This document shows positions 1-64,000 of a DNA stretch of 64,000 bases, one piece after another; the first letter of the stretch is position 1, and each line of letters begins with the position of its first letter. The translations under genes and the position numbers were made by a program. The DNA lies in contig CAYLPP010000008.1 of NCBI GenBank assembly GCA_964385615.1, forward strand, positions 31,150 to 95,149, in the 5' to 3' direction. Source of the stretch: an uncultured bacterium. Lineage in GTDB: Bacteria > Omnitrophota > Omnitrophia > Omnitrophales > Aquincolibacteriaceae. The notes below the pieces were generated by a model, which was given only the letters and a program-made list of their open reading frames with translations, was not told the DNA's origin and did no database searches.

Positions 1-204
1 GAAGAAGTGATGGAAAAAATTCAGGGCATCCGCCTGGTCGGAATTTCATGGGGGGATGAACCGCTGGCTATGGTTGAGGATTCTTCCACTGGACGGACTT
101 ATTTTTTGAAGAAGAATCAGGAATTTCACGGCGTGAAGGTCCAGGAAATCCAGAAACAGAAAATTATCGTGACTTATGAAGGCCAGGAGGCCGAGCTGAT
201 CTGA
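1..204 (+). CDS. C-terminal fragment of a PilP/GspC-like secretin-interacting protein (5' end outside the window)
   Basis: The reading frame is open from nt 1. The C-terminal ~65 aa (IQGIRLVGIS...YFLKKNQEFHGVKVQEI...) matches the small beta-domain of PilP/GspC homology regions. Its stop overlaps the secretin start (ATGA). Confidence 0.5.
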   Translation, partial: EEVMEKIQGIRLVGISWGDEPLAMVEDSSTGRTYFLKKNQEFHGVKVQEIQKQKIIVTYEGQEAELI

Positions 205-1769
205 TGAGAAAGAAATACGCGTCATTTTTACTGGCGGTACTGCTGGCTGTTTCCGGTTTGCCGGCTTCCGTCTCCGCCGATGACGCCAATTCGCTTCCCG
301 CCCGGCTGGGGCTTGACCGCAATGCCGCGGGGCTGAATGAACGTATTACCCTGGACCTCCGCAATATGGAAATTACGGAAGCGCTTAAATTCCTCGCGCT
401 CAAAGGCAACCTCAATATGGTTATCGGCAAGAACGTGACCGGCCGTCTTTCGCTTTTCCTCACGGATGTCACGGTTGCCGATCTTTTGGAAATTATTCTT
501 CTGACGAATAACCTCGCCATCGCCAAGCAGGGCGATATTTACAACGTGATGACGGAAACGGAGTACCAGGCGCTTTACGGCAAGAAATACGCGGATGTCC
601 GGATGGCTAAGATTATGAAGCTTCGCTACGCGGTTCCAAGCCAGGTGTTTACCGTGCTTTCGGCTTCCAAAAGCGACATCGGTAAAGTAGTGATTGATGA
701 AGATTCCGCCACGCTGATTATGGTTGATACGCCTGACCGGATTGCTGAAATGGAGCGGATTGTCACTGAAATGGAAAAAGGCCAGAACATGAGGATTTTT
801 AACCTCCGGTTCGCCAAGGCGGCCGATGTTGAACTTCAATTAAAGGAAAGACTCGACGCCTTGAAGCTGGGGACGGTTAAGTCGGATGAGCGGAGCAATA
901 CTCTGGTGGTTACGGCTTTGTCCAAGAGAATGGAAGAAGTGGAGCGTATTATCCAGGCTCTGGACGAAAAGACCCGGGAAGTGCTGATTGAGGCCCGGAT
1001 TGTCCAGGTGACCCTGACGGACAGCTTTGATGCCGGGATTAACTGGCAGGAAGTGCTTCGTGACGCCGGCAATGAAATCGGCGTGGAGAAGTATATGCCG
1101 ACTTTCAGCGGGACCTTTCCTTTAAGAAGCACGGCAACCCAGTTCGGCCAGCTGGTCGTCGGCAATTCCGCGACTAACTCCTTCAGCGCCACCATGCAGT
1201 ACCTGCAGACGGTGGGGCAGACCAAAATTCTTTCCAGTCCCCGGATTACGGCCGTGAACAAGGAAGCCGCCCGCATTCTGGTAGGTACGCGCGAAGCTTT
1301 CGTAACCACGACCACAACGACCGGTCAGACCACTTCCACCACTGCTGAAAACGTGACTTTCGTTGACGTGGGTATTTCACTTGAAGTGACTCCCACGATT
1401 AATGACGACGGTTACGTTACCATGAAAATTAAACCGGAAGTTTCAAGTGTCGGGCGCACACTGGTGACTCCGACGGCTAACCAGATTCCGATTATTGATA
1501 CAACGCTGGCAGAAACCAGCGTCATGGTAAAAGACGGAACGACAATTGTGATCGGCGGGCTGCGCAAAGATCAAAAAGCCAAGACGGTCAGAAAAATTCC
1601 GATCCTCGGCAGTATTCCGATTTTGGGCGCCGCGTTCCGCGGAACACAGGAAGATCTGACGAAAGTCGAGCTCGTCGTTTTTTTGACGCCTTATGTCATT
1701 AACGGAGAAACGACTTTTACCGACCGCCAAATTCAGGACAAACAGCTCAAGCCATTTAAAGCGTATTAA
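204..1769 (+). CDS. Secretin (GspD/PilQ family) of a T2SS/T4P-like system
   Basis: It has a signal peptide (LLAVLLAVSGLPASVSA) and two Secretin_N-like domains. The C-terminal secretin signature is GTTIVIGGL...IPILGSIPILGAAFRG...VELVVFLTPYVI. Confidence 0.85.
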   Translation: MRKKYASFLLAVLLAVSGLPASVSADDANSLPARLGLDRNAAGLNERITLDLRNMEITEALKFLALKGNLNMVIGKNVTGRLSLFLTDVTVADLLEIILLTNNLAIAKQGDIYNVMTETEYQALYGKKYADVRMAKIMKLRYAVPSQVFTVLSASKSDIGKVVIDEDSATLIMVDTPDRIAEMERIVTEMEKGQNMRIFNLRFAKAADVELQLKERLDALKLGTVKSDERSNTLVVTALSKRMEEVERIIQALDEKTREVLIEARIVQVTLTDSFDAGINWQEVLRDAGNEIGVEKYMPTFSGTFPLRSTATQFGQLVVGNSATNSFSATMQYLQTVGQTKILSSPRITAVNKEAARILVGTREAFVTTTTTTGQTTSTTAENVTFVDVGISLEVTPTINDDGYVTMKIKPEVSSVGRTLVTPTANQIPIIDTTLAETSVMVKDGTTIVIGGLRKDQKAKTVRKIPILGSIPILGAAFRGTQEDLTKVELVVFLTPYVINGETTFTDRQIQDKQLKPFKAY

Positions 1770-1789
1770 ATTTTCAGGAGTCCGGCCTC

Positions 1790-2836
1790 ATGCTTAAAAA
1801 AAGCGTTTCAAATTTTATGATTTTTATTTTATCGGGCGCTGTGATTTTCGGAGCGCCGTCCGCTTTCGCGGATTCTGAAAAAGATGAATTGAAAGCGAAG
1901 GTTGATCAGCTTCAAAAAGATCTCGCCACCGTTACGGCTGACCGTGACAATGTTCTAAAACAGGCGAAGAATTTTTTGAAGGATAAAGAAGAAGCTGTTA
2001 AAAAAATGGAAGAATTAAAAAACGCGGGCGCTCAGACCGGAGTCGAAACCGACGCGGCGAAAAAGGAAATGGAAATTCTGAAGTCTGAGATCGAAAAGCT
2101 GAAAACCGCCCGAACCCAAGACGCGGAAAATTTTCAAAACGAAAAAAAGTCGCTCGAGGACAAAGTCGCCGAGCTTGAAGCCAAGTCCAACTCTCTGGCT
2201 CAGAGCATGAAAGAAAATACGCCCGAAAAAATCCGCGAGATGAACGCGGACCGCAGCCGGCTTGAAGAAGAAAATAAAAAAATGGCGGAGCGGATCATCG
2301 ATAATGAGAAGATGATGCAGGAAATGAAACGCAAGATGGTGCCGTTCGAACTTGACCGTGAAGAGATCAGTAAACTGCGCACGGAGAATAAAGAGTACGC
2401 GAAGCGGATGAAATATGTGACTGAACTTGAAAAGCGTCAGCAGCAGCTGATTAAGGAAAACGCTGAAAACCGTGAAAAACTCGAGGTTTTAAAGGCTAAA
2501 TTCAAGGAATCAGTGCCCGGGCTGGCCAAAGCGGGCCGGATTTCACAAAAAATGATGCGCGAAAACGCGGATATGCATTATAATCTGGGCACGATCTTTC
2601 TGAATAACAAACAGTACCGCGAAGCGATTCGTGAATATGAACAGGTGCTGGAGTTAAGGCCGAACGATCCGGAAACGCATTACAATCTCGGAGTGCTTTA
2701 CGACGATTATCAGCGTGACCGGGAAAAAGCGCTTTATCATTATCAGAGGTATCTGGCGATTAATCCAAAAGCGCCGGACGCTAAGAAGGTCGAATCGTAC
2801 ATTTTATCCCTGGAGCTTGAACAAAAAGTAAGGTGA
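1790..2836 (+). CDS. Secreted coiled-coil / TPR-repeat protein (possible PilF/PilW-like secretin assembly factor)
   Basis: It has a signal peptide with no lipobox Cys, a long K/E-rich coiled-coil, and C-terminal TPR-like repeats (HYNLGTIFLNNKQYREAIREYEQVLELRPNDPETHYNLGVLY...). It lies directly 3' of the secretin. Confidence 0.5.
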   Translation: MLKKSVSNFMIFILSGAVIFGAPSAFADSEKDELKAKVDQLQKDLATVTADRDNVLKQAKNFLKDKEEAVKKMEELKNAGAQTGVETDAAKKEMEILKSEIEKLKTARTQDAENFQNEKKSLEDKVAELEAKSNSLAQSMKENTPEKIREMNADRSRLEEENKKMAERIIDNEKMMQEMKRKMVPFELDREEISKLRTENKEYAKRMKYVTELEKRQQQLIKENAENREKLEVLKAKFKESVPGLAKAGRISQKMMRENADMHYNLGTIFLNNKQYREAIREYEQVLELRPNDPETHYNLGVLYDDYQRDREKALYHYQRYLAINPKAPDAKKVESYILSLELEQKVR

Positions 2837-2861
2837 GAGTGATTCTCACGAAAAAAAATAA

Positions 2862-5800
2862 GTGATAAAACCTGCGCAACGAGGCGGAAAAAAAACAGGG
2901 GTTTTCCTCCAAGCAGGATTTTTGTCTCTTTTTTTTCTGTTTTTCCTCGCGACATCTTCCTTCGCTGAAATCCGCCAGTGGGATTTTGATAATCCCGAAG
3001 ACTATCAATTCGATCAAAACCAAATTAAAATTAAAGACGGTAAAGCAAGTCTGATTCCCGTCGCGCCTTATCGCGATGCCGGCGCTCAATCTTTTCAGCG
3101 CGGTCAGTTTGATTTGAACACGACTGTCGACCGCGGAACTTTGGAACTTTCACTTCGCGGTCCGCAGGAAACGGCAGGCCCCGAACTTCCGTCGCCGGTC
3201 GGTAACCGCGAACCTGGACTCGCCGCGCTTTGGCATCTTGATGAACCGAACGGAACCAATCTTTTGGATTCTGTGGGGAGGACGGTCGCGAAAGCAAGTG
3301 ACGCCGAAGTTGTCAGCGGCCAAACCGGATTTGGTTACGCGCGTCTTTTTGACGGCGAAAAAAGTTTTGTTTTTATTCCGCATTATGAAACGCTCAGCCT
3401 CCGCGGTCCTTTTTCAATTGAAACCTGGATTCGCCCGCTCGCGGTAAAATCTTCCAAACCGCAAACGATTGTTTCCCGCTGGCAGACGGTTGGGGCCCAG
3501 CGCGGATTCGCGCTTCAAATTAATACGGAGGGGAAACTGGATTTTCTGGTTTCCGCGGACGGCGCGACCGTGACTCACCAATTAGGAAATACTGTTTTAA
3601 GCGATGGGGTCTGGCAGCACGTCACCGCGGTTTATACCGGCAGTGACCTCCGCATTTATGTGAACGGAATTTTAGACAGCGCTCCGCTGGCTTTTTCCGG
3701 GCCTGTTTATTTTGCCGACAACCCGGTTTATCTGGGGGCTCTCGTAGACAATCGCGTCGATCAGTTCTATCAGGGTGTCATTGATGAGGTCGCTATTTAT
3801 CAAAGACCGCTGACCGAAACGGAAACTCTGACTCATTTCGGAAATATTCAGGGCCTCGCGGGGCTCTGGCATCTGAATGAGCGCGGGGGAGTTCTGGCGG
3901 ATGCTTCCGGGTATGGTCAAAACGGGAATGTTTCCGGGGATGTCCGCTACGAGACTGAAGGCCGGATGGGAACAGGCTTGGGGTTTTCAGGCCATAATGC
4001 TTATGCTCAGATTGCCGGTTCCAGCCGGTTGGCTCCTCAGGGGCAGATCACTCTTGAAGCCTGGATCAAGCCGGAAGTTTTTCCAGGCCTAGGCCGGCGC
4101 GCTTCGGTCCTTTCTATATATGAAGAACCCGCCCCGGGCGGAGCTCCGGGAGGCGGGGAGATTTCTCTTTCAGTTTTAGGGCCGGATGGGCGGATTGCCG
4201 CTTACGCTTCCAAGCTTCAGCCCGCCGAAGTCCGGGGCCGGATTTCCCTGACTCCCGGTGTCTGGCAGCATGTGGCTGTGACCTGGAGCGAAGGGCGTGT
4301 TCAAATCTACAATAACGGAATTCGTGACACGTCATCGGCCTATACCGGGTCACTTGATTTTGTTTCCAAAGCGGCAATGCGTTTGGGCACGGATGCTTCA
4401 GGAACCAGTGCCTTTCAGGGGAGTATTGATGAAGTTGCGGTTTATCGCCGCGCGCGCACCGGTTCTGAAATAGCGGCTTCAGCCGGACTTTTCGCGCCTT
4501 CAGGAATTTTCACCTCAGAGGTTAAGGATGCCGGCGGAGTTTCCCCGTGGAAGACTGTGGAGTGGAAACTTCCTCTCGACTACGGTTTGGCTAATAACGG
4601 ACAGGAAGCCGGGCTTCTGCACCTTTTTCATCTGGATGACCGGGAAGGCTCCGGGATCACCAACTCCAAAGGAGAAATTCAGGCAAGCCCTATCGGAACG
4701 TATCCGGTTCCTGGCATTTTCGGGCAAGCCCGCTGGTTCGCGGGTAAAGGGTATGACAAGATTTTGTCACAGAAAGATTTTCCCGCTCTCTCTACTTTCA
4801 GCATCAGCTGTTGGTTTGAATTTGCTTCCGGTCAGGCCGGGCTGAGCGACCGCATTTTCAGCATCGGTGACGGGAACCCGACGGTCTTCCGTGCCGGGGA
4901 CGGCCGGATGCATGTTCAGATGCAAGGCGCCCGTGAAATTATCGGCGACCGGATTCTGGGTGACAGCCGGTGGCATCATCTGGCACTGACGGCTGACGGC
5001 CGGAATCTCTTCTTATATATAGATGGTCTTCTGGACGGGGTTTCTCCTTTTATGACGGCCTCCGCTCAGAGCCCGCTTGTGCTTGGCAATTTAAAGAGCA
5101 CGGATACCTTTCAGGGCGCGATTGATGAATTTCTTTTTTACAATTATCCGCTCGACCGTGACACCGTGCTTCAGCAATTCCTGCGCGGGCAGATGGATGC
5201 CAAAATGCTGGTGCGCAGTTCCGACAGCAAAGATTTTTCGAGTGCGGCCTGGCGCGGTCCTCAAGGGGTGAAGCTGGAAGAAGAGCCGGCTATGTTCACC
5301 TCAGCGCTCTGGCATTTTGATGAAAAAGTTTTCCGCGGTCAGCCTGGGGAAATTCAGGATGCAGGACATTTCGCCAATCACGGAACGGTCTTCGGTAAAA
5401 TCTCTTCTTTCTCAGACTCGATTTCCGGAAGCGCGGTTCGTTTTAACGGGAGTACGGACTTTATCCGCGTTACGGACACCGACAGCCTGCACCCGGATAA
5501 ATTTACCATTTCCGCCTGGGTTCGCCCGGATGAGATGGCCGAAGGCCAGGTGACTCTGATCGATAAACAGTTTAAAGCGGGCGCGCCGGTTTTTTCCTCA
5601 TTTGCTTTGGATTTGATCGCGGGGAACCGTCTCGCTTTGCGTTTGGGCCGGCCCGGCGGGTACCGTCAGATTGAAACCGGGCGCGATGGAGAGGTTGCCG
5701 CGGGCAAGTGGAATCATGTCGCCGCGGTTTTTGACCGCAAAGAAGTCCGGCTGTATATCAACGGTAAAAAAGTGAAGACGGCTGATTTCCGTGAGCCTGT

Positions 5801-8800
5801 TCCTTACGATGACGGCCCTCTTTATTTCGGCCGGTACGCTTCTTCCGAAGCGCGGTACTTTCGCGGAGCTCTGGATGAAGTTCATCTGATGAACACACCG
5901 GCTACGGACGCCGAGATTGAATCCCGTTTTGCTCAGGCGGATCCTGGAAATTTTTTCCGGCCGTCCGTAGAAACGCCCGCGGGAGTTTCGCCCGCCCGTT
6001 ATTTCCAGTATCGTGTTTTTCTTAGCACGCGTCAGCCTTTTGCGAGTCCGGCAGTTTCCGAAGTTAACCTTCGGGGCAGTTCATTTCCCGCGGGGCGTCC
6101 GGCCGTTTCTCCCCGGAGCGGAATTTCCTACGCTGAAATTTCAAGTTTCACCGATAAGAAGGGGGCGGGAAACGCGGGGCATGTGACTTATCAGATTTCT
6201 CCGGACGGTTCGAACTGGTTTTTTCATAACGGACGGCGGTGGGTGGTCGCGGCCGGTTCTAATGAATCCAATACCTCCGATCAGATTCAGACCCAGGTGA
6301 ATAGTTTCGCAAAAGAGGTTGGGATGGGCAGTTTTTACTTCCGCGCGTTTCTTCAATCGCCGACCGGCATGGAGCCTGCCGAAATTGAAGATGTCGAAGT
6401 GGAATATCTCCCGAATAAAGTCACGGTGACTTCGCCTAATGGCGGTGAGGCGCTTCTGACCGGAACCTCGCAGGTTATCCGCTGGAATACCGCGGGTGAA
6501 ATGAAGAAAGTCTCTATCGAATATTCCAAGGACGGGTTTCATAATGATTTTCATGAAATCGCCAAAGGGATCGACAATACGGGAAGTTTTGAATGGAAAG
6601 TTCCGGATGACCTCTCGACTTCCGTGAAGGTTCGGGTCATGGACAGCCTCGACCCGCGGATTTACGATATGTCGGATATTTCTTTCCGCGTTACGGGAAA
6701 GTTTGAGTTGATCACTCCGAATTCAGAAGAACGCTGGATGGCCGGAAGTCCGCAGAAGATCGTTTGGAGAACGCAGGGGAAGATTCCTGAAGTTAAACTG
6801 GATTACTCCACGGACGGTTTTGAGAAAACGGTTTTTCCGATCGTTGATTCCGTTAAAAATGAAGGCTCCTTTGAGTGGAAAGTTCCTGACCATCTTTCGA
6901 AGTTCGTCAAAGTCCGTGTTTCGGATGTCCGTGATCCCGAGGTTTTTGACAAGTCCAACGATTCTTTTTCAATTACCGGAGGTTTAGGGATTCTTTCTCC
7001 TCAGCTGGGAACCCGCTGGATCACGGGAAGTCAGCAGGAAATACGCTGGCAGTCGGTTGGAACCATTCCTCTGGTGAATATCGAGTACTTTACTTCCGGG
7101 CGGGGAGATTGGGTCAGGATCGCGGAGAATTTTGAAAGCCGGGGCAGTTTTATGTGGCAGGTTCCGGATGATATTGACGGCCAGGTTCAGATCCGCGTGA
7201 TTGACGCTTCCGACTTGAGAGTTTCCGCTGAGTCTGAACCTTTCGCTATTGTCGGCGGGTTGCGCCTGCTTAATCCGAAAGGCGGGGAGCAGTGGACGGC
7301 CGGAACACGGCGCAAGATTGCCTGGGAGACCATTGGCAGTATTCCCGCGGTAAATCTTGAGTATAAGTCCGGAGCGGATACCGCCTGGCAGACGATTGAG
7401 AAAAACACCGCCAACACCGGGTCTTATGTCTGGGAAGTTCCGGCTTCTTTAAATGGCGCTTTAACGGTTCGGGTTGTTGACGCGCGTGATCCTTTTACCG
7501 AAGCCGTGCACGCTTCGGCTTCCAGCGTGATTCCCGGTTTTCATCTTCAGGCGCCTAACGGCGGTGAGGAATGGAAGATCGGCACCGAACAGCAGATTAT
7601 CTGGGAAACCACGGGCGAATCATCCCAGGTCCGGCTTGAATATTCCAAGGACGGTTTCAAAAGTGATATTCATGAAATTATCGCCGCCGCTTCCAATCTG
7701 GGGAGTTTTACCTGGACGGTTCCGGATGATGCTTCGCAAAATGTCTGGATCCGGGTTTCTGATTCAAATAATTCCACGGCCCAGTCTTCTTCCAACGCGT
7801 CTTTCCGGATTTACGGCGGTTTTGAAATTCAAATTCCCAAAGGCGGAGAGAAATTTGAAGTTGGAAGTCAGGCGACGTTCGTCTGGGATACTTTGGGAAC
7901 TCTTCCCAATGTCCGGCTGGAATATTCTCATGATGATTTCGCCAAAGATTCGCGTCTGATCGAAGCCTCCGCGCCGAATGAAGGCCGTTATACCTGGACG
8001 GTTCCGGATGATATCGGGGACGGGTACCGCCTGCGGATTTCAGATACGCGTGATCCTAAAACCGAAGCTTATTCCAAAGAACCTTTCGCGGTCATGGGGA
8101 ATTTCCATCTGATTTATCCGGTCGGCGGGGAGGATTTGATTGCCGGAACGGTCGCGCGGATCGCGTGGCGCGGAGCCGGTTCGGTTCCTGTGGTCCGGAT
8201 CGATTACTCTGAAGATGATTTTCAGAAAAGCTTCAACACGATTACCGATAAAGCCCCGAATAACGGCGCTTATGACTGGACGGTCCCGAATTTGATCGGG
8301 CGCCAGTTCAAAATCCGTGTTTGGGACCCGTCTCAGCCTGATTCTGTGGATGTGATGAAACAGTCCGCGCGGATCGTTGGCGGTTTCCGGCTGATGGAGC
8401 CCAACGGCGGGGAAGTTCTTTATGTGGGCGACCGTTCCATGATCAAGTGGGAAACGTCCGGCACTCTGCCCCGCGTCAAACTGGAGCTTTCCACGGATAA
8501 TTTTACCCGGGATATTTCGGTGATCGCCGATTCCTATCCGAATAACGGTCAATATGACTGGCTGGTTCCTGACGCGCCTTCCGGCAGGTACAAAGTCCGG
8601 GTTTCGGATCCTCGTGACGTAACCGCGTTTGACATTTCAAATGCTGATTTCCTGATCCGTTCCCGGTTCACGCTTCAGTCGCCCAACGGCGGTGAAGGCT
8701 GGGCGGTCGGTGAGAAAAAAGATATCCGCTGGCAGACTTCGGCCGCTGTTTCCCAAGTCCGCCTGGATTTCACCACCAACGATTTTCAAAGTGTTTCCGT

Positions 8801-11800
8801 AATTGATAAATTGGCTCCGAATACGGGTCTTTATGAATGGACGGTGCCCGACCAGGTTTCCGAAAATGTCCGCCTCCGGGTTTCCGACACAAAGGATCCG
8901 GAAGCTTTTGATGTTTCTGACGCGCCTTTCCGCATTCAGGGAATTTTCCACCTGACCAGCCCCAACGGAGGAGAAGTTTGGAAGACGGGGGAACAGCGCG
9001 CTATTACCTGGCAAACGACCGGTCAAATCGAAGGTGTCCGTCTGGAATATTCCAGAGACGGATTCAGTTCGGAGTCCCGTGTCATTGTCGAATCCACGCC
9101 GAATACCGGGCATTTTAATTGGACGGTGCCGGATGATGTCAGCGCTCAGGTTAAAGTGAAGGTGATGGATGTCAAAAACCTGGAAGTTCAGGACGCTTCC
9201 GATCAGAATTTTGAGATCGTGGGTTCTTTTGTGGTGCTCGCGCCCAACGGCGGTGAGAGTTGGCATGCTACGGAGAAGCGGGAAATTACCTGGATGACTG
9301 TCGGAACCGTGAAAGATATCTCCATCGATTACTCCGGAGATGATTTCAAGACTTACGAAACCATTGAACACGGGCTGATGAATACCGGCCGTTACACCTG
9401 GGATGTTCCCGACCGGCTGGGAGAAAATTTCAAGGTCAGGATTTGCGACACGGATAATCCTCATGGCTGCGATTTCTCTGACAATGTTTTCGCGGTTCGT
9501 TCACCGCTTGAAATCACGGCGCCTCGAGGCGGGGAAGAATGGCTGGTCGGAAGCAATCAGGAAATCCGCTGGAATACCTACGGGAGTGTCCGGCGTGTGG
9601 CGGTTTCGTACGCTTCCAAACCTGGAAACTGGATCAAGCTGATTGATGAATTGCCGAATGAAGGTCACTTCCTTTTTAGAGTGCCCGACGATATTTCCCG
9701 GGAAGTTTTATTCAAGGTCACGGATTATGACAACGAAGTTTTAAGCAGTGTCAGCCGGGGCCCTCTCGCGATCCTGGGTTCTTTTGACCTGATCACGCCG
9801 GACGGCGGGCAAAAGTGGGCCGCCGGAACGACTCAGAAAATTTCGTGGGATACGCTTGGAGCCGTTTCCAACGCCCGCCTTGAATATTCTTTTGATGATT
9901 TCAAAAATGATATCAACTTGATTGAATCCTCCATTCCCAATACCGGTTCGTATGAATGGAAGGTTCCGGCCAAAACAGGTCTGACCGCGAAAGTCCGGAT
10001 TGCCGACGCAAATCATACCGAAGCTTTTGACACCTCCAAGGAGGTCTTTAAAATTATGCCGGGCATGACCGTGATCAGCCCGAACGGCGGGGAACAGTGG
10101 ACGGCCGGGCATAAGGAAAAAATCACCTGGAAGACCGAAGGTAAGTCGGATTGGGTTCGGATCGAATACAGCACGGGATCTAAGCCCGCGGTTGTTCCTG
10201 AAGGCCTGATCGGCCCTCTGCCCGCGCCGGTTTCCGAATGGAAGGTTATCACTGACCGCGCGCCGAACGGCGGTTACTATGAATGGGAAGTTCCGACGCA
10301 AAACGGAACGGAATATAAAATTCGAGTCGTCGATGCGCTGGATTCTGACGCCGTGGATGAATCCGACAATTTCTTTGAAGTTAAGCCTGAGATTCTGCTC
10401 AATCATCCCGTCGGAAAAGAAAATTTCAGGGTGGGTGAGCAGGCCGAAATTCTCTGGGATACCGTCGGTACCATTCCTTTCGTGAAAGTGGAATATTCCC
10501 TGGACGGTTTCAATAAGGATATCCGCCCGATTGCCGACAAGCTTGCGAATGAGGGCAAACTCCTCTGGACGGTTCCGGATACCATCACGGATAACGCTAA
10601 AATTCGCGTTTCAAGCAGTGACGACGCGTTGGTGCGCGCCGTTTCGCCCGCGCCATTCAAGATTCTGCCTCCTTTTGAAATTTTGGTTCCCACTGGAATT
10701 GAAAAGTGGACGGTCGGCACGGAGCAGACCCTCAAGTGGGATTGGCGTGGAACGGTGGAAACGGTCAAGCTGGAATATTCGGTGAATGATTTTTCGTCTT
10801 CAACGGTTCTGATTCCTGCGGCTCCCAATAAAGGTTTCTTTGTTTGGACGGTCCCGGATTTGGCTCACGCCCAGGTCAGTCTGAAGGTTTCTGACCCCCG
10901 TTATCCGGAAGCTTCCGCGGTCTCCAAGCCGTTTAAAATTATTCCCGGATTTAAAATGACCGCGCCGGCCGGCGGTGAAAAATTTGATACCGGAAGCCGT
11001 CAGAATATCGAATGGCAGACGGCCGGGCTGAGCACCAAGGTCAAGCTGGAGTATGGAGTCGTCAGGGACGGTGTTACCGTTTGGAAAACGATTGAGAATG
11101 TCATCCGTAATTCAGGCCGTTACGAATGGAAAGTTCCGGATGATCTTTCCAGCCAGGTTAAAGTCCGGGTTTCCGACGTTCTTGATTCAGCGGCTTTTGC
11201 TGAAAACGAAGGAACTTTCAAAATTCTGGGTGTTTTTAAATTGCTGTCTCCCCGGGCGGATGAATTGCTTCGTATCAATGACCGTTTTCAGATCCGTTGG
11301 GAAACGCAGGGGAAGGTGCCCAGCGTTAAAATTGAATACACCGACGCGCCTGAAAGGGCGGACGCGTACAAGCCGGTTGAAAATCTCTGGCAGAATAACG
11401 GAAATTATTTCTGGACGGTGCCGGACACGGCTTCTGAAAAAGTCTGGCTCAAAATCTCCGACGCGGCTGAGCCCGATGCTTTTCGTCTTTCCGAAGCTCC
11501 ATTTAAGATTCGCGGTTCTCTGGCTTGGGATATGCCCGTGGAAGCCGGCGGTTTGAATTGGCCTGTCGGCAGTCAGCAAACTTTGAAATGGGTAACTGTC
11601 GGCACGCTTCCTCGCGTTAATCTGGAATACACGACGGATCAGAAAACCTGGAAAACGATTGCTTCCGGTGTTTCCAATGCCGGCAGTTTTGGCTGGACGG
11701 TTCCTGATGATACTTCCCGGAATGTTCTTCTTCGGATTTCCGACCCTGATCTCCCGGTCATTTCAGATGTGACGGAGCGCCCGCTTACGATTTCGGCGGA

Positions 11801-14800
11801 ATTCAAAATGCTTTCTCCTTCGGCAGGGGATGTGTGGACCGTTGGGAGTTCGAGAAAAATCGAATGGAAAACTACCGGGCATGTGCAGAAAATCTGGCTC
11901 CAGTTTATGGCGGATGGAAAAAAATGGCAGCAGCTGGCCGGACCGCTTCCGGACGGCGGTTTCTATGAATGGACGGTTCCCGATCATATTTCCTCTGAAG
12001 TCAAAATCCGGATTCTGGACGGTGACAATGACAAGGCGTTTGCCGAATCCTCTCCGTTTAAAATTACAGGAACGCTGACGCTTCAGACGCCTGCCGGCGG
12101 AGAAGTCTGGGAAACAGCTTCGCGTCACGAAATCCGCTGGGCGGCTTCAGGGTCTATTTCTAAAGTCCGGCTGGAAGCCGTGGAAGAACCGCTTAATGCC
12201 GGTGACGCGGTTCAGCCCGCGGTGATTATCGCGGAGTCCGTGAACAATAAAGGTTCTTTTGAGTGGGCGGTTCCCGACCGTATTTCAGACCGTTTGAAAG
12301 TCCGGGTAACGGATGCCTCCGATGCTTCCGTGTCGTCGCAGTCCGCGAATCCTTTCTCGATTATCGCGCACCTTGAAGTTAAGAATCCCAAACGGGGCGA
12401 TATTTGGACTGTGGGTTCGGATCACGAGATTGTCTGGACGGTTTCCGGTACGGTGCCCACGGTCCGGCTGGAATATTCGCGCGACGATTTTTACCGTGAA
12501 ACGAATCTGATTGCTTCTGACGCGCCGAACACAGGGGCCGCGATGTGGACTGTTCCCGATGCGATTTACGACGCGTTGAAAGTCCGTGTTTCAGATTCCC
12601 GTGATATCCGCGCTTTTGGGCTTTCCGAACCTTTTAAAGTCCGCGGGGAATTTGCTTTCGTGAAGCCGGAGCCGGGGCAGGTCTGGCGTGTGGGATCTCT
12701 CCAGTCCGTGGAGTGGCAGACGAAAGGAACGATTCCATCCGTGCGCATGGAATTTTCGCGTGATGATTTTCAAAGAGACATCCAGGTTATTTCCAATGTT
12801 CATGAAAACACGGGCCGGTTTGAATGGGCGGTGCCGGATGTCATTTCTAGAACGCTTAAGCTCCGGATCCTTGACGAAAAAGACGCGTCGGTTTTAGCGG
12901 TTTCCAATCCGCTCAAGGTGGAGGGCGGACTCGCGCTTAAGTCGCCGATGGGCGGAGAAAAATTTCAGGTCCTTTCCACACAGAAAATTGCCTGGGATAC
13001 GACGGGGAGCATTTCGAAAGTCCGCGCCGAATATTCCAAGGATGATTTCAATAATGACGTGCATCTGATAGCGTCAGACCTCAAGAATGAAGGTTCTTTT
13101 GATTGGCTGGTACCGGATGACGTGGCCGATACGCTCAAGGTCCGGGTTATGGACGCGGGAGATTTTTCAGTGAATTCAATCAGCCCCGCGTCTTTCGCGG
13201 TTCGCGGGTCTCTTCTGATGACGACGGCGTCTGCCGGTCAGCGTTGGGCGGTGGGTTCTGAGCGCGAAATCAGCTGGGAAACAGTCGGCACGATTCCTTT
13301 TGTTACGGTTCAGTATTCCAAAGATGACTTTCAAAAAGATATTCGCCTCATTGCTGAAAACGCCGTGAACCGCGGAAAAATAAACTGGACGGTTTCGGAT
13401 GATATCTCCACGACCGTGCGCCTTCGGATTTTTGACGCGGCTCATGGCGAAATTTCCGCGACGGCGGCGGATCCTCTTTCTATTGTCGGAGCGCTGAACT
13501 GGACTTCCGTCACACCAGGTACTTCCGGTGTGGTTGGGGAACCTCTTCTCTTGAAATGGAATTCTCAGGGAACGATTCCTGTCGTCCGGCTGGAATATGG
13601 CCAGCAAACCGGTTCCGGGGCTGAGGATTGGAAGCTGGTAACAGGCTCTCTTGAAAATAAGGGCGAGTTTTCCTGGGTTGTTCCTGATTTTATTACCGAC
13701 CGGGCGGTGTTGAAAATTTCTGATGCCCGTGACGCCGGAACTTCCGCCGTTTCCCCGGCCTTTAAAATCAGCGGAAAACTGACGATGGGTCTTCCTTCCG
13801 GCGGGGAACGGTGGATTGTGGGAACTTCGCATGATCTGGTCTGGAACACTTCAGGGTCCGTGCGCAGTGTCGCCCTGGAGTATTCTTCCGATGGATTTAG
13901 AAAAGATATTCAGCAGGTGACTTCCGCGCCGATTACAAACACCGGACGGTATCTTTGGACGGTTCCGGACCGGATATCCGATAAAGTGCAGATTCGAGTT
14001 AAAGATGCCGGTTCCCAGGCTTTGGAAAGCGTCTCCGGCGTTTTTTCAATTGCCGGCGATCTGGCTTTTCTGAATCCTTCGGGCACGGTTTCCTGGCAGC
14101 TTGAAGTTCCTCAGACGATTGAATGGCAAACGGTCGGATCGATTCCTTTTGTGCGTCTCGAAGCGATCTCCGCGGACGGCGGTGAGGGCGGGGAAAGCGG
14201 TTCGGTTTTGGCTGCCCGTATTGAAAACACCGGAAAATTTACCTGGAATATTCCCGACCACGCGCCTGCCCGCGTGAAATTGCGCGTTGTGAATGCCGAT
14301 GACAGCGCTGTTTTTGCCGAAACTCCCGAACCTGTTCAGATTTTTGGGGTGCTTAATTTTACGGCTCCGGCTGAGAAACAGGTGTGGACGGTTGGAAGCA
14401 CCCAGGATATTGCCTGGACGACCCGGGGATTTGCGCCGAATGTGAAGCTGGAATTTTCACGGGATGGTTTCAGGAAAGATATTCAAATAATTTACCCGCT
14501 GATTCCCAACAACGGTTCTGTTCAATGGCAGGTTCCGGATGTCATTACTCCGGAATTATGGCTTCGCGTTTCTGACGCCGATCATCCCCGTGTTTCGGCG
14601 GTGACTTCCCAGCCTGTTGCCGTGAAGGGCGCGTTGGAAATTACGGCGCCCGTTGACAGCGCTCCCGCGGAAGTTGGCGAGAAGCAGGAGATTGTCTGGA
14701 AGACCATCGGCTCCATTCCGTTTGTGCGGGTGGAATATTCCGCGGATGGTTTTACGGCGACTCAACAGGTCATCGCTGAAAAAGTTCCCAATACCGGGCG

Positions 14801-17800
14801 TTTTACCTGGGATATTCCCGCGGCCGCGCGCCAAAAACTTTCCGTGCGGGTTTCTGATGATGCCGATCCCGGCGTCTTTTCAGTTTCACGGCCGTTTGGG
14901 GTGCACGGCAAACTCGAGCTTCTTTCACCCCGGGGCGGTGAAATCTGGAAGGTTGACGAGACCGCGGTTATTCAATGGAATACGCTGGGCAATGTTGAGT
15001 TTGTCAAAATCGAATATTCTTCCGATGAATTTATAACGTCTGATCTGATTACTGCCCGGGCGGAAAATAAGGGTAGTTTCGCTTGGCGGGTTCCGACGTC
15101 AGCGAATCAGCCGGTCAAAATCCGTGTTTCTGACGCGGATGATCCGGCGGTTTCCGCTGTGACCGCGACTCCGCTTAAGGTTCAGGGTGTGTTTGAGTTT
15201 CTGGCTCCGCAAGGCGGGGAGTTCTGGATTTCCGGCACGGAACAGCCCGTCATCTGGCAGACCCGGGGCAGTATTCCGTATGCTTCCCTTGAATATTCCA
15301 CGGACAATTTCAATACGGCGATTCCGGTGATGCTGGGATTCGTGAATGAAGGGCGCGTCAAGTGGACAGTGCCCGATACCGCTTCCGACACCCTGAAATT
15401 CAGAGTTACGGACGCGCGTGATCAATCCGTTTTCGCCGTTTCCGCTCCGGTTCGTGTCGGTGGGCGTCTCCAGCTTCTGTCTCCTTCAGGAGAGCTTCTT
15501 CGGGTGGGACAGGAAACCTCCATTAGGTGGAAGACGACCGGTGTGATTCCGAAAGTGCGTCTGGAATATTCCGGAGACGCTTTCAAACAGGATGTCCAGG
15601 TGCTCCAGGATTCCGTGGACAATCTTTCAGAGCAGGGGGAATTCACCTGGAAAGTTCCGGATATGATCTCGAAAGATTTGCAGGTGCGTGTTTCCGATAT
15701 TCAACACTCTGATATTTATGATGTTTCCGCCGTTCCGTTTAAAATTGCCGGAACGCTCCGCATGACGGCCCCTCGTGCAGGGGAGACTTGGCCTGTCGCG
15801 GGACGCCGGACTTTGGAGTGGGAAACTTCCGGAACGATTCCCTTTGTGCGGCTTGAATACTCTGCCAATAATTTCGTGACCGCGGTGCCGATGGATTTGC
15901 GTTTGGTGAACACCGGAAGATTTGATTGGACGGTTCCTGATCTTTCAGGGCAGGAGATTCAGTTTAGAATTTCCGACGCGGACGATTCCGCGGTTTCGGA
16001 TATGACGCCGTTCCGCGTGGCGGTGCGGGGAATTCTTACTTTGACGTCTCCGCTGGGTGATGAAGTCTGGCAGGCCCGCAGTGAACATCCCGTTACCTGG
16101 ACGACTACCGGAACTGTGCCGAACGTGAGTCTCGAATATGTTTCAGGGCTGTCGCCGGTTCCCGTTAAAATAGCCGAAGCGATTGCCAACACCGGCAGTT
16201 ATGTCTGGAAAGTTCCGGATCAGACACTTCGTTCTGTTAAAGTCAGAGTTTCTGACAGCCGGAATCCCATGATTTACAGTGAGTCTCCGGTTTTTGAAAC
16301 GCGCGGCAGTCTGAGTCTGAACGCTCCTCAGGGGGGCGAAATCTGGATTGCGGGGACCGAACATCCGGTTTTGTGGACATCCACTGGAAGCATTGAAAAA
16401 GTCCGGTTGGAATATTCCATTGATCAATTCAATACGGTAACGCCTGTTTCTCTATCGCTTCCAAACGAAGGCCGTTACCAGTGGCGCGTTCCGGACGCGA
16501 TTTCCCGGAATGCTCAAATCCGCGTGAGCGACGCCGCTCAGCCGGAAGTGCGCGCTGAAAGCCGGACCTTTGAAATTCGCGGGGCTTTGACGCTGATTAA
16601 TCCTATCGGCGGGGAAGACTGGGCTGTGGGAAGCCGGCATCCGGTTTCCTGGGAAACGACTGGAACGATTCCGCAGGTTAAAGTCGAATACTCTTCGGAT
16701 GATTTTAGAAATGACATTCAGCTGGTGACGCCCGCGACGGCGAACAAAGGCGTTTATTATTGGGATATCCCCTCGCTTCAGGCAACCCAGATTAAAGTCC
16801 GTGTGGTGGATACGGCTAATCCCGATGTTTTTGATATTTCCCGCAACCCGGTCCGGATCGCGGGTGACCTTGAATTGATCACGCCTTCGAACGGAGAAAC
16901 TTACCGTGTGGGTGAAAAGATTCAGGTGCGCTGGCGGGCGACTCCGAATATTGCCAACGTTAAACTGGAATATTCCGCGGATGATTTTAAGACGGCTGTT
17001 CTGATCAGTAATTATGTTCCTAATACCGGAACTTTTGACTGGAATATTCCGGACCGGCTTTCAGAGAATCTGCGTGTTCGTATTTCTGACGCGGCCAATG
17101 CCATTGTTTCGGACACGTCAAAAATTCCTTTCCGGATTCAGGGAGCGTTCAAACTGACATCTCCCCTGGGAGATCAGGTCTGGACGGTCGGAAGCCGTCA
17201 GAAAATCAGCTGGAACACTTTAGGAAGTGTCGCCAAGGTCCGTCTTGAGTATTCTTCGGATAATTTCAAGACGGCTATCCCTATTGCAGCGGGGCTTGAT
17301 AACCAGGGTTCGTTTGACTGGAGTGTTCCCGAGTTGGGCCAGGACATTCAAATCAAAGTTTCCGATGCGTCGGTTTCAGCGGTTCAGGCAGTTACGGACG
17401 GAAAAATTCATGTGGTGGGCCGTTTGGAACTGATCACTCCCGCGGCGGGTGAACGCTGGATTGTGGGTGAAGAACGTGTTATCCGTTGGAGAGTTTTAGG
17501 CCTCATGCCCAAAGTGGATCTCGAATATTCCAAAGACGGATTCAGCCGGGATATTCATTTGATTGCCGAAAATGTTCCGAATTTCGGAAGTTACGCTTGG
17601 AAAATTCCCAATGATCCGGCAGATAAAGTGACGGTGAGAATCCGGAGTGCGGGAGATCATAAGGTTTTTGATGTTTCTGAGGCGCCTTTCCGGATTGATT
17701 ACAATCATGTCAGCTGGACGGTCCGCGATCTGCGCACGGGTGAGCATCTGGTCGGTTTGACTTTGACGGACAGCACCGGCAAAACCCGTTCTGGTTTGAG

Positions 17801-19130
17801 TTCTCCGCTGAGCCTGGATTATCCGTATGGAATTTATACGACGGTCTGGTCAAAGCCTGGCTATGGAGAATTTCAGAGTACCTGGCTGGCGGATAAGGAC
17901 ATGGGCTTCATGGTTTCGCTTAATCCTGAAGAAAAAACGCCTGAGACGGTGCGATTTGATTTCCGTTATGACGCTGACCGCGACTTGATGAGTATCCGAA
18001 GCTGGTATGAGCTGGACGGCGCGGCTGTTTCCTCCGTGGTAAAGTCCGAAGTTAAAATTTATCAGGGCACGGAAATGATCAAAACGCTGATTTCGACCAC
18101 GCCTGACACGAATGGAATTTTTTCTATGGTTTGGGATACCCGTCAAGTTGCCGGAAATACCCGCTACGTGGCTTCGGCCTCCATTACAACGGCGGATGGG
18201 AGAACGCTTGCGAGCCCGGTTTCCTATCAGCTGGATATTCCGGTCAAGGAGTTCAAAGAACCCGCGCCTCGTCAGAGCGTCGCTTCGGTTTATTTGAAGC
18301 CGTTGGCTCTTCCGGCTTCAGGTCCCGCGAAACCGCCTGTTGCCGCGCCGGTTTCCGTGAAGCCTCAGGTTCAGAGTGTTTCGAAACCTGCTATTTCTGA
18401 AAAACAAGAAACTTCGGCTCCGATATCCGCTGAACCGCTTTCAGTATTACAGCGTGCCTCAGAATTTAAACTGTCCGCTCCGTCAGAAGCCGTGATTAAC
18501 GAAACGGTTTCGATTGCTTTTACGGGGGATCGGGGTGCCCGCCCCGTTCTGGATATTTATGACGCGAACCGGCGCTTGATTTTACGCGCGCAGCCGATGA
18601 CGATGCAGCCGGACGGCCAGTTTGTTTATCTTCTGCCGGTTAAAGGGTACTCGTTTATTCCGGGTAAATCCGTTACGGTAACCGCGGTGGATCTGACTTC
18701 GCAGCAATTTAAGTCGGTTTCTATTATGATCAAGTCGGCCGCTTCAGCCCTCGGCCTTGACCGGCAAGCCGGAATGATTTCGGCTCAGGAACTTGTTTCC
18801 AGACTGGATGATATTATTCGTGACATTCAAGTGTTTCAGAAAAGTAGAACTGAATGGGAGAAGATGCTTCCGCGCATTGAAAACGGCATTTCCAATTTAG
18901 CCGGTTCCCTGACCCGTCCGGATCTTCCTGACGCAGTGATTTCAAAAGTCAATGATCTGAGCCAGGCTTTGGCCGGGCTCTTGGAAAGCAGGGGGTACAG
19001 CTCCTCTTTCCTTGCGGATTCTCATGTGGCAGAGGGGGCTCCCGCCCGCGAGATGGAAAGCCAGTTACGGCTGTTCCAGGATGCCATTCAGATGCTCCGC
19101 CGCCTTTACGACAGCACTGTTTCCAATTAA
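2862..19130 (+). CDS. Giant secreted multi-domain protein (5,422 aa): signal peptide, 4x LamG_3 lectin-like domains, 40 tandem ~90-aa beta-sandwich repeats, conserved C-terminal module
   Basis: A single uninterrupted ORF with a GTG start. The signal peptide is RGGKKTGVFLQAGFLSLFFLFFLATSSFA|E. Four domains carry the LamG_3 signature (ALWHLDE..G....DS.G...; VWQHVTAVY..DLRIYVNG; VWQHVAVTW; RWHHLALTADGRNLFLYIDG; KWNHVAAVFDRKEVRLYING). From aa ~1187 there are 40 repeats with the consensus xPNGGExWxxGxxxxIxWxTxGxIxxVxLEYSxDxFxxDxxxIAxxxxNxGxYxWxVPDxxSxxVKVRVSDxxDPxxxDxSDxxFxIxG. Confidence 0.9.
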   Translation: MIKPAQRGGKKTGVFLQAGFLSLFFLFFLATSSFAEIRQWDFDNPEDYQFDQNQIKIKDGKASLIPVAPYRDAGAQSFQRGQFDLNTTVDRGTLELSLRGPQETAGPELPSPVGNREPGLAALWHLDEPNGTNLLDSVGRTVAKASDAEVVSGQTGFGYARLFDGEKSFVFIPHYETLSLRGPFSIETWIRPLAVKSSKPQTIVSRWQTVGAQRGFALQINTEGKLDFLVSADGATVTHQLGNTVLSDGVWQHVTAVYTGSDLRIYVNGILDSAPLAFSGPVYFADNPVYLGALVDNRVDQFYQGVIDEVAIYQRPLTETETLTHFGNIQGLAGLWHLNERGGVLADASGYGQNGNVSGDVRYETEGRMGTGLGFSGHNAYAQIAGSSRLAPQGQITLEAWIKPEVFPGLGRRASVLSIYEEPAPGGAPGGGEISLSVLGPDGRIAAYASKLQPAEVRGRISLTPGVWQHVAVTWSEGRVQIYNNGIRDTSSAYTGSLDFVSKAAMRLGTDASGTSAFQGSIDEVAVYRRARTGSEIAASAGLFAPSGIFTSEVKDAGGVSPWKTVEWKLPLDYGLANNGQEAGLLHLFHLDDREGSGITNSKGEIQASPIGTYPVPGIFGQARWFAGKGYDKILSQKDFPALSTFSISCWFEFASGQAGLSDRIFSIGDGNPTVFRAGDGRMHVQMQGAREIIGDRILGDSRWHHLALTADGRNLFLYIDGLLDGVSPFMTASAQSPLVLGNLKSTDTFQGAIDEFLFYNYPLDRDTVLQQFLRGQMDAKMLVRSSDSKDFSSAAWRGPQGVKLEEEPAMFTSALWHFDEKVFRGQPGEIQDAGHFANHGTVFGKISSFSDSISGSAVRFNGSTDFIRVTDTDSLHPDKFTISAWVRPDEMAEGQVTLIDKQFKAGAPVFSSFALDLIAGNRLALRLGRPGGYRQIETGRDGEVAAGKWNHVAAVFDRKEVRLYINGKKVKTADFREPVPYDDGPLYFGRYASSEARYFRGALDEVHLMNTPATDAEIESRFAQADPGNFFRPSVETPAGVSPARYFQYRVFLSTRQPFASPAVSEVNLRGSSFPAGRPAVSPRSGISYAEISSFTDKKGAGNAGHVTYQISPDGSNWFFHNGRRWVVAAGSNESNTSDQIQTQVNSFAKEVGMGSFYFRAFLQSPTGMEPAEIEDVEVEYLPNKVTVTSPNGGEALLTGTSQVIRWNTAGEMKKVSIEYSKDGFHNDFHEIAKGIDNTGSFEWKVPDDLSTSVKVRVMDSLDPRIYDMSDISFRVTGKFELITPNSEERWMAGSPQKIVWRTQGKIPEVKLDYSTDGFEKTVFPIVDSVKNEGSFEWKVPDHLSKFVKVRVSDVRDPEVFDKSNDSFSITGGLGILSPQLGTRWITGSQQEIRWQSVGTIPLVNIEYFTSGRGDWVRIAENFESRGSFMWQVPDDIDGQVQIRVIDASDLRVSAESEPFAIVGGLRLLNPKGGEQWTAGTRRKIAWETIGSIPAVNLEYKSGADTAWQTIEKNTANTGSYVWEVPASLNGALTVRVVDARDPFTEAVHASASSVIPGFHLQAPNGGEEWKIGTEQQIIWETTGESSQVRLEYSKDGFKSDIHEIIAAASNLGSFTWTVPDDASQNVWIRVSDSNNSTAQSSSNASFRIYGGFEIQIPKGGEKFEVGSQATFVWDTLGTLPNVRLEYSHDDFAKDSRLIEASAPNEGRYTWTVPDDIGDGYRLRISDTRDPKTEAYSKEPFAVMGNFHLIYPVGGEDLIAGTVARIAWRGAGSVPVVRIDYSEDDFQKSFNTITDKAPNNGAYDWTVPNLIGRQFKIRVWDPSQPDSVDVMKQSARIVGGFRLMEPNGGEVLYVGDRSMIKWETSGTLPRVKLELSTDNFTRDISVIADSYPNNGQYDWLVPDAPSGRYKVRVSDPRDVTAFDISNADFLIRSRFTLQSPNGGEGWAVGEKKDIRWQTSAAVSQVRLDFTTNDFQSVSVIDKLAPNTGLYEWTVPDQVSENVRLRVSDTKDPEAFDVSDAPFRIQGIFHLTSPNGGEVWKTGEQRAITWQTTGQIEGVRLEYSRDGFSSESRVIVESTPNTGHFNWTVPDDVSAQVKVKVMDVKNLEVQDASDQNFEIVGSFVVLAPNGGESWHATEKREITWMTVGTVKDISIDYSGDDFKTYETIEHGLMNTGRYTWDVPDRLGENFKVRICDTDNPHGCDFSDNVFAVRSPLEITAPRGGEEWLVGSNQEIRWNTYGSVRRVAVSYASKPGNWIKLIDELPNEGHFLFRVPDDISREVLFKVTDYDNEVLSSVSRGPLAILGSFDLITPDGGQKWAAGTTQKISWDTLGAVSNARLEYSFDDFKNDINLIESSIPNTGSYEWKVPAKTGLTAKVRIADANHTEAFDTSKEVFKIMPGMTVISPNGGEQWTAGHKEKITWKTEGKSDWVRIEYSTGSKPAVVPEGLIGPLPAPVSEWKVITDRAPNGGYYEWEVPTQNGTEYKIRVVDALDSDAVDESDNFFEVKPEILLNHPVGKENFRVGEQAEILWDTVGTIPFVKVEYSLDGFNKDIRPIADKLANEGKLLWTVPDTITDNAKIRVSSSDDALVRAVSPAPFKILPPFEILVPTGIEKWTVGTEQTLKWDWRGTVETVKLEYSVNDFSSSTVLIPAAPNKGFFVWTVPDLAHAQVSLKVSDPRYPEASAVSKPFKIIPGFKMTAPAGGEKFDTGSRQNIEWQTAGLSTKVKLEYGVVRDGVTVWKTIENVIRNSGRYEWKVPDDLSSQVKVRVSDVLDSAAFAENEGTFKILGVFKLLSPRADELLRINDRFQIRWETQGKVPSVKIEYTDAPERADAYKPVENLWQNNGNYFWTVPDTASEKVWLKISDAAEPDAFRLSEAPFKIRGSLAWDMPVEAGGLNWPVGSQQTLKWVTVGTLPRVNLEYTTDQKTWKTIASGVSNAGSFGWTVPDDTSRNVLLRISDPDLPVISDVTERPLTISAEFKMLSPSAGDVWTVGSSRKIEWKTTGHVQKIWLQFMADGKKWQQLAGPLPDGGFYEWTVPDHISSEVKIRILDGDNDKAFAESSPFKITGTLTLQTPAGGEVWETASRHEIRWAASGSISKVRLEAVEEPLNAGDAVQPAVIIAESVNNKGSFEWAVPDRISDRLKVRVTDASDASVSSQSANPFSIIAHLEVKNPKRGDIWTVGSDHEIVWTVSGTVPTVRLEYSRDDFYRETNLIASDAPNTGAAMWTVPDAIYDALKVRVSDSRDIRAFGLSEPFKVRGEFAFVKPEPGQVWRVGSLQSVEWQTKGTIPSVRMEFSRDDFQRDIQVISNVHENTGRFEWAVPDVISRTLKLRILDEKDASVLAVSNPLKVEGGLALKSPMGGEKFQVLSTQKIAWDTTGSISKVRAEYSKDDFNNDVHLIASDLKNEGSFDWLVPDDVADTLKVRVMDAGDFSVNSISPASFAVRGSLLMTTASAGQRWAVGSEREISWETVGTIPFVTVQYSKDDFQKDIRLIAENAVNRGKINWTVSDDISTTVRLRIFDAAHGEISATAADPLSIVGALNWTSVTPGTSGVVGEPLLLKWNSQGTIPVVRLEYGQQTGSGAEDWKLVTGSLENKGEFSWVVPDFITDRAVLKISDARDAGTSAVSPAFKISGKLTMGLPSGGERWIVGTSHDLVWNTSGSVRSVALEYSSDGFRKDIQQVTSAPITNTGRYLWTVPDRISDKVQIRVKDAGSQALESVSGVFSIAGDLAFLNPSGTVSWQLEVPQTIEWQTVGSIPFVRLEAISADGGEGGESGSVLAARIENTGKFTWNIPDHAPARVKLRVVNADDSAVFAETPEPVQIFGVLNFTAPAEKQVWTVGSTQDIAWTTRGFAPNVKLEFSRDGFRKDIQIIYPLIPNNGSVQWQVPDVITPELWLRVSDADHPRVSAVTSQPVAVKGALEITAPVDSAPAEVGEKQEIVWKTIGSIPFVRVEYSADGFTATQQVIAEKVPNTGRFTWDIPAAARQKLSVRVSDDADPGVFSVSRPFGVHGKLELLSPRGGEIWKVDETAVIQWNTLGNVEFVKIEYSSDEFITSDLITARAENKGSFAWRVPTSANQPVKIRVSDADDPAVSAVTATPLKVQGVFEFLAPQGGEFWISGTEQPVIWQTRGSIPYASLEYSTDNFNTAIPVMLGFVNEGRVKWTVPDTASDTLKFRVTDARDQSVFAVSAPVRVGGRLQLLSPSGELLRVGQETSIRWKTTGVIPKVRLEYSGDAFKQDVQVLQDSVDNLSEQGEFTWKVPDMISKDLQVRVSDIQHSDIYDVSAVPFKIAGTLRMTAPRAGETWPVAGRRTLEWETSGTIPFVRLEYSANNFVTAVPMDLRLVNTGRFDWTVPDLSGQEIQFRISDADDSAVSDMTPFRVAVRGILTLTSPLGDEVWQARSEHPVTWTTTGTVPNVSLEYVSGLSPVPVKIAEAIANTGSYVWKVPDQTLRSVKVRVSDSRNPMIYSESPVFETRGSLSLNAPQGGEIWIAGTEHPVLWTSTGSIEKVRLEYSIDQFNTVTPVSLSLPNEGRYQWRVPDAISRNAQIRVSDAAQPEVRAESRTFEIRGALTLINPIGGEDWAVGSRHPVSWETTGTIPQVKVEYSSDDFRNDIQLVTPATANKGVYYWDIPSLQATQIKVRVVDTANPDVFDISRNPVRIAGDLELITPSNGETYRVGEKIQVRWRATPNIANVKLEYSADDFKTAVLISNYVPNTGTFDWNIPDRLSENLRVRISDAANAIVSDTSKIPFRIQGAFKLTSPLGDQVWTVGSRQKISWNTLGSVAKVRLEYSSDNFKTAIPIAAGLDNQGSFDWSVPELGQDIQIKVSDASVSAVQAVTDGKIHVVGRLELITPAAGERWIVGEERVIRWRVLGLMPKVDLEYSKDGFSRDIHLIAENVPNFGSYAWKIPNDPADKVTVRIRSAGDHKVFDVSEAPFRIDYNHVSWTVRDLRTGEHLVGLTLTDSTGKTRSGLSSPLSLDYPYGIYTTVWSKPGYGEFQSTWLADKDMGFMVSLNPEEKTPETVRFDFRYDADRDLMSIRSWYELDGAAVSSVVKSEVKIYQGTEMIKTLISTTPDTNGIFSMVWDTRQVAGNTRYVASASITTADGRTLASPVSYQLDIPVKEFKEPAPRQSVASVYLKPLALPASGPAKPPVAAPVSVKPQVQSVSKPAISEKQETSAPISAEPLSVLQRASEFKLSAPSEAVINETVSIAFTGDRGARPVLDIYDANRRLILRAQPMTMQPDGQFVYLLPVKGYSFIPGKSVTVTAVDLTSQQFKSVSIMIKSAASALGLDRQAGMISAQELVSRLDDIIRDIQVFQKSRTEWEKMLPRIENGISNLAGSLTRPDLPDAVISKVNDLSQALAGLLESRGYSSSFLADSHVAEGAPAREMESQLRLFQDAIQMLRRLYDSTVSN
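3170..5900 (+). other. Four tandem LamG/concanavalin-A-like (Laminin_G_3-type) domains within giant protein 1
   Basis: The LamG_3 motif set recurs four times: LWHLDExxG...DSxG...GxxxxGxxGxAxxFDG...(W)xHVAxxxDxxxxxLYxNG...DEVxIY. Confidence 0.7.
6421..17696 (+). repeat. In-frame tandem array of 40 copies of a ~88-92-aa (264-276 nt) beta-sandwich repeat
   Basis: I counted 40 consecutive units ending in the W-x-VPD ... KVRV(S)D ... F-x-I-x-G motif (for example FEWKVPDDLSTSVKVRV, FEWKVPDHLSKFVKVRV). The units are divergent at nucleotide level and conserved at key hydrophobic, W and G positions. Confidence 0.85.
17697..19130 (+). other. Unique C-terminal module of giant protein 1, paralogous to the C-terminus of giant protein 2
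   Basis: It begins DYNHVSWTVRDLRTGEHL...PYGIYTTVWSKPGYGEF. Giant protein 2 has the matching DYYYITWDIRDLRTNAPL...PYGIWGTTFSKTQYGDL, and the two share an identical 15-mer ccgcgatctgcgcac. The tail is predicted helical/coiled. Confidence 0.7.
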
Positions 19131-19340
19131 TTTCTCAATACAAAGCCTAAAATAGAGCTAAAATTAATGGTATCATTAGTCGATATTACTAATCGGCTTA
19201 CCTATTTGCAATAAATAGTTATAAATTGCTAGTTAATGCAACTTGAATCTTAGCCGGAATAAGGCTATCCTTAGGAAAAGTTAGGTTTGATAACTTTAAA
19301 AATTAACCGCATAAACCTTAATAACCATCGTCCAATAGGC
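19131..19340. promoter_or_regulatory. AT-rich intergenic region, candidate promoter for the downstream PQQ-propeller gene
   Basis: Around 210 nt are markedly more AT-rich than the flanking coding sequence (aaattaatggtatcattagtcgatattactaat...ataaatagttataaattgc). Several TATAAT-like hexamers are present. Confidence 0.3.
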
Positions 19341-20552
19341 ATGAACTTGAAAATCAAAAATCTTCGAAATACGGCTTTGATCCTCTGCGGTCTTCTCATG
19401 ACGTCAGGAACTTCGGCTGTCTGGGCGAAGAAGGAAATGCCTGAAGGCTGGTTCGGTTATAAGAATAGCCAGAATCGCGGGGGGGTCTTTGAAAAAGAAT
19501 CCATAGGCCTTCCTTTTAAAATTGTCTGGAGTTATAAGATTGAAGATAAGTCCAACGGCTTTGTGGATTACGGCCCCGTCGCCGCGAACGGAAAAATTTA
19601 TACCCCCGACGGTCTCAATAATGTCATGGCTTTGAATGCTTCCGACGGCACCCTGATCTGGAAAAAACAAGTGATCTCCAACGTTTTTACGGTTTCGCTT
19701 TCAGAGGATGGAAAAATTCTTTTCGTCACGACAGCGATTACCACGAAGCCCACTCCGACTCTTTTCGCGATTGACGCTGAGACGGGGGATGATCTCTGGG
19801 ATAATTTGGCGTTTAATCAGCCCGCGGTCGGCGGTATGGAAGGCGCTCCTGTTATTCAAGACGGTAAAATTTATGCAGGCTACCTTCAGTATGAAGGTAA
19901 GGGCGGTGTCGCGGCTTACGATGTTCGTGACGGTAAAATGGTCTGGCAGTGGGAAGTTCCCCGGGTCTCGCCGTATAGCCCGCTTTCTTACGCAAAAGGC
20001 CGGCTTTACGTCGGTTTTGAAAATAAATCTATTTACTGTCTGAGCGCTTCAGACGGAAAAATCGTTTGGAATTCTGCTCCTCTTCCCGACATTATTTTTA
20101 TGGCTCCTCTTGTGATGAATGACCGGGTGTACTTCGGGGCAGGTACGGCCGCTTACTCCTTCGATGCTTCACGGGGAAGTTTGATTTGGAAAAAAGAACT
20201 CGATGGCGAACTTGGGCACGGTTCCTTTTCGTATTTTGAAGATACTCTTTACGCGGTTACCCGGGATTCCAGCGTGATTGCTATGCAGGCCGCGACCGGA
20301 TCTATTTTGTGGCGTCAAAATCTCGGGATGGGGCCGATTGAATCTTCTCCTTTAATTGACGCGGATAAACGGATGCTTTACATCGCGACGCAGGAAAATA
20401 AATTGGCCGCGCTGGAATTGTCCGGCGGGAAGATTGCGGGGGAAATGCGGTTTTCTGAAGATCCCAGAGGGGTCTGGAAAAGCACGCCGGCTCTTTACAA
20501 CGGGAAACTGTACGTCGGTTCCCTGGATAGAACTTTTTACGCGGTAGAATAG
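19341..20552 (+). CDS. Secreted PQQ-like beta-propeller repeat protein (BamB/PQQ enzyme repeat family)
   Basis: It has a signal peptide (MNLKIKNLRNTALILCGLLMTSGTSAVWA). Motifs of the form G-K/R-I/L-Y-x-G...DG-x-L/I-x-A-L/M-x-A-x-x-G-x-x-L/I-W recur at least 6 times. An alternative TTG start lies at 19287. Confidence 0.75.
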   Translation: MNLKIKNLRNTALILCGLLMTSGTSAVWAKKEMPEGWFGYKNSQNRGGVFEKESIGLPFKIVWSYKIEDKSNGFVDYGPVAANGKIYTPDGLNNVMALNASDGTLIWKKQVISNVFTVSLSEDGKILFVTTAITTKPTPTLFAIDAETGDDLWDNLAFNQPAVGGMEGAPVIQDGKIYAGYLQYEGKGGVAAYDVRDGKMVWQWEVPRVSPYSPLSYAKGRLYVGFENKSIYCLSASDGKIVWNSAPLPDIIFMAPLVMNDRVYFGAGTAAYSFDASRGSLIWKKELDGELGHGSFSYFEDTLYAVTRDSSVIAMQAATGSILWRQNLGMGPIESSPLIDADKRMLYIATQENKLAALELSGGKIAGEMRFSEDPRGVWKSTPALYNGKLYVGSLDRTFYAVE

Positions 20553-20586
20553 TGTTAAAAATTACAAAATCAAAACGGAGGAAACA

Positions 20587-21207
20587 ATGAACTTAAAAAA
20601 ACAATTCGTTCTCATGACAGCTGTGGTTTTCGGGCTCGCGCTGGTACCGGGGCATTTGTACGCCGTGGATACAGCTGAAATGCTGGCTCAGAAAAAAGCG
20701 GAACTTAACGGCCATGAATGGCAGGTTAAGGTTGTCCCGGCTTCCGACCCTAAAAGCGGAGGTTCGGAGGATACCCTGATTTTTAAGGACATGAAGTTTG
20801 AGTCTATGAAAATGACGGGAGGCGGTTTTCCTTCAACGAACTACACGATTTCCCTTCAGGAGGGCGGACCTTCGGTTTTTGAAACGATGCAGTCCGACGG
20901 CAAGGGAACCGTCGTGTTTTGGCGCGGTGAGTGGGAAGGTGATTCCATGAAAGGCGTTATGAGCAAGCAATCTGAAGGGAAGAACAGCGATTATTACTTC
21001 AGCAGCTTGAGCAAGCAGACGATTGTGGAAGCGCCCAAGGTTGAAGTTCCGGAACCGGTGACCGAAGCGGCTGCGGATACTGCCGAAGCTGTTGAAAACG
21101 CGGAGAGCGCGGCTCAGAACATGGAAGCCGCGGTGCCGCCGGCGGTTCCTGAAACAGTGCCTGCGCAGGAAGAAGAAAAGCCCAAGAAAAAGAAGGGCTG
21201 GTTTTAA
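20587..21207 (+). CDS. Hypothetical secreted protein with acidic A/E/P-rich tail and C-terminal KPKKKKGWF
   Basis: A GGAGGA RBS lies 7 nt upstream. The signal peptide is FVLMTAVVFGLALVPGHLYA. I recognised no family. Confidence 0.6.
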   Translation: MNLKKQFVLMTAVVFGLALVPGHLYAVDTAEMLAQKKAELNGHEWQVKVVPASDPKSGGSEDTLIFKDMKFESMKMTGGGFPSTNYTISLQEGGPSVFETMQSDGKGTVVFWRGEWEGDSMKGVMSKQSEGKNSDYYFSSLSKQTIVEAPKVEVPEPVTEAAADTAEAVENAESAAQNMEAAVPPAVPETVPAQEEEKPKKKKGWF

Positions 21208-21228
21208 CTTTTTTTAACGGATTCAATT

Positions 21229-21277
21229 TCGCCTGCCTTGCTGTTTCTCCGTACCAGCGAGGCAGGCGATCCTTTTT
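21229..21277 (+). terminator. Rho-independent terminator
   Basis: A ~15-bp GC-rich stem (tcgcctgccttgctg / cagcgaggcaggcga) has an 11-nt loop and is followed by tccTTTTT. It lies 22 nt after the stop of the preceding gene and directly before the AAGGAGG RBS of the next. Confidence 0.7.
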
Positions 21278-21289
21278 AAGGAGGCCGTA

Positions 21290-22255
21290 ATGCCCCGCTT
21301 GCGATTCAGCATGCTGACGGTTCTCACTCTCTGCGTTATTCTCCCCCTTAGCGTTTCAGCCCATGATAAAAAAGATGCTCAGGATTCTCTGCTGAATCCT
21401 TTGCGGAAGTATCATGAATTCAAAGCTTTGAAACCTTTCGGCCCTGAACTGCGCGAATTGACGGATAAATTAATTCAAGAGGGTCAGGTTTCTGAAATCG
21501 CTGTTTATTTTCGTTCTTTCAATGACGGTGTCTGGATTGGAGTGAATGAAAAAGAACGTTTTGCGCCCGCGAGTTTGATGAAAGTTCCGGTCATGATGGC
21601 TTATTTAAAACATGCTGAAAAAGATCCGGGTATTTTAAACCGTGAGTTCGAGGTTGAAACGGAAGATCAGCATAGCCAGTTTGTACCTTCTAGTATCAAG
21701 CTGAAAAAGGGGGAAAAACGCAGGGTAGAGGATTTGATCGAGACTATGATCCGCGGCTCAAACAATGACGCGATGGCTACCCTGGTCCATAAAGCGGATG
21801 TGAGGGAAGTCGTGAAGCTTTACAATCAGCTGGGTTACGCGGATTTTGTCAAACAAGGGGATTTCCTTTCATTAAAAGCGTATGCCGGAACTTTTCGGGT
21901 GCTGTATAACGCGACCTATCTGAACGAGGCAATGTCAGAAAAAGCTTTACGGTTTCTTTCGGAAACTGAATTTAAGAAAGGAATTCCCGCGGGGCTTCCT
22001 TCTGCCGTGAAGGTTGCGCATAAATTCGGGGAATACGGTCTTCCAAATTCTCCAGTTAAACAGCTTCACGATGTCGGAATTGTTTATCATCATGAAAACC
22101 CGTATCTGATCGGCATCATGACCCGGGGTGATGATTATGATAAACTCGCTCATGCGATTGAAACGGTTTCTTCTTTTATCTATACGGAAGTCGACCGGCA
22201 GTATAAAGCTTCCGCTGAACCCGATTTTGATTATCAGTTTGAACAGGAGGACTAA
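21290..22255 (+). CDS. Secreted class-A beta-lactamase-fold serine hydrolase (beta-lactamase/PBP-like)
   Basis: An AAGGAGG RBS precedes a signal peptide. The SxxK motif context is ERFAPASLMKV (compare TEM ERFPMMSTFKV). The SxN/SDN-like loop is SNNDAMATLV. The KTG-box equivalent is HKFGE. Confidence 0.65.
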   Translation: MPRLRFSMLTVLTLCVILPLSVSAHDKKDAQDSLLNPLRKYHEFKALKPFGPELRELTDKLIQEGQVSEIAVYFRSFNDGVWIGVNEKERFAPASLMKVPVMMAYLKHAEKDPGILNREFEVETEDQHSQFVPSSIKLKKGEKRRVEDLIETMIRGSNNDAMATLVHKADVREVVKLYNQLGYADFVKQGDFLSLKAYAGTFRVLYNATYLNEAMSEKALRFLSETEFKKGIPAGLPSAVKVAHKFGEYGLPNSPVKQLHDVGIVYHHENPYLIGIMTRGDDYDKLAHAIETVSSFIYTEVDRQYKASAEPDFDYQFEQED

Positions 22256-22274
22256 ATCGAAATGAAAAGTTTGG

Positions 22275-23750
22275 ATGGCTAGAAATAAGCTTAAAGCTAA
22301 AGAAGCTTCGACCCCGGTTAAGTCGCCGTCCGTCCTCTGGATTTTCGCTCTGCTCGCATTTCTCAGTCTGACTGCTTTCGGCCGTTCACTTTCTTACTCC
22401 CGCTATATCAATCTTGATACGGAAGATTACGTGACAAAGAACTCTCATGTCCGTGCCGGCGTCAGTCTGGAAGAGATCCGCTGGGCTTTTACGACCTTTG
22501 ACACGGGGGATTGGCAGCCCCTGACCTGGATTTCCTGGATGGCGCTTGACCAGCCCTTCGGGATGGCCCCTTCGGTTTCGCGCGCCTTTAATTTAAGTTT
22601 TCATATTTTGACAACCTTTCTTCTTTTTATCGTACTCAGACGCATGACCGGCGATTTCTGGAAACCGGCATTCACGGCCGCTTTATTTTCAATTCATCCG
22701 ATGCGGGTTGAATCCGTTGTTTGGGTCGCGGAGCGCAAGGATGTTTTGTCCGGTGTCTTTTTCATGCTGGCTCTGCTTGCCTATGAAAAATACGCGCGCC
22801 GGCCTTCATTAAAAGCTATGTCGTTAACGGTTTTAGCGATGGCGGGGGGGCTGATGGCAAAGCCTGTTTTGGTAACCCTTCCGTTTCTCCTTCTGCTTTT
22901 GGATTACTGGCCGTTGAGGCGTTTTGAAACCTCAAGGTTCAGCGCGCTTGCGGCCGAAAAGATTCCGCTTTTTATCTTGTCCGCGTTTTCATGCGTTACG
23001 GCTTATATTGCGGGGCGCAGCGCCGGCGGGATGTATACGTTTGATGAGATCCCTCTGAAACTGCGTTTGATCAACGCGGTGATTTGTTATTTCCGGTATG
23101 TTAAAAAAACTCTCTGGCCTTATCCGCTCGCGCATTTTTATCCTCACCCCATGGGCGATTATTCTCAGGCGAAGCTGGCCGCGGGTTTTTTGACCTTAGC
23201 TATTATTTTTTATGCCGTTTGGCGCTTCCGAAAGGACAAGCCTTTTATCACTGTCGGTCTGCTGTGGTTTCTGGGAGTTTTATTTCCTGTCATGGGATGG
23301 GTTCAGGTGGGGAGCGCGGCGATGGCGGACCGCTACACCTACCTGCCTCACATTGGATTTTTTATTGCCGCTGTATGGCTCTGGCCCGTTAAGCCTTCGT
23401 CGAGAGCGGCCGCGGTTTTTAGCCTGCTTTTGTTGAGTATTCTTTCGTTCCAGCAGACGGGGTATTGGAGGAGCAGTATCGCGCTGAATCGGCACGCTTT
23501 AGAGACCACCCGGAGTAACCGTAAGGCCAAAGAAAACTTGAAATATTCGCTTATTAAGAGGGGGGACGTGCGCAAAGTTTTTGAGTTTTACGCGGATAAA
23601 GCAGGGGTCGAAATCCCTGAAATTGTGGTTCCGGAAGGAGCTTACCAAGGGAGAAATCCCCTAAAGTATGACAGTGAAAAGAGTTACGAGCAAAAAGAGT
23701 CCGATAATAAAGTCCCTGGTGCTCTTGACAATGCTGGGGGGGTCAGTTAA
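22275..23750 (+). CDS. Polytopic membrane glycosyltransferase, GT-C fold (TMTC / PMT_2 / DUF1736-like)
   Basis: It has at least 9 predicted TM helices. The first-loop acidic motif is DTEDYVTKNSHV (DExxxxxxNxxV as in PMT/TMTC). A DUF1736-like DRYTYLPHIGFFIA motif is present, and the C-terminal soluble tail is short. Confidence 0.6.
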   Translation: MARNKLKAKEASTPVKSPSVLWIFALLAFLSLTAFGRSLSYSRYINLDTEDYVTKNSHVRAGVSLEEIRWAFTTFDTGDWQPLTWISWMALDQPFGMAPSVSRAFNLSFHILTTFLLFIVLRRMTGDFWKPAFTAALFSIHPMRVESVVWVAERKDVLSGVFFMLALLAYEKYARRPSLKAMSLTVLAMAGGLMAKPVLVTLPFLLLLLDYWPLRRFETSRFSALAAEKIPLFILSAFSCVTAYIAGRSAGGMYTFDEIPLKLRLINAVICYFRYVKKTLWPYPLAHFYPHPMGDYSQAKLAAGFLTLAIIFYAVWRFRKDKPFITVGLLWFLGVLFPVMGWVQVGSAAMADRYTYLPHIGFFIAAVWLWPVKPSSRAAAVFSLLLLSILSFQQTGYWRSSIALNRHALETTRSNRKAKENLKYSLIKRGDVRKVFEFYADKAGVEIPEIVVPEGAYQGRNPLKYDSEKSYEQKESDNKVPGALDNAGGVS

Positions 23751-23845
23751 CTTTTAAGAGTATTTCGCAATTTGTGATCAAGGCAAACCCCGGGTAACCG
23801 GGGGGCGCAAAGCCGTGCGTCCTTAACAACGAAAGGATAGGCAGG

Positions 23846-24439
23846 TTGCCGCAAATGAAAAACGATAAGACTGAAGCAACAGAAAAATTTGTCCACTTTC
23901 AAAACCGGAAAGCCGCGTGCTTTTTAAAGGCGCAGGCTTCTTCCGGTTTTTTTATTTTGCTTAGCGTTTTGTTTTTGTCGAGTCCTTCTGTATCTCATGC
24001 CGCGCTGGTAAGTGAGGATCCTGCTCCTATGCCGGCCGCGGCTTCCCAAGTTTCTCAAACAGCGCATAAGACTGCTTCCGCGCCTCAAAAAGTGAAATCC
24101 TCAAAGGTGCTGATCAAGCGCGGTTTGGCTCCGGCTGAGAAAGGCGCGAAGCGCAAAAAACTTCGCGGGCAAGTCGGCGCTAAAAATATGAATGGCATGG
24201 CGGTTGTTTTTGAAAAGGATGATGTTAAGCGTTCTTCGAAAGAAATGTGGTTCCCGTTTGGCGATGAAACTTATCTAGCTGATTACGAAACTCTCGACGA
24301 TGTCCAGGAAGGTGACGAAGTTTCGGTTACTTATGATGAATCCGCTGAAGGCGTGGTCCAACTTAAGGGGATTTCGCTGGTGCGTAAAGCGCCGGTTGAA
24401 GCTGAACAGTACGATCCCGAAGCTGAGGCTGAAGAGTGA
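23846..24439 (+). CDS. Small secreted/membrane-anchored hypothetical protein, translationally coupled to giant gene 2
   Basis: A hydrophobic segment GFFILLSVLFLSSPSVSHA|A lies after a basic N-region. The C-terminus is acidic. Its stop (TGA) overlaps the GTG start of the next ORF (GTGA). An alternative ATG start lies at 23855. Confidence 0.55.
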   Translation: MPQMKNDKTEATEKFVHFQNRKAACFLKAQASSGFFILLSVLFLSSPSVSHAALVSEDPAPMPAAASQVSQTAHKTASAPQKVKSSKVLIKRGLAPAEKGAKRKKLRGQVGAKNMNGMAVVFEKDDVKRSSKEMWFPFGDETYLADYETLDDVQEGDEVSVTYDESAEGVVQLKGISLVRKAPVEAEQYDPEAEAEE

Positions 24440-27400
24440 ACCATACCCTGACATTCACCCGTAAAGTTGTTCAGGCATCTTTCCTTTTGTGGTCTATTTC
24501 ATTTGTTTTAACCGGTTCCGCGCAGGCAGCGCAGATTAAGAAAGTTTACCGCGGTATCGCGACTTTTGACGCTGCTGAAACTCTGCAGGCCGTTCCTATC
24601 GGCGGTTCCGTGGATCCGACCAAAACGGTCGTTCTGGTGACCAATACCCAGTCTACTAACACGGCTTACGACCGAAGCCTTTTCTTCGTTGCTCAGCTTG
24701 CCGGGAACGATACGATTCAGATTGAGCGCGGCGGCGCGGATGGCACGAACACCGCGAGCGCGGCGTGGCAGGTTATTGAATTTGCCGAAGGCGTCCGTGT
24801 TCAAGCCGGTATTTCAGCTGTGGACAAGGGCTCGCTGAGCAAAGATATAACGGTTCCGCCTCTCAGCCCTGCCATGGATATTACTAAAACGGTACCGATT
24901 ATTATGGTCAGAACGCCCATGGGCACCAACAACGCGGGCCGTTATCAAAGAACACACCAGTTATTTCTGCAGCCGAGCCTGGCTACTGACGGTACCAGCG
25001 TGACTATGACTCTGACACGGTTAGAGGCAAACTCGACCACCGGTGACAAAGCCGTGGCTGTTGCCTGGCAGCTTGTCGAGTTTACCACGGATGCAACAGT
25101 CCGTGCGGGTGATGTCTGTATGCGAGTGCCTGCTTCCGCTGGTTCGCAGACCGTGACTAACGATGGCCTGGACCCGGACGGAGGTACCACGAATTGCGGT
25201 ACGAACTCCAGCGCGTTTAGTCCCGCGCTAAATAGTTCTTCGACGGCCATGCTGTTCTTTTATCCCATGTATGGCTCGGGTTTAAACGGTGAAGATAACC
25301 GTATCTTTATCAGTGGAACGGTTTCAAATTCGACGACCGTGTCGTTTAGTCGAGGCTACGCGGCGACTACAGCTTCATCACATGTTCAGATTAAATATTA
25401 TGTCGTGGACTGGAACGACGGCAGCGCCGCCTTGGGCGCAGGAGCGAGGGGTTCGTTAAGCAGCGCGAGCCATCCGGCTCGAATAGGCGTTTCAGCGGGT
25501 ACGGACGCCGTAGACCCTGCGACGATTCAGATTACCACCGCTTCCGCGCATGGATATCAAGTAGGGGATGCCGTGATTCTCGCGGGTTGTTTGACGAATA
25601 CCGCGGCGAATGGAACTTACAAAGTTTCTAATGTTCCAAGTTCGACCACATTTGAAATCAACACATTTGATGGTGATATTGTGGAAGGTTCCGGCGCGGG
25701 CGCAGAGACGGGCTCCGCGGACTATGTTGCAAAATTTCAGGAAGTAAACATGACGACCGCGCTGACGACTGCCGACATTGACCGCATGATCAACTGGACA
25801 ACGTTCTCCGGCCCGAATAACAGCAATACGTCCACCTCTTCGAGCAATGCTGACGACCTGGCGCATGAAAGCTTTCTTTATACGAAAAGCGGCAGTGTTT
25901 ATTTGGCTACGCGCCGCGCACCGGATGGCGAACTCGCGGGTTCAACGCCGGTTACGATTCAATACCATGTTTATGAATTTCCGGAAATGACGCTGGACTC
26001 TCCCAACGGTGCTGAAAACCTGACAGTCGGACAGGCCGTTAACGTTAACTGGACCGCGGCCGACAGCGTCGCGACGAATGACTGGAAACTTCAAATTTCA
26101 ACGGATGCTCCTCATGCCACCTGGACTGATTTAACAACCGCCAATGGCCTTGGCACCTGCGGCGCCGGCGGTAATTCGGATTGTACAGGAACTGATCTTT
26201 CAACCGGAACTATCCAGTGGACGGTTCCTGACCAGATCAGTTCCACGGCACGCTTGAGGATTGTCGACACGACCAGTGGCGCTTCTCTTGCGCGCAGGAG
26301 TGATACCTCAAACGCCGATTTTAATATCCGCGGCAGTTTGACGGTGACGGCGCCTAATGGCGGTGAAACGTGGAATATTGGCGCGGCCAGTAATGTGACT
26401 TGGACTAAAACGGGAAGCCTGGATTACAGCACCGTGACTTTGAAGCTTTCTCTCGATAGCGGGGGAAGTTTCCCGACCACGATTACCAGTCTTTTGACTC
26501 CCAGCGCGCAGACTTATTCCTGGACACCGACCAATTCTCATGACGGCACGGCAAACCGTGTCCGCGCGGAACTGGCTTCCGATCCTACGTACGTTTACGA
26601 TGAATCAGACGCGGACTTTACGGTTCAGGGCAGTATCACTGTTGTCGCGCCCAACGGCGGTGAGAGCTGGGCCACACAGTCCGATGAAGACATTACCTGG
26701 ACCCGCACCGGTGCTTTTGCCAACGTTAAGATTGAATACTCAACCAACAGCGGCGGTTCGTTTCCTACCTTGATCGTTGCGTCTACGCCTGCTGACCCGG
26801 CTCCCGTTGATAACGCGGGTGTCTACACCTGGACGAATATTCCTACGGGAACGATCAGCACTTTCGGGCGTGTCAAAGTAAGCAGCACTTCAAACCTCAA
26901 CGTGGCTGATGAGTCAGACGCTGATTTCAGCATTGTGCCCTCGATCAAGGTGACTTCTCCCGACAACGGAACGGAAGTTTGGCGCGTGGGTGAAGCCAAT
27001 AACATTACCTGGGATTTGAACGGCGCGCTGGCAAACGTGAAAATTGAATATTCCAAGGATAATTTTGTCGGGGATATCAACTTGATTGTCGCTTCCACGA
27101 ATGCGGACCCGGCACCGGTCGATGGTTCCGGATACTATCAATGGACGATTCCTGACGATATTACTGCGACAGCCAAGGTTCGGGTCAGTAACGCGCTGGA
27201 CGCCAACAAGTATGATATTTCTGATAACAACTTCAAAATTCGCGGCAATATCACGGTAGTCTCGCCCAATGGCGGGGAAGTTTGGCCGGTCGCAAGCTCG
27301 CAGAACATTACCTGGGCCAAAGACGGTACCCTCGGTAACGTTGATATTCTCTATTCTATCAATGGCGGCTCCAGCTATCCAAACACTCTGGCTACAAACC

Positions 27401-30400
27401 AGGCGGGAACCTCGTGGAACTGGGACCCAATTCCTGATGCCATCAACAGCAACCTTAAAGTGAAAGTTCGTTCAACCACTTACAACACCGATACGGAAGA
27501 CGTTTCGGATGCGACGTTTGCCATCAAGGGTTCTTTCACGATTACGTCTCCTAACGGAAGTGAGCAGTGGGGAGCGGCTACCAGTAACGCTGTCACTTGG
27601 ACCTATACCGGTACCATGAGCACCGCAAAAATCGAATATGATGACAATAGCGGATTGAACGGTTATGCCAGCTTGGTTGTGGCTTCCGTTGCGGTTTCAG
27701 ATCAGACGTATTCATGGACCCTTCCATCCACGGTCGGCACTCATTATCGTGTCAGGATTTCCAGCAATGACGATGCGACAGTCTATGACACTTCCAACTC
27801 GGATTTCAGTATCCGTGGTAGCGTTACCTTGACGGCGCCCAACGGGGGGCAGACCTGGGTTGTGGGTACGAACCAGAACATCACTTGGACGTATGTCGGA
27901 ACCATTGCCAACGTCAAACTGGAATATTCCACGGATGGCGGCAGTAACTATTTGGCCGGCGGTTTGATTACTAATTCTGCTCCGGTCAGCCAGGCATATA
28001 CCTGGACCGTCGCAGATGCCATCGGCACTCAGCTGCGTGTCCGTGTTTCAGACGCGAATGATTCCACAGTCAATGACCAGTCTGATGCCAACTTTACGAT
28101 TAAAGGTTCTTTGACGATTACCGCGCCCAACGGCGGTGAAGCCTGGGTCGTGGGTGCTTCGAACAACATTACCTGGACCAAGACCGGTACCATTGCCAGC
28201 GTGAAACTGGATTATTCCACCAACGGTTTCTCGGATGAGCTTCAGAATTTTGCCATTATCGGTTCAACGCCCGGCGGTCTTCTTTCTTATGCCTGGACCA
28301 TTCCGGACGCGATTGGAACGACCTTGAAAGTCCGGATCGCTGATCTTTCTGACTTGACGGTTAAAGATGAATCGGATTTCAATTTCGGCATCAAAGGTTC
28401 TGTGACGATTACGGCTCCGAACGGCGGCGAGTCCTGGTCAGTGGGTTCTTCTCACAATATTACCTGGAGCAAGACCGGAACTTTGACCGGCAATATGAAA
28501 CTGGAATATTCCACGGATAATGGCGGAAGCTGGCTGGTTGGAAATTTGATCACTAACAGTGTGTTGGCTAGCGCGGGAACCTACGCTTGGACTCTTCCGG
28601 ATTCTCCCGGCGTTCAGACGCTGGTGCGCGCGACTCAAGTTGATGATACGTCGGTGACGGATACTTCAGACGGTGCTTTCAGTATTAAAGGTCAGCTGAT
28701 TTTGACGGCGCCTAACGGCGGTGAAACCTGGGTTGTGGGTGAAGGACGCGACGTGGAATGGACCCGTATCGGCTCTATTGCCAACGTTCGTTTGGACTAT
28801 TCTATTAACAGCGGCAGCACCTATCCGAACCAAATCACAGCTTCCACGCCGGCTTCCAACGAAAGCTATACCTGGACTATTCCGGATGCTATCGGCACCG
28901 GGTTAAAAGTGAAAGTGACCGATGCCAATGACTCTTCAGTCAATGATGTTTCAGACGCTGTTTTTGAAATCAAAGGTTCTTTAACGGTTACCGCGCCTAA
29001 CGGCGGTGAAACTTGGGTTGTCGGAAACAGCCAGAACGTGACCTGGACCAAGACCGGTACGATTGCCAACGTGATGCTGGAATACGCTACGAACGCTTTC
29101 TTAGATGAAAGTACGACGGCCACGATCGTTGCTTCGACTCCGGGCGCGAATTTGAGCTATGCCTGGACCATTCCGGATGCGATTGGGAATAACCTGAAAG
29201 TCCGTGTTACCAACCTCGCGGATACTACGGTGAAGGATGTGTCAGATGCGGCGTTCGCGGTTAAGGGCTCTCTGACCGTAGGTTCTCCGAACGGCAGTGA
29301 AGCCTGGATCGTGGGTGAAAGCCGTAATATCGTTTGGAGCATGACGGGCTCTCTGCAGAACGTGAAACTGGAATATTCCACTAACGGGTTCTCGGATGAA
29401 CTGCAAACAACATTGATCGTGGCTTCGACCGCGGCTGAAACCAATCCTCCCGCAGGCACGGGTTCCGGACAGTATGCGTGGACCGTGGCGGACGCCATCG
29501 GTACTTCTTTGAAAGTCCGCGTGACTGATGTGGACAATTCCACGGTCACTGACGTTTCCAACGCAGTGTTTACGATTAAAGGTTCCGTGACGGTGACGGC
29601 TCCCAACGGCGGTGAAATTTGGGCCGTGCTGGAAGATCATGACATTACCTGGACCCGCACGGGTTCTTTCAATAACGTTAAAATTGAATATTCCACGGAC
29701 AGCGGTTCCAATTTTTCGAGCGTCACGGCTTCAACCCCGGCTGACCCCGCTCCGGTGGATAACGCCGGCAAATTTACCTGGACGATCCCGGACAATATCA
29801 CGATTCAGGGCCGTGTGCGTGTTTCCGATTTTGATGACGCGACGGTCGTGGATACTTCGGACGCCAACTTCAAGATTCGCGGCGGTCTGGCTGTTTCGAC
29901 GCCCAACGGCGGTGAAAAATGGACGGTGGGTGACAGCCAGAATATCAGCTGGAATAAATTTGGAACGATTACTTCAACCGTCAAACTGGATTACACCAAG
30001 AATGGCGGAAGTAATTACACTTCAATCGCGACAGGCTTGAACGTTACCACTGCCAGCCCGTATGCCTGGACGGTGCCGGCGGATACTTCCCAGACGGTCA
30101 AGATTCGTGTCATGAGCGAAGCGGATACCGACACATTCGACTTGTCAGATGCCAATTTTAAGATTATGCCGAAGTTCGCCGTGACTTCACCCAACGGCGG
30201 TGAAGTCTGGTCCGTCGCGTCTTCTCAGACCCTCGGCTGGACCACTCAGGGTTCAGCGACCAACGTGAGACTGTCTTATTCTGTTGATGGCGGTAATAAT
30301 TACGCTACTGAGATTACGTCTTCGACTTCAAACACGGGTTCCTTTTCATGGACGGTTCCGGATGCGATTGGTACTGCCGTGCGCATCCGCGTGGAAAATG

Positions 30401-33400
30401 CGAGTGATTCCGAGGCTTTCGATGATTCGGATGCCAACTTCAAGATTCGCGGTGTGGTGCAGGTCACGTCTCCTAACGGCGGTGAATCCTGGAATATTGC
30501 CAGCGCGCACGCCGTAACCTGGAACATCACGGGTTCAATTGCGAATGTTAAGCTGGAATATTCCACCAACGGCTTCGCGGATGAAGGTTCGACCGCGACG
30601 ATTATCGCTTCGACTCCGGCCGATCCCGCTCCTGTTGACGGTACCGGCACTTATTCCTGGACGATTCCGGATACGCCTTCCAGCAGTGTGAAGGTCCGCG
30701 TTTCGGATGCTTCCGATTCCACGGCGTCTGATACTTCCAACGCGACTTTTTACATTCGCGGTTCTCTGGCCCTGAATGCTCCCAATGGTGGTGAGGCTTG
30801 GGTGGTGGGCGCGACCCAGAATATTCAATGGACCCGTACGGGTTCTATCGCCAACGTGAAACTGGAATACTCTAACGACAGCGGGTCGACCTGGCCCGCC
30901 GGTAAAGTCATTGTCGCTTCAACTCCGGCCGACCCCGCGCCGGCCGACAACATTGGTCTTTATTCTTGGACGATTCCCGATGACATCGGCACTTTGCTTC
31001 GCGTGCGTGTTTCTGACGCGGCGGACGCGGCCGTGGAAGATACTTCCAATGCCGATTTCACCATCCGCGGCGCGGTGACCGTAACGTCGCCTAACGGCGG
31101 TGAAACCTGGATCGTCGGCGACAGCCAGAACATTACCTGGACTTCTTCCGGTTCTTTCTTGAACGTCAAAATTGAATATTCAACGAATGCTTTTGCGAAC
31201 GAAACTCAGACCTCAACCATTTCCGGTTCGACGCCCAATGATGGTACGTATTCCTGGGCTATTCCGGACGCGATCGGCACGGCTCTTAAAGTCCGTATTT
31301 CCGACGCGTCGGATGCCAATGTCGTGGACGTCTCCAACGCGGCTTTTGAAATCAAGGGTTCCTTGACGATTACATCTCCTAACGGCAGTGAAGTCTGGAA
31401 AGTGGGAGAAAACCGCAGCATCACCTGGAACCGCACGGGTTCGATTACTACCGCGAAACTGGAATATTCCACGAACGGTGGTTCCAGCTATCCGAACACG
31501 ATCATTGCTTCCACGGACGCGACCACGGGTTCCTATGCATGGACGGTTCCTGACGCGATCAGCTCGGCTCTCAAGGCGCAGATTACTAACACGGATGACA
31601 CCAGCGTGAAAGACGCTTCGGATGCCAACTTCGAAATCAAAGGCACGCTGACTCTGACTTCGCCCAACGGCGGTGAGTCCTGGAAAGTGAACAGCCAGCA
31701 TAACATTACCTGGACCAAGACCGGTACTCAGGCGACCGTAAAACTGGAATATTCCACGGATGGTTTCGCGGATGAACTGCAGAATGTGACGATTGCCACG
31801 GGCGTTGACGCTGTGACCGGTACGCCCTATGTCTGGACGATTCCGGATGCCATCGGCAGCGCGATCAAGGTTCGCGTGACTAACGAAGCGGATTCCGCGG
31901 TCAAGGATGCTTCTGACACCAATTTCAAAATCACAGGTTCTCTGACGCTGGATTCGCCGAATGGCAGTGAGAACTGGGCTGTGGCTTCCGTTCAGACGGT
32001 TGCGTGGACGGTCGTCGGTTCAATCGCCAACGTTAAACTTGAATATTCAACCAACAGCGGTTCGACTTATCCGAACGTGATTACCTCTTCTACCGCGGCT
32101 GGCGCCGGTGCTTATTCCTGGACCCTGCCGGACTCGATTGGTTCGACCCGCCGCGTGAAAGTAACCGACGCGACAGATTCGACCGTCAGCGATACTTCAG
32201 ATGCGGATTTCTCGATCATCGGCGGATTCCAGATGACCAGCCCCAACGGGGGGGAAGTCTGGACCGTGGCTTCCGGTCATTCCGTGACCTGGAATACGGA
32301 CGGTACGGTTGCCAACGTGAAACTGGAATATTCCACCAATGGTTTTTCGGATGAGCTGGCGACTACGCAGATTGTGGCCAGCACCACTAACAGCGGAACT
32401 TATTCCTGGACGATTCCGGACGCGATTTCTTCCACGGTTAAGATCCGCGTCAGTGACGCCTCCAACTCCGTTGCTTACGATCTTTCCAACGGTAACTTCA
32501 AGATCCGCGGCGCCCTGCTGGTCAATGCTCCGAACGGCGGTGAAGCCTGGTTCATCGGGAATTCCCAGAACATTCAGTGGACCCGCACGGGCTCAATTGC
32601 CAATGTGAAGCTGGAATATTCTTCTAACGGTTTCGCGGATGAAAACCAGACGGACGTCATTATTGCTTCCACGCCCGCGGATCCGGCTCCCGCGGATAAT
32701 ATCGGCATTTATTCCTGGACGATTCCGGACACTCCGGGTACGGCGAATAAAGTGCGTGTGACGGACGCTTCCGATGCCACAGTGCTCGATACCTCCAACG
32801 CTAACTTCTCCATTAAAGGTCAGTTGGTCATGACTTCCCCGAATGGCGGAGAAGTCTGGACGGTCGGCGCGGTCAACAATGTGACCTGGAGCAAATTCGG
32901 CGCGATCGTTAACGTTTCTCTTCAATATTCCACGGACAGCGGCGGCACTTGGCCGGGCGCGAACGTGATTACGGCCTCAACCGCGGCGGATCCGGCTCCC
33001 ACCGATAATATCGGTGTTTATTCCTGGACGATTCCCGACGAGATCGGCACTCAGGTTCGGGTGCGTGTGGTGGATACGGCTGACAGCTCAACTTATGACG
33101 ATTCAAACGCGGATTTCAAAATCCGCGGTTCTGTGACGATTACCGCTCCTAACGGCGGTGAAAACTGGATTGTGGGTACGAACCAGAATATCACCTGGAA
33201 CAGCACCGGTTCTTTCTCAAACGTAAAACTGGAATATTCCACCAACGGCTTTTCGGATGAAAATCAGGTTGTCTCGATCACGACTTCAACGCCGAATAAC
33301 GGCAGTTATTCCTGGGCGATTCCGGATGCGATCGGCACGACTTTGAAAGTGCGCGCCAGCGATGTGTCTGACTCGACTGTGGTGGATACCTCCAATGCGA

Positions 33401-36400
33401 ACTTTACAATTAAAGGCGCTCTGGCAATTACATCGCCCAACGGCAGTGAAGTCTGGAAAGTGGGTGAAAGCCGTAATATTACCTGGAACCGCAGCGGTTC
33501 CATCACGAACGTAAAACTGGAATACTCGACTAACGGCGGTTCGACGTTCCCGAACACAATTATTGCCTCAACCGGAGCTGCTTCCGGCACCTACTCCTGG
33601 ACGGTTCCGGACTCTATCGGTACTCAGCTCAGGATCAAGGCTACTGACGTTTCCGACTCAACGGTTTCTGACGCTTCTGACGCTAACTTTGAAATCAAGG
33701 GCACAGTGACTGTGACCTCGCCCAACGGCAGTGAAGTTTGGGTTGTCGGAACTCAGCACAATGTGACCTGGACCAAGACCGGTACTTATGCCGCGGTCAC
33801 GCTGGAATATTCCACCAATGGTTTCACGGATGAACTTCAGAACAATACGATCGCGACCGGCGTTGACGCTGTGACTGGAACGCCGTACGCCTGGACCATT
33901 CCTGACGTGATCGGCACGACACTGAAAGTTCGCGTGACGAATGAAGCGGACGCCGCGGTCAAGGATGCTTCCGACCTTAACTTTAAAGTGACCGGCGCCT
34001 TTGTCCTGACGGCCCCTAACGGCGGTGAAAACTGGGCGGTCGGTCTCAACAAGACCGTGACCTGGACCCGCACGGGTTCAATCGCCAATGCCAAGCTGGA
34101 ATATTCCACCAACAGTGGTTCGACGTTCCCGAACGTGATTTCGGCCTCCACCGGCGCGGCGGCTGAAGCTTATATCTGGACGATTCCGGACGTGATTGGT
34201 TCAACCCGCCGGGTCAAGATTTCCGACGCTTCTGATGCTTCTGTTTACGATACTTCTGATGCCGATTTCGCCATCATGGGTTCCTTCACGGTGACGGCTC
34301 CCAACGGCGGGGAAGTCTGGACGGTCGGCAGTGCGCAGTCCGTGACTTGGACCACCGACGGTACCGTGGCCAACAACAAGCTGGAATATTCGACCAATGG
34401 TTTTTCGGATGAAAATCAGACCAGCGTTATGACGGCCAGCACGCCGAACACGGGCAGTTATTCCTGGACGGTTCCTGACGCGATTTCCACCACCGTCAAG
34501 GTCCGTGTCAGTGACGCAAGCAACGCGAATGCTTACGATATTTCAAACGGCAACTTTAAAGTCCGCGGCGCGCTGTTGTTGACTGCGCCTAACGGCGGTG
34601 AACAGTGGCTGATCGGCAACAGTGAAAATATCGCCTGGACCCGCACGGGTTCGATTGCTAACGTTAAGCTGGAATACGCCACCAACGGTTTCGCGGATGA
34701 AAGCACCACGGCTACGATTATCGCGTCAACTCCGGCGGATCCGGCTCCGGCTGACAATGCCGGCACTTATTCCTGGGCTATTCCTGACACGCCCGGCACC
34801 AGCAACAAAGTGCGCGTGACGGATGCTTCCGATTCAACGGTGCTGGACACCTCAAACGCCGTTTTCTCGATTAAAGGTCAGCTGGTCATGCAGATACCCA
34901 ACGGCAGTGAAGTCTGGGTGGTGGGCGGCGTCAACAACGTTCAGTGGTCGAAGTTCGGCAGTATCTCCAACGTCGCTCTCTATTTCTCGACGGACAGCGG
35001 CGGCACCTGGCCGGGCGGAAACCAGATTGTGGCTTCCACGGCGGCGGACCCGGCTCCTATTGATAACGTCGGTATTTATTCCTGGACCATTCCTGACCAG
35101 ATCGGAACCCAGCTGCGTGTGCGTGTGCAGGACGCGGACGATGCTTCCACTTATGATGATTCCAACAATGATTTCAAGATCCGCGGTTCTATCACCATCA
35201 CGGCCCCCAACGGCGGTGAAAACTGGATTGTCGGCGATACTCAGAACATTACCTGGAATCACACGGGTTCTTTTGCCAACGTGAAGCTGGAATATTCAAC
35301 TAACGGTTTCTCAGATGAAAGCCAGACGGTTTCGATTACGACTTCGACCCCGAATAACGGTTCTTACTCTTGGGCCATTCCTGACGCGATCGGAACCAGC
35401 GTGAAGGTTCGCGCCAGTGACGTTTCGGATTCGACGGTCGTTGATACCTCGAATGTTAACTTTACGATTAAAGGTTCTCTGGATTTGACTTCTCCGGACG
35501 GCAGTGAAGTTTGGAAAGTCGGTGAAAACCGCAACATTACCTGGAACCGCAGCGGCTCGATTGCTAACGTGAAGCTGGAATATTCGACCAACGGCGGTTC
35601 GAGCTATCCGAACACCATTATTGCTTCAACGGACGCCGCGACCGGCACTTACTCCTGGACGGTTCCTGACTCCATCGGCAGTCAGCTTCGCGTTAAGGTT
35701 TCTGACGTGTTGGACGCCACCGTGTCGGATACTTCGGCGGCCAACTTCTCGATTAAAGGCACTGTGACTGTGGGTTCTCCAAACGGCGGGGAAGTCTGGG
35801 CGGTCGGCACTCAGCACAACATTACCTGGACCAAGACCGGTACTTACGCGACAGTGGCTCTGGAATATTCCACCAATGGTTTCAGCGATGAACTTGCCAA
35901 TACGACGATCGCGACCGGTGTGGACTCTGTGACCGGCACACCTTACACCTGGACGGTTCCTGACGTGATTGGTTCCACACTGAAAGTGCGCGTGACCAAT
36001 GAAACGGATCCTTCCGTGAAAGATACTTCCGACCTGAATTTCAAGGTCGTCGGCTCTCTGACCCTGACCGCTCCGAACGGCGGTGAAAATTGGGCCGTGG
36101 GCAGCAGCAAAACGATTACCTGGACGCGTGTCGGTTCAATCGCCAATGCCAAGATTGAATATTCAACCAACAGCGGTACTACTTACCCGAACGTGATTGT
36201 GGCTTCCACGGGCGCGGCGGCTGAAGCTTACATCTGGACAATTCCGGATGCGATTGGCACAACCCGCAAGGTTAAGATTTCTGACGCTTCGGATGCTTCG
36301 GTTAATGATGTTTCCGACGCGGACTTTACGATCATGGGCGCTTTTGCCGTGACGGCTCCGAACGGCGGCGAAGTCTGGACGGTCGGCAGCGCACAGTCTG

Positions 36401-39400
36401 TGACCTGGAATACCACCGGTACCGTATCCAACGTGAAACTGGAATATTCGACCAACGCTTTCTCAGATGAACTGCAGACGGGTGTGATGATTGCCAGCAC
36501 GCCCAATACCGGCACGTACTCCTGGACGGTGGCTGACGCGATTTCAGCCCTGAACAAAGTACGCGTTAGCGATGTGAACAACGCCAATGCTTATGACCTT
36601 TCAGACGCGATCTTCAAGATCCGCGGTGCTATTATCGTGACGGCCCCGAACGGCGGCGAGCAGTGGGAAATCGGTACTTCTCAGAACATTACCTGGACCC
36701 TGACAGGTTCAATCGCCAACGTAAAACTGGAATATTCGACGAACGCTTTCTCTGACGAACTGCAGACCGCTGTGATCGTGGCTTCTACCGCGGCGGATCC
36801 TGCTCCTGTGGATGGAACCGGAACCTATGCCTGGACGATTCCTGACTCTCCGTCGACTACCACGAAAGTGCGCGTTACGGATGCTTCGGATTCCACGGTG
36901 CTGGATACCTCCAACGCCAACTTCGCTCTGAAGGGCCGCCTGGTCATGACGGCGCCTAACGGCGGCGAAATCTGGGTCGTGGCCGGTGTCAACAACATCA
37001 CATGGGACAAGTTCGGCAGTATCTCCAACGTCGCTCTTTATTATTCGACCGACAGCGGCGGTACCTGGCCCGGCGCGAACCAGATTGTGGCTTCCACTAA
37101 CGCCGATCCTGCGCCGATTGACGGTCACGGCGTTTACGCCTGGACCATTCCGGATCTTATCGGCACACAGGTCCGCGTGCGCGTGCAGGACGCGATTGAT
37201 CCTTCGACTTACGATGATTCCGACGCCGACTTCAAGATTCGCGGTTCCATCACGATCACGGCCCCGAACGGCGGTGAAACCTGGATTGTGGGTGATACTC
37301 AGAGCATTACCTGGAACCACACGGGTTCTTTTTCCAACGCGAAACTTGAATATTCTACTAACGGTTTTTCGGATGAACTGCAGACCAGCACGATCACCGG
37401 CGCGACGACTAATAACGGCAGTTACTCCTGGGGTATTCCGGATGCTATCGGTTCCTCAGTCAAGGTCCGCGGCAGTGACGCTGGAGATTCCACGGTCAAT
37501 GATGCTTCCAACGCCAACTTCACCATCAAGGGAGCTCTTCTTCTGACGTCGCCTAACGGCAGTGAAGTTTGGAAAGTGGGCGAAAGCCGTAATATTACCT
37601 GGAACCGCACAGGGTCGATTGCCAACGTCAAGCTTGAATACTCGACCAACGGCGGTTCGGCCTACACCAATACGATTATCGCGTCTACGGGCGCCGGTTC
37701 CGGTACTTACGCGTGGACGGTTCCAGACTCGATCGGCAGTCAGCTGCGCGTGCAGGTTTCCGATGTGACGGATTCCACGGTTAACGACGCTTCTGACGCG
37801 AATTTTCAAATCAAGGGTACGGTCACTCTGACTTCGCCTAACGGCGGTGAAGTTTGGGTTGTAGACAGCCATCACAACATTACGTGGACCAAGACCGGTA
37901 CTTATCCGACGGTGAAGCTTGAGTACTCCACCAACGGCTTTACGGATGAACTGCAGAACACAACGATTGCGACTGGCGTGGACTCTGTCAGTGGGACTCC
38001 TTATGACTGGACCGTTCCCGACATTATTGGTTCCGCGATTAAAGTTCGTGTGACCAATGAAACGGATACGACCGTTAATGATGCTTCCGATCTCAATTTT
38101 AAAGTCACCGGCGCGTTTACTTTAACGGCTCCTAACGGCGGTGAAGAATGGGCGGTCGGTGCTTCTCAGACCATTACCTGGAACCGCACGGGTTCGATTG
38201 CCAACGCCAAGCTGGAACTTTCCACGAATGGCGGTTCGACTTATGGAACCGTGATTCAGGCTTCGACCGGTGCCGCGGCTGAAGCTTATATCTGGACGAT
38301 TCCGGATTCTATCGGCGTGAACCGCCGTGTTCGTATTTCTGACGCTTCAGATGCCAACGTGAAAGACACGTCGGATGCCGATTTCTCGATTCTTGGATCG
38401 TTCACGGTCACCAGCCCGAACGGCGGTGAAGTCTGGACGGTGGCTTCCGCGCAGTCTATCGGCTGGAGCACGGTGGGTACGGTGGCCAACGTGAAGCTCG
38501 AATACTCCACCAACGCTTTTAATGATGAATTACAGACCGTAACGATTGCCGCTACCGCCCCGAACACGGGCAGTTACTCCTGGACGGTGTCCGACGCGAT
38601 TTCAGCTCTGGCCAAGATCCGCGTCAGCGACGTGAATAACGCCAATGCTTACGATATTTCCAACGCCGTTTTCAAGATCCGCGGTGCCTTAACAGTTAAT
38701 GCTCCGAACGGCGGCGAAGCCTGGCTGATCGGTAATTCTCAAAATATTCAGTGGACCCGCACGGGTTCGATTGCCAACGTGAAACTGGAATACTCTTCCA
38801 ATGGTTTTTCCGATGAGTTGCAAACGGATGTGATTGTGGCGTCTACAGCCGCGGACCCGGCTCCTGCCGATAACATTGGTCTTTATTCCTGGACCATTCC
38901 GGACAATCCGGGTACGGCCAATAAGGTCCGCGTCACTGACGCTTCTGACGCGACAGTTCTGGATACCTCTAACGCCAATTTCTCCATCAAAGGTCAGGTG
39001 GTATTGACCATCCCGAACGGCGGGGAAGTTTGGACGGTTGGCGGGGTCAATAATATTACCTGGAATAAATTCGGCGCGATCTCGAACGTTAAATTGCAGT
39101 ATTCAACGGATAGCGGTGATACGTGGCCCGATCCGGCCAACGTGATTACGGTTTCCACGGCGGCTGACCCTGCGCCTACCGATAATATCGGCGTTTTCTC
39201 CTGGACGATTCCCGATGCGATCGGAACTCATCTGCGTGTGCGTGTGCAGGATACGGCTGACAGCTCGACTTACGACGATTCTAACGCGGACTTCAAAGTG
39301 CGCGGCCGTATTACGATCACGGCTCCCAACGGCGGTGAAGCCTGGGTCGTGGGTACCAGCCAGAACATTACCTGGACGCACGCCGGTTCTTTCCCGAACG

Positions 39401-42400
39401 CCAAGCTGGAATATTCCACGAACGCGTTCGCAGATGAAAGTCAAACGTTCTCCATCACGGCGGCCACCCCGAACACGGATTCTTACGCTTGGTCGATTCC
39501 GGATGCTATCGGCAGCGCGGTGCGCGTGCGCGGCAGTGACGCCGCGGACTCCACTGTGAATGATACTTCCGACAACAATTTCACGATCAAAGGTTCTTTG
39601 ACTCTGACTTCTCCTAACGGCAGTGAAATCTGGAAGGTCGGTGAAAGCCGTGCGGTTACGTGGAATAAAGCGGGCAGTATCGCCAACGTTAAACTGCTTT
39701 ATTCAAACAACGGCGGTTCGACCTACGGCTTTACGATTACAAATTCGACGGATGCCAACACGGGTTCCTACACCTGGACCGTGCCTGACACCATCAGCGC
39801 GCAGATCCGAGTTGAGGTTTCTGACGTCACGGATGCTACCGTGAAAGATTCTTCCGATGCCAATTTTGAAATTAAGGGCACGGTTCTTTTGGTTACTCCC
39901 AACGGCGGGGAACAGTGGGCGGTCAATACCGCACACAATATTACCTGGACCAAGACCGGTACTTACTCTTCAGTAAAACTGGAATATTCCACGAATGCTT
40001 TTGCTGACGAACTTCAAACGACGACGATCGCGACCGGCGTGGATTCCGTGACCGGGACGCCTTACAGCTGGACGATTCCGGACACGATTAGCTCCAGTAT
40101 CAAGGTCCGCATTACCAATGAATCCGACTCGGCTGTGACTGACAAGTCGGACAATACATTCAAGATTGTGGGTTCACTGACTTTGACGGCTCCCAACGGC
40201 GGAGAAAGCTGGAATGTCGGAACTTCTCAGACCGTTTCCTGGGACCGCGTGGGTTCGATCGCCAACGTCAAATTGGAATACTCCACTACCGGCGCGGCGC
40301 CTTATCCGAATTTGATCGTTTCTTCCACGTCTGCCGGCGCGGGCGCTTATTCCTGGACGATTCCGGATTCTATCGGCACCACCCGTAAGGTTAAGGTGAC
40401 CGACGTGACGGATTCCACGGTTTATGACGAATCGGACGCTAACTTTGCCATTGTCGCGACTTTCAATATTACTCAGCCTAACGGCGGTGAAGTCTGGACG
40501 GTAGCTTCCACCCAGAACATTACCTGGACAACAACCGGTTCAGTCGCGAACGTGAAGTTGGAATACTCCGTGGATAACGGCACTGACAGTTACGGGAATG
40601 TGATCGCTAATTCGACGCCGAACAATTTGACTTACTCCTGGCAGATTCCCGACACCATCAGCACTCTGATGAAGGTGCGTGTCAGCGATGTGAATAACGC
40701 CAATGGTTTTGATACCTCCAACGCTGTTTTTAAGATTCGCGGCGCGCTGACGGTTGATGCTCCGAACGGCGGTGAAGCGTGGGGTATCGGTACGAACAAG
40801 ACGGTTCAGTGGACCCGCACGGGTTCGATTGCCAACGTCAAACTTGAATATTCCACCAACGGTTTCTCGGATGAACTGCAGACGGCTTTGATTGTTGCTT
40901 CGACGCCTGCTGATCCGGCTCCCTCCGATAATATTGGAACCTATTCCTGGGCCATTCCTGACGTTCCGTCTACGACGGTTAAGGTCCGGGTTACCGACGT
41001 CGCGGATTCAACGGTGCTGGATACCTCAAACGGTGTTTTCAGCATCAAGGGTTCTTTGACGATTACGGCTCCTAACGGCACTGAAACCGGATCGAATTCC
41101 TGGATTGTCGGCACGCCCTACAACATCACCTGGATCAAGGGCGGCGCGATTTCCAACGTTAAACTTCAGTACTCAACGGACAGCGGTGTGACTTGGCCGG
41201 ATCCCAGCAAGGTCATTACGACTTCCACCAGCGCCGGTTTCCTGAGCTATACCTGGACGATTCCGGATGATATTACCAATAAAGGCCGTGTCCGTATTCT
41301 GGATGCTAACGACAATAGCGTTAACGACGTTTCTGATGCTGATTTCTCAATCAAGGGTTCTCTGCACCTGACTTCACCGGATGGTACTGAAATCTGGACG
41401 GTGGGTGATACGCACGCAGTGACCTGGACCAAGACCGGTACGATCGCCAACGTCAAACTCGAATATTCAACCGACGGCGGATCCAATTATACCGGCACGA
41501 TCACGGCTTCAACGGCCGCGGCCGCGGGCACGTTTAACTGGACGATTCCGGATTCCATCAGCACTCAGGTCCGCGTGAAAGTTACGCAGACCAACGATTC
41601 TTTTGTGACGGACGCGTCGGATGCCAATTTGGAAATTCGCGGTTCTCTGACGGTCACTTCGCCTAACGGCGGTGAAGTCTGGCGCGTGGCCGATGCTCAG
41701 CCGATTACCTGGACCAAGACCGGTACGATCCCGACTGTTGAAATCGATTATTCCATCAACGGCGGTTCAAGCTATCCGTTTACCATCGCAACGGGCGTGG
41801 CCGGATCTTCAGGCAGTTATTCCTGGACGATTCCCAACGCGATTACCACCAATGCCCGTGTGCAGGTTGTCAATGAAAGTGACACTCAAGTGTTTGACGG
41901 GTCGGATGCCGATTTTAAAATTGCCGGTTCCATTACAGTGGTTTCGCCTAATGGCGGTGAGAAGTGGGCCATTGGAAGTTCCAAGAATATTACCTGGACG
42001 ATTACGGGTTCTATCTCAAGTGTTAAACTGGAATATTCCACCGACGGCGGCTCCACTTACCCGAACATTATTGCCGCTTCCGTGAATGCTTCAACCGGCA
42101 CGCCTTATGCCTGGACGATTCCGGATGATCCCACGACTCAAGGACGCGTGAAAGTTACGAACACGGCGGACACCACGATCTTTGACGCTTCTAACACCAA
42201 CTTCAAAATTCAAGGTTCCGTGACCGTGACTCAGCCTAACGGCGGTGAAGCCTGGAACGTAGGTGAAACCAAGAGCATTGTTTGGAGCAAGACGGGTTCC
42301 TTTGCCAATGTGAAAATCGATTACTCCGTTGACGGCGGTTCGACGTATCCGAACATTGTTTCGGCCTCCACGCCTTCGGGCAATCTGAGCTATGCCTGGA

Positions 42401-45400
42401 CGATTCCGGATGATATCTCTACGACCGCCCGCGTTAAGGTCACGGATACTAATGACAGTGAAGTGACGGATGAATCAAACGCTGATTTCACGATTCGCGG
42501 TGTCTTTACGGTTACGGCGCCTAACGGCGGTGAAACCTGGCGCGTCGGTCAGGCTCAGAATGTTACCTGGACCGTTACGGGTTCAGTGGGTAACGTGAAA
42601 ATTGAATATTCAACCAATGCTTTCGCGGATGAAAGCCAGACTAATCTGATTGTCGCGACGACTCCGGCGGGGAACTTGACCTATGCCTGGAACATTCCGG
42701 ACGCGATCAGCAATACGGTGAAGGTCCGTCTGACGGACGTGGACGGAATTTCTCTGGGTGACGTTTCTAACGGAAGTTTTTCAATCAAGGGTTTGATCAC
42801 GCTGACGTCGCCTAACGGCGGTGAATCTTACGGCGTCAACAGCGCGCAGAATATTACCTGGAACCGCACGGGTTCTTTCTCCAATGTGAAGCTGGAATAT
42901 TCCACCAACGGATTTTCGGATGAAAATGAAACCAATCTGATTACAGCCTCGACTCCGGCCGATCCCGCGCCGGTCGATAATACCGGAACTTACGCCTGGA
43001 CGGTTCCCGACGCGATTTCAATCACGGTGAAAGTCCGTGTGACTGATGCCAATGACGCGGCCACGACCGATACCTCGAATAACAATTTCACCATTCGCGG
43101 CGTGCTGACCATCACGGCGCCTAACGGCGGTGAAAAGTGGATTGTCGGTACGGCCCAGCTGATTACCTGGGACCGCCAGGGTTCAATTTCTAACGTTAAA
43201 TTGCAATACACGACTAACGGATCGATTTATACGGATATTATTCTTTCAACCCCGAATACCGGCACTTATGCCTGGACGATTCCGAACTCCGTTTCCACCA
43301 CGGTTAAGGTCCGTATTTATGACGTGAACAATAACACCGTGACGGACGATTCTGATGCCAACTTCAAGATTCAGGCCGGTTTCACGCTTTCTTCGCCTAA
43401 CGGCGGTGAAGCCTGGCTGGTCGGCAGTACGCACTCCATTGACTGGACGACTTTTGGTACCGTGCCTTTTGTCCGCCTGGATTATTCCACGGACAGCGGC
43501 GCCAATTACAGTAATCAGATTAGCACCTCGACCGGCAACAGTGGAAGCTACTCCTGGGTAGTTCCGGACAGTGTTTCTGGAACGGTTAAAGTGCGCGTCT
43601 CTGACACGAATGACGTGACGGCCAATGATGAATCTAATGCCGACCTGCGCATTCGCGCTTCGATCAGCGTGGTTACGCCTAATGGTGCTGAACAATGGCG
43701 CGTTGGACGCAGTCAGAATATTACCTGGGGTATGGTTGGTACGATTCCGAACGTGAAAATTCAGTATTCTCGGGATGGTTTCTTCGCGGATATTCAGACC
43801 GTTGCGGCTTCCGCGCCGAACACCGGCACCTATGCCTGGACCATTCCTGACAGCATTTCCAATGTGGTTAAGGTCAAGATTATCGATCCGAATGATATCG
43901 GCGCTTACGACATTTCCGATGCTAACTTCCGTATCACAGGCGATTTCGCGATTACGTCGCCCAACGGCGGTGAAAAGTGGAACGTGGATTCCGATCATGA
44001 CATTACCTGGACTCACGCGGGTACGGTCAGTGATGCCACCCTGGAATATTCCACGAACGCGGGCGGCAGCTGGAACCCGATTACCGGTTTGACGCCTAAT
44101 AACGGCGCTTACACCTGGACGATTCCGGATTCCATTACGGCCCAAGGCCGTGTTCGTATCAGTGATCCGAATGATTCGACGGCCAATGATATTTCTGACG
44201 CTAATTTCAAGATCCGGTCGTTCTTTACGCTGGGTGCTCCTAACGGAACTGAAATCTGGACGGTGGGTGATGTGCACGCGATTACCTGGACTAACACGGG
44301 TACGGTCAGCAACGTCAAGCTGTGGTACTCCACTGATAGCGGCGCGACTTTCCCGAATGTGATTATCGCTTCGACATCGAACACGGGGACCTACAACTGG
44401 ACGGTTCCGGATTCTATTTCAACGACGGTTCGTGTACGCGCGGGCAGCCCGACGGACGTGGATGCTTACGATGATTCCGATGCAGACTTGAAGATCCGCG
44501 GTAAGTTTGTGATTTCCGCGCCTAACGGCAATGAAAAATGGAAAATCGCCCAGGCTTCAAATATTCAGTGGGTTACGACCGGTACGATTGCTGATGTGAA
44601 GCTTTACTATTCGACTAATTCCGGCTCAACTTTCCCGAATGTGATCGCGGCTTCAACGCCTAACGGAGCCAGCGGCGCGACGGCTTCTTACAGCTGGACG
44701 GTTCCGGATGACGCGAGCACCATGGCGCGCATTCGCGTTGAAAATATTGCCGACACGACGGTTTATGACGATTCTGACGCTGACTTCAAGATTCAGGGTA
44801 ACTTTATTCTAACCGCGCCTAACGGCGGAGAGCAGTGGATTGTGGGCGATTTACACAATATTACCTGGAACTGGGGCGGTACGATTGCCAACGTTAAGCT
44901 GAGCTACTCTGTTGACAGCGGTTCGAACTATTCACAAGTGATCGCGGCTTCGGCTCCTAATGGTTCGGGCGGTTCCGGTTCCGCTTCCTACAGCTGGACG
45001 GTTCCGGATGATATTTATTCCACGCTCCGCGTGAAAATCGAAGATCCGAATGACGCTGAAGTTTTTGATGAATCGAACGCGGACTTCAAAATCACCGGTT
45101 CTTTCCTGATCACTTCGCCGGCCGGCGGTGAACGCTGGGTGACGAACGAAGTTCACGCGATTACCTGGAACACCACGGGTACGGTACCGACCGTGAAACT
45201 GACCTATTCGCACGACAATTTCGCGACCTCGAATCTGATCACGGCTTCGACGGCGAACGCTGATACTTATAACTGGACGATTCCTGATCCGGGCATCAAC
45301 AACATTCCGAAATCGACTCGTGTGCGCGTGGAAGATACCCGCGACGCGAATGTGAACTCAACTTCCTCAGCTTTCAACATTGACTACTACTACATCACCT

Positions 45401-47073
45401 GGGACATCCGCGATCTGCGCACCAACGCTCCGTTGAGCGACCTGACGGTCAAGCAGACCAAGAACACGGATGATACTTTCGTGCAATGGCAGGAAACCGG
45501 CATCAGCGCTAACCCGCCGAGAGTTCAGCCTACGCCGTACGGCATCTGGGGCACGACCTTCAGCAAAACCCAGTACGGTGATCTTGTCGTGGTCGTGGAA
45601 GCTAACAGCGATCAGACTAAGAAAGAATTCATGGAAACGACGGTTATTCATATCTGGGATGCCAACTCTCAGATCGCTTACAACCCGACCACTCAGACCC
45701 TTAAAGTCACCCTTCGTCTGATTCAGGATATGCAGTTGGTTTCCGGCGTGACCCGTATTATTTATCAGATTTTTGACGGCGCCGCCTTGATTGGTTCCTT
45801 CAAGGTTCATGATGAAATGACCAACAACCTGGAAGATCCCTGGTATGACCCGGATGCTAACGTCGCGATTGCTTCAGGCGCGGCCAACCTGTTCAACGGT
45901 AACTGGGAACTGGTGCTGGATGCGGGGCCGAGCGGTTTGAATCTTCAGCCCGGTAAGGTTTACACCACGCTGACCAAAATGTCGATTGCTTCCGGCGGTA
46001 CGTTCAAGACGCCCAACAGCTTCGATATCACGGCCACTTATAAACTGCAGGACGTGCAGAACACGATTAATGACAAGCTCGATATTTCACTGTCCGACGC
46101 GACCGCGGCCATTCAGGACAATATGAATACTCAGTTCACAACCCTTTCTGATACTGTGACGAGCAAACTGGATGCCACGCAAACTGCTGTTGAAACCAAG
46201 CTTGATACGACCCGTGATGTGCTGGTCGCGAAGATGCAGGAACAGACCGATACCATCAATACGGCCATCACTGACTTTACCCAGAAATCTGATGAAGCCG
46301 TTTACCGCATGGAAGACTCCATTACGGCCGGCGCCATCCGTCTGATCACTCCGGAATCCACCAAGGTCGGGTTCCAGGAACGTATTCAGGTCGCGACCGA
46401 TCCCGCGGCCAGTGTGACCGCCGATTTGATCTGCCCGGACGGTACTCCGATTTTGAGTCTGATTCTGCCCGCGTCTGCGGTGCAGGAAGGTATTTTTTCG
46501 GTTCCCGTGAGATTTGACGCTCAAACTTTCAAGTGCGCTGTTGCTAAAGCCGTGACGATTGTTGCCACGGCCACGATTCCCAGTAAGAATCCGGCGAACC
46601 CGGCTTTCACCACCAGCGCGGTGCGCAGTATGTTCCTGGTGACGGCGACTAACGACGATATTATCGCTTCGACCTCAGGTGTGGCCAACGCTCAGAAGGC
46701 CGCGGAAGCCGCGAAGGACGCAGTCGAACAGATGGGCAAAGCTCTCAAGGGCAACGGCAACATTCAAGATTCCCTGGCCCGCTTACAGCAGTCTATGGAC
46801 CGGTTCCCGTCATTAATGAAATCGGGCGAAGGCAATATCAATGCCCTCAAGGCGTCACTTGAAGAAATCGCTTCCAAGCTCAATGGCTTCATGGGCAATG
46901 AAGGTATTGATATGAAGCAGCTGCTTAAGCAGGAGATCGGTGAAGGCATGAAGGGGGTCCGTAACAAGGTTGACCGGACCCTGGCCACGACCCAGATTAT
47001 TCAGAAAATCACAGAACAAAAGCTTGGGGGAAGCGATGCTCCTGTCGTTAATTCCTACTATGAAACCGTTTAA
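24436..47073 (+). CDS. Giant secreted Ser/Thr-rich repeat protein (7,545 aa): signal peptide, duplicated N-terminal domain, ~65 tandem ~98-aa beta-sandwich repeats, conserved C-terminal module
   Basis: An uninterrupted 22.6-kb ORF with a GTG start. The signal peptide is ASFLLWSISFVLTGSAQA|AQ. From aa ~626 the repeat consensus is G(S/A)xT(V/I)T(S/A)PNGGExWxVGxxQNITWTxTGSIANVKLEYSTNGFSDExQTxxIxASTPxxGxYSWTIPDAIGTxxKVRVSDxxDSTVxDTSNANFxIK. The sequence is Ser/Thr/Asn/Gly-rich throughout. Confidence 0.9.
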   Translation: MNHTLTFTRKVVQASFLLWSISFVLTGSAQAAQIKKVYRGIATFDAAETLQAVPIGGSVDPTKTVVLVTNTQSTNTAYDRSLFFVAQLAGNDTIQIERGGADGTNTASAAWQVIEFAEGVRVQAGISAVDKGSLSKDITVPPLSPAMDITKTVPIIMVRTPMGTNNAGRYQRTHQLFLQPSLATDGTSVTMTLTRLEANSTTGDKAVAVAWQLVEFTTDATVRAGDVCMRVPASAGSQTVTNDGLDPDGGTTNCGTNSSAFSPALNSSSTAMLFFYPMYGSGLNGEDNRIFISGTVSNSTTVSFSRGYAATTASSHVQIKYYVVDWNDGSAALGAGARGSLSSASHPARIGVSAGTDAVDPATIQITTASAHGYQVGDAVILAGCLTNTAANGTYKVSNVPSSTTFEINTFDGDIVEGSGAGAETGSADYVAKFQEVNMTTALTTADIDRMINWTTFSGPNNSNTSTSSSNADDLAHESFLYTKSGSVYLATRRAPDGELAGSTPVTIQYHVYEFPEMTLDSPNGAENLTVGQAVNVNWTAADSVATNDWKLQISTDAPHATWTDLTTANGLGTCGAGGNSDCTGTDLSTGTIQWTVPDQISSTARLRIVDTTSGASLARRSDTSNADFNIRGSLTVTAPNGGETWNIGAASNVTWTKTGSLDYSTVTLKLSLDSGGSFPTTITSLLTPSAQTYSWTPTNSHDGTANRVRAELASDPTYVYDESDADFTVQGSITVVAPNGGESWATQSDEDITWTRTGAFANVKIEYSTNSGGSFPTLIVASTPADPAPVDNAGVYTWTNIPTGTISTFGRVKVSSTSNLNVADESDADFSIVPSIKVTSPDNGTEVWRVGEANNITWDLNGALANVKIEYSKDNFVGDINLIVASTNADPAPVDGSGYYQWTIPDDITATAKVRVSNALDANKYDISDNNFKIRGNITVVSPNGGEVWPVASSQNITWAKDGTLGNVDILYSINGGSSYPNTLATNQAGTSWNWDPIPDAINSNLKVKVRSTTYNTDTEDVSDATFAIKGSFTITSPNGSEQWGAATSNAVTWTYTGTMSTAKIEYDDNSGLNGYASLVVASVAVSDQTYSWTLPSTVGTHYRVRISSNDDATVYDTSNSDFSIRGSVTLTAPNGGQTWVVGTNQNITWTYVGTIANVKLEYSTDGGSNYLAGGLITNSAPVSQAYTWTVADAIGTQLRVRVSDANDSTVNDQSDANFTIKGSLTITAPNGGEAWVVGASNNITWTKTGTIASVKLDYSTNGFSDELQNFAIIGSTPGGLLSYAWTIPDAIGTTLKVRIADLSDLTVKDESDFNFGIKGSVTITAPNGGESWSVGSSHNITWSKTGTLTGNMKLEYSTDNGGSWLVGNLITNSVLASAGTYAWTLPDSPGVQTLVRATQVDDTSVTDTSDGAFSIKGQLILTAPNGGETWVVGEGRDVEWTRIGSIANVRLDYSINSGSTYPNQITASTPASNESYTWTIPDAIGTGLKVKVTDANDSSVNDVSDAVFEIKGSLTVTAPNGGETWVVGNSQNVTWTKTGTIANVMLEYATNAFLDESTTATIVASTPGANLSYAWTIPDAIGNNLKVRVTNLADTTVKDVSDAAFAVKGSLTVGSPNGSEAWIVGESRNIVWSMTGSLQNVKLEYSTNGFSDELQTTLIVASTAAETNPPAGTGSGQYAWTVADAIGTSLKVRVTDVDNSTVTDVSNAVFTIKGSVTVTAPNGGEIWAVLEDHDITWTRTGSFNNVKIEYSTDSGSNFSSVTASTPADPAPVDNAGKFTWTIPDNITIQGRVRVSDFDDATVVDTSDANFKIRGGLAVSTPNGGEKWTVGDSQNISWNKFGTITSTVKLDYTKNGGSNYTSIATGLNVTTASPYAWTVPADTSQTVKIRVMSEADTDTFDLSDANFKIMPKFAVTSPNGGEVWSVASSQTLGWTTQGSATNVRLSYSVDGGNNYATEITSSTSNTGSFSWTVPDAIGTAVRIRVENASDSEAFDDSDANFKIRGVVQVTSPNGGESWNIASAHAVTWNITGSIANVKLEYSTNGFADEGSTATIIASTPADPAPVDGTGTYSWTIPDTPSSSVKVRVSDASDSTASDTSNATFYIRGSLALNAPNGGEAWVVGATQNIQWTRTGSIANVKLEYSNDSGSTWPAGKVIVASTPADPAPADNIGLYSWTIPDDIGTLLRVRVSDAADAAVEDTSNADFTIRGAVTVTSPNGGETWIVGDSQNITWTSSGSFLNVKIEYSTNAFANETQTSTISGSTPNDGTYSWAIPDAIGTALKVRISDASDANVVDVSNAAFEIKGSLTITSPNGSEVWKVGENRSITWNRTGSITTAKLEYSTNGGSSYPNTIIASTDATTGSYAWTVPDAISSALKAQITNTDDTSVKDASDANFEIKGTLTLTSPNGGESWKVNSQHNITWTKTGTQATVKLEYSTDGFADELQNVTIATGVDAVTGTPYVWTIPDAIGSAIKVRVTNEADSAVKDASDTNFKITGSLTLDSPNGSENWAVASVQTVAWTVVGSIANVKLEYSTNSGSTYPNVITSSTAAGAGAYSWTLPDSIGSTRRVKVTDATDSTVSDTSDADFSIIGGFQMTSPNGGEVWTVASGHSVTWNTDGTVANVKLEYSTNGFSDELATTQIVASTTNSGTYSWTIPDAISSTVKIRVSDASNSVAYDLSNGNFKIRGALLVNAPNGGEAWFIGNSQNIQWTRTGSIANVKLEYSSNGFADENQTDVIIASTPADPAPADNIGIYSWTIPDTPGTANKVRVTDASDATVLDTSNANFSIKGQLVMTSPNGGEVWTVGAVNNVTWSKFGAIVNVSLQYSTDSGGTWPGANVITASTAADPAPTDNIGVYSWTIPDEIGTQVRVRVVDTADSSTYDDSNADFKIRGSVTITAPNGGENWIVGTNQNITWNSTGSFSNVKLEYSTNGFSDENQVVSITTSTPNNGSYSWAIPDAIGTTLKVRASDVSDSTVVDTSNANFTIKGALAITSPNGSEVWKVGESRNITWNRSGSITNVKLEYSTNGGSTFPNTIIASTGAASGTYSWTVPDSIGTQLRIKATDVSDSTVSDASDANFEIKGTVTVTSPNGSEVWVVGTQHNVTWTKTGTYAAVTLEYSTNGFTDELQNNTIATGVDAVTGTPYAWTIPDVIGTTLKVRVTNEADAAVKDASDLNFKVTGAFVLTAPNGGENWAVGLNKTVTWTRTGSIANAKLEYSTNSGSTFPNVISASTGAAAEAYIWTIPDVIGSTRRVKISDASDASVYDTSDADFAIMGSFTVTAPNGGEVWTVGSAQSVTWTTDGTVANNKLEYSTNGFSDENQTSVMTASTPNTGSYSWTVPDAISTTVKVRVSDASNANAYDISNGNFKVRGALLLTAPNGGEQWLIGNSENIAWTRTGSIANVKLEYATNGFADESTTATIIASTPADPAPADNAGTYSWAIPDTPGTSNKVRVTDASDSTVLDTSNAVFSIKGQLVMQIPNGSEVWVVGGVNNVQWSKFGSISNVALYFSTDSGGTWPGGNQIVASTAADPAPIDNVGIYSWTIPDQIGTQLRVRVQDADDASTYDDSNNDFKIRGSITITAPNGGENWIVGDTQNITWNHTGSFANVKLEYSTNGFSDESQTVSITTSTPNNGSYSWAIPDAIGTSVKVRASDVSDSTVVDTSNVNFTIKGSLDLTSPDGSEVWKVGENRNITWNRSGSIANVKLEYSTNGGSSYPNTIIASTDAATGTYSWTVPDSIGSQLRVKVSDVLDATVSDTSAANFSIKGTVTVGSPNGGEVWAVGTQHNITWTKTGTYATVALEYSTNGFSDELANTTIATGVDSVTGTPYTWTVPDVIGSTLKVRVTNETDPSVKDTSDLNFKVVGSLTLTAPNGGENWAVGSSKTITWTRVGSIANAKIEYSTNSGTTYPNVIVASTGAAAEAYIWTIPDAIGTTRKVKISDASDASVNDVSDADFTIMGAFAVTAPNGGEVWTVGSAQSVTWNTTGTVSNVKLEYSTNAFSDELQTGVMIASTPNTGTYSWTVADAISALNKVRVSDVNNANAYDLSDAIFKIRGAIIVTAPNGGEQWEIGTSQNITWTLTGSIANVKLEYSTNAFSDELQTAVIVASTAADPAPVDGTGTYAWTIPDSPSTTTKVRVTDASDSTVLDTSNANFALKGRLVMTAPNGGEIWVVAGVNNITWDKFGSISNVALYYSTDSGGTWPGANQIVASTNADPAPIDGHGVYAWTIPDLIGTQVRVRVQDAIDPSTYDDSDADFKIRGSITITAPNGGETWIVGDTQSITWNHTGSFSNAKLEYSTNGFSDELQTSTITGATTNNGSYSWGIPDAIGSSVKVRGSDAGDSTVNDASNANFTIKGALLLTSPNGSEVWKVGESRNITWNRTGSIANVKLEYSTNGGSAYTNTIIASTGAGSGTYAWTVPDSIGSQLRVQVSDVTDSTVNDASDANFQIKGTVTLTSPNGGEVWVVDSHHNITWTKTGTYPTVKLEYSTNGFTDELQNTTIATGVDSVSGTPYDWTVPDIIGSAIKVRVTNETDTTVNDASDLNFKVTGAFTLTAPNGGEEWAVGASQTITWNRTGSIANAKLELSTNGGSTYGTVIQASTGAAAEAYIWTIPDSIGVNRRVRISDASDANVKDTSDADFSILGSFTVTSPNGGEVWTVASAQSIGWSTVGTVANVKLEYSTNAFNDELQTVTIAATAPNTGSYSWTVSDAISALAKIRVSDVNNANAYDISNAVFKIRGALTVNAPNGGEAWLIGNSQNIQWTRTGSIANVKLEYSSNGFSDELQTDVIVASTAADPAPADNIGLYSWTIPDNPGTANKVRVTDASDATVLDTSNANFSIKGQVVLTIPNGGEVWTVGGVNNITWNKFGAISNVKLQYSTDSGDTWPDPANVITVSTAADPAPTDNIGVFSWTIPDAIGTHLRVRVQDTADSSTYDDSNADFKVRGRITITAPNGGEAWVVGTSQNITWTHAGSFPNAKLEYSTNAFADESQTFSITAATPNTDSYAWSIPDAIGSAVRVRGSDAADSTVNDTSDNNFTIKGSLTLTSPNGSEIWKVGESRAVTWNKAGSIANVKLLYSNNGGSTYGFTITNSTDANTGSYTWTVPDTISAQIRVEVSDVTDATVKDSSDANFEIKGTVLLVTPNGGEQWAVNTAHNITWTKTGTYSSVKLEYSTNAFADELQTTTIATGVDSVTGTPYSWTIPDTISSSIKVRITNESDSAVTDKSDNTFKIVGSLTLTAPNGGESWNVGTSQTVSWDRVGSIANVKLEYSTTGAAPYPNLIVSSTSAGAGAYSWTIPDSIGTTRKVKVTDVTDSTVYDESDANFAIVATFNITQPNGGEVWTVASTQNITWTTTGSVANVKLEYSVDNGTDSYGNVIANSTPNNLTYSWQIPDTISTLMKVRVSDVNNANGFDTSNAVFKIRGALTVDAPNGGEAWGIGTNKTVQWTRTGSIANVKLEYSTNGFSDELQTALIVASTPADPAPSDNIGTYSWAIPDVPSTTVKVRVTDVADSTVLDTSNGVFSIKGSLTITAPNGTETGSNSWIVGTPYNITWIKGGAISNVKLQYSTDSGVTWPDPSKVITTSTSAGFLSYTWTIPDDITNKGRVRILDANDNSVNDVSDADFSIKGSLHLTSPDGTEIWTVGDTHAVTWTKTGTIANVKLEYSTDGGSNYTGTITASTAAAAGTFNWTIPDSISTQVRVKVTQTNDSFVTDASDANLEIRGSLTVTSPNGGEVWRVADAQPITWTKTGTIPTVEIDYSINGGSSYPFTIATGVAGSSGSYSWTIPNAITTNARVQVVNESDTQVFDGSDADFKIAGSITVVSPNGGEKWAIGSSKNITWTITGSISSVKLEYSTDGGSTYPNIIAASVNASTGTPYAWTIPDDPTTQGRVKVTNTADTTIFDASNTNFKIQGSVTVTQPNGGEAWNVGETKSIVWSKTGSFANVKIDYSVDGGSTYPNIVSASTPSGNLSYAWTIPDDISTTARVKVTDTNDSEVTDESNADFTIRGVFTVTAPNGGETWRVGQAQNVTWTVTGSVGNVKIEYSTNAFADESQTNLIVATTPAGNLTYAWNIPDAISNTVKVRLTDVDGISLGDVSNGSFSIKGLITLTSPNGGESYGVNSAQNITWNRTGSFSNVKLEYSTNGFSDENETNLITASTPADPAPVDNTGTYAWTVPDAISITVKVRVTDANDAATTDTSNNNFTIRGVLTITAPNGGEKWIVGTAQLITWDRQGSISNVKLQYTTNGSIYTDIILSTPNTGTYAWTIPNSVSTTVKVRIYDVNNNTVTDDSDANFKIQAGFTLSSPNGGEAWLVGSTHSIDWTTFGTVPFVRLDYSTDSGANYSNQISTSTGNSGSYSWVVPDSVSGTVKVRVSDTNDVTANDESNADLRIRASISVVTPNGAEQWRVGRSQNITWGMVGTIPNVKIQYSRDGFFADIQTVAASAPNTGTYAWTIPDSISNVVKVKIIDPNDIGAYDISDANFRITGDFAITSPNGGEKWNVDSDHDITWTHAGTVSDATLEYSTNAGGSWNPITGLTPNNGAYTWTIPDSITAQGRVRISDPNDSTANDISDANFKIRSFFTLGAPNGTEIWTVGDVHAITWTNTGTVSNVKLWYSTDSGATFPNVIIASTSNTGTYNWTVPDSISTTVRVRAGSPTDVDAYDDSDADLKIRGKFVISAPNGNEKWKIAQASNIQWVTTGTIADVKLYYSTNSGSTFPNVIAASTPNGASGATASYSWTVPDDASTMARIRVENIADTTVYDDSDADFKIQGNFILTAPNGGEQWIVGDLHNITWNWGGTIANVKLSYSVDSGSNYSQVIAASAPNGSGGSGSASYSWTVPDDIYSTLRVKIEDPNDAEVFDESNADFKITGSFLITSPAGGERWVTNEVHAITWNTTGTVPTVKLTYSHDNFATSNLITASTANADTYNWTIPDPGINNIPKSTRVRVEDTRDANVNSTSSAFNIDYYYITWDIRDLRTNAPLSDLTVKQTKNTDDTFVQWQETGISANPPRVQPTPYGIWGTTFSKTQYGDLVVVVEANSDQTKKEFMETTVIHIWDANSQIAYNPTTQTLKVTLRLIQDMQLVSGVTRIIYQIFDGAALIGSFKVHDEMTNNLEDPWYDPDANVAIASGAANLFNGNWELVLDAGPSGLNLQPGKVYTTLTKMSIASGGTFKTPNSFDITATYKLQDVQNTINDKLDISLSDATAAIQDNMNTQFTTLSDTVTSKLDATQTAVETKLDTTRDVLVAKMQEQTDTINTAITDFTQKSDEAVYRMEDSITAGAIRLITPESTKVGFQERIQVATDPAASVTADLICPDGTPILSLILPASAVQEGIFSVPVRFDAQTFKCAVAKAVTIVATATIPSKNPANPAFTTSAVRSMFLVTATNDDIIASTSGVANAQKAAEAAKDAVEQMGKALKGNGNIQDSLARLQQSMDRFPSLMKSGEGNINALKASLEEIASKLNGFMGNEGIDMKQLLKQEIGEGMKGVRNKVDRTLATTQIIQKITEQKLGGSDAPVVNSYYETV
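26332..45381 (+). repeat. In-frame tandem array of ~65 copies of a ~95-103-aa repeat (same fold family as in giant protein 1)
   Basis: The array shows continuous PNGGE...W...LEYS...W(T/A)IPD...(V/I)R(V/I)...D(A/T)S(D/N)A(N/D)F motifs. Unit length is ~285-310 nt. Confidence 0.85.
30760..41049 (+). repeat. Higher-order repeat: five consecutive copies of a 7-unit block, period 2,058 nt (686 aa)
   Basis: Block starts at 30760, 32818, 34876, 36934 and 38992 (next at 41050) are exactly 2,058 nt apart. Unit 1 of each block (GQLVMTSPNGGEVW...SKFGAI.NVSLQYSTDSGGTWPGAN...ADPAPxDNIG.YSWTIPD) and unit 7 (...ASTPADPAPADN.G.YSW.IPDTPGT.NKVRVTDASD.TVLDTSNA.FSIK) are diagnostic. Copies are ~80-85% identical at nucleotide level, with mostly synonymous differences. 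More degenerate copies lie on both flanks. Confidence 0.85.
45382..47073 (+). other. C-terminal module of giant protein 2, paralogous to the C-terminus of giant protein 1, ending in a coiled-coil-like tail
   Basis: DYYYITWDIRDLRTNAPL...PYGIWGTTFSKTQYGDL aligns with DYNHVSWTVRDLRTGEHL...PYGIYTTVWSKPGYGEF of giant protein 1. The tail has heptad-like T/Q/D-rich helical segments (KLDATQTAVETKLDTTRDVLVAKMQEQTDTINTAITDF). Confidence 0.7.
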
Positions 47074-47097
47074 CCTCTCTTTCAGAGCCTCGAGGGT

Positions 47098-48066
47098 TTG
47101 ACCATGAAAAAGATTATCCTTCTTCTGAACTTCCTTTTCCTGGGAATAAGCGTTTCTTATGCCGCTGAAACGGCTCCTGCGGCTGCGGACTCTACTGCTG
47201 CGGCGCCGGCGGAATCAGGAAGCCCCGCGGCTCCGGCCAAAGAGCAGAAGCTGGCGGACGATCCCAGCAAGGCTATTAAACTTAAAATTGTGGCGGTCAA
47301 TCCTTCCAAGGATAAAGTTCAGAAAGTGCCGATCAAGATCTATATGCCCAAGGAAGTTATTCCCGACGATATCATTGACATGGGACAGCTCAAGGTCGGT
47401 TACGACTCTGAAAAAGGAATGTATTTTGCTTATGATGACGCGGCGGAACTTAAACCGCTCGAAACCAAAGTTTTTGAAGTTACGCTCGAAGATGTCTGGA
47501 AAATTAAGGACCCTGAGCTCAAGAAGGTCCGTGAGCAGACGGCTCTGGCGCTCAGCCGTCTTGAAAAAACGGAGCATTACGCGCAGGCCAAGGTCATTGT
47601 GGATTCGATCGACCGGCGTTTAAATGAAATTCAAGCCAAGCAGGACGATAACACCATTTCGCGCGAAGAACATATCGGCGCTTACCGGGTCAACCTTCTG
47701 ACCATGAATAACATCCGCCAGGATATTAATATTCTGGAAAAGATGCTGCAGCACACGGGCGCGCCTCCTTCTATTGAATTGCTGAAAGATACGGTATTTG
47801 AAAGGAAGACCGATCTTGACCGCGTGACGGCCTGGAAATTGATTCTCTCAATCATTGGATTTCTGGCACTGCTTGGCGTGGGCTTTTACGTTCGCTGGTT
47901 TCTGCTGGCCCGGGCCACCGTCGGCCGAACCAATGCTCAAAAAATGAAAAGAGTGCCCACGATCAGTGAGCGCGTGGAAGAACATGCCGGCATTCGCGCG
48001 GGCGGCGAAGCGTCCGACATCAGCAAAATGATTCAGCCCGACCAGGAAAAACGGAAAGCTGGCTAG
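47098..48066 (+). CDS. Hypothetical secreted protein with A/P-rich N-terminal linker and C-terminal transmembrane anchor
   Basis: It starts 24 nt after the giant gene 2 stop. The signal peptide is IILLLNFLFLGISVSYA|AE. A C-terminal TM helix (LILSIIGFLALLGVGFYVRWFLLA) is followed by a basic cytoplasmic tail. Confidence 0.6.
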   Translation: MTMKKIILLLNFLFLGISVSYAAETAPAAADSTAAAPAESGSPAAPAKEQKLADDPSKAIKLKIVAVNPSKDKVQKVPIKIYMPKEVIPDDIIDMGQLKVGYDSEKGMYFAYDDAAELKPLETKVFEVTLEDVWKIKDPELKKVREQTALALSRLEKTEHYAQAKVIVDSIDRRLNEIQAKQDDNTISREEHIGAYRVNLLTMNNIRQDINILEKMLQHTGAPPSIELLKDTVFERKTDLDRVTAWKLILSIIGFLALLGVGFYVRWFLLARATVGRTNAQKMKRVPTISERVEEHAGIRAGGEASDISKMIQPDQEKRKAG

Positions 48067-48097
48067 TATGCACACGGCTTCCTCAATCGCGGCTACT

Positions 48098-48121
48098 GTA
48101 CTTGCGCATCGGCGCAAGTGC
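48098..48121 (+). promoter_or_regulatory. Stable GC hairpin in the intergenic leader upstream of the ATPase genes
   Basis: An 8-10-bp stem (acttgcgc / gcgcaagt) with loop ATCG has no U-tract after it. A GAGG RBS and the atpC-like ATG follow within 16 nt. Confidence 0.35.
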
Positions 48122-48136
48122 TGAGGTCCTCTCCCC

Positions 48137-48382
48137 ATGTTCCGCGTTCTAATTCTTCTGGGCGAACCGGAAAAATCCCAAAACATTGTCTACGACGCTG
48201 AAGCCTCCAGTGTGTTTCTACCCGGAGCTGAGGGTGAATTCGAAATTCTCGACTTCCACAAACCTATTATGAGTTACCTGAAAGAGGGAACGATTGTGGT
48301 CGATAATGAGAAGGAGTTCAAAATCCGGGGCGGAGTGGTCAAAATGGGCGGTCAGAGCCTGGTCGCCATGGTGGAACGTTGA
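48137..48382 (+). CDS. atpC: F-type ATPase epsilon subunit, N-terminal beta-sandwich domain only (truncated, 81 aa)
   Basis: It aligns to the E. coli epsilon N-domain (GAEGEFEILDFHKPIMSYLKEGTIVV ~ [27 protein letters not shown]). The C-terminal helical hairpin is absent. Confidence 0.7.
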   Translation: MFRVLILLGEPEKSQNIVYDAEASSVFLPGAEGEFEILDFHKPIMSYLKEGTIVVDNEKEFKIRGGVVKMGGQSLVAMVER

Positions 48383-48591
48383 AAAACATTATCGTTATTG
48401 CCATTATGTTTATCGGAACGCTGGGGCCTTCCATGGTTATCGCGGCCGTGGGTTTTGCCAGCATCATGGCCCTGGGCCGTAATCCGTCGGCTTCACCCAA
48501 GATTATGCTGGCTATGATTATCGCTCTAATTTTCGCGGAAGCGATCGCCATTATCGCTCTGCTCGTCAGTTTTCAGGTGTTTACGCCATGA
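48379..48591 (+). CDS. atpE: F-type ATPase c subunit (proteolipid), H+-type
   Basis: A TTG start overlaps the atpC stop (TTGA). It forms a two-helix hairpin: Gly/Ala-rich helix 1, RNP polar loop (GRNPSASPK), and a conserved carboxylate in helix 2 (LIFAEAIAI). No Na+-site Q/ES/T residues are present. Confidence 0.75.
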   Translation: MKNIIVIAIMFIGTLGPSMVIAAVGFASIMALGRNPSASPKIMLAMIIALIFAEAIAIIALLVSFQVFTP

Positions 48592-48601
48592 GAGGAAATC
48601 T

Positions 48602-49351
48602 ATGATTGTGACGGTGATCGCGCTTCAGGGGATTATCTTTATCGTGCTGATTCTGGTTCTCCGCCATTTCATGAAGGGGAATCTGAGCGGAGCGATGGGA
48701 CACTTGCAGAAACTCAATGACGATCTCCTTAAACAGCAGGCGGAATTCAGGGAGAAATCCGCGGCTTCCCAAAAAGAATATGAAATGAAGCTTAACAAGC
48801 TTCAGCAGGATATTGCTTCCGAACAATCCCGCGCGCGGGAGGAAGCCAACAAGATGATTGAGGACACCAAGAAGCACGCTTTGGGAGAGCGTGAAAAAAT
48901 CATCAACGAAGCGGTGGAAACCCGCGAGAAAATGCGCAAGGAAATCATGAGTGAGATGGAGGAAAAGTCGATTCAGCACTCCAAAATCGTGATTTCTGAA
49001 TTTTTCAGCGGGGAATTGAAGACGCTCATTCACGAAGCGCTGATGGCCCAGGCTCTTGACGGACTTCAGAAAATTTCCATGGAGAATTTCCAGATTAAAG
49101 CTGATCAGGCGGCGGAATTACGGATCCCGGAACCGCTTAAGCCGGAAACCCGGGAAAAGATCCGAAAGCTTTTAAAAGAGAAGATTAAACGGGATGTAGA
49201 TCTTAAGGAAGAAACGGATCCGGCGCTGGTTGCCGGCATGATTATCCGGTTTGGAACTGTTGAAATTGACGGCAGTCTAACTAACCGCTTGAGTGAAGCC
49301 GCGGCCCGGCTGAAGAAAGAAAACGCCCGCCGCTATCAAGCAACGATCTAG
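48602..49351 (+). CDS. atpF: F-type ATPase b subunit fused to a delta (OSCP)-like C-terminal domain
   Basis: An N-terminal TM helix (IIFIVLILVL) and long charged helix are b-like. The C-terminal ...LVAGMIIRFGTVEIDGSLTNRLSEAA matches the delta/OSCP C-terminus (LIGGvvvrvGdkviDgSvrgrL). Confidence 0.65.
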   Translation: MIVTVIALQGIIFIVLILVLRHFMKGNLSGAMGHLQKLNDDLLKQQAEFREKSAASQKEYEMKLNKLQQDIASEQSRAREEANKMIEDTKKHALGEREKIINEAVETREKMRKEIMSEMEEKSIQHSKIVISEFFSGELKTLIHEALMAQALDGLQKISMENFQIKADQAAELRIPEPLKPETREKIRKLLKEKIKRDVDLKEETDPALVAGMIIRFGTVEIDGSLTNRLSEAAARLKKENARRYQATI

Positions 49352-49366
49352 TAACCGGGAGAAGGT

Positions 49367-50833
49367 ATGGGAAACGCCGCGGGAGTTGAAGTCCGTGAAG
49401 TCGGGTATGTGCGTGAAATCCGCGAGTCGATCGCCCGTGTAGAAGGTTTGCCCTCAGTCATGAACGGGCAGATTGTCCATTTCGGCCATGAATCGCGCGG
49501 AATGGTGATGGGTTTCAACGAGAAAGAAGTGCTGGTGCTTATGTTCAGCGGTAAAGAAAAGATCCGCGCGGGGGATCAGGTCTGGAGCCGCGGCGAACCT
49601 TTCTGCCTACCTGTAGGCGACAAATACATAGGCCGGATTGTCAGCGCACTTTGCGAGCCTTGTGATGGAAAACCTCCTATAGAACCGGATTCGGAAATTC
49701 CCGCTTTTAAAATGGCCCCCGGGGTTATGGAAAGAAAGCCGGTCTGCAGTCCTCTGGATACCGGCGTTAAAATTCTCGACGCGATTATTCCCGTGGCCAA
49801 AGGCCAGCGTCAGCTGTTGATCGGCGACCGTATGACCGGCAAAACGACGATCGCCATGGACACCATCATTAATCAGGCGGATAAAAACGTTATCTGCATT
49901 TATTGCTGTATCGGCCGCAGTTATTCCAACCTGCTGAAAGTCGTGGAAATTTTTAAAGAAAAAAATGTTTTCAATTATTCTCTGATTGTGGCAGCAATCG
50001 CTTCCGCTCCCGTAGGGGAACAGTTTTTAGCGCCTTACACCGCGTGCGCTTTAGGCGAGTACTTTATGAATCAGGGAAAGCATGTGTTCGTGGTTTTTGA
50101 CGACTTGACCAAACACTCCTGGGTTTACCGTCAGCTTTCGCTTCTGCTTGACCGCCCGCCAGGCCGTGAATCTTATCCGGGCGATATTTTCTACATTCAT
50201 TCCCAATTGGTTGAACGCGCCGGCCAGATGAGCGACGAAAACGGCGGGGGATCCATGACTTTCTTTCCCATGTGCGACACGCTTCAGGGCGATGTCACGG
50301 GGTATGTTCAGACGAATTTGATTTCCATGACCGACGGCCAGACGGTGATCAGCTCCGCGCTTTTTAACCAAGGCATTAAGCCTGCCATTGATTTTGGTCT
50401 TTCCGTTTCACGTATTGGTAACAAGGCCAGCGTGCCTGCCATGAAAAAACTGGCCGGCAAACTCCGCCTGGAATACTTGCAGTACAAGGAGCTGGTGCGT
50501 ATGACTCAGCTGAAAACGACCCTGTCTGAAGAAGCGGCCGCGCGTATCCGCCGGGGTGAAGTCATTACCGAACTTTTGATGCAGTACAAACATGAGCCGG
50601 CACCGATTGAAGAGCAGATCATCCACCTTTACGCGCTAAAGCTGGGGATTCTTGATCCTCTTTCCAACCAATTGCTTAAAAAGTTTAAAAAGGAAATTTT
50701 AGAATATGCCCGCAAGGAATTTCCGTCCGTCATGGCAGATTTATGTTCCAGCTGGGATTTGACGGACAGCGTGAAAAAGGGGTTGGAAGAAGTTTTTAAA
50801 AACTATATCGATAAAAACAAGGTTGTGATCTGA
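49367..50833 (+). CDS. atpA: F1 ATPase alpha subunit (divergent)
   Basis: The Walker A is GDRMTGKTTIAMDTIINQ (canonical GDRQTGKTAIAIDTIINQ). DDLTKHSWVYRQLSLLLDRPPGRESYPGDIFYIHSQLVERAG corresponds to the canonical [42 protein letters not shown]. Confidence 0.9.
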   Translation: MGNAAGVEVREVGYVREIRESIARVEGLPSVMNGQIVHFGHESRGMVMGFNEKEVLVLMFSGKEKIRAGDQVWSRGEPFCLPVGDKYIGRIVSALCEPCDGKPPIEPDSEIPAFKMAPGVMERKPVCSPLDTGVKILDAIIPVAKGQRQLLIGDRMTGKTTIAMDTIINQADKNVICIYCCIGRSYSNLLKVVEIFKEKNVFNYSLIVAAIASAPVGEQFLAPYTACALGEYFMNQGKHVFVVFDDLTKHSWVYRQLSLLLDRPPGRESYPGDIFYIHSQLVERAGQMSDENGGGSMTFFPMCDTLQGDVTGYVQTNLISMTDGQTVISSALFNQGIKPAIDFGLSVSRIGNKASVPAMKKLAGKLRLEYLQYKELVRMTQLKTTLSEEAAARIRRGEVITELLMQYKHEPAPIEEQIIHLYALKLGILDPLSNQLLKKFKKEILEYARKEFPSVMADLCSSWDLTDSVKKGLEEVFKNYIDKNKVVI

Positions 50834-51696
50834 TGGCCACTAAAAGTCTGGCCAAACTCAAGGCGGAAATGATTTTTAATGCCGACCTGACCCGTTTGGT
50901 TGACGTGATGAAAGGTGTGGCAACTTCCCAGTATTTCGTCATGGAGCATAAGCGGGTTCCTCTCGCGAAATACAGCGAAGCGCTTGACGAGCTTTTTAAG
51001 TTTTACGATTTCCGGAGCGTGGAGCATCCTTATGTCCGCGTGATGAGTGAAAAAAAACTGATTATCATGATCGCCACGGATTCAGGGTTCCTCGGCGGTT
51101 TGAACATGAAAGTCATGCAGGCAGGATTGGCTTTGGAATCCCCGGATACGAAATTCGCGGTACTGGGGGAAAGAGGAGCGACCTACTTGAGGGAATTGGG
51201 AAAGACGTTTGACGCGTTTCCCGGAATCTCTCCAGATGATTCGCGCTTTGAACTCCACAATAAACTCATCAGTTATATTTTAAAGTGCATTTGGGAAGAT
51301 GAAGTGGGGCGCGTGATCCTTGTCCATCCCCGCGCGATTTCTTTCACGGCTCAGAAAATCGATACGCTTAATCTTTTGCCGTGTCCGATGTTTTACAAAG
51401 ACAAGCCGGAAGATATGCCGGATCCTGTTCAGGTCGCCAAGGCCATGATCATGGATTCAAAACCGGAGGGAGCCATTGAGTATATGACCCTTTTCTGGCT
51501 TCGTAAGCGTCTGGTGCAGATTTTTGAAGATTCCAAATTGGCTGAATTCGGCGCCAGGACCATGCATCTGGAAGAGAGCTTCAATACCCTCAAAAACCTG
51601 GATAAACAGCTGAAATTGCAGTTTTTCAAGGCCCGCCGGGAGAAAATCGACCAAAGTCTCCGGGAAACCTTCACCTCCCAGATGGTCTGCAAATAA
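50833..51696 (+). CDS. atpG: F1 ATPase gamma subunit (divergent)
   Basis: It overlaps the atpA stop (ATGA), as expected by position. The N-terminal helix AKLKAEMIFNADLTRLVDVMKGVATSQY resembles the gamma KITKAMEMVAASK region, and the C-terminus is helical. Confidence 0.65.
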   Translation: MATKSLAKLKAEMIFNADLTRLVDVMKGVATSQYFVMEHKRVPLAKYSEALDELFKFYDFRSVEHPYVRVMSEKKLIIMIATDSGFLGGLNMKVMQAGLALESPDTKFAVLGERGATYLRELGKTFDAFPGISPDDSRFELHNKLISYILKCIWEDEVGRVILVHPRAISFTAQKIDTLNLLPCPMFYKDKPEDMPDPVQVAKAMIMDSKPEGAIEYMTLFWLRKRLVQIFEDSKLAEFGARTMHLEESFNTLKNLDKQLKLQFFKARREKIDQSLRETFTSQMVCK

Positions 51697-51718
51697 CCCT
51701 TTTTTTACCCCTCCGCCC

Positions 51719-51747
51719 TTGTGAAGTCTATGGGCATATGCTATATT
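51719..51747 (+). promoter_or_regulatory. Candidate sigma70-type promoter for the histidine kinase + atpD transcription unit
   Basis: TTGTGA (51719-51724), a 17-nt spacer, then TATATT (51742-51747), in the 146-nt gap after atpG. An AGAGGAA RBS lies 8 nt before the ATG at 51843. Confidence 0.4.
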
Positions 51748-51842
51748 TTCTTATACAGAGATTGACAAAGTTATTAAAAGATTAACTACGCAAAAAAACA
51801 GGAACTGTTCCATGGGTGTGTCACTAACCAGAGGAATTGTGC

Positions 51843-55123
<3,281 letters not shown>

Positions 55124-55181
55124 AGGCTTCGGGGTTGTCTTACGGCACCGCCAAACCCGGAATCCTTAGGAGAGGATTTTT

Positions 55182-55607
55182 ATGGCGCTGAGAATTGGTG
55201 AATTACTTGTTAATAAAAAACTTCTGACGGTAGATCAGTTAGATGCGGCTTTGTCGGAGCAGAGCCGGTCAGGCAAGTTTCTCGGAGAAATTCTTGTCCA
55301 GATGGGCATGGTTCACGAAGAGGATCTGCTGAAAGTGCTGGCTGAACAATTCAATACGCACTTTGTGAAGCTTTCAGAAGTTCAGATTAACCCGGTCGTG
55401 GTCAAAATGGTTCCTGTGGATCTCGTGGCGGAGCATCATTTTATGCCGGTGGAAATGCGCAGCGGCATCATGCTGATCGCGGTTTCCAACCCCCTGGATA
55501 TGTGGCCCATGAGCGCTTTGCAGAAAAAACTTAACCTTTCGGACGTGCAGATTGTACTGGCGCAGAAGAAAGACATTCTTAACTGTATCCGGAAATATTA
55601 TGCCTAG
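55182..55607 (+). CDS. Stand-alone MshEN / T2SSE_N-like domain protein (putative c-di-GMP receptor)
   Basis: Two tandem 24-residue MshEN motifs, RLGxxLVxxGxLTxxQLxxALxxQ, are present: LRIGELLVNKKLLTVDQLDAALSEQ and FLGEILVQMGMVHEEDLLKVLAEQ. The protein is 141 aa and sits directly 5' of the GspE ATPase. Confidence 0.65.
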   Translation: MALRIGELLVNKKLLTVDQLDAALSEQSRSGKFLGEILVQMGMVHEEDLLKVLAEQFNTHFVKLSEVQINPVVVKMVPVDLVAEHHFMPVEMRSGIMLIAVSNPLDMWPMSALQKKLNLSDVQIVLAQKKDILNCIRKYYA

Positions 55608-55621
55608 GAACGGGGGACGAT

Positions 55622-57340
55622 GTGAGTGACCGGATTTCTGATGAACTGCTGAAAAAGAACCTGCTCAAAGAAGATCAGGTTAAAGAAGCGGAGGCGGAGC
55701 AGAAAAAGACCGGCGAACCGCTCGGAAAGATTCTTCTCCGGAAAGGTTATGTCCGGGAAGAAGATCTCGCCCGCGCGCTGGCCGAACAGTTTAAAATGCC
55801 GTTTGTCCGTTTCGGAAAATTTTTGATTGCTAAAGACGTTCTTGAGAAAGTTCCTGCCAAGCTGGCAATGCACTACAAGATGATGCCGGTGCGCGCCTCC
55901 GAAACCACCATGACGGTTGCCATTTCAGACCCCCAGGATGTCCGTGTTCTTGACGATATCCGCATCGCTTTGAAATCCAAATATAAAGTTGAGGCTGTTC
56001 TCGCGACTGAAACTGACATTCTGAATTCCATCCGGAAATATTACGGGCTGGGCGCTGAGACGGTCGAAGGCATTCTGCAGGCGGAGGATAAGTCCAGTAT
56101 TCCCGTGCCTGAAGCTGAAAATGAAGTCGAGGATATTGAAAAGCTGGCAGGAGATGCTTCGATTGTAAAACTGGTCAATCAGGTTTTGCTTGAAGCCTAC
56201 AAGAAACGGGCGACGGATATTCATATTGAGCCGTACCGCAGTAAACTTCAGCTTCGCTACCGCGTGGACGGCATGCTTTATCCCGCGGAAGTTCCGGATA
56301 ATATTAAACGGTTTTTGCCCGCGATTATTTCGCGCATTAAAATTATGTCGAACCTGAATATCGTGGAACGGCGTCTGCCTCAAGACGGCCGGGCTTCGAT
56401 TAAAGTCGGCGCTCAGAAAATGGATTTGCGTATCTCCGTTCTTCCGACTCCGCACGGGGAAAGCGTGGTTATCCGCATTCTGCCGACTTCCATGCTGATC
56501 CGTCTTTCCGACTTGGGCATGGATCAGTCTCAGCAGGATATTCTGGAAACCTTGATTCATAAACCTTACGGCATTATTTTTGTCACAGGTCCTACGGGCG
56601 CGGGTAAATCAACAACGCTTTACGCCTGCCTTTCCACCATCAATAAACCTGAAAATAAGATCATTACGATCGAAGATCCGATTGAGTATGAGTTGGAAGG
56701 CATCACTCAGATTCAGGTCATGCCCCAGATCGGGCTGACTTTCGCGCAAGGCCTTCGGAGTATGCTTCGCCATGACCCTGACGTGATGATGGTCGGGGAA
56801 GTCCGTGACTTTGAAACGGCCGAATTGGCCATCCGTATCGCGCTGACCGGCCATCTGGTTTTTTCAACCCTGCACACCAACGACGCGTCCAGCGCCGTAA
56901 CGCGCCTGATCGATATGGGGATTGATCCTTTCCTGGTGGTTTCCTCCGTGGAGTGTTTTATCGCTCAGCGCCTGATCCGCATGATCTGTGATAAGTGTAA
57001 AAAGGAAGATACGCGCACCATTCTTCCTGAGCTCAAAAAAGAAATTATGGAATGCCAGCGCAATACCAAAGATTTTAAACTCTGGATCGGCGAAGGCTGT
57101 GAGCACTGTAATTTTTCCGGCTTCAAGGGCCGTACGGGGATTCATGAATTCCTTCTGCTGACTCCGCCCATGAAAGACGCCATTATGAAAAAAGCTTCAG
57201 CCGACGAAATTAAAAAATTCGCGCTGGCTAACGGAATGCGGACTCTTAGGCAGTCCGGGTGGGACAAAGTTATTTTAGGGCAGACAACGATTGATGAAAT
57301 CATGCGTGTAACTCAGGTCGCCGGCGAAGAAGAAAATTAG
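55622..57340 (+). CDS. gspE: Type II secretion / type IV pilus assembly ATPase (GspE/PilB family) with an MshEN-like N-terminal domain
   Basis: A GTG start follows a GGGGGA RBS. The Walker A is GPTGAGKSTTLYA, with Asp and His boxes. The C-terminal tetracysteine is CDKCKK...CEHCNFSGFKGRTGIHE. The second MshEN motif (PLGKILLRKGYVREEDLARALAEQF) is intact and the first is degenerate. Confidence 0.9.
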   Translation: MSDRISDELLKKNLLKEDQVKEAEAEQKKTGEPLGKILLRKGYVREEDLARALAEQFKMPFVRFGKFLIAKDVLEKVPAKLAMHYKMMPVRASETTMTVAISDPQDVRVLDDIRIALKSKYKVEAVLATETDILNSIRKYYGLGAETVEGILQAEDKSSIPVPEAENEVEDIEKLAGDASIVKLVNQVLLEAYKKRATDIHIEPYRSKLQLRYRVDGMLYPAEVPDNIKRFLPAIISRIKIMSNLNIVERRLPQDGRASIKVGAQKMDLRISVLPTPHGESVVIRILPTSMLIRLSDLGMDQSQQDILETLIHKPYGIIFVTGPTGAGKSTTLYACLSTINKPENKIITIEDPIEYELEGITQIQVMPQIGLTFAQGLRSMLRHDPDVMMVGEVRDFETAELAIRIALTGHLVFSTLHTNDASSAVTRLIDMGIDPFLVVSSVECFIAQRLIRMICDKCKKEDTRTILPELKKEIMECQRNTKDFKLWIGEGCEHCNFSGFKGRTGIHEFLLLTPPMKDAIMKKASADEIKKFALANGMRTLRQSGWDKVILGQTTIDEIMRVTQVAGEEEN

Positions 57341-57347
57341 GTGAGCC

Positions 57348-58595
57348 ATGAGATTTATCTATAAGGCGAAAAAAGGGCCGTCCGAAGTCGTTGAAGGCGA
57401 GCTGGATGCCGAAAACGAAGAAGCGGTTCTTGGAAAAATTTCAGCCTGGGGTCTGATTCCCATCCGGATTTATCCTGCTTCCGCTGAAGAAGCCCAGAGG
57501 ATTTTAGGTTCAACCGCCTCGGAGCGGGCCGAAATAAAAGCTGAAAACCGTAACCGGGTCACGGTTCCTTATAAAGAAATCAATATCTTTACGCGCCAGT
57601 TTGCCATCCTTCTTAAAGCCAGCGTGCCTCTGCTGAGGATTTTTGAAATCCTTCAAAGCCAGAGCCGGAATCCAAAATTTAAAACAGTGCTGAAAGAAAT
57701 TCAGGATACCCTGCGCCAGGGCACGGCTCTTTCGGAAGCGCTTTCTCATTATCCCCGGATTTTTTCGCAAGTTTACATCAGCATGGTTCACGCGGGCGAG
57801 GTTAGCGGTACTCTGGATCAGGTTTTACTCCAGCTTTCAGAATTTGCTGAGAGGGAAGCCGAAGTCCGCGCGCGGGTTCAAAACGCTTTTGTGTACCCGC
57901 TTTTCCTTCTTGCGATGGGCATCGGCACGGTATTCGTTCTGCTGACTTTTGTCATGCCCCGCATGATCAGCCTTTTCGCGGATCTGGGCACGGAGCTTCC
58001 AGGCCCGACCCGTGTGATTATTGCTATTAGCAATTTTTGTCAATCTTACTGGGTTTTTATGATCGCGGGGACGGCGGTTTTAATTTTTCTGCTCCGCTCG
58101 AAGGGGTTGAGCACGGCTCAAAAAAGAAGCGTGGATAAAACCGTTATTCGTTTGCCCATTCTGGGAGCCTTAATGGAAAAAGCGGAAGCTTCAAAATTTC
58201 TCCGTTCTCTGGAACTTCTTTATGAACATGGGATCCCGCTTTATCAGGCGGTCGCGGTCGCGAACCGGACGGTTTCAAATTTGGCGGTGCGGGATGAGCT
58301 GGAAAAAGTTCCGGCCCGTCTGGAAGGAGGCGCGACGCTGGCCCGAAGCCTGGAGGAAGTTCCCTACATTTCTAAATTTGTAACGCATATGGTCGCGGTG
58401 GGCGAAGAGTCAGGGCAATTGGGAACGGCCGTGCGTGAAACCGCTTCTTTTTATGAACAGGAAACCAATCAGATGATCAAAGTCGCGACCTCTTTGCTTG
58501 AACCCCTCATGATTCTTGGAATTGGTCTGGTTGTCGGGTTTATCGTGATCGCGATGCTTCTGCCGATTTTCGAGATCCATGTCCTCGCTCAATAA
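57348..58595 (+). CDS. gspF: Inner-membrane platform protein (GspF/PilC family)
   Basis: It has two T2SSF-type repeats and three TM segments. Its position after the ATPase is conserved. Confidence 0.85.
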   Translation: MRFIYKAKKGPSEVVEGELDAENEEAVLGKISAWGLIPIRIYPASAEEAQRILGSTASERAEIKAENRNRVTVPYKEINIFTRQFAILLKASVPLLRIFEILQSQSRNPKFKTVLKEIQDTLRQGTALSEALSHYPRIFSQVYISMVHAGEVSGTLDQVLLQLSEFAEREAEVRARVQNAFVYPLFLLAMGIGTVFVLLTFVMPRMISLFADLGTELPGPTRVIIAISNFCQSYWVFMIAGTAVLIFLLRSKGLSTAQKRSVDKTVIRLPILGALMEKAEASKFLRSLELLYEHGIPLYQAVAVANRTVSNLAVRDELEKVPARLEGGATLARSLEEVPYISKFVTHMVAVGEESGQLGTAVRETASFYEQETNQMIKVATSLLEPLMILGIGLVVGFIVIAMLLPIFEIHVLAQ

Positions 58596-58986
58596 TAAAG
58601 GATTTACTCTCGTAGAGGTTTTGACCGCGGTGACTGTGCTGGCGGTCGGGTTGGTGCTTGTGGTCCAGGCGATGGGACGTACTCAGCAGGCCGTGCGTCT
58701 TTCCGAAAACCTCACCGCTGCTTCTCATATTGCTGAAGAGCAAATCACCCGCCTGAAACTGGCCGACCGCGAGCGGGGAAAACCCGGCTATGGTGAAGAC
58801 GGCAAGCAGGAGTACCTGGGCCGGGAGTTTAGCTGGGCCAGCAGCGTTGAGCCTTTTACACGCGCGGACGTGCATGAAGAAGACCAGATCAGTCAGATTT
58901 CCGCCGAGGTTAAATGGCAGGAGGCCGGTGTTGAAAAAAATCTGCGCGCGGTTTCACTGGTTACGCACCGGAAGAGCTTTTCATGA
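58579..58986 (+). CDS. Minor pseudopilin (GspH/GspI-like) with type IV prepilin leader
   Basis: NKG|FTLVEVLTAVTVLAVGLVL has G at -1, F at +1, E at +5 and a hydrophobic N-terminal helix. Confidence 0.75.
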   Translation: MSSLNNKGFTLVEVLTAVTVLAVGLVLVVQAMGRTQQAVRLSENLTAASHIAEEQITRLKLADRERGKPGYGEDGKQEYLGREFSWASSVEPFTRADVHEEDQISQISAEVKWQEAGVEKNLRAVSLVTHRKSFS

Positions 58987-59651
58987 AGAATCCCCGCGGT
59001 TTTACCCTAATCGAGACTCTTCTTGCGGTCACTCTTTTTATGATTGTCATGGTGTCCGCCTACAGCGTTTTTCATATGGGAATTCAGATATGGAAGCGGG
59101 TCACTGGCGCGCTGCCCGTGCAGAGATTGGCGCTGACCGCGCTGGAAAGAATGGGGGAGGATATTCGATCCATCCAGCCTATCCAGCCGGCGCCCAAAGG
59201 GGTTGTGATCGTTCAGAAGAAGCATGATTTTAAATTCCAGGGATCTGGAGAATCGTTTCTCATGTCCGCGATTCTGCCCGTTCAGGATTCTTCGGGCGCG
59301 GATTCTTTTCAAGCCGGAGGTCTTGGGTACGCTTTTAAATCTTCAGCCGGTGAACTTTGCCGGATGACACAGAACGCGTCTCAGCTTTACGCCGGCGAAG
59401 AACCCTCCTGCAGGGTGATGCTTTCGGGGATTCAGAAACTTCATTTTCAGTATTGGATTGAAAATCCAATCACTAAAAGTTTTTCCTGGTACGATGCCTG
59501 GGATACTTCCGAAAGTCTTCCTCAGGCCTTCCGCGTGGAAATGGAAATTAAAGTCAAGAGCCGGAAAAACGCGGAACCGCTCCGGTTTGAGCGTACTTTC
59601 TGGGTACCTTCAGGCGATCAAGCGATGACCGTAGATTCGGGGGCCGCATGA
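58983..59651 (+). CDS. Minor pseudopilin (GspJ-like) with prepilin leader
   Basis: PRG|FTLIETLLAVTLFMIVMV has E at +5. It is 222 aa and overlaps its neighbours by 4 nt. Confidence 0.7.
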   Translation: MKNPRGFTLIETLLAVTLFMIVMVSAYSVFHMGIQIWKRVTGALPVQRLALTALERMGEDIRSIQPIQPAPKGVVIVQKKHDFKFQGSGESFLMSAILPVQDSSGADSFQAGGLGYAFKSSAGELCRMTQNASQLYAGEEPSCRVMLSGIQKLHFQYWIENPITKSFSWYDAWDTSESLPQAFRVEMEIKVKSRKNAEPLRFERTFWVPSGDQAMTVDSGAA

Positions 59652-60661
59652 ATCTTACCGCGGGCCGGCAGCAGGGCAGTGTGCTGGTGGCCGTACTTTG
59701 GCTATTGGCCATGATGGGTGTTTTCGCCATGGCCGTGACACGGCAGGCTTCGCAGGAACTTCTTTTCGGCCAATGGCTGAGGGACCGGGTGCTTGCCAGA
59801 AATCTGGCTGAAGCCGGTATTGAACGCGCGTTAATCGAACTTCGCCACGATAAGTTTAAAGTTTTTGACTCGTTTCAGGAAACCTGGGGATCGAACCCGA
59901 AAGCGTTCAGCCATATTTCGCTCCAGGCAGGAACTTATTCAGTGATCTGTGAACAGGATGGAGAAACGCTCTACGGCGCCTGTGATGAATCCGGACGGAT
60001 TAACATTAATAAAGCTTCTCCGGAAATTCTGAAAAATTTGATGATGGCGGCGGATTCCGGCATCGGCGAGGATAAAGCTTCGGCGATTGCTGACGCGATC
60101 GAAGACTGGCGGGATGGAAACGATGACCGCTCCGATCATGGCGCGGAATCCTCCGAGTATCATTCACTGAAGAAACCTTATGAAGCGCGCAACGGAGATC
60201 TGGAATCAGTCGAAGAACTTAATATGGTGATGGGGATGACGCCTGAACTTTTCCGGAAGATCCGGCCGTACGTGACTGTTTACACGGATGGGAGGATTAA
60301 TTTTAATACGGCGCCCAAGGCGGTTTTCAGGGCCCTTGGGCTTTCAGAAGTTCTGGCCGGAAGGCTGGTCGATTTCCGCAAAGGCGCGGACGGCATGACC
60401 GGCACTCTGGACGATGAGGTGTTTCAGGATACGGCCCAGATTCTCCCGGCTTTAAGCGCGGGAGGTAACTTTTCGGGAGAAGATTACTCTCAGCTTTCCA
60501 ACGCGCTCAGCCTGGGTTCGGCATCGGTCACTTCCGGTGTTTTTAGAGTTAATGCTATGGGGAGCTTAAACCGTGAGGCCCGAAAGACCGATACATGGAT
60601 AAGCTGTGTCATGAAACGTGACGGAACCATTCTAAGCTGGAGAGAAGGCCGTAATGCCTAA
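59648..60661 (+). CDS. gspK: Minor pseudopilin GspK-like
   Basis: The N-terminus is QQGSVLVAVLWLLAMMGVFAMAV. GspK characteristically lacks Glu+5 and starts G-(S/V)-(A/V)-L-L-x-V-L-W. It is ~337 aa, with helix-hairpin-helix-like segments. Confidence 0.7.
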   Translation: MNLTAGRQQGSVLVAVLWLLAMMGVFAMAVTRQASQELLFGQWLRDRVLARNLAEAGIERALIELRHDKFKVFDSFQETWGSNPKAFSHISLQAGTYSVICEQDGETLYGACDESGRININKASPEILKNLMMAADSGIGEDKASAIADAIEDWRDGNDDRSDHGAESSEYHSLKKPYEARNGDLESVEELNMVMGMTPELFRKIRPYVTVYTDGRINFNTAPKAVFRALGLSEVLAGRLVDFRKGADGMTGTLDDEVFQDTAQILPALSAGGNFSGEDYSQLSNALSLGSASVTSGVFRVNAMGSLNREARKTDTWISCVMKRDGTILSWREGRNA

Positions 60662-62219
60662 GATGGCGATGCCCAAGTTGAGTCTGCCGAAATTTCGGAT
60701 GCCTCCTTTGTCTTTTAAAGGAGGCAAACTGCCCGGATTTTTTTCTCTGGGGCCAGTCGGTAAGACGGCGCTGGCCATTGAAATCGGTGAAGACTGGCTC
60801 AAGCTCGCGGCCGCCGCTGAAACGGGGAAAAACGAAAGAAAAATTCTTTGGACCGCCTGCGAACCTTCGCGGGATATTGATGCTTTTTCGCTTGCTTTAA
60901 AAGTCGCGCAGATCGTGAAATCTCATCATATGAAACCTTCACGTGTTCTGGTTTCATTTCCATCCCGGCATTTGACGACGCGCATTCTTTCACTGCCCTC
61001 CACGGATCCCGTGGAAATCGCCGATATCGTTTCGCTTCAGGCCGTAAAGCAAACTCCTTACGCGCGCGAAGAAATCACGGCCGGGTATCATAAAATTGAC
61101 AGTGATGCTTCAGGCTATTCCCGGATTTTTCTCGCGATCGCGCACCGCGACCAGCCTTCCCAGTATTTCCGCACGGCAGAAATGGCGTTTCTTCTCCCCG
61201 ATCAAATCGTTCCGGCCGTTGAAGGCCTGCGATTTTGGACAAAAATCGTTTTTGAGAGTGAGGCGGAAAAATCACAGGAACCGGTATTGATTCTTGAAGT
61301 GGACGAAGCGGTGACGGAACTGCTTGTGGTTGCCGGAAATAATATGATTTTTACGCGCGGTCTGGGGATTGGGTCCAAACAGCTTCAGGAGCAAGCCGGG
61401 ACGATTGAGCCGGAATTCCTGCGGGAAGTCCAACGGTCTCTGGAATCGGATGAAACCCTGAAACAGACTCGAATTTCCAGGATCATTGTGACGGGTGTTT
61501 CCCAGGCTTCTAAAACGGCCGCTGCCATTTTAAGCCGTGAAATGGATATTCCCTGCGAAGTCCTGCCGTGTTTTGAGCCGGCCAGGAAATCTTTTGCCGA
61601 TGACGCGGCTGAAAGTATTTCCAAAAGCCCGGTTTCTTTTGCCGCGCTGACCGGACTCCTTCTTTCGCCGGAAATTTCTGAAATCAATTTGATGCCGGAC
61701 GATGTCCGCCTGCGTAAAGGCCTTGAGCAGAGAGCGCGCGAGCTGGCTTTCATGGGAACGCTTCTGCTGACCATTGTCATGCTGGGATCTTTAATCGGTT
61801 TCGAGAAAATTTACAAACGGACTGTGTATCTGGATTATTTGAAAAAAGAATACGCGGCGGTGCGCGCTCAGGCGGAAGATGTGGAACGGCTGATCGGGAA
61901 AATTAAACTGGCGGCTGAGCAGACGGGCGGAAAAACAGACTTTCAGGAAGTTTTGTTTGATATCAATACCGTGCTTCCAGACAGCCTGATTCTGACTTCC
62001 ATTGATTACAATGACCGGGAAAAAACGGTGCTGATCCGCGGAACGGCGCGTGAAATGTCTTCGGTGTTTCAGTTTCTTTCAACGCTGGAATCCACGCCCA
62101 GTCTTGAGCAGGTAAAGACGAGGAATGTGACCAAGCGTAAAGCGGGGGAGCAGGAAGTCTCGGAATTCGAAATCGCGGCGGTTTTGGCCGCGGAGAATTC
62201 CGAGGGAGGCAAGCCATGA
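60654..62219 (+). CDS. GspL-like / PilM-PilN fusion (cytoplasmic actin-like domain + TM + periplasmic domain)
   Basis: It has a ~350-aa cytoplasmic domain and a single TM (LAFMGTLLLTIVMLGSLIGF). The periplasmic PilN/GspL-C-like domain includes ...VLFDINTVLPDSLILTSIDYNDREKTVLIRGTA... Its position precedes the PilO/GspM-like gene. Confidence 0.65.
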   Translation: MPKMAMPKLSLPKFRMPPLSFKGGKLPGFFSLGPVGKTALAIEIGEDWLKLAAAAETGKNERKILWTACEPSRDIDAFSLALKVAQIVKSHHMKPSRVLVSFPSRHLTTRILSLPSTDPVEIADIVSLQAVKQTPYAREEITAGYHKIDSDASGYSRIFLAIAHRDQPSQYFRTAEMAFLLPDQIVPAVEGLRFWTKIVFESEAEKSQEPVLILEVDEAVTELLVVAGNNMIFTRGLGIGSKQLQEQAGTIEPEFLREVQRSLESDETLKQTRISRIIVTGVSQASKTAAAILSREMDIPCEVLPCFEPARKSFADDAAESISKSPVSFAALTGLLLSPEISEINLMPDDVRLRKGLEQRARELAFMGTLLLTIVMLGSLIGFEKIYKRTVYLDYLKKEYAAVRAQAEDVERLIGKIKLAAEQTGGKTDFQEVLFDINTVLPDSLILTSIDYNDREKTVLIRGTAREMSSVFQFLSTLESTPSLEQVKTRNVTKRKAGEQEVSEFEIAAVLAAENSEGGKP

Positions 62220-62764
62220 ACCCGAAAGTTATTTTTGACAAGCTTAAACCCCGGGAAAAGAAAATCCTGTACGTGGTTCTCGCGCTCTTGGTGCTTTTGC
62301 TTGGTTATCATGGTGTCTGGACGCCGATGACCGAAAAGATCGGCACGCTGGATGATGAGATTTTTACGATGGAGATGAAACTGCGTAAAGCCAAAATCCT
62401 GATCCGCCAATCGGCTGAGGTCCGGGCGGAGACCGAAAAGTACGTGAATTTAGATCAGCTTAACGCGGTTTCTGACGAAGAAGAAACCGCCAGGCTTCTG
62501 AGCCTTATTGAAGAAACAGCGCGTAAAACCGGATGCTCACTTTCAGATGTGAAGCCGGAGGCCGTCAAGACCGATAAATGGACCAAGCGTTTTCAGGTTG
62601 AGCTTTACACGGAATCCAGCATGGAACAGCTGATTTCTTTTGTTTATGAGCTGGAACATTCGCCTCAGATTTTAAAAATCGAACGGGTTACGGCGTCGCC
62701 GAAAGAAGAAAAGTCGCCCACCCTTCGATCTCAGCTGACAGTCGTCAGAACAGTTACAACATGA
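62216..62764 (+). CDS. GspM / PilO-like bitopic membrane protein
   Basis: It has a short cytoplasmic N-terminus, a TM (ILYVVLALLVLLLGY), a coiled-coil and a periplasmic alpha/beta domain. It is 182 aa and overlaps the preceding gene by 4 nt. Confidence 0.6.
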   Translation: MNPKVIFDKLKPREKKILYVVLALLVLLLGYHGVWTPMTEKIGTLDDEIFTMEMKLRKAKILIRQSAEVRAETEKYVNLDQLNAVSDEEETARLLSLIEETARKTGCSLSDVKPEAVKTDKWTKRFQVELYTESSMEQLISFVYELEHSPQILKIERVTASPKEEKSPTLRSQLTVVRTVTT

Positions 62765-62780
62765 TTAACCGGAGGTTTTT

Positions 62781-63218
62781 ATGACAGCAATGTTTACAGA
62801 CAGAAATCGCCAGAGAGGGTTTACCCTGATTGAGATTCTCCTGGTCGTGATTATTATCGGGATTCTGGTTTCCCTGGTTGCGCCTCGTCTGGCCGGGCGT
62901 TCTGAAGAAGCCCGTAAACAGGCGGCCAAAGCGGATATCGACGGAGGTATCGCGCTGGCAGTGGATATGTATGAAGTCGACAATGGCCGGTACCCGTCTC
63001 AGCTTGAAGACCTGATTGCTAAACCCGGTGACGCCCCCAACTGGAAAGGCCCTTATATGAAAAAAGGCGTTCCCAAGGATCCCTGGGGAAGCGGCTACAT
63101 TTACCGCCGTCCCGGCAATCACAATACGGAAAGCTATGATCTGTCTTCTCCCGGTCCCGATAAGCAGGCGGGCGGGGAAGATGACATTGTCAACTGGGCA
63201 GGAACCGGTAAAAGCTGA
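62781..63218 (+). CDS. gspG: Major pseudopilin GspG
   Basis: It aligns near end-to-end with canonical GspG: RGFTLIEILLVVIIIGILVSLVAPRL...AKADIDGGIALAVDMYEVDNGRYPSQLEDLI...PKDPWGSGYIYRRPG...GPDKQAGGEDDIVNW. Confidence 0.9.
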   Translation: MTAMFTDRNRQRGFTLIEILLVVIIIGILVSLVAPRLAGRSEEARKQAAKADIDGGIALAVDMYEVDNGRYPSQLEDLIAKPGDAPNWKGPYMKKGVPKDPWGSGYIYRRPGNHNTESYDLSSPGPDKQAGGEDDIVNWAGTGKS

Positions 63219-63219
63219 C

Positions 63220-63597
63220 ATGACACCTAAAACTGTGCTGGTGATTGATGATGAAGTGCTGATCGGCGAGCTTGTCTGCGATTATCTTGCGTCTCTGGGG
63301 TTTAAGGCTTTTGCCGCTCAATCCGCGGTGGAAGGAATCAGTTTAGTTAAAAAAGAAAAACCGGATCTGATTCTTCTGGACGTTCTGATGCCTCAGGTTG
63401 GCGGGATCGAATGTTTGAAGGAAATTAAAATTGAACGTCCGGAGAGTATTGTGGTGATGGTGACGGCGGTTCATGATGAGAACACGGCCAAGCAGGCGAT
63501 CACAAGCGGGGCTTACGATTACATCACGAAGCCGATTGATTTTCAGTATTTAAAAGAAAACGTTCTCGCCCGGGTTTTCCCGGATTTTATTCCCTAA
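63220..63597 (+). CDS. Single-domain response regulator (CheY-like REC only)
   Basis: VLVIDDEVLIGELV...PDLILLDVLMPQVGGIECL...VVMVTAVHDE...YITKP carries the acid pocket DD, the phospho-acceptor D in LLDVLMP, and T/K. The ORF-track version from 63136 overlaps gspG, so the ATG at 63220 is preferred. Confidence 0.8.
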   Translation: MTPKTVLVIDDEVLIGELVCDYLASLGFKAFAAQSAVEGISLVKKEKPDLILLDVLMPQVGGIECLKEIKIERPESIVVMVTAVHDENTAKQAITSGAYDYITKPIDFQYLKENVLARVFPDFIP

Positions 63598-63599
63598 GC

Positions 63600-64000
63600 T
63601 TACCGGCTTCGGACCATATCCGAAGCTTCACCGTAAGTTTTTCCGTCATTCATCAGCGTCAGAATCAATTCTTCAGGGCTTCCTGCCTCAGCCAGCATTC
63701 TGCGGGCATCCGCCCGGGTATAACCGTCTTGAATCAGCCGGCTGAACAGCAGGGTCTTGTTATTTTCAAAATCCTGCTGGTCTTTGGCCTTGCCGGTATT
63801 CTCGCCGAAGTAGAAAGGATTATTGGCAAGAGAAGGCAGGGCATCAGAATTTTCCGGGGCGGGAGCCGGTTTTCCAGCCTGAGCCGGTTCTTCCTCCGCT
63901 TTTCTTCTTTCGATTTCCTGTTTCTCTTTTTCTTCCTGAAGTCTTTTTTGAAAAGCCTCTTCAGAGCCGTTGACGAAGCCGTCAACGAGCGGGGGATTTT
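63600..64000 (-). CDS. C-terminal 133 codons of a minus-strand hypothetical protein (5' part beyond the window end)
   Basis: By manual translation of the reverse complement, 133 stop-free codons end in TAA (plus-strand tta at 63600-63602). The sequence is ...EEKEKQEIERRKAEEEPAQAGKPAPAPENSDALPSLANNPFYFGENTGKAKDQQDFENNKTLLFSRLIQDGYTRADARRMLAEAGSPEELILTLMNDGKTYGEASDMVRSR*. It is convergent with the response regulator gene, 2 nt apart. Confidence 0.5.
   Translation of the reverse strand, partial: NPPLVDGFVNGSEEAFQKRLQEEKEKQEIERRKAEEEPAQAGKPAPAPENSDALPSLANNPFYFGENTGKAKDQQDFENNKTLLFSRLIQDGYTRADARRMLAEAGSPEELILTLMNDGKTYGEASDMVRSR

Follow-up and report, generated by a model that had tools for sequence, protein, structure and literature searches.

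Two giant fibre genes share a co-oriented Omnitrophota gene cluster with a secretin module, a rotary ATPase and a pseudopilus machine

Introduction

Type II secretion system (T2SS)-like loci have been described beside giant genes of Omnitrophota (West-Roberts 2023). F-type ATPase/type-4a pilus (T4aP) loci were found in every class of the phylum, and giant open reading frames (ORFs) with laminin-G domains were also described (Seymour 2023); ATPase and pilus genes were co-located in 57/66, and the clusters were classed as type-4a pili and, together with the F-type ATPase, linked to attachment and motility (Seymour et al.). One giant ORF of V. archaeovorus is up-regulated in attached cells, and c-di-GMP riboswitches govern adhesins and pili in Firmicutes. 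The neighbourhood of giant gene and secretion machine is already published for the phylum, and the general idea is not new; a predicted c-di-GMP riboswitch ahead of a second giant gene appears to be. It was located in a 64-kb stretch of DNA from an ultrasmall Omnitrophota bacterium (the window), in which two genes for giant secreted fibres are interspersed with others that encode an outer-membrane pore, a pseudopilus machine and a rotary ATPase.

Gene content of the window

Genes were assigned from ORFs and Pfam and NCBIfam profiles (Table 1). Those listed in the initial annotation were recovered in place, and its claim of co-orientation held, every gene lying on the + strand with intergenic gaps of at most 156 nt. 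Its inventory was incomplete: ~15 further genes lie between the listed blocks, among them the six genes of an F-type ATPase operon, genes for a PAS histidine kinase and a stand-alone MshEN protein, and three unknowns that are conserved (unk5, unk8 and unk10), and neither the ATPase operon, the two-component genes nor the riboswitch had been listed. The secretin/TPR module does immediately precede giant 1, whose start codon lies 25 nt downstream of the TPR gene, and the giants are separated by five genes and the riboswitch. The T2SS block, placed downstream of giant 2, does not follow it directly; 8.5 kb intervenes, occupied by unk10, the ATPase operon, the histidine kinase and the stand-alone MshEN gene. 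Promoter and terminator scans of the window returned site numbers no higher than in shuffled sequence, so transcription units are left undefined by such prediction.

Table 1. Features of the window, with supporting evidence
Feature	Position (nt)	Strand	Evidence
GspC/PilP-like gene, 3' end, truncated by window edge	1-201	+	weak Pfam T2SSB/T2SSC matches
Outer-membrane secretin (GspD/PilQ-like)	204-1769	+	Pfam Secretin 164 bits, Secretin_N
TPR protein: signal peptide, coiled-coil, C-terminal TPR	1790-2836	+	Pfam TPR matches
GIANT1, 5,422 aa, 597 kDa	2862-19130	+	ORF, sequence/domain analysis
PQQ_2/BamB-like beta-propeller protein	19287-20552	+	Pfam PQQ_2 137 bits
unk5: signal peptide, small 8-stranded beta-barrel (predicted), disordered acidic tail, C-terminal KKKKGWF	20587-21207	+	
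Secreted class-A beta-lactamase/PBP-like serine hydrolase	21290-22255	+	Pfam Beta-lactamase2 115 bits
Multi-pass membrane protein, no known family, weak C-terminal TPR-like stretch	22275-23750	+	hydrophobic segments
c-di-GMP-I riboswitch aptamer, GGC variant (predicted)	23773-23854	+	Rfam RF03167, 64.9 bits (gathering score 59)
unk8, small signal-peptide protein	23855-24439	+	sequence
GIANT2, 7,545 aa, 796 kDa	24436-47073	+	ORF, sequence/repeat analysis
unk10: signal peptide, Ig-like sandwich, three-helix bundle, C-terminal TM helix (predicted)	47098-48066	+	
F-type ATPase epsilon	48137-48382	+	Pfam, ORF
F-type ATPase c	48379-48591	+	Pfam, ORF
F-type ATPase b-delta fusion	48602-49351	+	Pfam, ORF
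F-type ATPase alpha	49367-50833	+	Pfam, ORF
F-type ATPase gamma	50833-51696	+	Pfam, ORF
Membrane PAS histidine kinase, between gamma and beta	51837-53711	+	Pfam PAS, HisKA, HATPase_c
F-type ATPase beta	53714-55123	+	Pfam
Stand-alone MshEN (c-di-GMP-binding) protein	55182-55607	+	Pfam MshEN
GspE/PilB-type assembly ATPase, N-terminal MshEN	55622-57340	+	Pfam T2SSE 437 bits
GspF/PilC platform protein	57348-58595	+	Pfam T2SSF 202 bits
GspI-like minor pseudopilin	58579-58986	+	Pfam N_methyl motif, T2SSI
GspJ-like minor pseudopilin	58983-59651	+	Pfam N_methyl motif, T2SSJ
GspK-like minor pseudopilin	59648-60661	+	Pfam N_methyl motif, T2SSK_1st 81.9 bits
PilM-PilN fusion (GspL analogue)	60654-62219	+	Pfam PilN, PilM_2
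GspM/PilO	62216-62764	+	Pfam T2SSM, PilO
GspG major pseudopilin	62781-63218	+	Pfam T2SSG 101 bits
Single-domain response regulator	63220-63597	+	Pfam Response_reg 95 bits

Secretin module, pseudopilus machine and ATPase

Against NCBIfam models the secretin scored 252 bits as PilQ, 244 as GspD and 193 as MshL, each under its cutoff, and its homologues bearing names were all from Omnitrophica/Omnitrophota. Nearly every one of the 80 species loci compared has a full-length orthologue (215-270 aa) of the truncated GspC/PilP-like gene ahead of its secretin. The TPR protein, constant in its position downstream of the secretin, matched Tgl/PilW pilotin-like models weakly, and a lipobox cysteine is not present in its sequence.

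Most parts of the machine fell under NCBIfam equivalog cutoffs, with T2SS and T4aP models tied. GspE scored 580 bits against both the GspE and the PilB model, under both cutoffs; GspF (344 bits, cutoff 424), GspM (46 bits, cutoff 60) and the minor pseudopilins (best models gspI, gspJ and GspK) were likewise under theirs. GspG, which does occupy the last place in the block that had been assigned to it, exceeded its cutoff (gspG equivalog, 131.2 versus 88.85 bits). The I-, J- and K-like minor pseudopilins were confirmed, the proposed GspH-like gene was not seen in the window, and the gene annotated as GspL-like exists as a PilM-PilN fusion. Prepilin peptidase and PilT had been reported missing, and neither was matched by any gene within the window in Pfam/NCBIfam profile searches.

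The F-type ATPase gene order is the same in relatives. Its beta subunit scored 450-489 bits to canonical F1 beta versus 347 bits to the Mycoplasma G1-ATPase beta. The beta gene (atpD) also lies immediately upstream of GspE in distant loci L071 and L082, and in L019 the corresponding neighbourhood holds a V/A-type ATPase.

Giant proteins

GIANT1 begins with a signal peptide and four LamG lectin-like domains (aa 1-1150), which are followed by ~40 Ig-like repeats, each of 94 aa, and by a 420-aa C-terminus with no family match. GIANT2 comprises a signal peptide, a ~450-aa N-terminal head domain of a family that always starts right behind the signal peptide, ~68 Ig-like repeats of 96 aa, within which a seven-domain super-repeat (2,058 nt) occurs in ~7 copies, and a helical C-terminus. 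Apart from a single hydrophobic, signal-like segment at the N-terminus, neither protein has a TM segment. The C-termini are dissimilar, and no terminal "signal" domain common to both was found. By Pfam, no T1SS, T5SS, T9SS or sortase-type module was present in the giants, and nothing in or beside them pointed to another export module (T1SS, T5SS, T9SS).

The initial scale of ~2,000 nm corresponds to the unfolded chain. An Ig-like domain is ~4 nm long, so arrays of ~40 and ~68 such domains would measure roughly 150-300 nm when folded. The bacterial periplasm is tens of nanometres wide.

c-di-GMP elements

The predicted aptamer stands directly before unk8-GIANT2, its 3' end abutting the unk8 ATG, and there is a 4-nt overlap between the unk8 stop and the GIANT2 start. 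Homologous aptamers were present in 21 fetched loci (20/80 species loci and L085), and the element occurs in 22/85 sources, each time on the secretin strand. Of the 20 species loci examined, 14 have small ORF(s) after the aptamer and a giant ORF behind these; five others are truncated at the end of the locus, and in the last the aptamer lay upstream of the secretin operon (L073, one lineage). Covariation in the aptamer alignment was strong: 99.5% of cells were paired, with compensatory changes in 15/19 pairs. At the machine end of the window, the c-di-GMP motif (NCBIfam NF053729, cutoff 38) scored 71.6 bits in the stand-alone MshEN protein, which is kept before GspE in relatives, and 52.3 bits in the N-terminal MshEN domain of GspE itself. 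Together, the predicted riboswitch before GIANT2 and MshEN at GspE suggest that fibre and machine are under one messenger.

Synteny across Omnitrophota

The comparison set comprised the 80 species loci around orthologous secretins (L numbers). Large ORFs sit on the downstream side of the secretin in 31/47 species loci, against 2/44 on its upstream side, and the order GspC-like gene, secretin, TPR, large/giant ORF is met repeatedly over the Omnitrophota secretin tree, among secretins only 42-50% identical; the order from secretin to large ORF is conserved phylum-wide. GIANT1 orthologues follow the TPR gene directly only in a close clade (L001-L009). True GIANT2 orthologues (38-41% identity over 980-1,996 aa) adjoin secretins 46-47% identical to that of the window in L018 and L021. 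The order GIANT2, unk10, F-ATPase, MshEN, GspE, GspF, pseudopilins is kept in relatives, through GspF in three independent contigs. The recurring order, the GIANT2 orthologues beside distant secretins and the order kept in relatives support the original view that the giant-secretin link is not an incidental insertion, and the predicted riboswitch and MshEN c-di-GMP input would add a regulatory link between giants and machine.

The "split" machine fared differently. In L013, L071 and L082 the whole machine is contiguous with no giant inside, and in L018 a contiguous machine is followed by the giant, so the split order is lineage-specific and not a design feature; a contiguous machine with giants elsewhere, the arrangement named as evidence for incidental insertion, thus occurs in part. 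The same machine was found without a giant within 10 kb in L013, L071, L082, L016 and L061.

Interpretation of the locus

The preferred reading, to which a probability of about 0.5 was assigned, is that the window holds one co-oriented attachment supercluster with the giants exported via the secretin. It would comprise the secretin module (GspC-like protein, secretin and TPR protein), the two giant fibres, the F-type rotary ATPase and an inner-membrane pseudopilus machine (MshEN protein, GspE, GspF, GspI/J/K, PilM-N, GspM and GspG). The fibres would carry a LamG lectin head (GIANT1) or a head of no known family (GIANT2) and 40-70 Ig-like domains each, with unk5, unk8 and unk10 as conserved small partners. 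The giants would cross the inner membrane by Sec export on their N-terminal signal peptides, fold in the periplasm into thin beaded rods and, we infer, be driven by the GspG pseudopilus through the co-encoded secretin in the style of type II secretion. At the surface they may form fibres of ~150-300 nm whose head domains bind a host or prey cell. c-di-GMP would coordinate both ends, the riboswitch setting unk8-GIANT2 translation, in a direction that we infer, and MshEN bringing the GspE ATPase under the same signal; the rotary ATPase may also have a role. This reading is favoured by signal-peptide-bearing, TM-free giants with no T1SS/T5SS/T9SS/sortase module, by the spread of the large-ORF trait over the secretin tree and by the tight spacing (25 nt; 4-nt overlap). 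Size speaks against it: at 600-800 kDa, the giants are several-fold above typical characterised T2SS substrates. Also unfavourable are the failure to find a terminal domain common to both giants, the lineages with the machine but no giant within 10 kb, the tie between T2SS and T4aP models with most components under their cutoffs, and the published classification as type-4a pili (Seymour et al.).

It is possible, if on balance unlikely, that the machine is an extended type-4a-like or MSHA-like pilus for attachment or surface motility, perhaps ATPase-aided, and that the giants are separate adhesins using another route and linked to it by c-di-GMP co-regulation only. The PilQ score of the secretin slightly exceeds its GspD score, the assembly ATPase fits the GspE and PilB models equally, GspL is replaced by PilM-PilN and PilO-like proteins, a c-di-GMP-gated MshEN ATPase is a hallmark of MSHA pili, and some loci hold the machine without giants; the T4aP label and the link to attachment and motility with the F-type ATPase (Seymour et al.) agree. 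A pilus fits less well with a GspG-type major subunit over its equivalog cutoff, minor subunits best matched by GspI, GspJ and GspK, a window without PilT, giants with no T1SS, T5SS or T9SS module in or beside them, and the tie of the giants to the secretin gene (GIANT1 following the TPR gene) and not to pilin genes.

We consider it improbable that the gene order is inherited without mechanistic coupling, with streamlined small genomes holding envelope genes in long co-oriented arrays and the ATPase serving as the cell's ATP synthase. The asymmetry in large-ORF placement among such divergent secretins makes drift alone hard to accept, even though block order varies by lineage, contiguous in four loci and split in the window, and promoter and terminator sites do not exceed those of shuffled sequence. 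The unit of riboswitch, small ORF(s) and giant remains on the secretin side, and in L073 the aptamer stands ahead of the secretin operon. An ordinary ATP synthase would agree with canonical alpha and beta subunits (450-490 bits to bacterial F1) and the presence of epsilon, c and b-delta, less so with the V/A-type ATPase of L019 and the published ATPase/pilus co-location (57/66; Seymour et al.).

That the giants form an envelope or periplasmic coat tethered to the inner membrane through unk10, with the secretin unused, is very doubtful: unk10 always follows the giant and has a C-terminal TM helix with periplasmic Ig-like and helical domains (predicted), and V. archaeovorus takes its name from a proposed giant-protein coat, but rods of the estimated length would far exceed the periplasm, LamG heads suggest external ligands, and the window giants are TM-free beyond their signal-like segment whereas the V. 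archaeovorus protein has 42 predicted transmembrane helices.

Accessory genes

unk8 had no family match in Pfam/NCBIfam profile searches, and in relatives unk8 homologues or ORFs of 135-160 aa lie directly upstream of the giant. The KKKKGWF terminus of unk5 is near-invariant; predicted structures of unk5 and unk10 gave generic fold matches only. The multi-pass membrane protein had no Pfam or NCBIfam match, and its residues 392-441 weakly matched designed TPR chains in the PDB. The beta-propeller protein (NCBIfam BamB, 114 bits, under the cutoff of 285) is kept after giant 1 in L085. The serine hydrolase, which carries an S-x-x-K motif (SLMK), is conserved in that locus too. The slot of the histidine kinase is filled by a response regulator in one relative and by nothing in another, and many other loci have histidine kinase-response regulator pairs ahead of the GspC-like gene.

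Anatomy of the locus

Every substantial gene of the window lies on the + strand, with gaps of at most 156 nt and frequent overlaps of 1–17 nt. The initial annotation had placed two giant signal-peptide fibre ORFs (GIANT1 and GIANT2) inside a split T2SS/T4P-like gene set. Its gene calls and coordinates proved right; it was incomplete, having missed about 15 genes and one RNA element between the "split" halves, among them the small conserved proteins that accompany the giants (unk5, unk8 and unk10). The anatomy of the locus, its conservation and its two c-di-GMP elements were observed directly; the export route, the location and the function of the fibres are inferred. The best-supported reading, with a probability of roughly 0.5, is a c-di-GMP-governed surface-fibre system, in which the giants would be Sec-exported, carried across the outer membrane by the secretin/pseudopilus machine and used for attachment.

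Features of the window and their positions (nt)
Feature	Position	Strand	Remark
GspC/PilP-like ORF, partial	1-201	+	weak matches
Secretin	204-1769	+	
Coiled-coil/TPR protein	1790-2836	+	
GIANT1, 5,422 aa	2862-19130	+	
PQQ/BamB-like beta-propeller	19287-20552	+	
unk5	20587-21207	+	
Class-A beta-lactamase-like hydrolase	21290-22255	+	
Multi-pass membrane protein, no known family, 491 aa	22275-23750	+	
c-di-GMP-I riboswitch	23773-23854	+	Rfam RF03167
unk8	23855-24439	+	
GIANT2, 7,545 aa	24436-47073	+	
unk10	47098-48066	+	
F-type ATPase epsilon, c, b-delta fusion, alpha, gamma	48137-51696	+	
PAS histidine kinase	51837-53711	+	
ATPase beta	53714-55123	+	
Stand-alone MshEN protein	55182-55607	+	
GspE	55622-57340	+	
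GspF	57348-58595	+	
GspI-, J-, K-like pseudopilins	58579-60661	+	
PilM-PilN fusion	60654-62219	+	
GspM/PilO	62216-62764	+	
GspG	62781-63218	+	
Response regulator	63220-63597	+	

Composition of the machine

The machine (the secretin module together with the GspE, GspF, pseudopilin, PilM-PilN, GspM and GspG genes) was compared with Pfam and NCBIfam models. The secretin clearly matched Pfam Secretin and Secretin_N, and fell below the NCBIfam cutoffs for GspD (244 bits vs 351), PilQ (252 vs 284) and the MshL equivalog TIGR02519 (193 vs 250). GspG passed TIGR01710 (131.2 bits; cutoff 88.85) and scored 101 bits with Pfam T2SSG. For the I-, J- and K-like minor pseudopilins, Pfam T2SSK_1st (81.9 bits) and T2SSJ (33.2 bits) were both above their gathering scores, and the NCBIfam gspI, gspJ and GspK equivalogs were each just under cutoff. 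GspE scored 437 bits with Pfam T2SSE and tied at 580 bits between NCBIfam GspE (cutoff 630) and PilB (cutoff 676); GspF scored 202 bits with Pfam T2SSF and 344 bits with NCBIfam GspF (cutoff 424); GspM scored 40.2 bits with Pfam T2SSM (gathering score 27.8) and 46 bits with its NCBIfam model (cutoff 60). T2SS models were best or co-best for GspE, GspF, GspI, GspJ, GspK and GspM, all below the equivalog cutoffs. GspC gave weak matches only, on a partial ORF. GspL is absent from the window, its place being taken by a PilM-PilN fusion, and no GspH, PilT or prepilin peptidase (GspO) was found there.

Pfam MshEN was found both in GspE and in the stand-alone protein. With the c-di-GMP motif model NF053729 (cutoff 38), the stand-alone protein scored 71.6 bits and the GspE N-terminus 52.3 bits. 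On visual inspection, both 24-residue motifs are almost unaltered in the stand-alone protein, whereas motif I is degenerate in the MshEN domain of GspE (55622-55800), so c-di-GMP sensing may be delegated from GspE to the small stand-alone protein. On the strength of the GspG pass, the below-cutoff or tied scores, the PilM-PilN fusion and the MshEN domains, we regard the machine as a hybrid of T2SS and T4aP whose c-di-GMP gating is MSHA-like. It probably works in the manner of a T2SS pseudopilus machine, but it is not established as a full member of the Gsp family.

A true pilus machine, with the adhesins merely co-regulated, is a possible but doubtful reading of the same genes. Candidates for a type IVa alignment complex are present (the PilM-PilN fusion, the PilO/GspM-like protein and the weak PilP/GspC-like ORF); as for the major pilin, the Myxococcus-type PilA model NF041775 reached 27.8 bits (cutoff 400), and a GspG-type protein is the sole major subunit in the window.

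Gene order among relatives

GTDB species representatives were scanned with the secretin alignment, which gave 80 loci, and these were annotated by BLASTP against the window proteins (loci fetched from the secretin or GspE side of relatives are labelled L001-L085). All secretin homologues with names came from Candidatus Omnitrophica/Omnitrophota, and a copy of 100% identity lies on an NCBI contig of 113,819 bp. The order GspC-like, secretin, TPR was nearly universal in the 80 species loci, and its usual sequel was one to three unk5 paralogues, an ORF of 135–160 aa (unk8 or its analogue) and then a large ORF. An ORF was counted as large from 1,000 aa upward, or from 700 aa upward where the locus end cuts it. 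The one to three unk5 paralogues, 150–480 aa in length, follow the TPR gene in most Omnitrophota loci. Of 47 loci in which 5 kb or more was available, 31 have a large ORF 3' of the secretin; on the 5' side the count was 2 of 44. The trait is spread over a neighbour-joining tree of the secretins.

GIANT2 orthologues stand beside secretins that are only 46–47% identical to that of the window (L021, 41% over 1,996 aa; L018, 38% over 980 aa). GIANT1, with its LamG head directly after the TPR gene, was found only in the close clade of at least 65% secretin identity (L001-L009, L085). Three independent contigs carrying unk10 homologues run as in the window from GIANT2 (at least 6,700 aa) through unk10, epsilon, c, b-delta, alpha and gamma onward, and continue with a response regulator or nothing, beta, MshEN, GspE, GspF and the pseudopilins. 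In L083 the atpD/MshEN and MshEN/GspE junctions overlap by 4 nt each.

The initial annotation had held that a contiguous secretin-to-GspG operon in relatives, with the giants elsewhere, would point to incidental insertion. Such an arrangement occurs in part: the machine is contiguous in L013 (C-D-TPR-E-F-G-J-K-MN-M) and in L071 and L082 (atpD-E-F-(J)-K-MN-M-C-D-TPR, no giant within 10 kb), and yet the link between giant and secretin is widespread. L018 runs E-F...C-D-TPR and then unk5, unk8 and GIANT2. In view of these four loci, the split order is a rearrangement of this lineage and does not indicate that splitting matters. Across the loci as a whole, the tie between giant-fibre unit and secretin module is old and widespread, and is no incidental insertion; in this part the original interpretation is supported. 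Synteny inherited without functional coupling is considered unlikely.

The giant proteins and their partners

For the giants as putative secretin cargo, what was observed is a Sec-type signal peptide and the conserved adjacency; retention of the giants in the periplasm or envelope is considered very unlikely. Each giant has a single N-terminal hydrophobic, signal-peptide-like segment and no further TM-like segment (masses 597 kDa for GIANT1 and 796 kDa for GIANT2). RTX, autotransporter, T9SS, sortase and PEP-CTERM modules were searched for in the giants and the window proteins, and none was detected.

Four Laminin_G_3 domains within the first ~1,150 aa of GIANT1 are followed by ~40 repeats of ~94 aa. 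GIANT2 has a ~450-aa head, for which no Pfam family match was found, and then ~68 repeats of ~96 aa. The repeats of both giants match the Kre9_KNH Ig-like family and have a W-47-W-10-W signature in common; aligned over ~4,000 aa in many registers, the arrays share 32% identity, and comparison of the two C-termini gave no similarity. A super-repeat of 2,058 nt in GIANT2, encoding seven Ig-like domains, is present in ~7 tandem copies of 61–81% DNA identity (30500-43200, + strand), indicating an apparently recent expansion. An Ig-like domain is ~4 nm long, so the folded rods would measure roughly 150–300 nm; the length of ~2,000 nm first given for the giants was an overstatement, valid for the unfolded chain only. 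GC skew falls to about zero across GIANT2 because of its Thr/Ser/Asn-rich composition.

The GIANT2 head family comprised 47 representative clusters at E<=1e-10 and 378 at E<=1e-3, many of the weaker matches covering the Ig-like part of the query only. In most of the stronger matches the head started ~20–70 residues from the N-terminus, just past the signal peptide. The 3' end of unk8 overlaps the start of GIANT2 by 4 nt. In the unk5 family (alignment A2) a near-invariant terminal KKKKGWF stands behind a disordered acidic linker, and could serve as a sorting or docking tag.

c-di-GMP riboswitch

The sole Rfam element in the window was a c-di-GMP-I-GGC aptamer (64.9 bits; gathering score 59). 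The aptamer (82 nt) occupies the interval between the gene of the membrane protein and unk8, and its last base directly abuts the ATG at 23855, which is for this reason likely the true start of unk8. A purine-rich stretch, a possible ribosome-binding site, lies within the 3' helix strands of the aptamer, which suggests translational control, of either sign, over unk8 and GIANT2.

Canonical c-di-GMP-I (RF01051; gathering score 35) was matched at 54.8–62.2 bits in L044, L034 and L085. A covariance model was built from four aptamer copies and run on 85 sources; it gave 23 matches in 22 of the 85, every one on the strand of the secretin. Twenty other species loci also have the aptamer, conserved ahead of the giant-fibre operon. 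Its sequel in 14 of them is a long unk5-like and/or ~140-aa ORF and then the giant ORF, and 5 are cut by the edge of the locus. In the alignment of 22 sequences (A5), 99.5% of cells were paired and compensatory changes were present at 15 of 19 pairs; none of 500 shuffles reached the observed values, and no slid register came close. Two further arrangements were noted. In L073 the aptamer (499-597) lies ahead of the GspC-like/secretin/TPR operon itself, and in L046 two tandem aptamers (16804-16911 and 16948-17053) lie ahead of the giant operon.

The core position after the P1a 3' strand (GG[G/A]CGCAAAG), taken here as equivalent to A47 of the Vc2 aptamer, varies: roughly half of the copies, that of the window included, carry G (GGC variant) and the others A, with no difference in genomic context. 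Both forms may sense one and the same ligand, or else specificity may have shifted within one regulon; no ligand data for the GGC variant were found in the literature. No riboswitch is mentioned in the three Omnitrophota papers on giant genes and ATPase/pilus loci compared below, among them West-Roberts 2023 and Seymour 2023, and the riboswitch-led giant operon is a modest, apparently unreported, addition.

F-type ATPase operon

The operon order is unusual: epsilon (N-domain only), c (carboxylate kept), b-delta fusion, alpha, gamma, PAS histidine kinase and beta. No a subunit was found in the window; where the window has the kinase, relatives have a response regulator or no gene. Alpha and beta scored 450–490 bits to canonical bacterial F1 chains vs 347 bits to the Mycoplasma G1-ATPase beta (PDB scores), and look canonical, though the literature terms such clusters non-respiratory. 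These scores do not confirm membership of the 'symbiotic' clade of Seymour et al.

The end of atpD lies 499 nt from the start of GspE, with only the 426-nt MshEN gene between them. The same adjacency was found in L071, L082, L083 and a JGI contig, atpD being directly 5' of GspE in the deep-branching L071/L082 clade. In L019 (261-9306) the operon directly 5' of an ExeA-like AAA protein, a GspC-like gene and the secretin encodes a V/A-type ATPase (subunits A, B, D, I and c), a rotary ATPase of another type next to this secretin module. The atpD-GspE recurrence and the V/A-type case of L019 together argue for some link between ATPase and machine, whatever its nature.

A joint reading of fibres, machine, riboswitch and ATPase

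Omnitrophota are uncultivated, ultrasmall and probably host-dependent. Giants, pilus-like machines and the odd ATPase have all been put forward, each by itself, as 'symbiosis' traits, and the locus has all three in one array. We consider it possible, though rather unlikely, that the machine of Omnitrophota is a dedicated exporter and display device for Ig-repeat fibres of 600–800 kDa, and the whole a self-contained host-attachment organelle of ultrasmall episymbionts. A type II-like pathway would then carry by far its largest known cargo, and the fibre would be threaded through the secretin or docked at it via unk5, unk8 and unk10. Assembly would be switched by c-di-GMP twice, through the riboswitch on the fibre operon and through MshEN on the ATPase, and the co-encoded rotary ATPase would supply or sense energy locally. 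If the fibres are secretin cargo, the assumed size limit for type II secretion would need revision. The 82-nt c-di-GMP-type aptamer, conserved before the giant-fibre operon across the phylum, with the c-di-GMP-binding domains on the ATPase, offers a regulatory handle; the aptamer is open to in vitro tests that need no culture of the organism, and unk5, unk8 and unk10 are defined candidates for interaction modelling.

Comparison with known systems

With the canonical T2SS the window shares a secretin with N-domains, GspE, GspF, GspG, GspI/J/K-like proteins, GspM and the GspE tetracysteine motif CxxC...CxxC (read from sequence). It differs in having no GspH, PilM-PilN for GspL, a weak GspC, MshEN on the ATPase, a split order and GspG last, and most of its components score under the equivalog cutoffs. 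Characterised T2SS substrates are typically several-fold smaller than the putative cargo. Like MSHA, the window has the MshEN c-di-GMP motif on the ATPase and a TPR protein after the secretin (cf. MshL, MshN), and relatives have an ExeA/MshM-like AAA_22 protein 5' of the secretin; unlike MSHA, its pilins are GspG/I/J/K-like and not MshA-D. An extra stand-alone MshEN protein is not known from MSHA operons. RTX/LapA-type adhesins of T1SS also reach hundreds of kDa, with dozens of Ig-like repeats, a ligand-binding head and display governed by c-di-GMP; they have no Sec signal peptide, and carry a C-terminal T1SS signal, RTX repeats and adjacent ABC/MFP/TolC genes. The window giants, in contrast, have N-terminal signal peptides and a secretin alongside, with no RTX or T1SS genes in the window.

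Neighbourhoods of this kind are known from Omnitrophota, and the window is one of them. West-Roberts et al. 2023 (bioRxiv 10.1101/2023.11.21.568195) described a conserved T2SS-like locus 5' of Omnitrophota giant genes, with pilZ 3', that comprises gspD/E/F, rcpC (Tad), a Rotamase_2 PPIase and prepilin-like genes, and in a 2026 preprint (bioRxiv 10.64898/2026.06.07.730766) 13 of the 14 giants that reach 80,000 aa or more had genes for secretion or pili at their flanks. The window agrees with the former in phylum, in having gspD/E/F-type and prepilin-like small genes beside a very long ORF, in the attachment or predation role proposed and in the involvement of c-di-GMP (PilZ and GGDEF there). 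However, the West-Roberts giants exceed 30,000 aa and have many TM regions and SecA_DEAD, whereas those of the window (5,422 and 7,545 aa) are signal-peptide-only LamG/Ig-repeat fibres; and the West-Roberts machine lies 5' of the giant, whereas the window giants lie between secretin and platform genes. No window protein contains rcpC, Rotamase_2 PPIase, pilZ or SecA_DEAD.

Seymour et al. 2023 (Nat Microbiol, PMC10066038) reported a non-respiratory F-type ATPase within 10 kb of type-4a pilus clusters on 57 of 66 contigs, in every class, with an alpha subunit grouped with Mycoplasma type-2/3 ATPases; giant ORFs >20 kb were common there, some with Laminin_G_3 domains. The window likewise has an F-type ATPase within 10 kb of a PilB/GspE-PilC/GspF-pilin cluster. 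Giants and ATPase/T4aP loci were separate traits in that study, whereas here giants, ATPase and pilus-like genes form one co-oriented array. In Firmicutes, adhesin or pilus genes led by a c-di-GMP riboswitch are well documented (C. difficile, PMC6200980; B. thuringiensis CbpA, PMC7423583). Like these cases, the window has a GEMM-I aptamer in the leader of a gene for a large putative surface adhesin, which would tie attachment to c-di-GMP. It differs from them in belonging to another phylum and a diderm ultrasmall bacterium, and in an aptamer, in about half of copies the GGC variant, that abuts the start codon of a small partner gene, whose translation is coupled to that of a 7,545-aa ORF. The locus is set apart by its Ig-repeat giants, by having no rcpC, PPIase or pilZ, by the fusion of three 'symbiosis' traits, and by unk5, unk8, unk10 and the riboswitch, which had not been described.

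Other features of the loci

Tandem secretin pairs were present in L028, L030, L044, L050, L052, L054, L058, L059, L061, L062, L064, L067 and L076-L079, usually with a TPR protein of 560–1,250 aa (378 aa in L067) between them; in a rough tree each copy groups in a clade of its own. Between the giants of the window lie a BamB-like PQQ propeller and a secreted class-A beta-lactamase/PBP-like serine hydrolase (SxxK), both kept in L085; the hydrolase could act on peptidoglycan of its own or of a host cell. The 491-aa membrane protein just 5' of the riboswitch has a weak C-terminal TPR-like stretch; as a tentative lead, it might be a glycosyltransferase that acts on GIANT2, which is rich in Ser and Thr.

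Follow-up and report, generated by a model that had tools for sequence, protein, structure and literature searches.

Two giant genes, together spanning 60.8% of the 64-kb window analyzed here (the whole stretch of 64,000 nucleotides; Table 1), are genuine, intact genes of an Omnitrophota bacterium. It appears reasonably probable that their products, P1 and P2, are Sec-exported, rod-shaped fibres that bind surfaces or host cells, and that P2 is tethered by its C-terminus and deployed by a T2SS/T4P-like machine and a secretin under c-di-GMP-class control. The initial annotation, which was made from the sequence alone, had suggested extended surface fibres or adhesins; this interpretation is strengthened because of the four-fold LamG head, the fusions of the C-terminus to a tether, the T2SS/T4P-like locus and the c-di-GMP control elements described below.

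Table 1. Features of the 64-kb window (positions are those of the window)
Feature	Position	Strand	Details
Secretin (GspD/PilQ-like outer-membrane channel)	204..1769	+	Pfam Secretin 3e-48, Secretin_N 3e-20
TPR protein between secretin and giant gene 1	1790..2836	+	Several TPR families, best 5.6e-14
Giant gene 1 (P1)	2862..19130	+	5,422 aa, GTG start, 597 kDa, pI 5.1; signal peptide, four LamG domains, 40 Ig-like units, diverged C-terminal module
P1 head	3159..5921	+	~aa 100-1020, four Laminin_G_3 (concanavalin-A-like lectin) domains; boundaries approximate
P1 shaft	6420..17696	+	aa 1187-4945, 40 Kre9/KNH-type Ig-like units; own HMM and PF10342 matches
P1 C-terminal module	17697..19127	+	aa 4946-5422; homologue of the P2 module without terminal PxVxxxY strand
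BamB/PQQ-type beta-propeller protein	19287..20552	+	N-terminal hydrophobic segment; PQQ_2 1e-39
Small secreted protein, 206 aa	20587..21207	+	Signal-peptide-like N-terminus
Class-A beta-lactamase-fold protein	21290..22255	+	Secreted, possibly peptidoglycan-active; Beta-lactamase2 3.1e-33
Polytopic membrane protein, 491 aa	22275..23750	+	Many hydrophobic segments in translation
c-di-GMP-I-class riboswitch aptamer (Rfam GGC variant)	23773..23854	+	Abuts ATG of u197 at 23855
Small secreted protein u197	23855..24439	+	Stop codon overlaps start of giant gene 2
Giant gene 2 (P2)	24436..47073	+	7,545 aa, GTG start, 796 kDa, pI 4.4; signal peptide, lineage-specific head, 66 Ig-like units, C-terminal module
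P2 head	24529..25986	+	~aa 32-517, beta-rich; homologous to P0014 head
P2 shaft	25987..45381	+	aa 518-6982, 66 Ig-like units; own HMM
P2 C-terminal module	45382..47070	+	aa 6983-7545; conserved in related giants
Anchor protein mem322	47098..48066	+	322 aa; signal peptide, beta-sandwich, helices, C-terminal TM helix (aa 243-271), charged tail
F-type ATPase genes	48137..55123	+	epsilon 48137-48382, c 48379-48591, b/delta 48602-49351, alpha 49367-50833, gamma 50833-51696, beta 53714-55123
PAS histidine kinase, inserted among ATPase genes	51837-53711	+	
Stand-alone MshEN (c-di-GMP-binding) domain protein	55182..55607	+	NF053729 c-di-GMP_motif 3.3e-20
T2SS/T4P-like machine	55622..62764	+	GspE (MshEN N-domain) 55622-57340, GspF 57348-58595, GspI 58579-58986, GspJ 58983-59651, GspK 59648-60661, PilM/N-type GspL 60654-62219, GspM/PilO 62216-62764

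The integrity of both genes was assessed at the DNA level. The initial annotation had described uninterrupted ORFs of 5,422 and 7,545 codons, about 5 kb apart and making up 61% of the window; re-measurement gave a gap of 5.3 kb, and scanning of the window sequence revealed no internal stop in either ORF. Stop-free frames of these lengths would arise by chance with a probability of ~1e-113 (P1) and ~1e-157 (P2). Misassembly is common for repetitive genes and nearly all public relatives end at contig edges, so the lengths and copy numbers might in principle be unreal products of assembly expansion, collapse or chimeric joins. However, the longest exact DNA repeats are only 22 nt in P1 and 34 nt in P2, units share at most ~86% DNA identity (over short stretches), Tandem Repeats Finder (min_score 100, period up to 500) reported no repeats in the giant genes, and even the copies of the P2 super-repeat described below have clearly diverged. 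Because no exact repeat exceeds 34 nt, repeat collapse during assembly is unlikely for both genes. In addition, the frames stay open over 16 and 23 kb, and a complete 6,910-aa orthologue of P2 (P0014) from an independent assembly shares its head-shaft-module order and its set of downstream genes. Thus, an assembly artefact seems extremely improbable. The ATPase alpha subunit encoded downstream is 77-90% identical to those of Omnitrophota MAGs, including Ca. Taenariivivens baikalensis, which agrees with the uncultivated lineage that had been suggested for this DNA.

Both shafts are built from one repeat of ~91-100 aa. An iteratively built HMM identified 106 copies in total (more than 100 had been expected), 40 of them contiguous in P1 and 66 in P2, with a domain E-value of <=1e-18 for all 106 units and <=2e-19 for each P1 unit. 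The HMM-derived consensus, TxPNGGExWxVGxxxxITWxxxGxxxNVKLEYSTxxF...NxGxYxWTVPDxIxxxxKVRVxDxxD...FxI, agrees with the motif string recognized earlier. Residue percentages also confirmed that the repeats are charged and Pro-rich in P1 (D+E+K+R 23.8%, Pro 5.6%, S+T+N 19.7%) versus Ser/Thr/Asn-rich in P2 (15.6%, 3.9% and 32.7%, respectively). Amino acid identity between units averages 35% in P1 (maximum 49%) and 49% in P2, where the maximum of 92% is found within a super-repeat (family D17). The latter comprises seven units (2,058 nt) and occurs in ~7 copies between ~30.5 and 43.2 kb, the copies being ~68-76% identical in DNA.

The only Pfam family that recurs in the giant proteins is PF10342 (Kre9_KNH; gathering score 24.6 bits). 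When searched singly, 70 of the 106 units matched this family at E<=0.01 (best 4.7e-7), and unit 1 exceeded the gathering score with 25.2 bits; the other 36 units were too diverged to be matched in this way. Longer segments scored much higher, with 262 bits (E=3e-79) for aa 1201-3300 of P1 (2,100 aa) and 74-124 bits for three P2 segments. AlphaFold modelled three consecutive units as a straight, extended all-beta rod (pLDDT 96.7, pTM 0.88), FnIII-like and with fixed inter-domain geometry, in which each bead has the Ig-like beta-sandwich fold of PF10342. The PF10342-like repeat and the rod of beads on a string anticipated by the initial annotation were therefore both recovered. On the other hand, its statement that such domains are found in other giant bacterial surface proteins was not backed by the PF10342 literature found, which is largely fungal and included no paper on bacteria or on a bacterial giant protein. 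Beads in fibronectin type III arrays are spaced ~3.5 nm apart, and by analogy the shafts would be roughly 140 nm (P1) and 230 nm (P2) long.

Inspection of the N-termini supported the signal peptides previously assigned to both proteins (Sec type; ...LATSSFA-EI in P1 and ...GSAQA-AQ in P2). The signal region is the sole hydrophobic segment, and no TM helices were predicted after it in P1 or P2. The head of P1 matched PF13385 in four stretches (6.4e-108) as well as Laminin_G_2 (1.9e-20). No Pfam or NCBIfam family matched the head of P2, for which a single database relative was found; it is homologous to the head of P0014 (blastp 8e-14). Pfam detected no catalytic domain in either protein. The LamG domains of P1 and the head of P2 are candidate host-recognition domains. 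Among the neighbouring products, the 206-aa secreted protein had no Pfam or NCBIfam match, and the 491-aa polytopic protein had none even at E<=5; a homologue of u197 (164 aa; blastp 3e-6) was present upstream of the giant gene in one related locus, L081.

The C-terminal modules of P1 and P2 are homologous (blastp 2.6e-9, 17% identity), and the P1 module matched the tails of related giants with E-values down to 6e-27. The module common to P1, P2 and their relatives is lineage-restricted, with only 107 representatives among 1.84 billion (1.84e9) proteins. In an AF2 model, the P2 module comprises two beta-sandwiches, a helix of ~100 residues, a beta region modelled with low confidence, a bundle of helices and a strand at its end. 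Although P2 and mem322 are separate genes here, the giant protein is fused in frame to a TM-ending mem322 homologue in 16 of the 23 full-coverage representatives and in loci L004, L006, L007, L008, L009, L010 and L011, and the split point always lies just after a conserved GGxDxP(I/V)V strand. When the P2 C-terminus and the anchor were joined artificially, AF2 placed a beta-sandwich across the junction (strands 555-563 and 566-574, pLDDT ~80-89) in a model of moderate overall confidence (mean pLDDT 66, pTM 0.36); with its final strand, P2 probably completes the beta-sandwich of the anchor. Since the P2-type protein and the mem322 homologue form one polypeptide in most relatives, sequence comparison indicates that the downstream 322-aa protein fastens the C-terminus of P2 to the cytoplasmic membrane. 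The predicted TM segment of the anchor is helical, and the C-terminus should thus sit in the inner membrane. P1 has neither an adjoining anchor gene in the window nor a terminal strand in the alignment of C-terminal modules. We define here an Omnitrophota tethered-fibre family by a ~550-aa module following an Ig shaft, a single-pass anchor (separate or fused) and ATPase genes. P2 possesses all of these features, whereas P1 has only the diverged module.

Comparison of related loci showed that, throughout the phylum, the genes keep the order giant, anchor, a-less F-type ATPase, MshEN and GspE/F/I/J/K/L/M. In 13 Omnitrophota loci, the ATPase genes are immediately preceded by a giant repeat ORF, and the ATPase-GspE order seen here recurs in L001-L012, L014, L016, L019-L020, L022-L023, L025 and L081-L083. 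In all loci examined, the anchor gene adjoins epsilon-c-b/delta-alpha-gamma-beta without subunit a; no gene for this subunit is present in the operon here, and no ATP-synt_A was found in the gene calls of L081-L083. The mem322 homologue stays beside ATPase alpha even in lineages whose giants use other repeats. In the window, GspE starts 499 nt after the end of ATPase beta, and the ATPase and pilus genes are less than 10 kb apart on one contig. The T2SS core is represented by D, E, F, I, J, K, L (PilM/N-type) and M, with GspI directly after GspF. GspG/PilA (the major pseudopilin), GspH, GspC and the prepilin peptidase (O) were not found within the 64-kb window and may lie outside it. In L081, the secretin was absent upstream of the giant gene.

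Several elements point to regulation by a cyclic dinucleotide. The aptamer upstream of u197 matched the full-length RF03167 model (64.9 bits, gathering score 59, E 2.9e-15; clan CL00126). To our knowledge, no ligand has been established for this GGC variant, and both the ligand and the direction of the switch are putative. A canonical c-di-GMP-I riboswitch (RF01051, 55.5 bits, gathering score 35) stands at the start of the corresponding gene string in L081, the sole relative with a complete 5' end, and a riboswitch is therefore kept before the P2-type operon in two loci; conservation rests on these two because almost all related giant genes are 5'-truncated. An SD-like GGAUAGGCAGG within the aptamer hints at translational control. 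At the protein level, MshEN domains occur at the P2 locus both in a stand-alone protein and as the N-domain of GspE, and the GspE of L083 carries a PilZ domain.

Based on these observations, we propose a working model in which each fibre would consist of a distal N-terminal head, a shaft of Ig beads and the family-specific C-terminal module. Because the P2 gene belongs to the conserved riboswitch-u197-giant-anchor-ATPase-MshEN-Gsp block, the T2SS/T4P-like machine, together with the secretin encoded further upstream, may deploy the P2 fibre across the outer membrane. Both the synthesis of the fibre and its deployment would be adjusted by a second messenger that acts on the c-di-GMP-class riboswitch and on the MshEN domains, and the fibre could then reach out to and bind surfaces or host cells, with P1 serving as a second, carbohydrate-binding fibre. 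Surface exposure, adhesion and the route through the secretin are what we infer from domain content and gene neighbourhood. We know of no T2SS or T4P that threads a tethered 800-kDa polypeptide through a secretin, which counts against the proposal. In a further-reaching version, which we regard as rather unlikely, the fibre, the anchor, the a-less ATPase and the T2SS/T4P-like platform would form one envelope-spanning machine, i.e. an 800-kDa 'monomolecular pilus' that is held in the inner membrane, passes through the secretin and is extended, retracted or otherwise moved by ATP-driven force under cyclic-dinucleotide control.

Other roles were also considered for these proteins. They might form a C-terminally anchored cell coat or S-layer-like envelope with a protective or size-determining function, as in the 'velamen' idea for Velamenicoccus, instead of acting as adhesins. 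According to Seymour 2023 (PMC10066038), a giant protein of V. archaeovorus was proposed to make up an extracellular coat; P2 is also acidic (pI 4.4), rich in Ser/Thr/Asn and contains 132 N-x-S/T sequons, like many S-layer glycoproteins, and a membrane tether would suit a coat and a fibre equally well. However, the three-unit model is a straight FnIII-like rod in which no lattice-forming features were seen, the LamG lectin head of P1 and c-di-GMP control are typical of adhesins and pili, and an S-layer would not be expected beside a pilus/secretion machine, all of which make a coat unlikely. A different possibility is that the fibre and its anchor are mechanically coupled to the a-less ATPase (rotor ring plus F1), whose hydrolysis would move, retract or rotate the fibre for motility or grappling, by analogy with Mycoplasma mobile gliding. 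[quoted passage not shown]

It is also conceivable that one or both proteins, especially P1, are freed T2SS substrates that form extracellular fibres or matrix and possibly carry neighbouring enzymes to prey walls. P1 has a Sec signal but neither an anchor gene nor a terminal docking strand, directly follows the genes for the secretin and the TPR protein, and is followed downstream by a secreted beta-lactamase-fold protein. However, neither P1 nor P2 has a catalytic domain of its own, and P2-type proteins are covalently TM-anchored in most relatives. A rod of 600 kDa and ~140 nm would also far exceed the T2SS cargo known to us, none of which comes near it. Release of the giant proteins therefore seems very doubtful.

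Earlier work has already described giant proteins of Omnitrophota and their association with T2SS loci, as well as the ATPase/pilus locus. In the text available, West-Roberts 2023 (bioRxiv 10.1101/2023.11.21.568195) describes T2SS-like loci and pilZ genes beside giant genes of the Archaeovorin and dockerin types, whose products exceed 30,000 aa and contain numerous TM regions, SecA-DEAD and/or dockerin domains, and Nielsen & Lui 2026 (bioRxiv 10.64898/2026.06.07.730766) defines a 'tandem-repeat scaffold' class. As far as covered, these giants resemble P1 and P2 in phylum, great length, export, predominance of one repeated domain, diverged DNA repeats, GspD/E/F-type and c-di-GMP-binding neighbours (here the secretin and GspE/F/I/J/K/L/M genes of Table 1), and proposed attachment to other cells. 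They differ, in the same portions of text, in being at least 10,000 or at least 30,000 aa long with many TM helices and SecA-DEAD, dockerin or enzyme domains, whereas P1 and P2 have 5.4 and 7.5 kaa, lack such helices and showed no Pfam match to SecA or dockerin. In addition, the published secretion locus precedes the giant gene, whereas here it mostly follows P2 with the ATPase operon in between. The portions covered of both papers mention neither PF10342 arrays nor a riboswitch, nor the combination of C-terminal module and anchor, and a term search of the West-Roberts text available gave no occurrence of 'Kre9' or 'ATP synthase'. The available part of Seymour 2023 (PMC10066038) reports LamG_3 domains in Omnitrophia giant ORFs, as well as co-location of a 'symbiotic' F-type ATPase with T4aP, for which attachment was proposed. 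The same co-location is found in the window, and the relatives of its ATPase alpha are likewise from Omnitrophota. However, the giant ORFs (>20 kb) and the ATPase/pilus loci appear in that part of the paper as separate signatures, whereas the giant and anchor genes are integral members of the conserved locus here. In the literature searched, we found no report of the anchor, of the riboswitch or of the three-way linkage. Nor did the initial annotation mention the C-terminal module common to both proteins, the anchor gene, the riboswitch or the conserved block of ATPase and secretion-machine genes.

More distant systems share the architecture only in part. RTX/T1SS adhesins (LapA, MpIBP and SiiE) are likewise proteins of hundreds of kDa in which a tandem Ig-like bead shaft projects a ligand-binding region. 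Surface retention of LapA is under c-di-GMP control, and the MpIBP shaft (4p99) was among the fold matches of the C-terminal module model. However, RTX adhesins have a C-terminal T1SS signal, RTX repeats and N-terminal outer-membrane retention, whereas P1 and P2 have an N-terminal Sec signal and the P2 type a C-terminal inner-membrane tether; no HemolysinCabind or T1SS family was detected by Pfam in P1, P2 or neighbouring genes of the window. The Aureispira grappling hook GhpA is also giant and mostly composed of Ig-like domains, and serves a predator in catching prey. Foldseek listed a GhpA fragment (9fls) among the matches, at a generic Ig-fold level only (E ~2e-7, TM 0.2), and GhpA belongs to another phylum and has an unlike export system. 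In Mycoplasma mobile, very large co-encoded surface 'leg' proteins (Gli123/Gli349/Gli521) work with a non-respiratory F1-like ATPase; the likeness is an analogy only. The organism studied here is apparently diderm with a secretin and a T2SS/T4P-like machine, and its operon retains c, epsilon and b/delta. Finally, fungal Kre9/Knh1 and Ser-Thr-rich GPI-anchored proteins, the founders of PF10342, share with P1 and P2 a repeat unit above the Pfam threshold, but carry it as one copy on small GPI-anchored wall proteins, in contrast to the 106 tandem copies in the bacterial fibres.

Omnitrophota are widespread, ultra-small bacteria, presumed to live on other cells. Most of their giant genes are uninterpretable fragments, and the window offers two that are complete and of manageable size. 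In combination with its relatives, this locus yields a concrete parts list and several testable hypotheses on the tethered end (from natural fusions), the anchor, the co-travelling machine and ATPase, and the likely switching signal. The long-suspected attachment apparatus of these tiny bacteria thereby becomes testable: the anchor, split or fused, offers an interaction that lends itself to in vitro work, and the riboswitch can be probed directly. If the fibre were mechanically coupled to the ATPase, it would represent a new kind of prokaryotic motor-driven appendage, and if all components formed one machine, bacteria would have an attachment or predation apparatus of a new type.

The two giant reading frames were uninterrupted, lay 5.3 kb apart and together occupied 60.8% of the 64-kb window, which confirmed the two neighbouring giant genes (approximately 61% of the window) of the initial annotation. 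The probability of finding such open frames by chance was approximately 1e-113 for the gene of P1 (the first giant protein) and 1e-157 for that of P2 (the second one). Positions are listed in the table. It is unlikely that these genes were assembly artefacts, because their repeat units were diverged, the longest exact DNA repeat was 22 nt in the P1 gene and 34 nt in the P2 gene, Tandem Repeats Finder reported none in either gene (min_score 100, period up to 500), and a JGI contig from a separate assembly contained a complete orthologue of 6,910 aa (P0014) with matching architecture and downstream genes. Among approximately 50 public family members of at least 1,400 aa (within P0002-P0107), only this orthologue had an intact N-terminus, and the remaining ones were cut off at contig ends. 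Thus, the two complete genes of the window provide unusually good reference sequences for the family.

Coordinates of features in the window and in two related loci
Feature	Position	Strand	Details
P1 gene	2862-19130	+	5,422 codons
Three secreted proteins	19287-22255		BamB/PQQ-type beta-propeller; 206-aa protein of unknown family; class-A beta-lactamase-fold protein
Polytopic membrane protein	22275-23750		491 aa; between the giant genes
c-di-GMP-I-class aptamer, GGC variant	23773-23854	+	64.9 bits (gathering score 59); full-length
P2 gene	24436-47073	+	7,545 codons
Higher-order repeat of P2	30518-43156		Seven units, 2,058 nt, about seven copies
Anchor gene	47098-48066	+	322 aa
F-type ATPase operon	48137-55123		epsilon, c, fused b/delta, alpha, gamma, beta
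PAS-domain histidine kinase	51837-53711		Inserted between ATPase gamma and beta
GspF	57348-58595		Overlaps GspI
GspI	58579-58986		Minor pseudopilin
Response regulator	63136-63597		
L081: c-di-GMP-I riboswitch	7856-7971	+	Canonical
L081: HD_5 (HD-GYP-like) and HAMP proteins	1-4324		5' of the riboswitch
L083: GspE	23541-25694		PilZ domain besides MshEN

Using a repeat HMM that was seeded with a few units and then iterated, we identified 40 contiguous units in P1 (aa 1187-4945) and 66 in P2 (aa 518-6982), each with a domain E-value of at most 1e-18. The resulting 106 units agreed with the previous count of more than 100 copies of one repeat family, and the motif string proposed at that time was reproduced by the repeat consensus. 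The two proteins also contained compositionally distinct versions of the repeat, as had been suggested: the P1 repeat region was more charged and richer in Pro (D+E+K+R 23.8%, Pro 5.6%, S+T+N 19.7%), whereas Ser, Thr and Asn were enriched in that of P2 (32.7%, with D+E+K+R 15.6% and Pro 3.9%). N-x-S/T sequons numbered 132 in P2 versus 22 in P1, and mean amino acid identity among units was 49% and 35%, respectively. The higher-order repeat of P2 had copies sharing only about 68-76% DNA identity, and maxima of inter-unit identity at lags of 7, 14 and 21 indicated that part of the P2 shaft grew via duplication of seven-unit blocks; no periodicity of this type was seen in P1. The only Pfam family that recurred in the two proteins was PF10342 (Kre9/KNH-like Ig-like domain), which matched 70 of the 106 units individually (E≤0.01) and whole segments with scores of up to 262 bits, consistent with the resemblance to PF10342-like beta-sandwich domains noted previously. 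These recurrent Ig-like units imply that the shaft of each protein is a rod of the beads-on-a-string type. In FnIII arrays, the rise per bead is approximately 3.5 nm, and by analogy the shafts might be ~140 nm (P1) and ~230 nm (P2) long. A PDB sequence search with the repeat revealed no real relative, only designed beta-propeller/repeat proteins and matches of low significance.

On inspection, both N-termini resembled Sec signal peptides, which had also been noted in the initial annotation, and a hydropathy scan of both proteins (19-residue window, mean >1.6) flagged only the N-terminal segment of P1. In P1 the signal peptide was followed by a head of four Laminin_G_3 domains (6e-108), a fold that typically binds carbohydrates or proteins. 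The head of P2 (490 aa) was homologous to that of the 6,910-aa orthologue (8e-14); it matched no Pfam or NCBIfam family at permissive thresholds and had one fragmentary match in a word-indexed homologue search. The linker domain of P1 likewise gave nothing usable in Pfam or NCBIfam at permissive thresholds. Beyond the last unit, both proteins possessed a homologous C-terminal module of about 480-560 aa, and when 1.84 billion representatives were searched exhaustively with HMMER, 107 proteins of this module family were detected, nearly all of which were long or truncated. The repeat was also present in 58 of 108 proteins (the 107 members and one match to the P2 head). The P1 and P2 modules shared 17% identity; the former was without the terminal strand, and no anchor gene was found beside P1. 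A genome-contig scan with the P1 module as query detected no related loci, and the word-indexed search gave one fragmentary match for each module, that of P1 being located on a 1.8-kb contig with no gene context. Designed helical bundles and low-significance matches, but no real relative, were found in a PDB sequence search with the C-terminal module.

The gene directly downstream of P2 encodes a single-pass membrane protein (hereafter anchor). This protein begins with a signal peptide of its own, continues with a beta-rich region and helices, and has one TM helix near the C-terminus plus a charged tail; Pfam and NCBIfam had nothing usable for it at permissive thresholds. In related loci (L004 and L006-L011, of which L007 is Ca. 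Taenariivivens), the giant ORF was fused in frame to a homologue of anchor residues 59-~300, ending in the TM helix, and the same fusion was observed in 16 of 23 database representatives spanning the whole module. The fission point was constant, just past a conserved ...GGxDxP(I/V)V... strand. Gene fusions of this kind are classical evidence that P2 and the 322-aa protein function as one unit, and they set the topology: the N-terminal head is distal and the cytoplasmic membrane retains the C-terminus of P2. The P2 C-terminal module joined to the anchor, based on the window sequences, was modelled by AlphaFold with moderate overall confidence (mean pLDDT 66), although individual domains could be interpreted. 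The model started with two beta-sandwiches and a helix of ~100 residues, continued through a region of poor prediction into a helical bundle, and at the C-terminal end had a further beta-sandwich (pLDDT about 80-89) ahead of three helices and the TM helix. In this junction beta-sandwich, the final nine P2 residues formed the first strand and the beginning of the mature anchor formed the next; when the two proteins are split, the tail of P2 would complete the beta-sandwich of the anchor. Only generic beta-sandwich matches were obtained in a fold search with this model.

The ATPase alpha subunit of the window was 88-90% identical to those of three 'uncultured bacterium' MAG contigs, 77-82% to those of other MAGs (among them Ca. 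Taenariivivens baikalensis and Ca. Omnitrophota isolates), and 48-60% mostly to those of Omnitrophota MAGs (two labelled Planctomycetales, one unlabelled), in line with the uncultivated lineages, such as Omnitrophota, named in the initial annotation. A giant ORF with this repeat was located directly 5' of the ATPase genes in 13 loci, with a conserved order: giant gene, 322-aa protein, epsilon, c, b/delta, alpha, gamma, beta, MshEN and GspE/F/I/J/K/L/M. In the window, the minor pseudopilin genes GspI, J and K lay directly 3' of GspF, and a secretin gene and a TPR gene immediately 5' of P1; no gene for a major pseudopilin (GspG/PilA), GspH, GspC or prepilin peptidase was found within the 64 kb, and an exact-sequence look-up of GspE gave no record. 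Subunit a was absent from the ATPase operons of the window and of three related loci (L081-L083), leaving no proton path, and thus the complex probably differs from an ordinary ATP synthase. The inserted histidine kinase gene was common to the window and its closest relative (L001) only and was missing in the other loci; the window also contained a response regulator gene.

Four distant loci (L020, L022, L023 and L025; two Omnitrophota MAGs and two labelled Planctomycetales) retained a giant ORF together with the ATPase, GspE/F and an anchor-like gene present in duplicate. Their giant ORFs ran off the end of the locus, with lengths of at least 826 to 2,832 aa, and were rejected as family members, being without this repeat and the C-terminal module. 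The three that were scanned (L022, L023 and L025) had Big_1 or Lysostaphin_N-like repeats, one with a toxin-like Ntox33 match. Across distant relatives, it seems that the shaft is interchangeable and the base is conserved.

The aptamer was the sole Rfam element in the window. It ended one base 5' of an ATG that starts the gene of a small secreted protein; the stop codon of this gene overlapped the P2 start. The only Shine-Dalgarno-like stretch was within the aptamer, suggesting translational control. To our knowledge, there is no proof of the ligand of the GGC variant. A riboswitch upstream of a giant gene was present in two loci, the window and L081, the latter being the one relative with an intact 5' end; the giant genes of L082 and L083 extended to the contig end, so their upstream regions were absent. 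The L081 riboswitch headed the same gene string and was followed by a terminator-like hairpin, and a homologue of the small secreted protein was found immediately 5' of the giant gene. This locus also had an IS200/IS605-type Y1 transposase gene between riboswitch and giant gene. Additional c-di-GMP-type parts of the window were two MshEN domains, one standing alone and one on GspE. Gene gaps from P2 to GspM were short or overlapping, except for 141 nt before the histidine kinase gene, and these lengths are consistent with co-transcription; since promoter and terminator scans yielded site numbers no higher than in shuffled sequence, operon boundaries were drawn solely from the gaps.

With regard to the genes between the giants, the beta-lactamase-fold protein could act on peptidoglycan, either its own or that of a host. 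The 206-aa protein and a 197-aa protein had nothing usable in Pfam or NCBIfam at permissive thresholds. The polytopic membrane protein had no match in these databases even at E≤5 and no relatives in one metagenome-contig scan; given its position, and because P2 is rich in Ser/Thr and has 132 sequons, one idea is that it might be a glycosyltransferase modifying the fibres.

The best-supported interpretation is that P1 and P2 are a pair of long Sec-exported fibres whose heads bind surfaces or host cells. P2 would be a C-terminally tethered fibre, made together with a T2SS/T4P-like machine and the unusual ATPase under cyclic-dinucleotide control. The results supported the surface fibre or adhesin reading of the initial annotation. 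The analysis itself showed gene integrity, repeats, fold, taxon, synteny, fusions and riboswitch matches, and from these we infer surface exposure, adhesion, outer-membrane passage (perhaps via the secretin) and any role of the ATPase. Less probably, the giant proteins might form a coat or S-layer, or they might be cargo released by the T2SS, which appears more plausible for P1; for P2, the fusions favor a protein held at the membrane. A motor-coupled appendage would be another less likely explanation, and the locus is comparable to the Mycoplasma gliding machine by analogy only.

Several elements have precedents in the parts of the literature considered here. Seymour 2023 (PMC10066038) covers Omnitrophota giant ORFs with a suspected adhesive or predatory role, a non-respiratory F-type ATPase co-located with pilus genes, and the occurrence of LamG_3 among the giant ORFs of Omnitrophia. 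West-Roberts 2023 describes pilZ genes and T2SS-like loci beside giant genes, and Nielsen & Lui 2026 tandem-repeat scaffolds whose DNA repeats have diverged. P1 and P2 are smaller than the size cut-offs of the last two catalogues and are without the TM-rich, SecA or dockerin features defining the types described there. Membership of Archaeovorins was rejected on these features, and that of RTX adhesins on their own defining features; polarity and export route of RTX/T1SS adhesins are opposite to those of P1 and P2. In partial texts and with incomplete coverage of the literature, we found no mention of PF10342 arrays in bacterial giant proteins, of the C-terminal module combined with an anchor in split or fused form, of an ATPase/pilus locus in which a giant gene is a constant component, or of a c-di-GMP riboswitch 5' of a giant gene. 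'ATP synthase' and 'Kre9' each had 0 occurrences in West-Roberts 2023, and the PF10342 literature found, also incompletely covered, was largely fungal, with none on bacteria.

The giant gene pair is real, and alone it resembles cases already known. What is new lies at the locus level, in the combination of a putatively tethered fibre, its anchor, an a-less ATPase, a secretion machine and a riboswitch. Such an arrangement makes the so far vague idea of a 'giant adhesin' specific enough for experiments.

What the first reader, a model, noticed from the sequence alone, without database searches (positions are those of the whole stretch)
17697..19130. Both giants end in a paralogous non-repetitive C-terminal module (DY..(I/V)(S/T)W.(V/I)RDLRT ... 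PYGI(Y/W).T..SK..YG)
After the last repeat, protein 1 (17697-19130) and protein 2 (45382-47073) switch to a shared, non-repetitive domain followed by a predicted helical/coiled tail. The first ~100 aa align clearly and include an identical 15-mer ccgcgatctgcgcac. This says the two genes are paralogues that share terminal modules, not merely repeat-sharing genes. The conserved module is a good candidate for the cell-proximal anchor or an assembly/secretion determinant. No LPXTG, PEP-CTERM, T9SS-CTD or autotransporter barrel is evident.
Basis: seen in the sequence. Interest (0 to 1): 0.65.

Follow-up and report, generated by a model that had tools for sequence, protein, structure and literature searches.

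The report
Shared membrane-anchoring tail of two giants
The two giant surface proteins in this window end in the same ~480-570-residue tail, found so far mainly in giant proteins of Omnitrophota bacteria, and gene fusions in relatives show that this tail is joined to a small membrane-anchor protein encoded right after the second giant, so it is most likely the cell-proximal base of a long adhesive fibre.

Summary
The two tails align by BLASTP (32% identity over 139 aa, E 3e-9), and the 15-mer occurs exactly twice. Profile comparison shows homology along the whole tail, not only the first ~100 aa. The tail consists of a two-beta-sandwich module, a variable linker, an Ig-like domain and a ~130-aa helical domain. 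None of these matches Pfam, NCBIfam or PDB sequences.

An exhaustive HMMER search finds the module in 249 protein clusters. It is usually present as a single copy 300-600 aa from the C-terminus, often in proteins of 2,000-6,900 aa. The members that carry a taxon name are Candidatus Omnitrophota.

In 37 of the 150 best hits the tail continues into a ~250-aa extension ending in a transmembrane helix. That extension is homologous (37-48% identity) to the separate gene just downstream of giant 2 (47098..48066). In 8 of 8 unfused loci of that lineage, this anchor gene directly follows the giant, and in fused loci it is absent as a separate gene. All 10 of these loci are followed by an F-type ATPase operon; type IV pilus/T2SS genes follow wherever the held DNA extends that far.

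Best reading: the tail is the cell-proximal base that tethers the fibre to the cytoplasmic membrane. The anchoring mechanism itself is inferred, not shown.

The parts
2862..19130 (+). Giant 1 (5422 aa). It has an N-terminal signal peptide, Laminin_G_3 lectin-like domains, many Kre9_KNH-type Ig-like repeats, and then the tail.
   Evidence: ORF; N-terminus; Pfam Laminin_G_3 at 6e-57 and Kre9_KNH at up to 5e-51; collinear orthologues P0006, P0011 and P0012.
17688..18254 (+). Tail 1, conserved module. It consists of two beta-sandwich domains: A at about 17703-17921 (carrying the motifs W.VRDLRT and PYGIY..WSK.GYG) and B at about 17943-18236.
   Evidence: HMM envelope; AlphaFold2 on a 31-sequence alignment with pLDDT 92.5; no Pfam or PDB sequence match.
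18255..18428 (+). Tail 1 linker. It is Pro/Ala/Val/Lys-rich and predicted to be disordered.
   Evidence: pLDDT below 50 for tail residues 185-258; not alignable with the giant 2 linker.
18429..18749 (+). Tail 1 Ig-like domain ('ETVSIAFTG...PVLDIYD...PGKSVTVTA').
   Evidence: HMM envelope; AF2 strands at residues 261-349; found in 81 of the 150 relatives.
18750..19127 (+). Tail 1 C-terminal helical domain (~126 aa, 'GY..SFL' motif). It ends the protein.
   Evidence: HMM envelope; AF2 helices at residues 363-479; hhalign against the giant 2 lineage gives E 3.5e-11.
24436..47073 (+). Giant 2 (7545 aa). It has a signal peptide, a ~560-aa unannotated head, about 75 Kre9_KNH-type Ig-like repeats, and then the tail.
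   Evidence: ORF and translation; Pfam Kre9_KNH.
45373..46053 (+). Tail 2, conserved module (227 aa). It is the same two beta-sandwich domains as in tail 1, with insertions.
   Evidence: HMM envelope with i-E 4.5e-108; BLASTP against tail 1 gives E 3e-9.
46054..46350 (+). Tail 2 linker. It is made of amphipathic helical repeats, in place of the Pro-rich linker of tail 1.
   Evidence: Weak Apolipoprotein-like Pfam match at tail residues 231-312, E 4.8e-6, below the curated cutoff; alignment.
46351..46659 (+). Tail 2 Ig-like domain.
   Evidence: HMM envelopes 46351-46434 and 46426-46659.
46660..47064 (+). Tail 2 C-terminal helical domain. It ends in the motif EQKLGGSDAPVV, which is the point where fused relatives continue into the anchor domain.
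   Evidence: HMM envelope; junction comparison.
47098..48066 (+). Anchor partner gene (the likely start is the ATG at 47104). Its parts are a signal peptide, an Ala/Pro-rich linker, a ~85-aa beta domain, a ~100-aa helical domain, one transmembrane helix (WKLILSIIGFLALLGVGFYVRWFLL) and a basic cytoplasmic tail.
   Evidence: Translation; BLASTP at 37-45% identity and E 1e-37 to 1e-65 against the C-terminal extensions of 26 relatives; Kyte-Doolittle 19-residue maximum of 2.16; no Pfam, NCBIfam or PDB hit.
48137..55123 (+). F-type ATPase operon that follows the anchor gene in every related locus examined. Gene order is epsilon, c, b/delta, alpha, gamma, (histidine kinase insert at 51837..53711), beta.
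   Evidence: Pfam; NCBIfam; synteny.
204..2836 (+). Secretin (204..1769) and a TPR/coiled-coil protein (1790..2836), directly upstream of giant 1. The same pair precedes the giant 1 orthologues.
   Evidence: Pfam Secretin 3e-48 and TPR; NCBIfam PilQ/GspD-like; synteny in L004 and L015.
55622..62764 (+). Type IV pilus / type II secretion-like genes. They include the E ATPase, the F platform protein, J- and K-like pseudopilins, PilM/N-like and PilO/M-like genes.
   Evidence: Pfam; E and F follow the ATPase operon in L003, L005, L011 and L012, and an E gene in L013.

Best explanation
The shared C-terminal region is a conserved 'basal cassette' of a family of Sec-exported giant fibre proteins. Members that carry a taxon name are Omnitrophota.

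The cassette has four parts in a fixed order:
- a module of two beta-sandwich domains;
- a variable spacer;
- one to three Ig-like domains;
- a ~130-aa helical domain.

The cassette is the end of the fibre that is held at the cell. Its helical domain is joined to a small anchor unit made of a beta domain, a helical domain, one transmembrane helix and a short basic cytoplasmic tail. The join is covalent in about half of the relatives. In this window it is presumably non-covalent.

Here the anchor unit is the separate, signal-peptide-bearing gene 47098..48066, right after giant 2. The long Ig-repeat body, and in giant 1 the N-terminal LamG lectin-like domains, would then project away from the cell as an adhesive fibre.

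What is shown:
- homology of the two tails along their whole length;
- the family and its fixed architecture;
- the fusion/split relationship, which falls at an exact domain boundary;
- the conserved gene order.

What is inferred:
- that the split proteins bind each other;
- that the membrane is the cytoplasmic membrane, with N-out/C-in topology, based on the N-terminal signal peptide and the positive-inside rule;
- that giant 1, which has no partner gene of its own, uses the same anchor in trans;
- how the fibre passes the outer membrane. The secretin encoded at the head of the locus is the obvious candidate.
For: Tail homology. BLASTP gives E 3e-9. hhalign over the whole tail gives E 1.5e-19. 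The helical domain alone gives E 3.5e-11.

The family. 249 representative clusters reach E<=1e-3 and 164 reach E<=1e-10 among 1.84 billion representatives. The module is usually a single copy, followed by Ig-like domains (81 of 150 hits) and by the helical domain (69 of 150 hits).

Fusion evidence. 37 of 150 hits carry a C-terminal extension homologous to window ORF 47098..48066 and to the gene following P0002. Identity is 37-48% and E-values run from 1e-37 to 1e-80.

Exact junction. Fused forms read '...KFGG.D.P.VS|TSL.PGSV.FRI..NPS'. Split giants stop 3-8 residues after the same 'KLGG.DAPVV' motif. Split partners each have their own signal peptide.

Fusions are widespread. They occur in all three sequence clusters of the module, including the giant 1-like cluster.

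Synteny.
- In 8 of 8 unfused loci (window, L001, L003, L005, L010, L013, L014, L016) the partner gene is immediately downstream of the giant.
- In 2 of 2 fused loci (L011, L012) that slot is empty, and the ATPase epsilon gene follows the giant directly.
- Sources.

Portability. The same tail plus partner is attached to a different body, RCC1 repeats, in L016. The cassette therefore behaves as a portable base.

Topology. Neither giant has a membrane segment after its signal peptide, whereas the partner has a strong one followed by a basic stretch.
Against: No physical interaction, localisation or topology has been measured.

Giant 1 and its orthologues have no partner gene nearby. They also lack the terminal 'KLGG.DAPVV' junction motif. 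The anchor link for giant 1 is therefore indirect.

Among orthologues the tail is not better conserved than the repeat body. For giant 1 the module is 52-54% identical against 39-55% for the body, and the helical domain is only 22-34% identical. Conservation level alone does not mark the tail as special.

If the organism is diderm, as the secretin and BamB-like genes suggest, a fibre anchored in the inner membrane must cross the outer membrane, and no precedent was tested here.

47 of the 150 hits showed no helical-domain match. The profile used was built from only four sequences, so it is unclear whether those tails differ or the profile is simply too weak.
Confidence: 0.7

Rival explanations
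1. The tail is a secretion or assembly determinant. On this view it is recognised by the type IV pilus / type II secretion-like machinery encoded in the same locus. The giants would be exported through the secretin and then released or re-attached, and the downstream single-pass protein would act as a dedicated chaperone or export adaptor, not a permanent anchor.
For: Both giants lie between the secretin+TPR genes and the E/F/pseudopilin genes of one locus. That arrangement recurs in relatives. Published work reports giant Omnitrophota genes next to T2SS-like loci (bioRxiv 10.1101/2023.11.21.568195; bioRxiv 10.64898/2026.06.07.730766). The giants themselves carry Sec signal peptides and no membrane segment.
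Against: In about half of the relatives with complete tails, the tail is covalently continuous with a transmembrane helix and a cytoplasmic tail. That is hard to reconcile with release of the protein. T2SS substrates have no known linear C-terminal signal domain (established knowledge, not tested here).
Confidence: 0.15
2. The shared tail has no special role. On this view it is simply a set of additional structural beta-sandwich and helical spacer domains, inherited from the common ancestor of the two genes.
For: Foldseek finds only generic tandem beta-sandwich matches with TM-score <=0.43. The tail is not more conserved than the body among orthologues.
Against: The order, copy number and C-terminal position of the cassette are fixed across 249 clusters, while the bodies differ in repeat number and even in repeat type (Kre9_KNH, LamG, RCC1). 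The cassette is repeatedly fused to, or adjacent to, the anchor unit.
Confidence: 0.08
3. The tail plus anchor couples the fibre mechanically to the adjacent non-canonical F-type ATPase. The giants would then be motor-driven 'legs' or tethers, functionally comparable to the Mycoplasma mobile gliding machinery.
For: The anchor, whether a separate gene or fused, is directly followed by the ATPase epsilon gene in 10 of 10 loci examined. No a-subunit gene was seen in the operon. Epsilon is truncated to 81 aa and gamma is highly divergent. Seymour et al. [quoted passage not shown]
Against: Gene adjacency is the only link. The window's alpha and beta subunits pass the canonical atpA and atpD cut-offs and fail the MMOB1660/MMOB1670 gliding-ATPase models. 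The cytoplasmic tail of the anchor is short and, in this window, lacks the 'AFPE' motif of relatives.
Confidence: 0.07

Closest known systems
Giant proteins of Omnitrophota next to T2SS/T4P-like loci (West-Roberts et al. [quoted passage not shown] 2023, PMC10066038)
   Same: The named relatives belong to the same phylum. The genomic setting is the same: secretin, E and F genes, pilins and an F-type ATPase nearby. In both cases very long, repeat-rich, exported proteins are proposed to act in adhesion.
   Different: Those studies treat proteins of >=10,000 aa or ORFs >20 kb. They describe many transmembrane helices, SecA-like domains, dockerins or enzyme arrays. The proteins here are 5,400-7,500 aa, have no membrane segment, and are built of Kre9_KNH-type Ig repeats. 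The shared tail cassette, the anchor partner and their fusion/split relationship are not mentioned in the passages searched.
Gram-positive LPXTG (sortase-anchored) surface proteins
   Same: Both have an N-terminal signal peptide, a long repeat stalk, and (in fused relatives) a C-terminal hydrophobic helix followed by a basic tail. In both the C-terminal end is cell-proximal.
   Different: There is no LPXTG motif. The helix is preceded by a conserved ~190-aa two-domain unit and can be a separate polypeptide with its own signal peptide. No sortase is present in the locus.
SlaA/SlaB two-component S-layer of Sulfolobales (PDB 8qox)
   Same: In both, a large outer protein is held by a separate, smaller membrane protein made of beta-sandwich domains, a helical stalk and a C-terminal transmembrane helix. 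SlaB is the second-best Foldseek hit for the module (E 6.9e-7).
   Different: The fold match is generic (TM-score 0.34, rmsd 9.7 A) and involves the giant's own module, not the anchor protein. There is no sequence similarity. SlaA/SlaB is an archaeal lattice and not a bacterial fibre.
Giant RTX adhesins of Gram-negative bacteria (LapA, MpIBP, SiiE, FrhA)
   Same: Both are thousands of residues of tandem Ig-like domains that form a long surface fibre, with ligand-binding domains at the distal end.
   Different: The polarity and export route are opposite. RTX adhesins leave through a type I system by means of a C-terminal signal and are retained by an N-terminal plug. The giants here have N-terminal Sec signal peptides, no RTX repeats detected in the tails or in the scanned body segments, and a C-terminal retention cassette.
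Mycoplasma mobile gliding machinery (Gli349/Gli521 giant surface proteins plus an F1-like ATPase)
   Same: Both combine giant membrane-tethered surface proteins with an unusual F-type ATPase. This resemblance is recalled from established literature and echoes the proposal in PMC10066038.
   Different: The window's alpha and beta subunits do not reach the NCBIfam cut-offs for the MMOB1660/1670 families but do reach those for canonical atpA/atpD. Similarity to the Gli proteins was not tested. The organism appears to be diderm.

Membership tests
Tail-cassette family of Omnitrophota giant proteins (uncatalogued; defined here by profiles A4/A5) | Two-beta-sandwich module with the motifs F.IDYY.I.W...D..T and PYG.W...W.K.GY, near the C-terminus (usually a single copy) | tested here: met
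   Both giants score 277 and 347 bits against the profile, once each. 249 clusters were found in the exhaustive search.
Tail-cassette family of Omnitrophota giant proteins (uncatalogued; defined here by profiles A4/A5) | Module followed by Ig-like domain(s) and a ~130-aa helical domain | tested here: met
   HMM envelopes were found in both giants. The same domains occur in 81 and 69 of the 150 relatives respectively.
Tail-cassette family of Omnitrophota giant proteins (uncatalogued; defined here by profiles A4/A5) | Anchor unit (beta domain + helical domain + transmembrane helix) fused to the tail or encoded immediately downstream | tested here: met
   Met for giant 2, through ORF 47098..48066. 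Not met for giant 1: there is only one partner homologue in the window, and none lies next to the giant 1 orthologues.
Kre9_KNH Ig-like repeat (Pfam PF10342) | Match to the Pfam model above the gathering score | tested here: not met
   The tails have no Pfam hit. The repeat bodies of both giants do match, with whole-segment scores of 70-172 bits against a cutoff of 24.6.
LPXTG sortase substrates | C-terminal LPXTG motif followed by a hydrophobic helix and a basic tail | tested here: not met
   Only loose internal matches (LPASG, LPASA) were found, far from the C-terminus. Neither tail has a hydrophobic segment.
PEP-CTERM / exosortase substrates | PEP motif + transmembrane helix + basic tail at the C-terminus | tested here: not met
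   There is no PEP motif and no transmembrane helix in either tail, and no NCBIfam hit.
T9SS C-terminal sorting domain (Por_Secre_tail) | Match to the CTD models at the extreme C-terminus | tested here: not met
   Neither tail has a Pfam or NCBIfam hit. One of the 31 module sequences matched at E 0.089 only. The C-terminus is helical.
Autotransporter / type V secretion | C-terminal beta-barrel translocator | tested here: not met
   No Pfam hit was found. AlphaFold2 predicts helices, not a barrel, for the last ~120 residues.
CarboxypepD_reg / transthyretin-like beta-sandwich (PF13620) | Sequence match to the Pfam model; transthyretin-like fold | tested here: inconclusive
Mycoplasma gliding-type F1-like ATPase (NCBIfam NF045863, NF045858), for the adjacent operon | Alpha and beta subunits reach the family cut-offs | tested here: not met
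   Alpha scores 384 bits against a cutoff of 600, and beta 425 against 850. Both pass the canonical cut-offs: atpA 530.8 against 484, and atpD 573.4 against 463.

The most novel reading that the evidence does not exclude
The tail cassette and its single-pass anchor form the transmembrane link of a previously unrecognised machine. In it, interchangeable giant fibres (Ig-repeat, LamG or RCC1 bodies) are tethered in the cytoplasmic membrane next to, and mechanically or energetically coupled to, a non-canonical F-type ATPase. That ATPase has no a-subunit gene in the operon, a truncated epsilon and a divergent gamma. The fibres would be threaded outward through the locus-encoded secretin. This would be a diderm counterpart of the Mycoplasma mobile 'leg plus F1-like motor' system, used by Omnitrophota to hold on to or move over host cells.
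Probability: 0.08. Interest if true: 0.9.

Novelty: new variant of a known kind. Interest (0 to 1): 0.62.

Why it matters
Giant proteins of Omnitrophota are widely reported, but they are largely unannotated and nobody knows how they are held on the cell.

This analysis contributes four things:
- It defines a recurrent, uncatalogued C-terminal cassette with 249 sequence clusters and no Pfam, NCBIfam or PDB match.
- It identifies the likely membrane anchor through a clean fusion/split relationship.
- It shows that the cassette sits at a fixed position in the 'F-type ATPase / type IV pilus' locus, which has been proposed to underlie host attachment in this phylum.
- It shows that the same base carries different fibre bodies.

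Together these give concrete targets for testing how these fibres are mounted: the helical domain, the anchor ectodomain, the short cytoplasmic tail and the secretin. They also provide profiles that could be used to annotate this class of protein in metagenomes.

Tried and rejected
- **Word-index homologue searches.** Searching with either tail, and with the 31-sequence profile, returned one hit each. Only the exhaustive HMMER search revealed the family.
- **Family and PDB sequence searches.** Pfam, NCBIfam and PDB sequence searches of the tails, the module alignment and the anchor alignment gave nothing significant. The only recurring weak Pfam match was FlgD_ig, in 5 of 31 module sequences.
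- **Foldseek against the PDB.** Both models gave only generic beta-sandwich strings: teneurin, SlaB, complement MG domains and cytokine receptors, with TM-score <=0.43. I did not build on these.
- **Genome-collection scan.** With the 4-sequence alignment it returned only 5 loci.
- **Source of the window.** An exact look-up of the window's ATPase alpha subunit found no record, so the source genome is not in that collection.
- **Rejected: the module is a degenerate body repeat.** No match to it was found elsewhere in either giant.
- **Rejected: the 15-mer signals recent gene conversion.** Overall nucleotide identity of the modules is only 38%.
- **Rejected: the tail is under stronger constraint than the body.** Orthologue identities do not show this.
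- **Rejected: the adjacent ATPase is a member of the Mycoplasma gliding ATPase families.** Its subunits fail those cut-offs.
Full report
**1. The observation**

The window holds two complete giant ORFs on the + strand: 2862..19130 (5422 aa) and 24436..47073 (7545 aa). Both begin with Sec-type signal peptides. Both consist mostly of ~90-aa Ig-like repeats that match Pfam Kre9_KNH. Giant 1 also has N-terminal Laminin_G_3 lectin-like domains.

The finding's coordinates, 17697 and 45382, are the first residue after the last repeat in each protein.
- BLASTP of the two tails gives 32% identity over 139 columns, E 3e-9.
- The 15-mer CCGCGATCTGCGCAC occurs exactly twice, at 17723 and 45408. No shuffle of the window produced even one match.
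- The 15-mer encodes the conserved peptide RDLRT. The codon-aligned modules are otherwise only 38% identical in DNA and 24% in protein. The paralogy is therefore old and there is no sign of gene conversion.
- The module is not a worn copy of the body repeat. BLASTP and a full-sensitivity HMM scan of all six frames find it once per giant and nowhere else.

**2.

The word-index search returned only one close relative for each tail. P0001 is 42% identical to tail 1 and P0002 is 34% identical to tail 2. Aligning the four tails shows collinearity to the C-terminus. hhalign of the two pairs gives probability 99.2% and E 1.5e-19 over 479 columns. The C-terminal helical domain alone, compared as lineage-specific profiles of 9 and 40 sequences, gives probability 97.2% and E 3.5e-11, with a shared 'GYD..FL' motif.

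The anatomy comes from two AlphaFold2 runs and from HMM envelopes. The whole-tail run had pLDDT 65 with 4 sequences. The module-only run had pLDDT 92.5 with 31 sequences.
- Two beta-sandwich domains: 17688-18254 in giant 1 and 45373-46053 in giant 2.
- A spacer that differs between the two. Tail 1 has a Pro/Ala-rich, disordered spacer. Tail 2 has amphipathic helical repeats.
- An Ig-like domain: 18429-18749 and 46351-46659.
- A ~130-aa helical domain that ends the protein: 18750-19127 and 46660-47064.

**3. A family that no catalogue holds**

Neither the tails nor the module alignment match anything significant in Pfam, NCBIfam or PDB sequences. Foldseek against the PDB gives only generic tandem beta-sandwich matches with TM-score <=0.43. 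These include teneurin, the SlaB S-layer stalk, complement MG domains and cytokine receptors.

An exhaustive HMMER search with the four-sequence module profile, against 1.84 billion representatives, found 249 clusters at E<=1e-3 and 164 at E<=1e-10. Among the best 150 hits:
- Many are proteins of 2,000-6,900 aa.
- The module is almost always single and lies 300-600 aa from the C-terminus.
- 81 of them also match the Ig-like profile and 69 match the helical-domain profile.

The cluster members that carry a taxon name are Candidatus Omnitrophota. One genome locus is 'Omnitrophica WOR_2 bacterium'. A few weak hits have uninformative names. The window's own source is not in the collection, so assigning it to Omnitrophota is an inference from 50-80% identity and shared gene order.

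**4. The key result: a fusion/split relationship with the next gene**

The helical domain is either at the very C-terminus, as in both window giants, or it is followed by a further ~250 aa. That extension is homologous to the separate ORF immediately downstream of giant 2 (47098..48066) and to the gene downstream of P0002. Identity is 37-48% and E-values run from 1e-37 to 1e-80 for 26 proteins by BLASTP. With a profile, 37 of the 150 hits are fused.

The unit consists of the following parts:
- a ~85-aa beta-rich domain (NPS...VP.K.YLP.EV...YD...YYVY...F.VEV.D.W);
- a ~100-aa helical domain;
- one strongly hydrophobic helix;
- a short basic tail.

In this window the unit has its own signal peptide and an Ala/Pro-rich linker. 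The split partners in four other loci also have their own signal peptides.

The junction is exact. Fused proteins read '...KFGG.D.P.VS | TSL.PGSV.FRI..NPS'. Unfused giants of the giant 2 lineage end a few residues after the same 'KLGG.DAPVV' motif. Fusions occur in all three sequence clusters of the module, including the cluster that contains giant 1. Neither window giant has any membrane segment after its signal peptide. The partner does: its Kyte-Doolittle 19-residue maximum is 2.16, against 1.24 and 1.47 for the giants.

**5. Gene order**

| Locus class | Loci | Arrangement |
|---|---|---|
| Unfused giants of the giant 2-like or third cluster | window, L001, L003, L005, L010, L013, L014, L016 (8 of 8) | Partner gene directly follows the giant, then the ATPase epsilon gene |
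| Fused giants | L011, L012 (2 of 2) | No separate partner gene; epsilon follows the giant directly |

After epsilon come the c, b/delta, alpha, gamma and beta genes. Type IV pilus/T2SS E and F genes then follow. This part of the order is seen wherever the held DNA extends far enough: the window, L003, L005, L011 and L012, plus an E gene at the end of L013. In L016 the giant's body is made of RCC1 repeats instead of Ig repeats, yet it carries the same tail, and its partner is duplicated in tandem.

Giant 1 belongs to a second conserved lineage with full-length collinear orthologues.
- It sits directly after a secretin and a TPR protein in the window, L004 and L015.
- It is followed by a BamB-like protein or an AsmA-like protein, never by a partner homologue.

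[quoted passage not shown] 2023 describe in every class of Omnitrophota (PMC10066038). It also corresponds to the T2SS-like loci reported next to much larger Omnitrophota giants. None of the passages searched in those papers mentions this tail or its partner.

**6. Mechanism**

The best-supported reading is that the shared tail is the cell-proximal base of a long fibre, and that its helical end is attached to the single-pass anchor unit. The attachment is covalent in fused relatives and presumably non-covalent in the window. The N-terminal signal peptide, the lone C-terminal helix and the basic residues after it predict an N-out/C-in topology in the cytoplasmic membrane. The Ig-repeat body, and the LamG head of giant 1, would then point outward.

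What is shown:
- homology of the tails;
- the family and its fixed architecture;
- the fusion/split relationship at a precise boundary;
- the conserved synteny.

What is inferred:
- that the split proteins bind each other;
- the identity of the membrane;
- that giant 1 shares the anchor;
- the route across the outer membrane, for which the secretin is the natural candidate.

Caveats. Giant 1 lacks both a neighbouring partner and the terminal junction motif. The tail is not more conserved than the body among orthologues.

Rival readings are listed separately with their tests. They are a secretion determinant for the T4P/T2SS-like machine, a functionless structural spacer, and a coupling device for the adjacent ATPase.

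**7. Comparison with known systems**

The tail works like the C-terminal anchoring end of Gram-positive wall proteins, or like the SlaA/SlaB two-component arrangement. It is not a member of either family, nor of the LPXTG, PEP-CTERM, T9SS-CTD, autotransporter or RTX/T1SS classes.

The adjacent ATPase has alpha and beta subunits that pass the canonical atpA and atpD cut-offs and fail the Mycoplasma gliding-ATPase models. Its gamma is very divergent, its epsilon is only the 81-aa N-terminal domain, its c subunit matches no NCBIfam model, and no a-subunit gene is visible in the operon here or in the related loci.

**8. Verdict**

I class the finding as a new variant of a known kind, namely a surface fibre with a C-terminal anchoring cassette, built from uncatalogued domains. 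It also has an unusual, testable genomic link to a pilus/ATPase locus. I rate interest at 0.62. The bolder motor-coupling reading is not excluded, but it rests on adjacency only.

Noticed in passing
window 48137-55123: The F-type ATPase operon after the anchor gene is atypical. Epsilon is only 81 aa (N-terminal domain). The c subunit has no NCBIfam match. b and delta are fused. Gamma scores 64.9 bits against a cutoff of 194. No a-subunit gene is present here or in the related loci, although alpha and beta pass the canonical cut-offs.
   Followed up: partly
window 51837-53711: A PAS/HisKA/HATPase_c histidine kinase gene lies between ATPase gamma and beta. None of the related loci examined (L003, L005, L011, L012, L013) has a gene in that position.
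   Followed up: partly
L016 25988-27379: In this relative the anchor partner is duplicated in tandem within one 463-aa protein: two beta+helical units before a single transmembrane helix. The giant it follows has an RCC1-repeat body but the same tail module.
   Followed up: partly
window 24000-47000: GC skew is near zero (-0.02 to +0.05) across giant 2, whereas it is about +0.06 to +0.13 in most of the rest of the window. Giant 2's repeats also show a higher-order periodicity: repeats carrying an inserted 'ADPAP(V/A/T/I)D(N/G)xG' loop recur every few units.
   Followed up: no
window 22275-23750: A 491-aa polytopic membrane protein between the two giants has no Pfam or NCBIfam match. Its function is unknown.
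   Followed up: no
window 23846-24439: A 197-aa ORF with a hydrophobic N-terminal segment overlaps the start of giant 2 by 4 bases (stop at 24439, giant start at 24436), which suggests translational coupling. A 39%-identical homologue lies downstream of the giant 1-type gene in L006.
   Followed up: partly
window 19287-21207: A BamB-like PQQ beta-propeller (19287..20552) and a 206-aa signal-peptide protein (20587..21207) follow giant 1. The BamB-like gene also follows the giant 1 orthologues in L006, L007 and L009; the 206-aa homologue is seen in L006 and L007, and L009 ends too early to tell. The 206-aa homologue also appears next to the secretin/TPR pair in L005, which lacks a giant 1-type gene.
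   Followed up: partly
alignment A6 (anchor partner), cytoplasmic tail: Most fused and split anchors share a short cytoplasmic motif 'AK..AFPE' just after the transmembrane helix. The window's copy lacks it and instead has a longer, different tail.
   Followed up: no
L004 30849-31541 and L015 22801-23523: In two loci the giant 1 orthologue is followed by a ~230-240-aa protein with an AsmA-family match. AsmA-like proteins are linked to outer-membrane lipid transport and biogenesis. No equivalent was recognised in the window.
   Followed up: no
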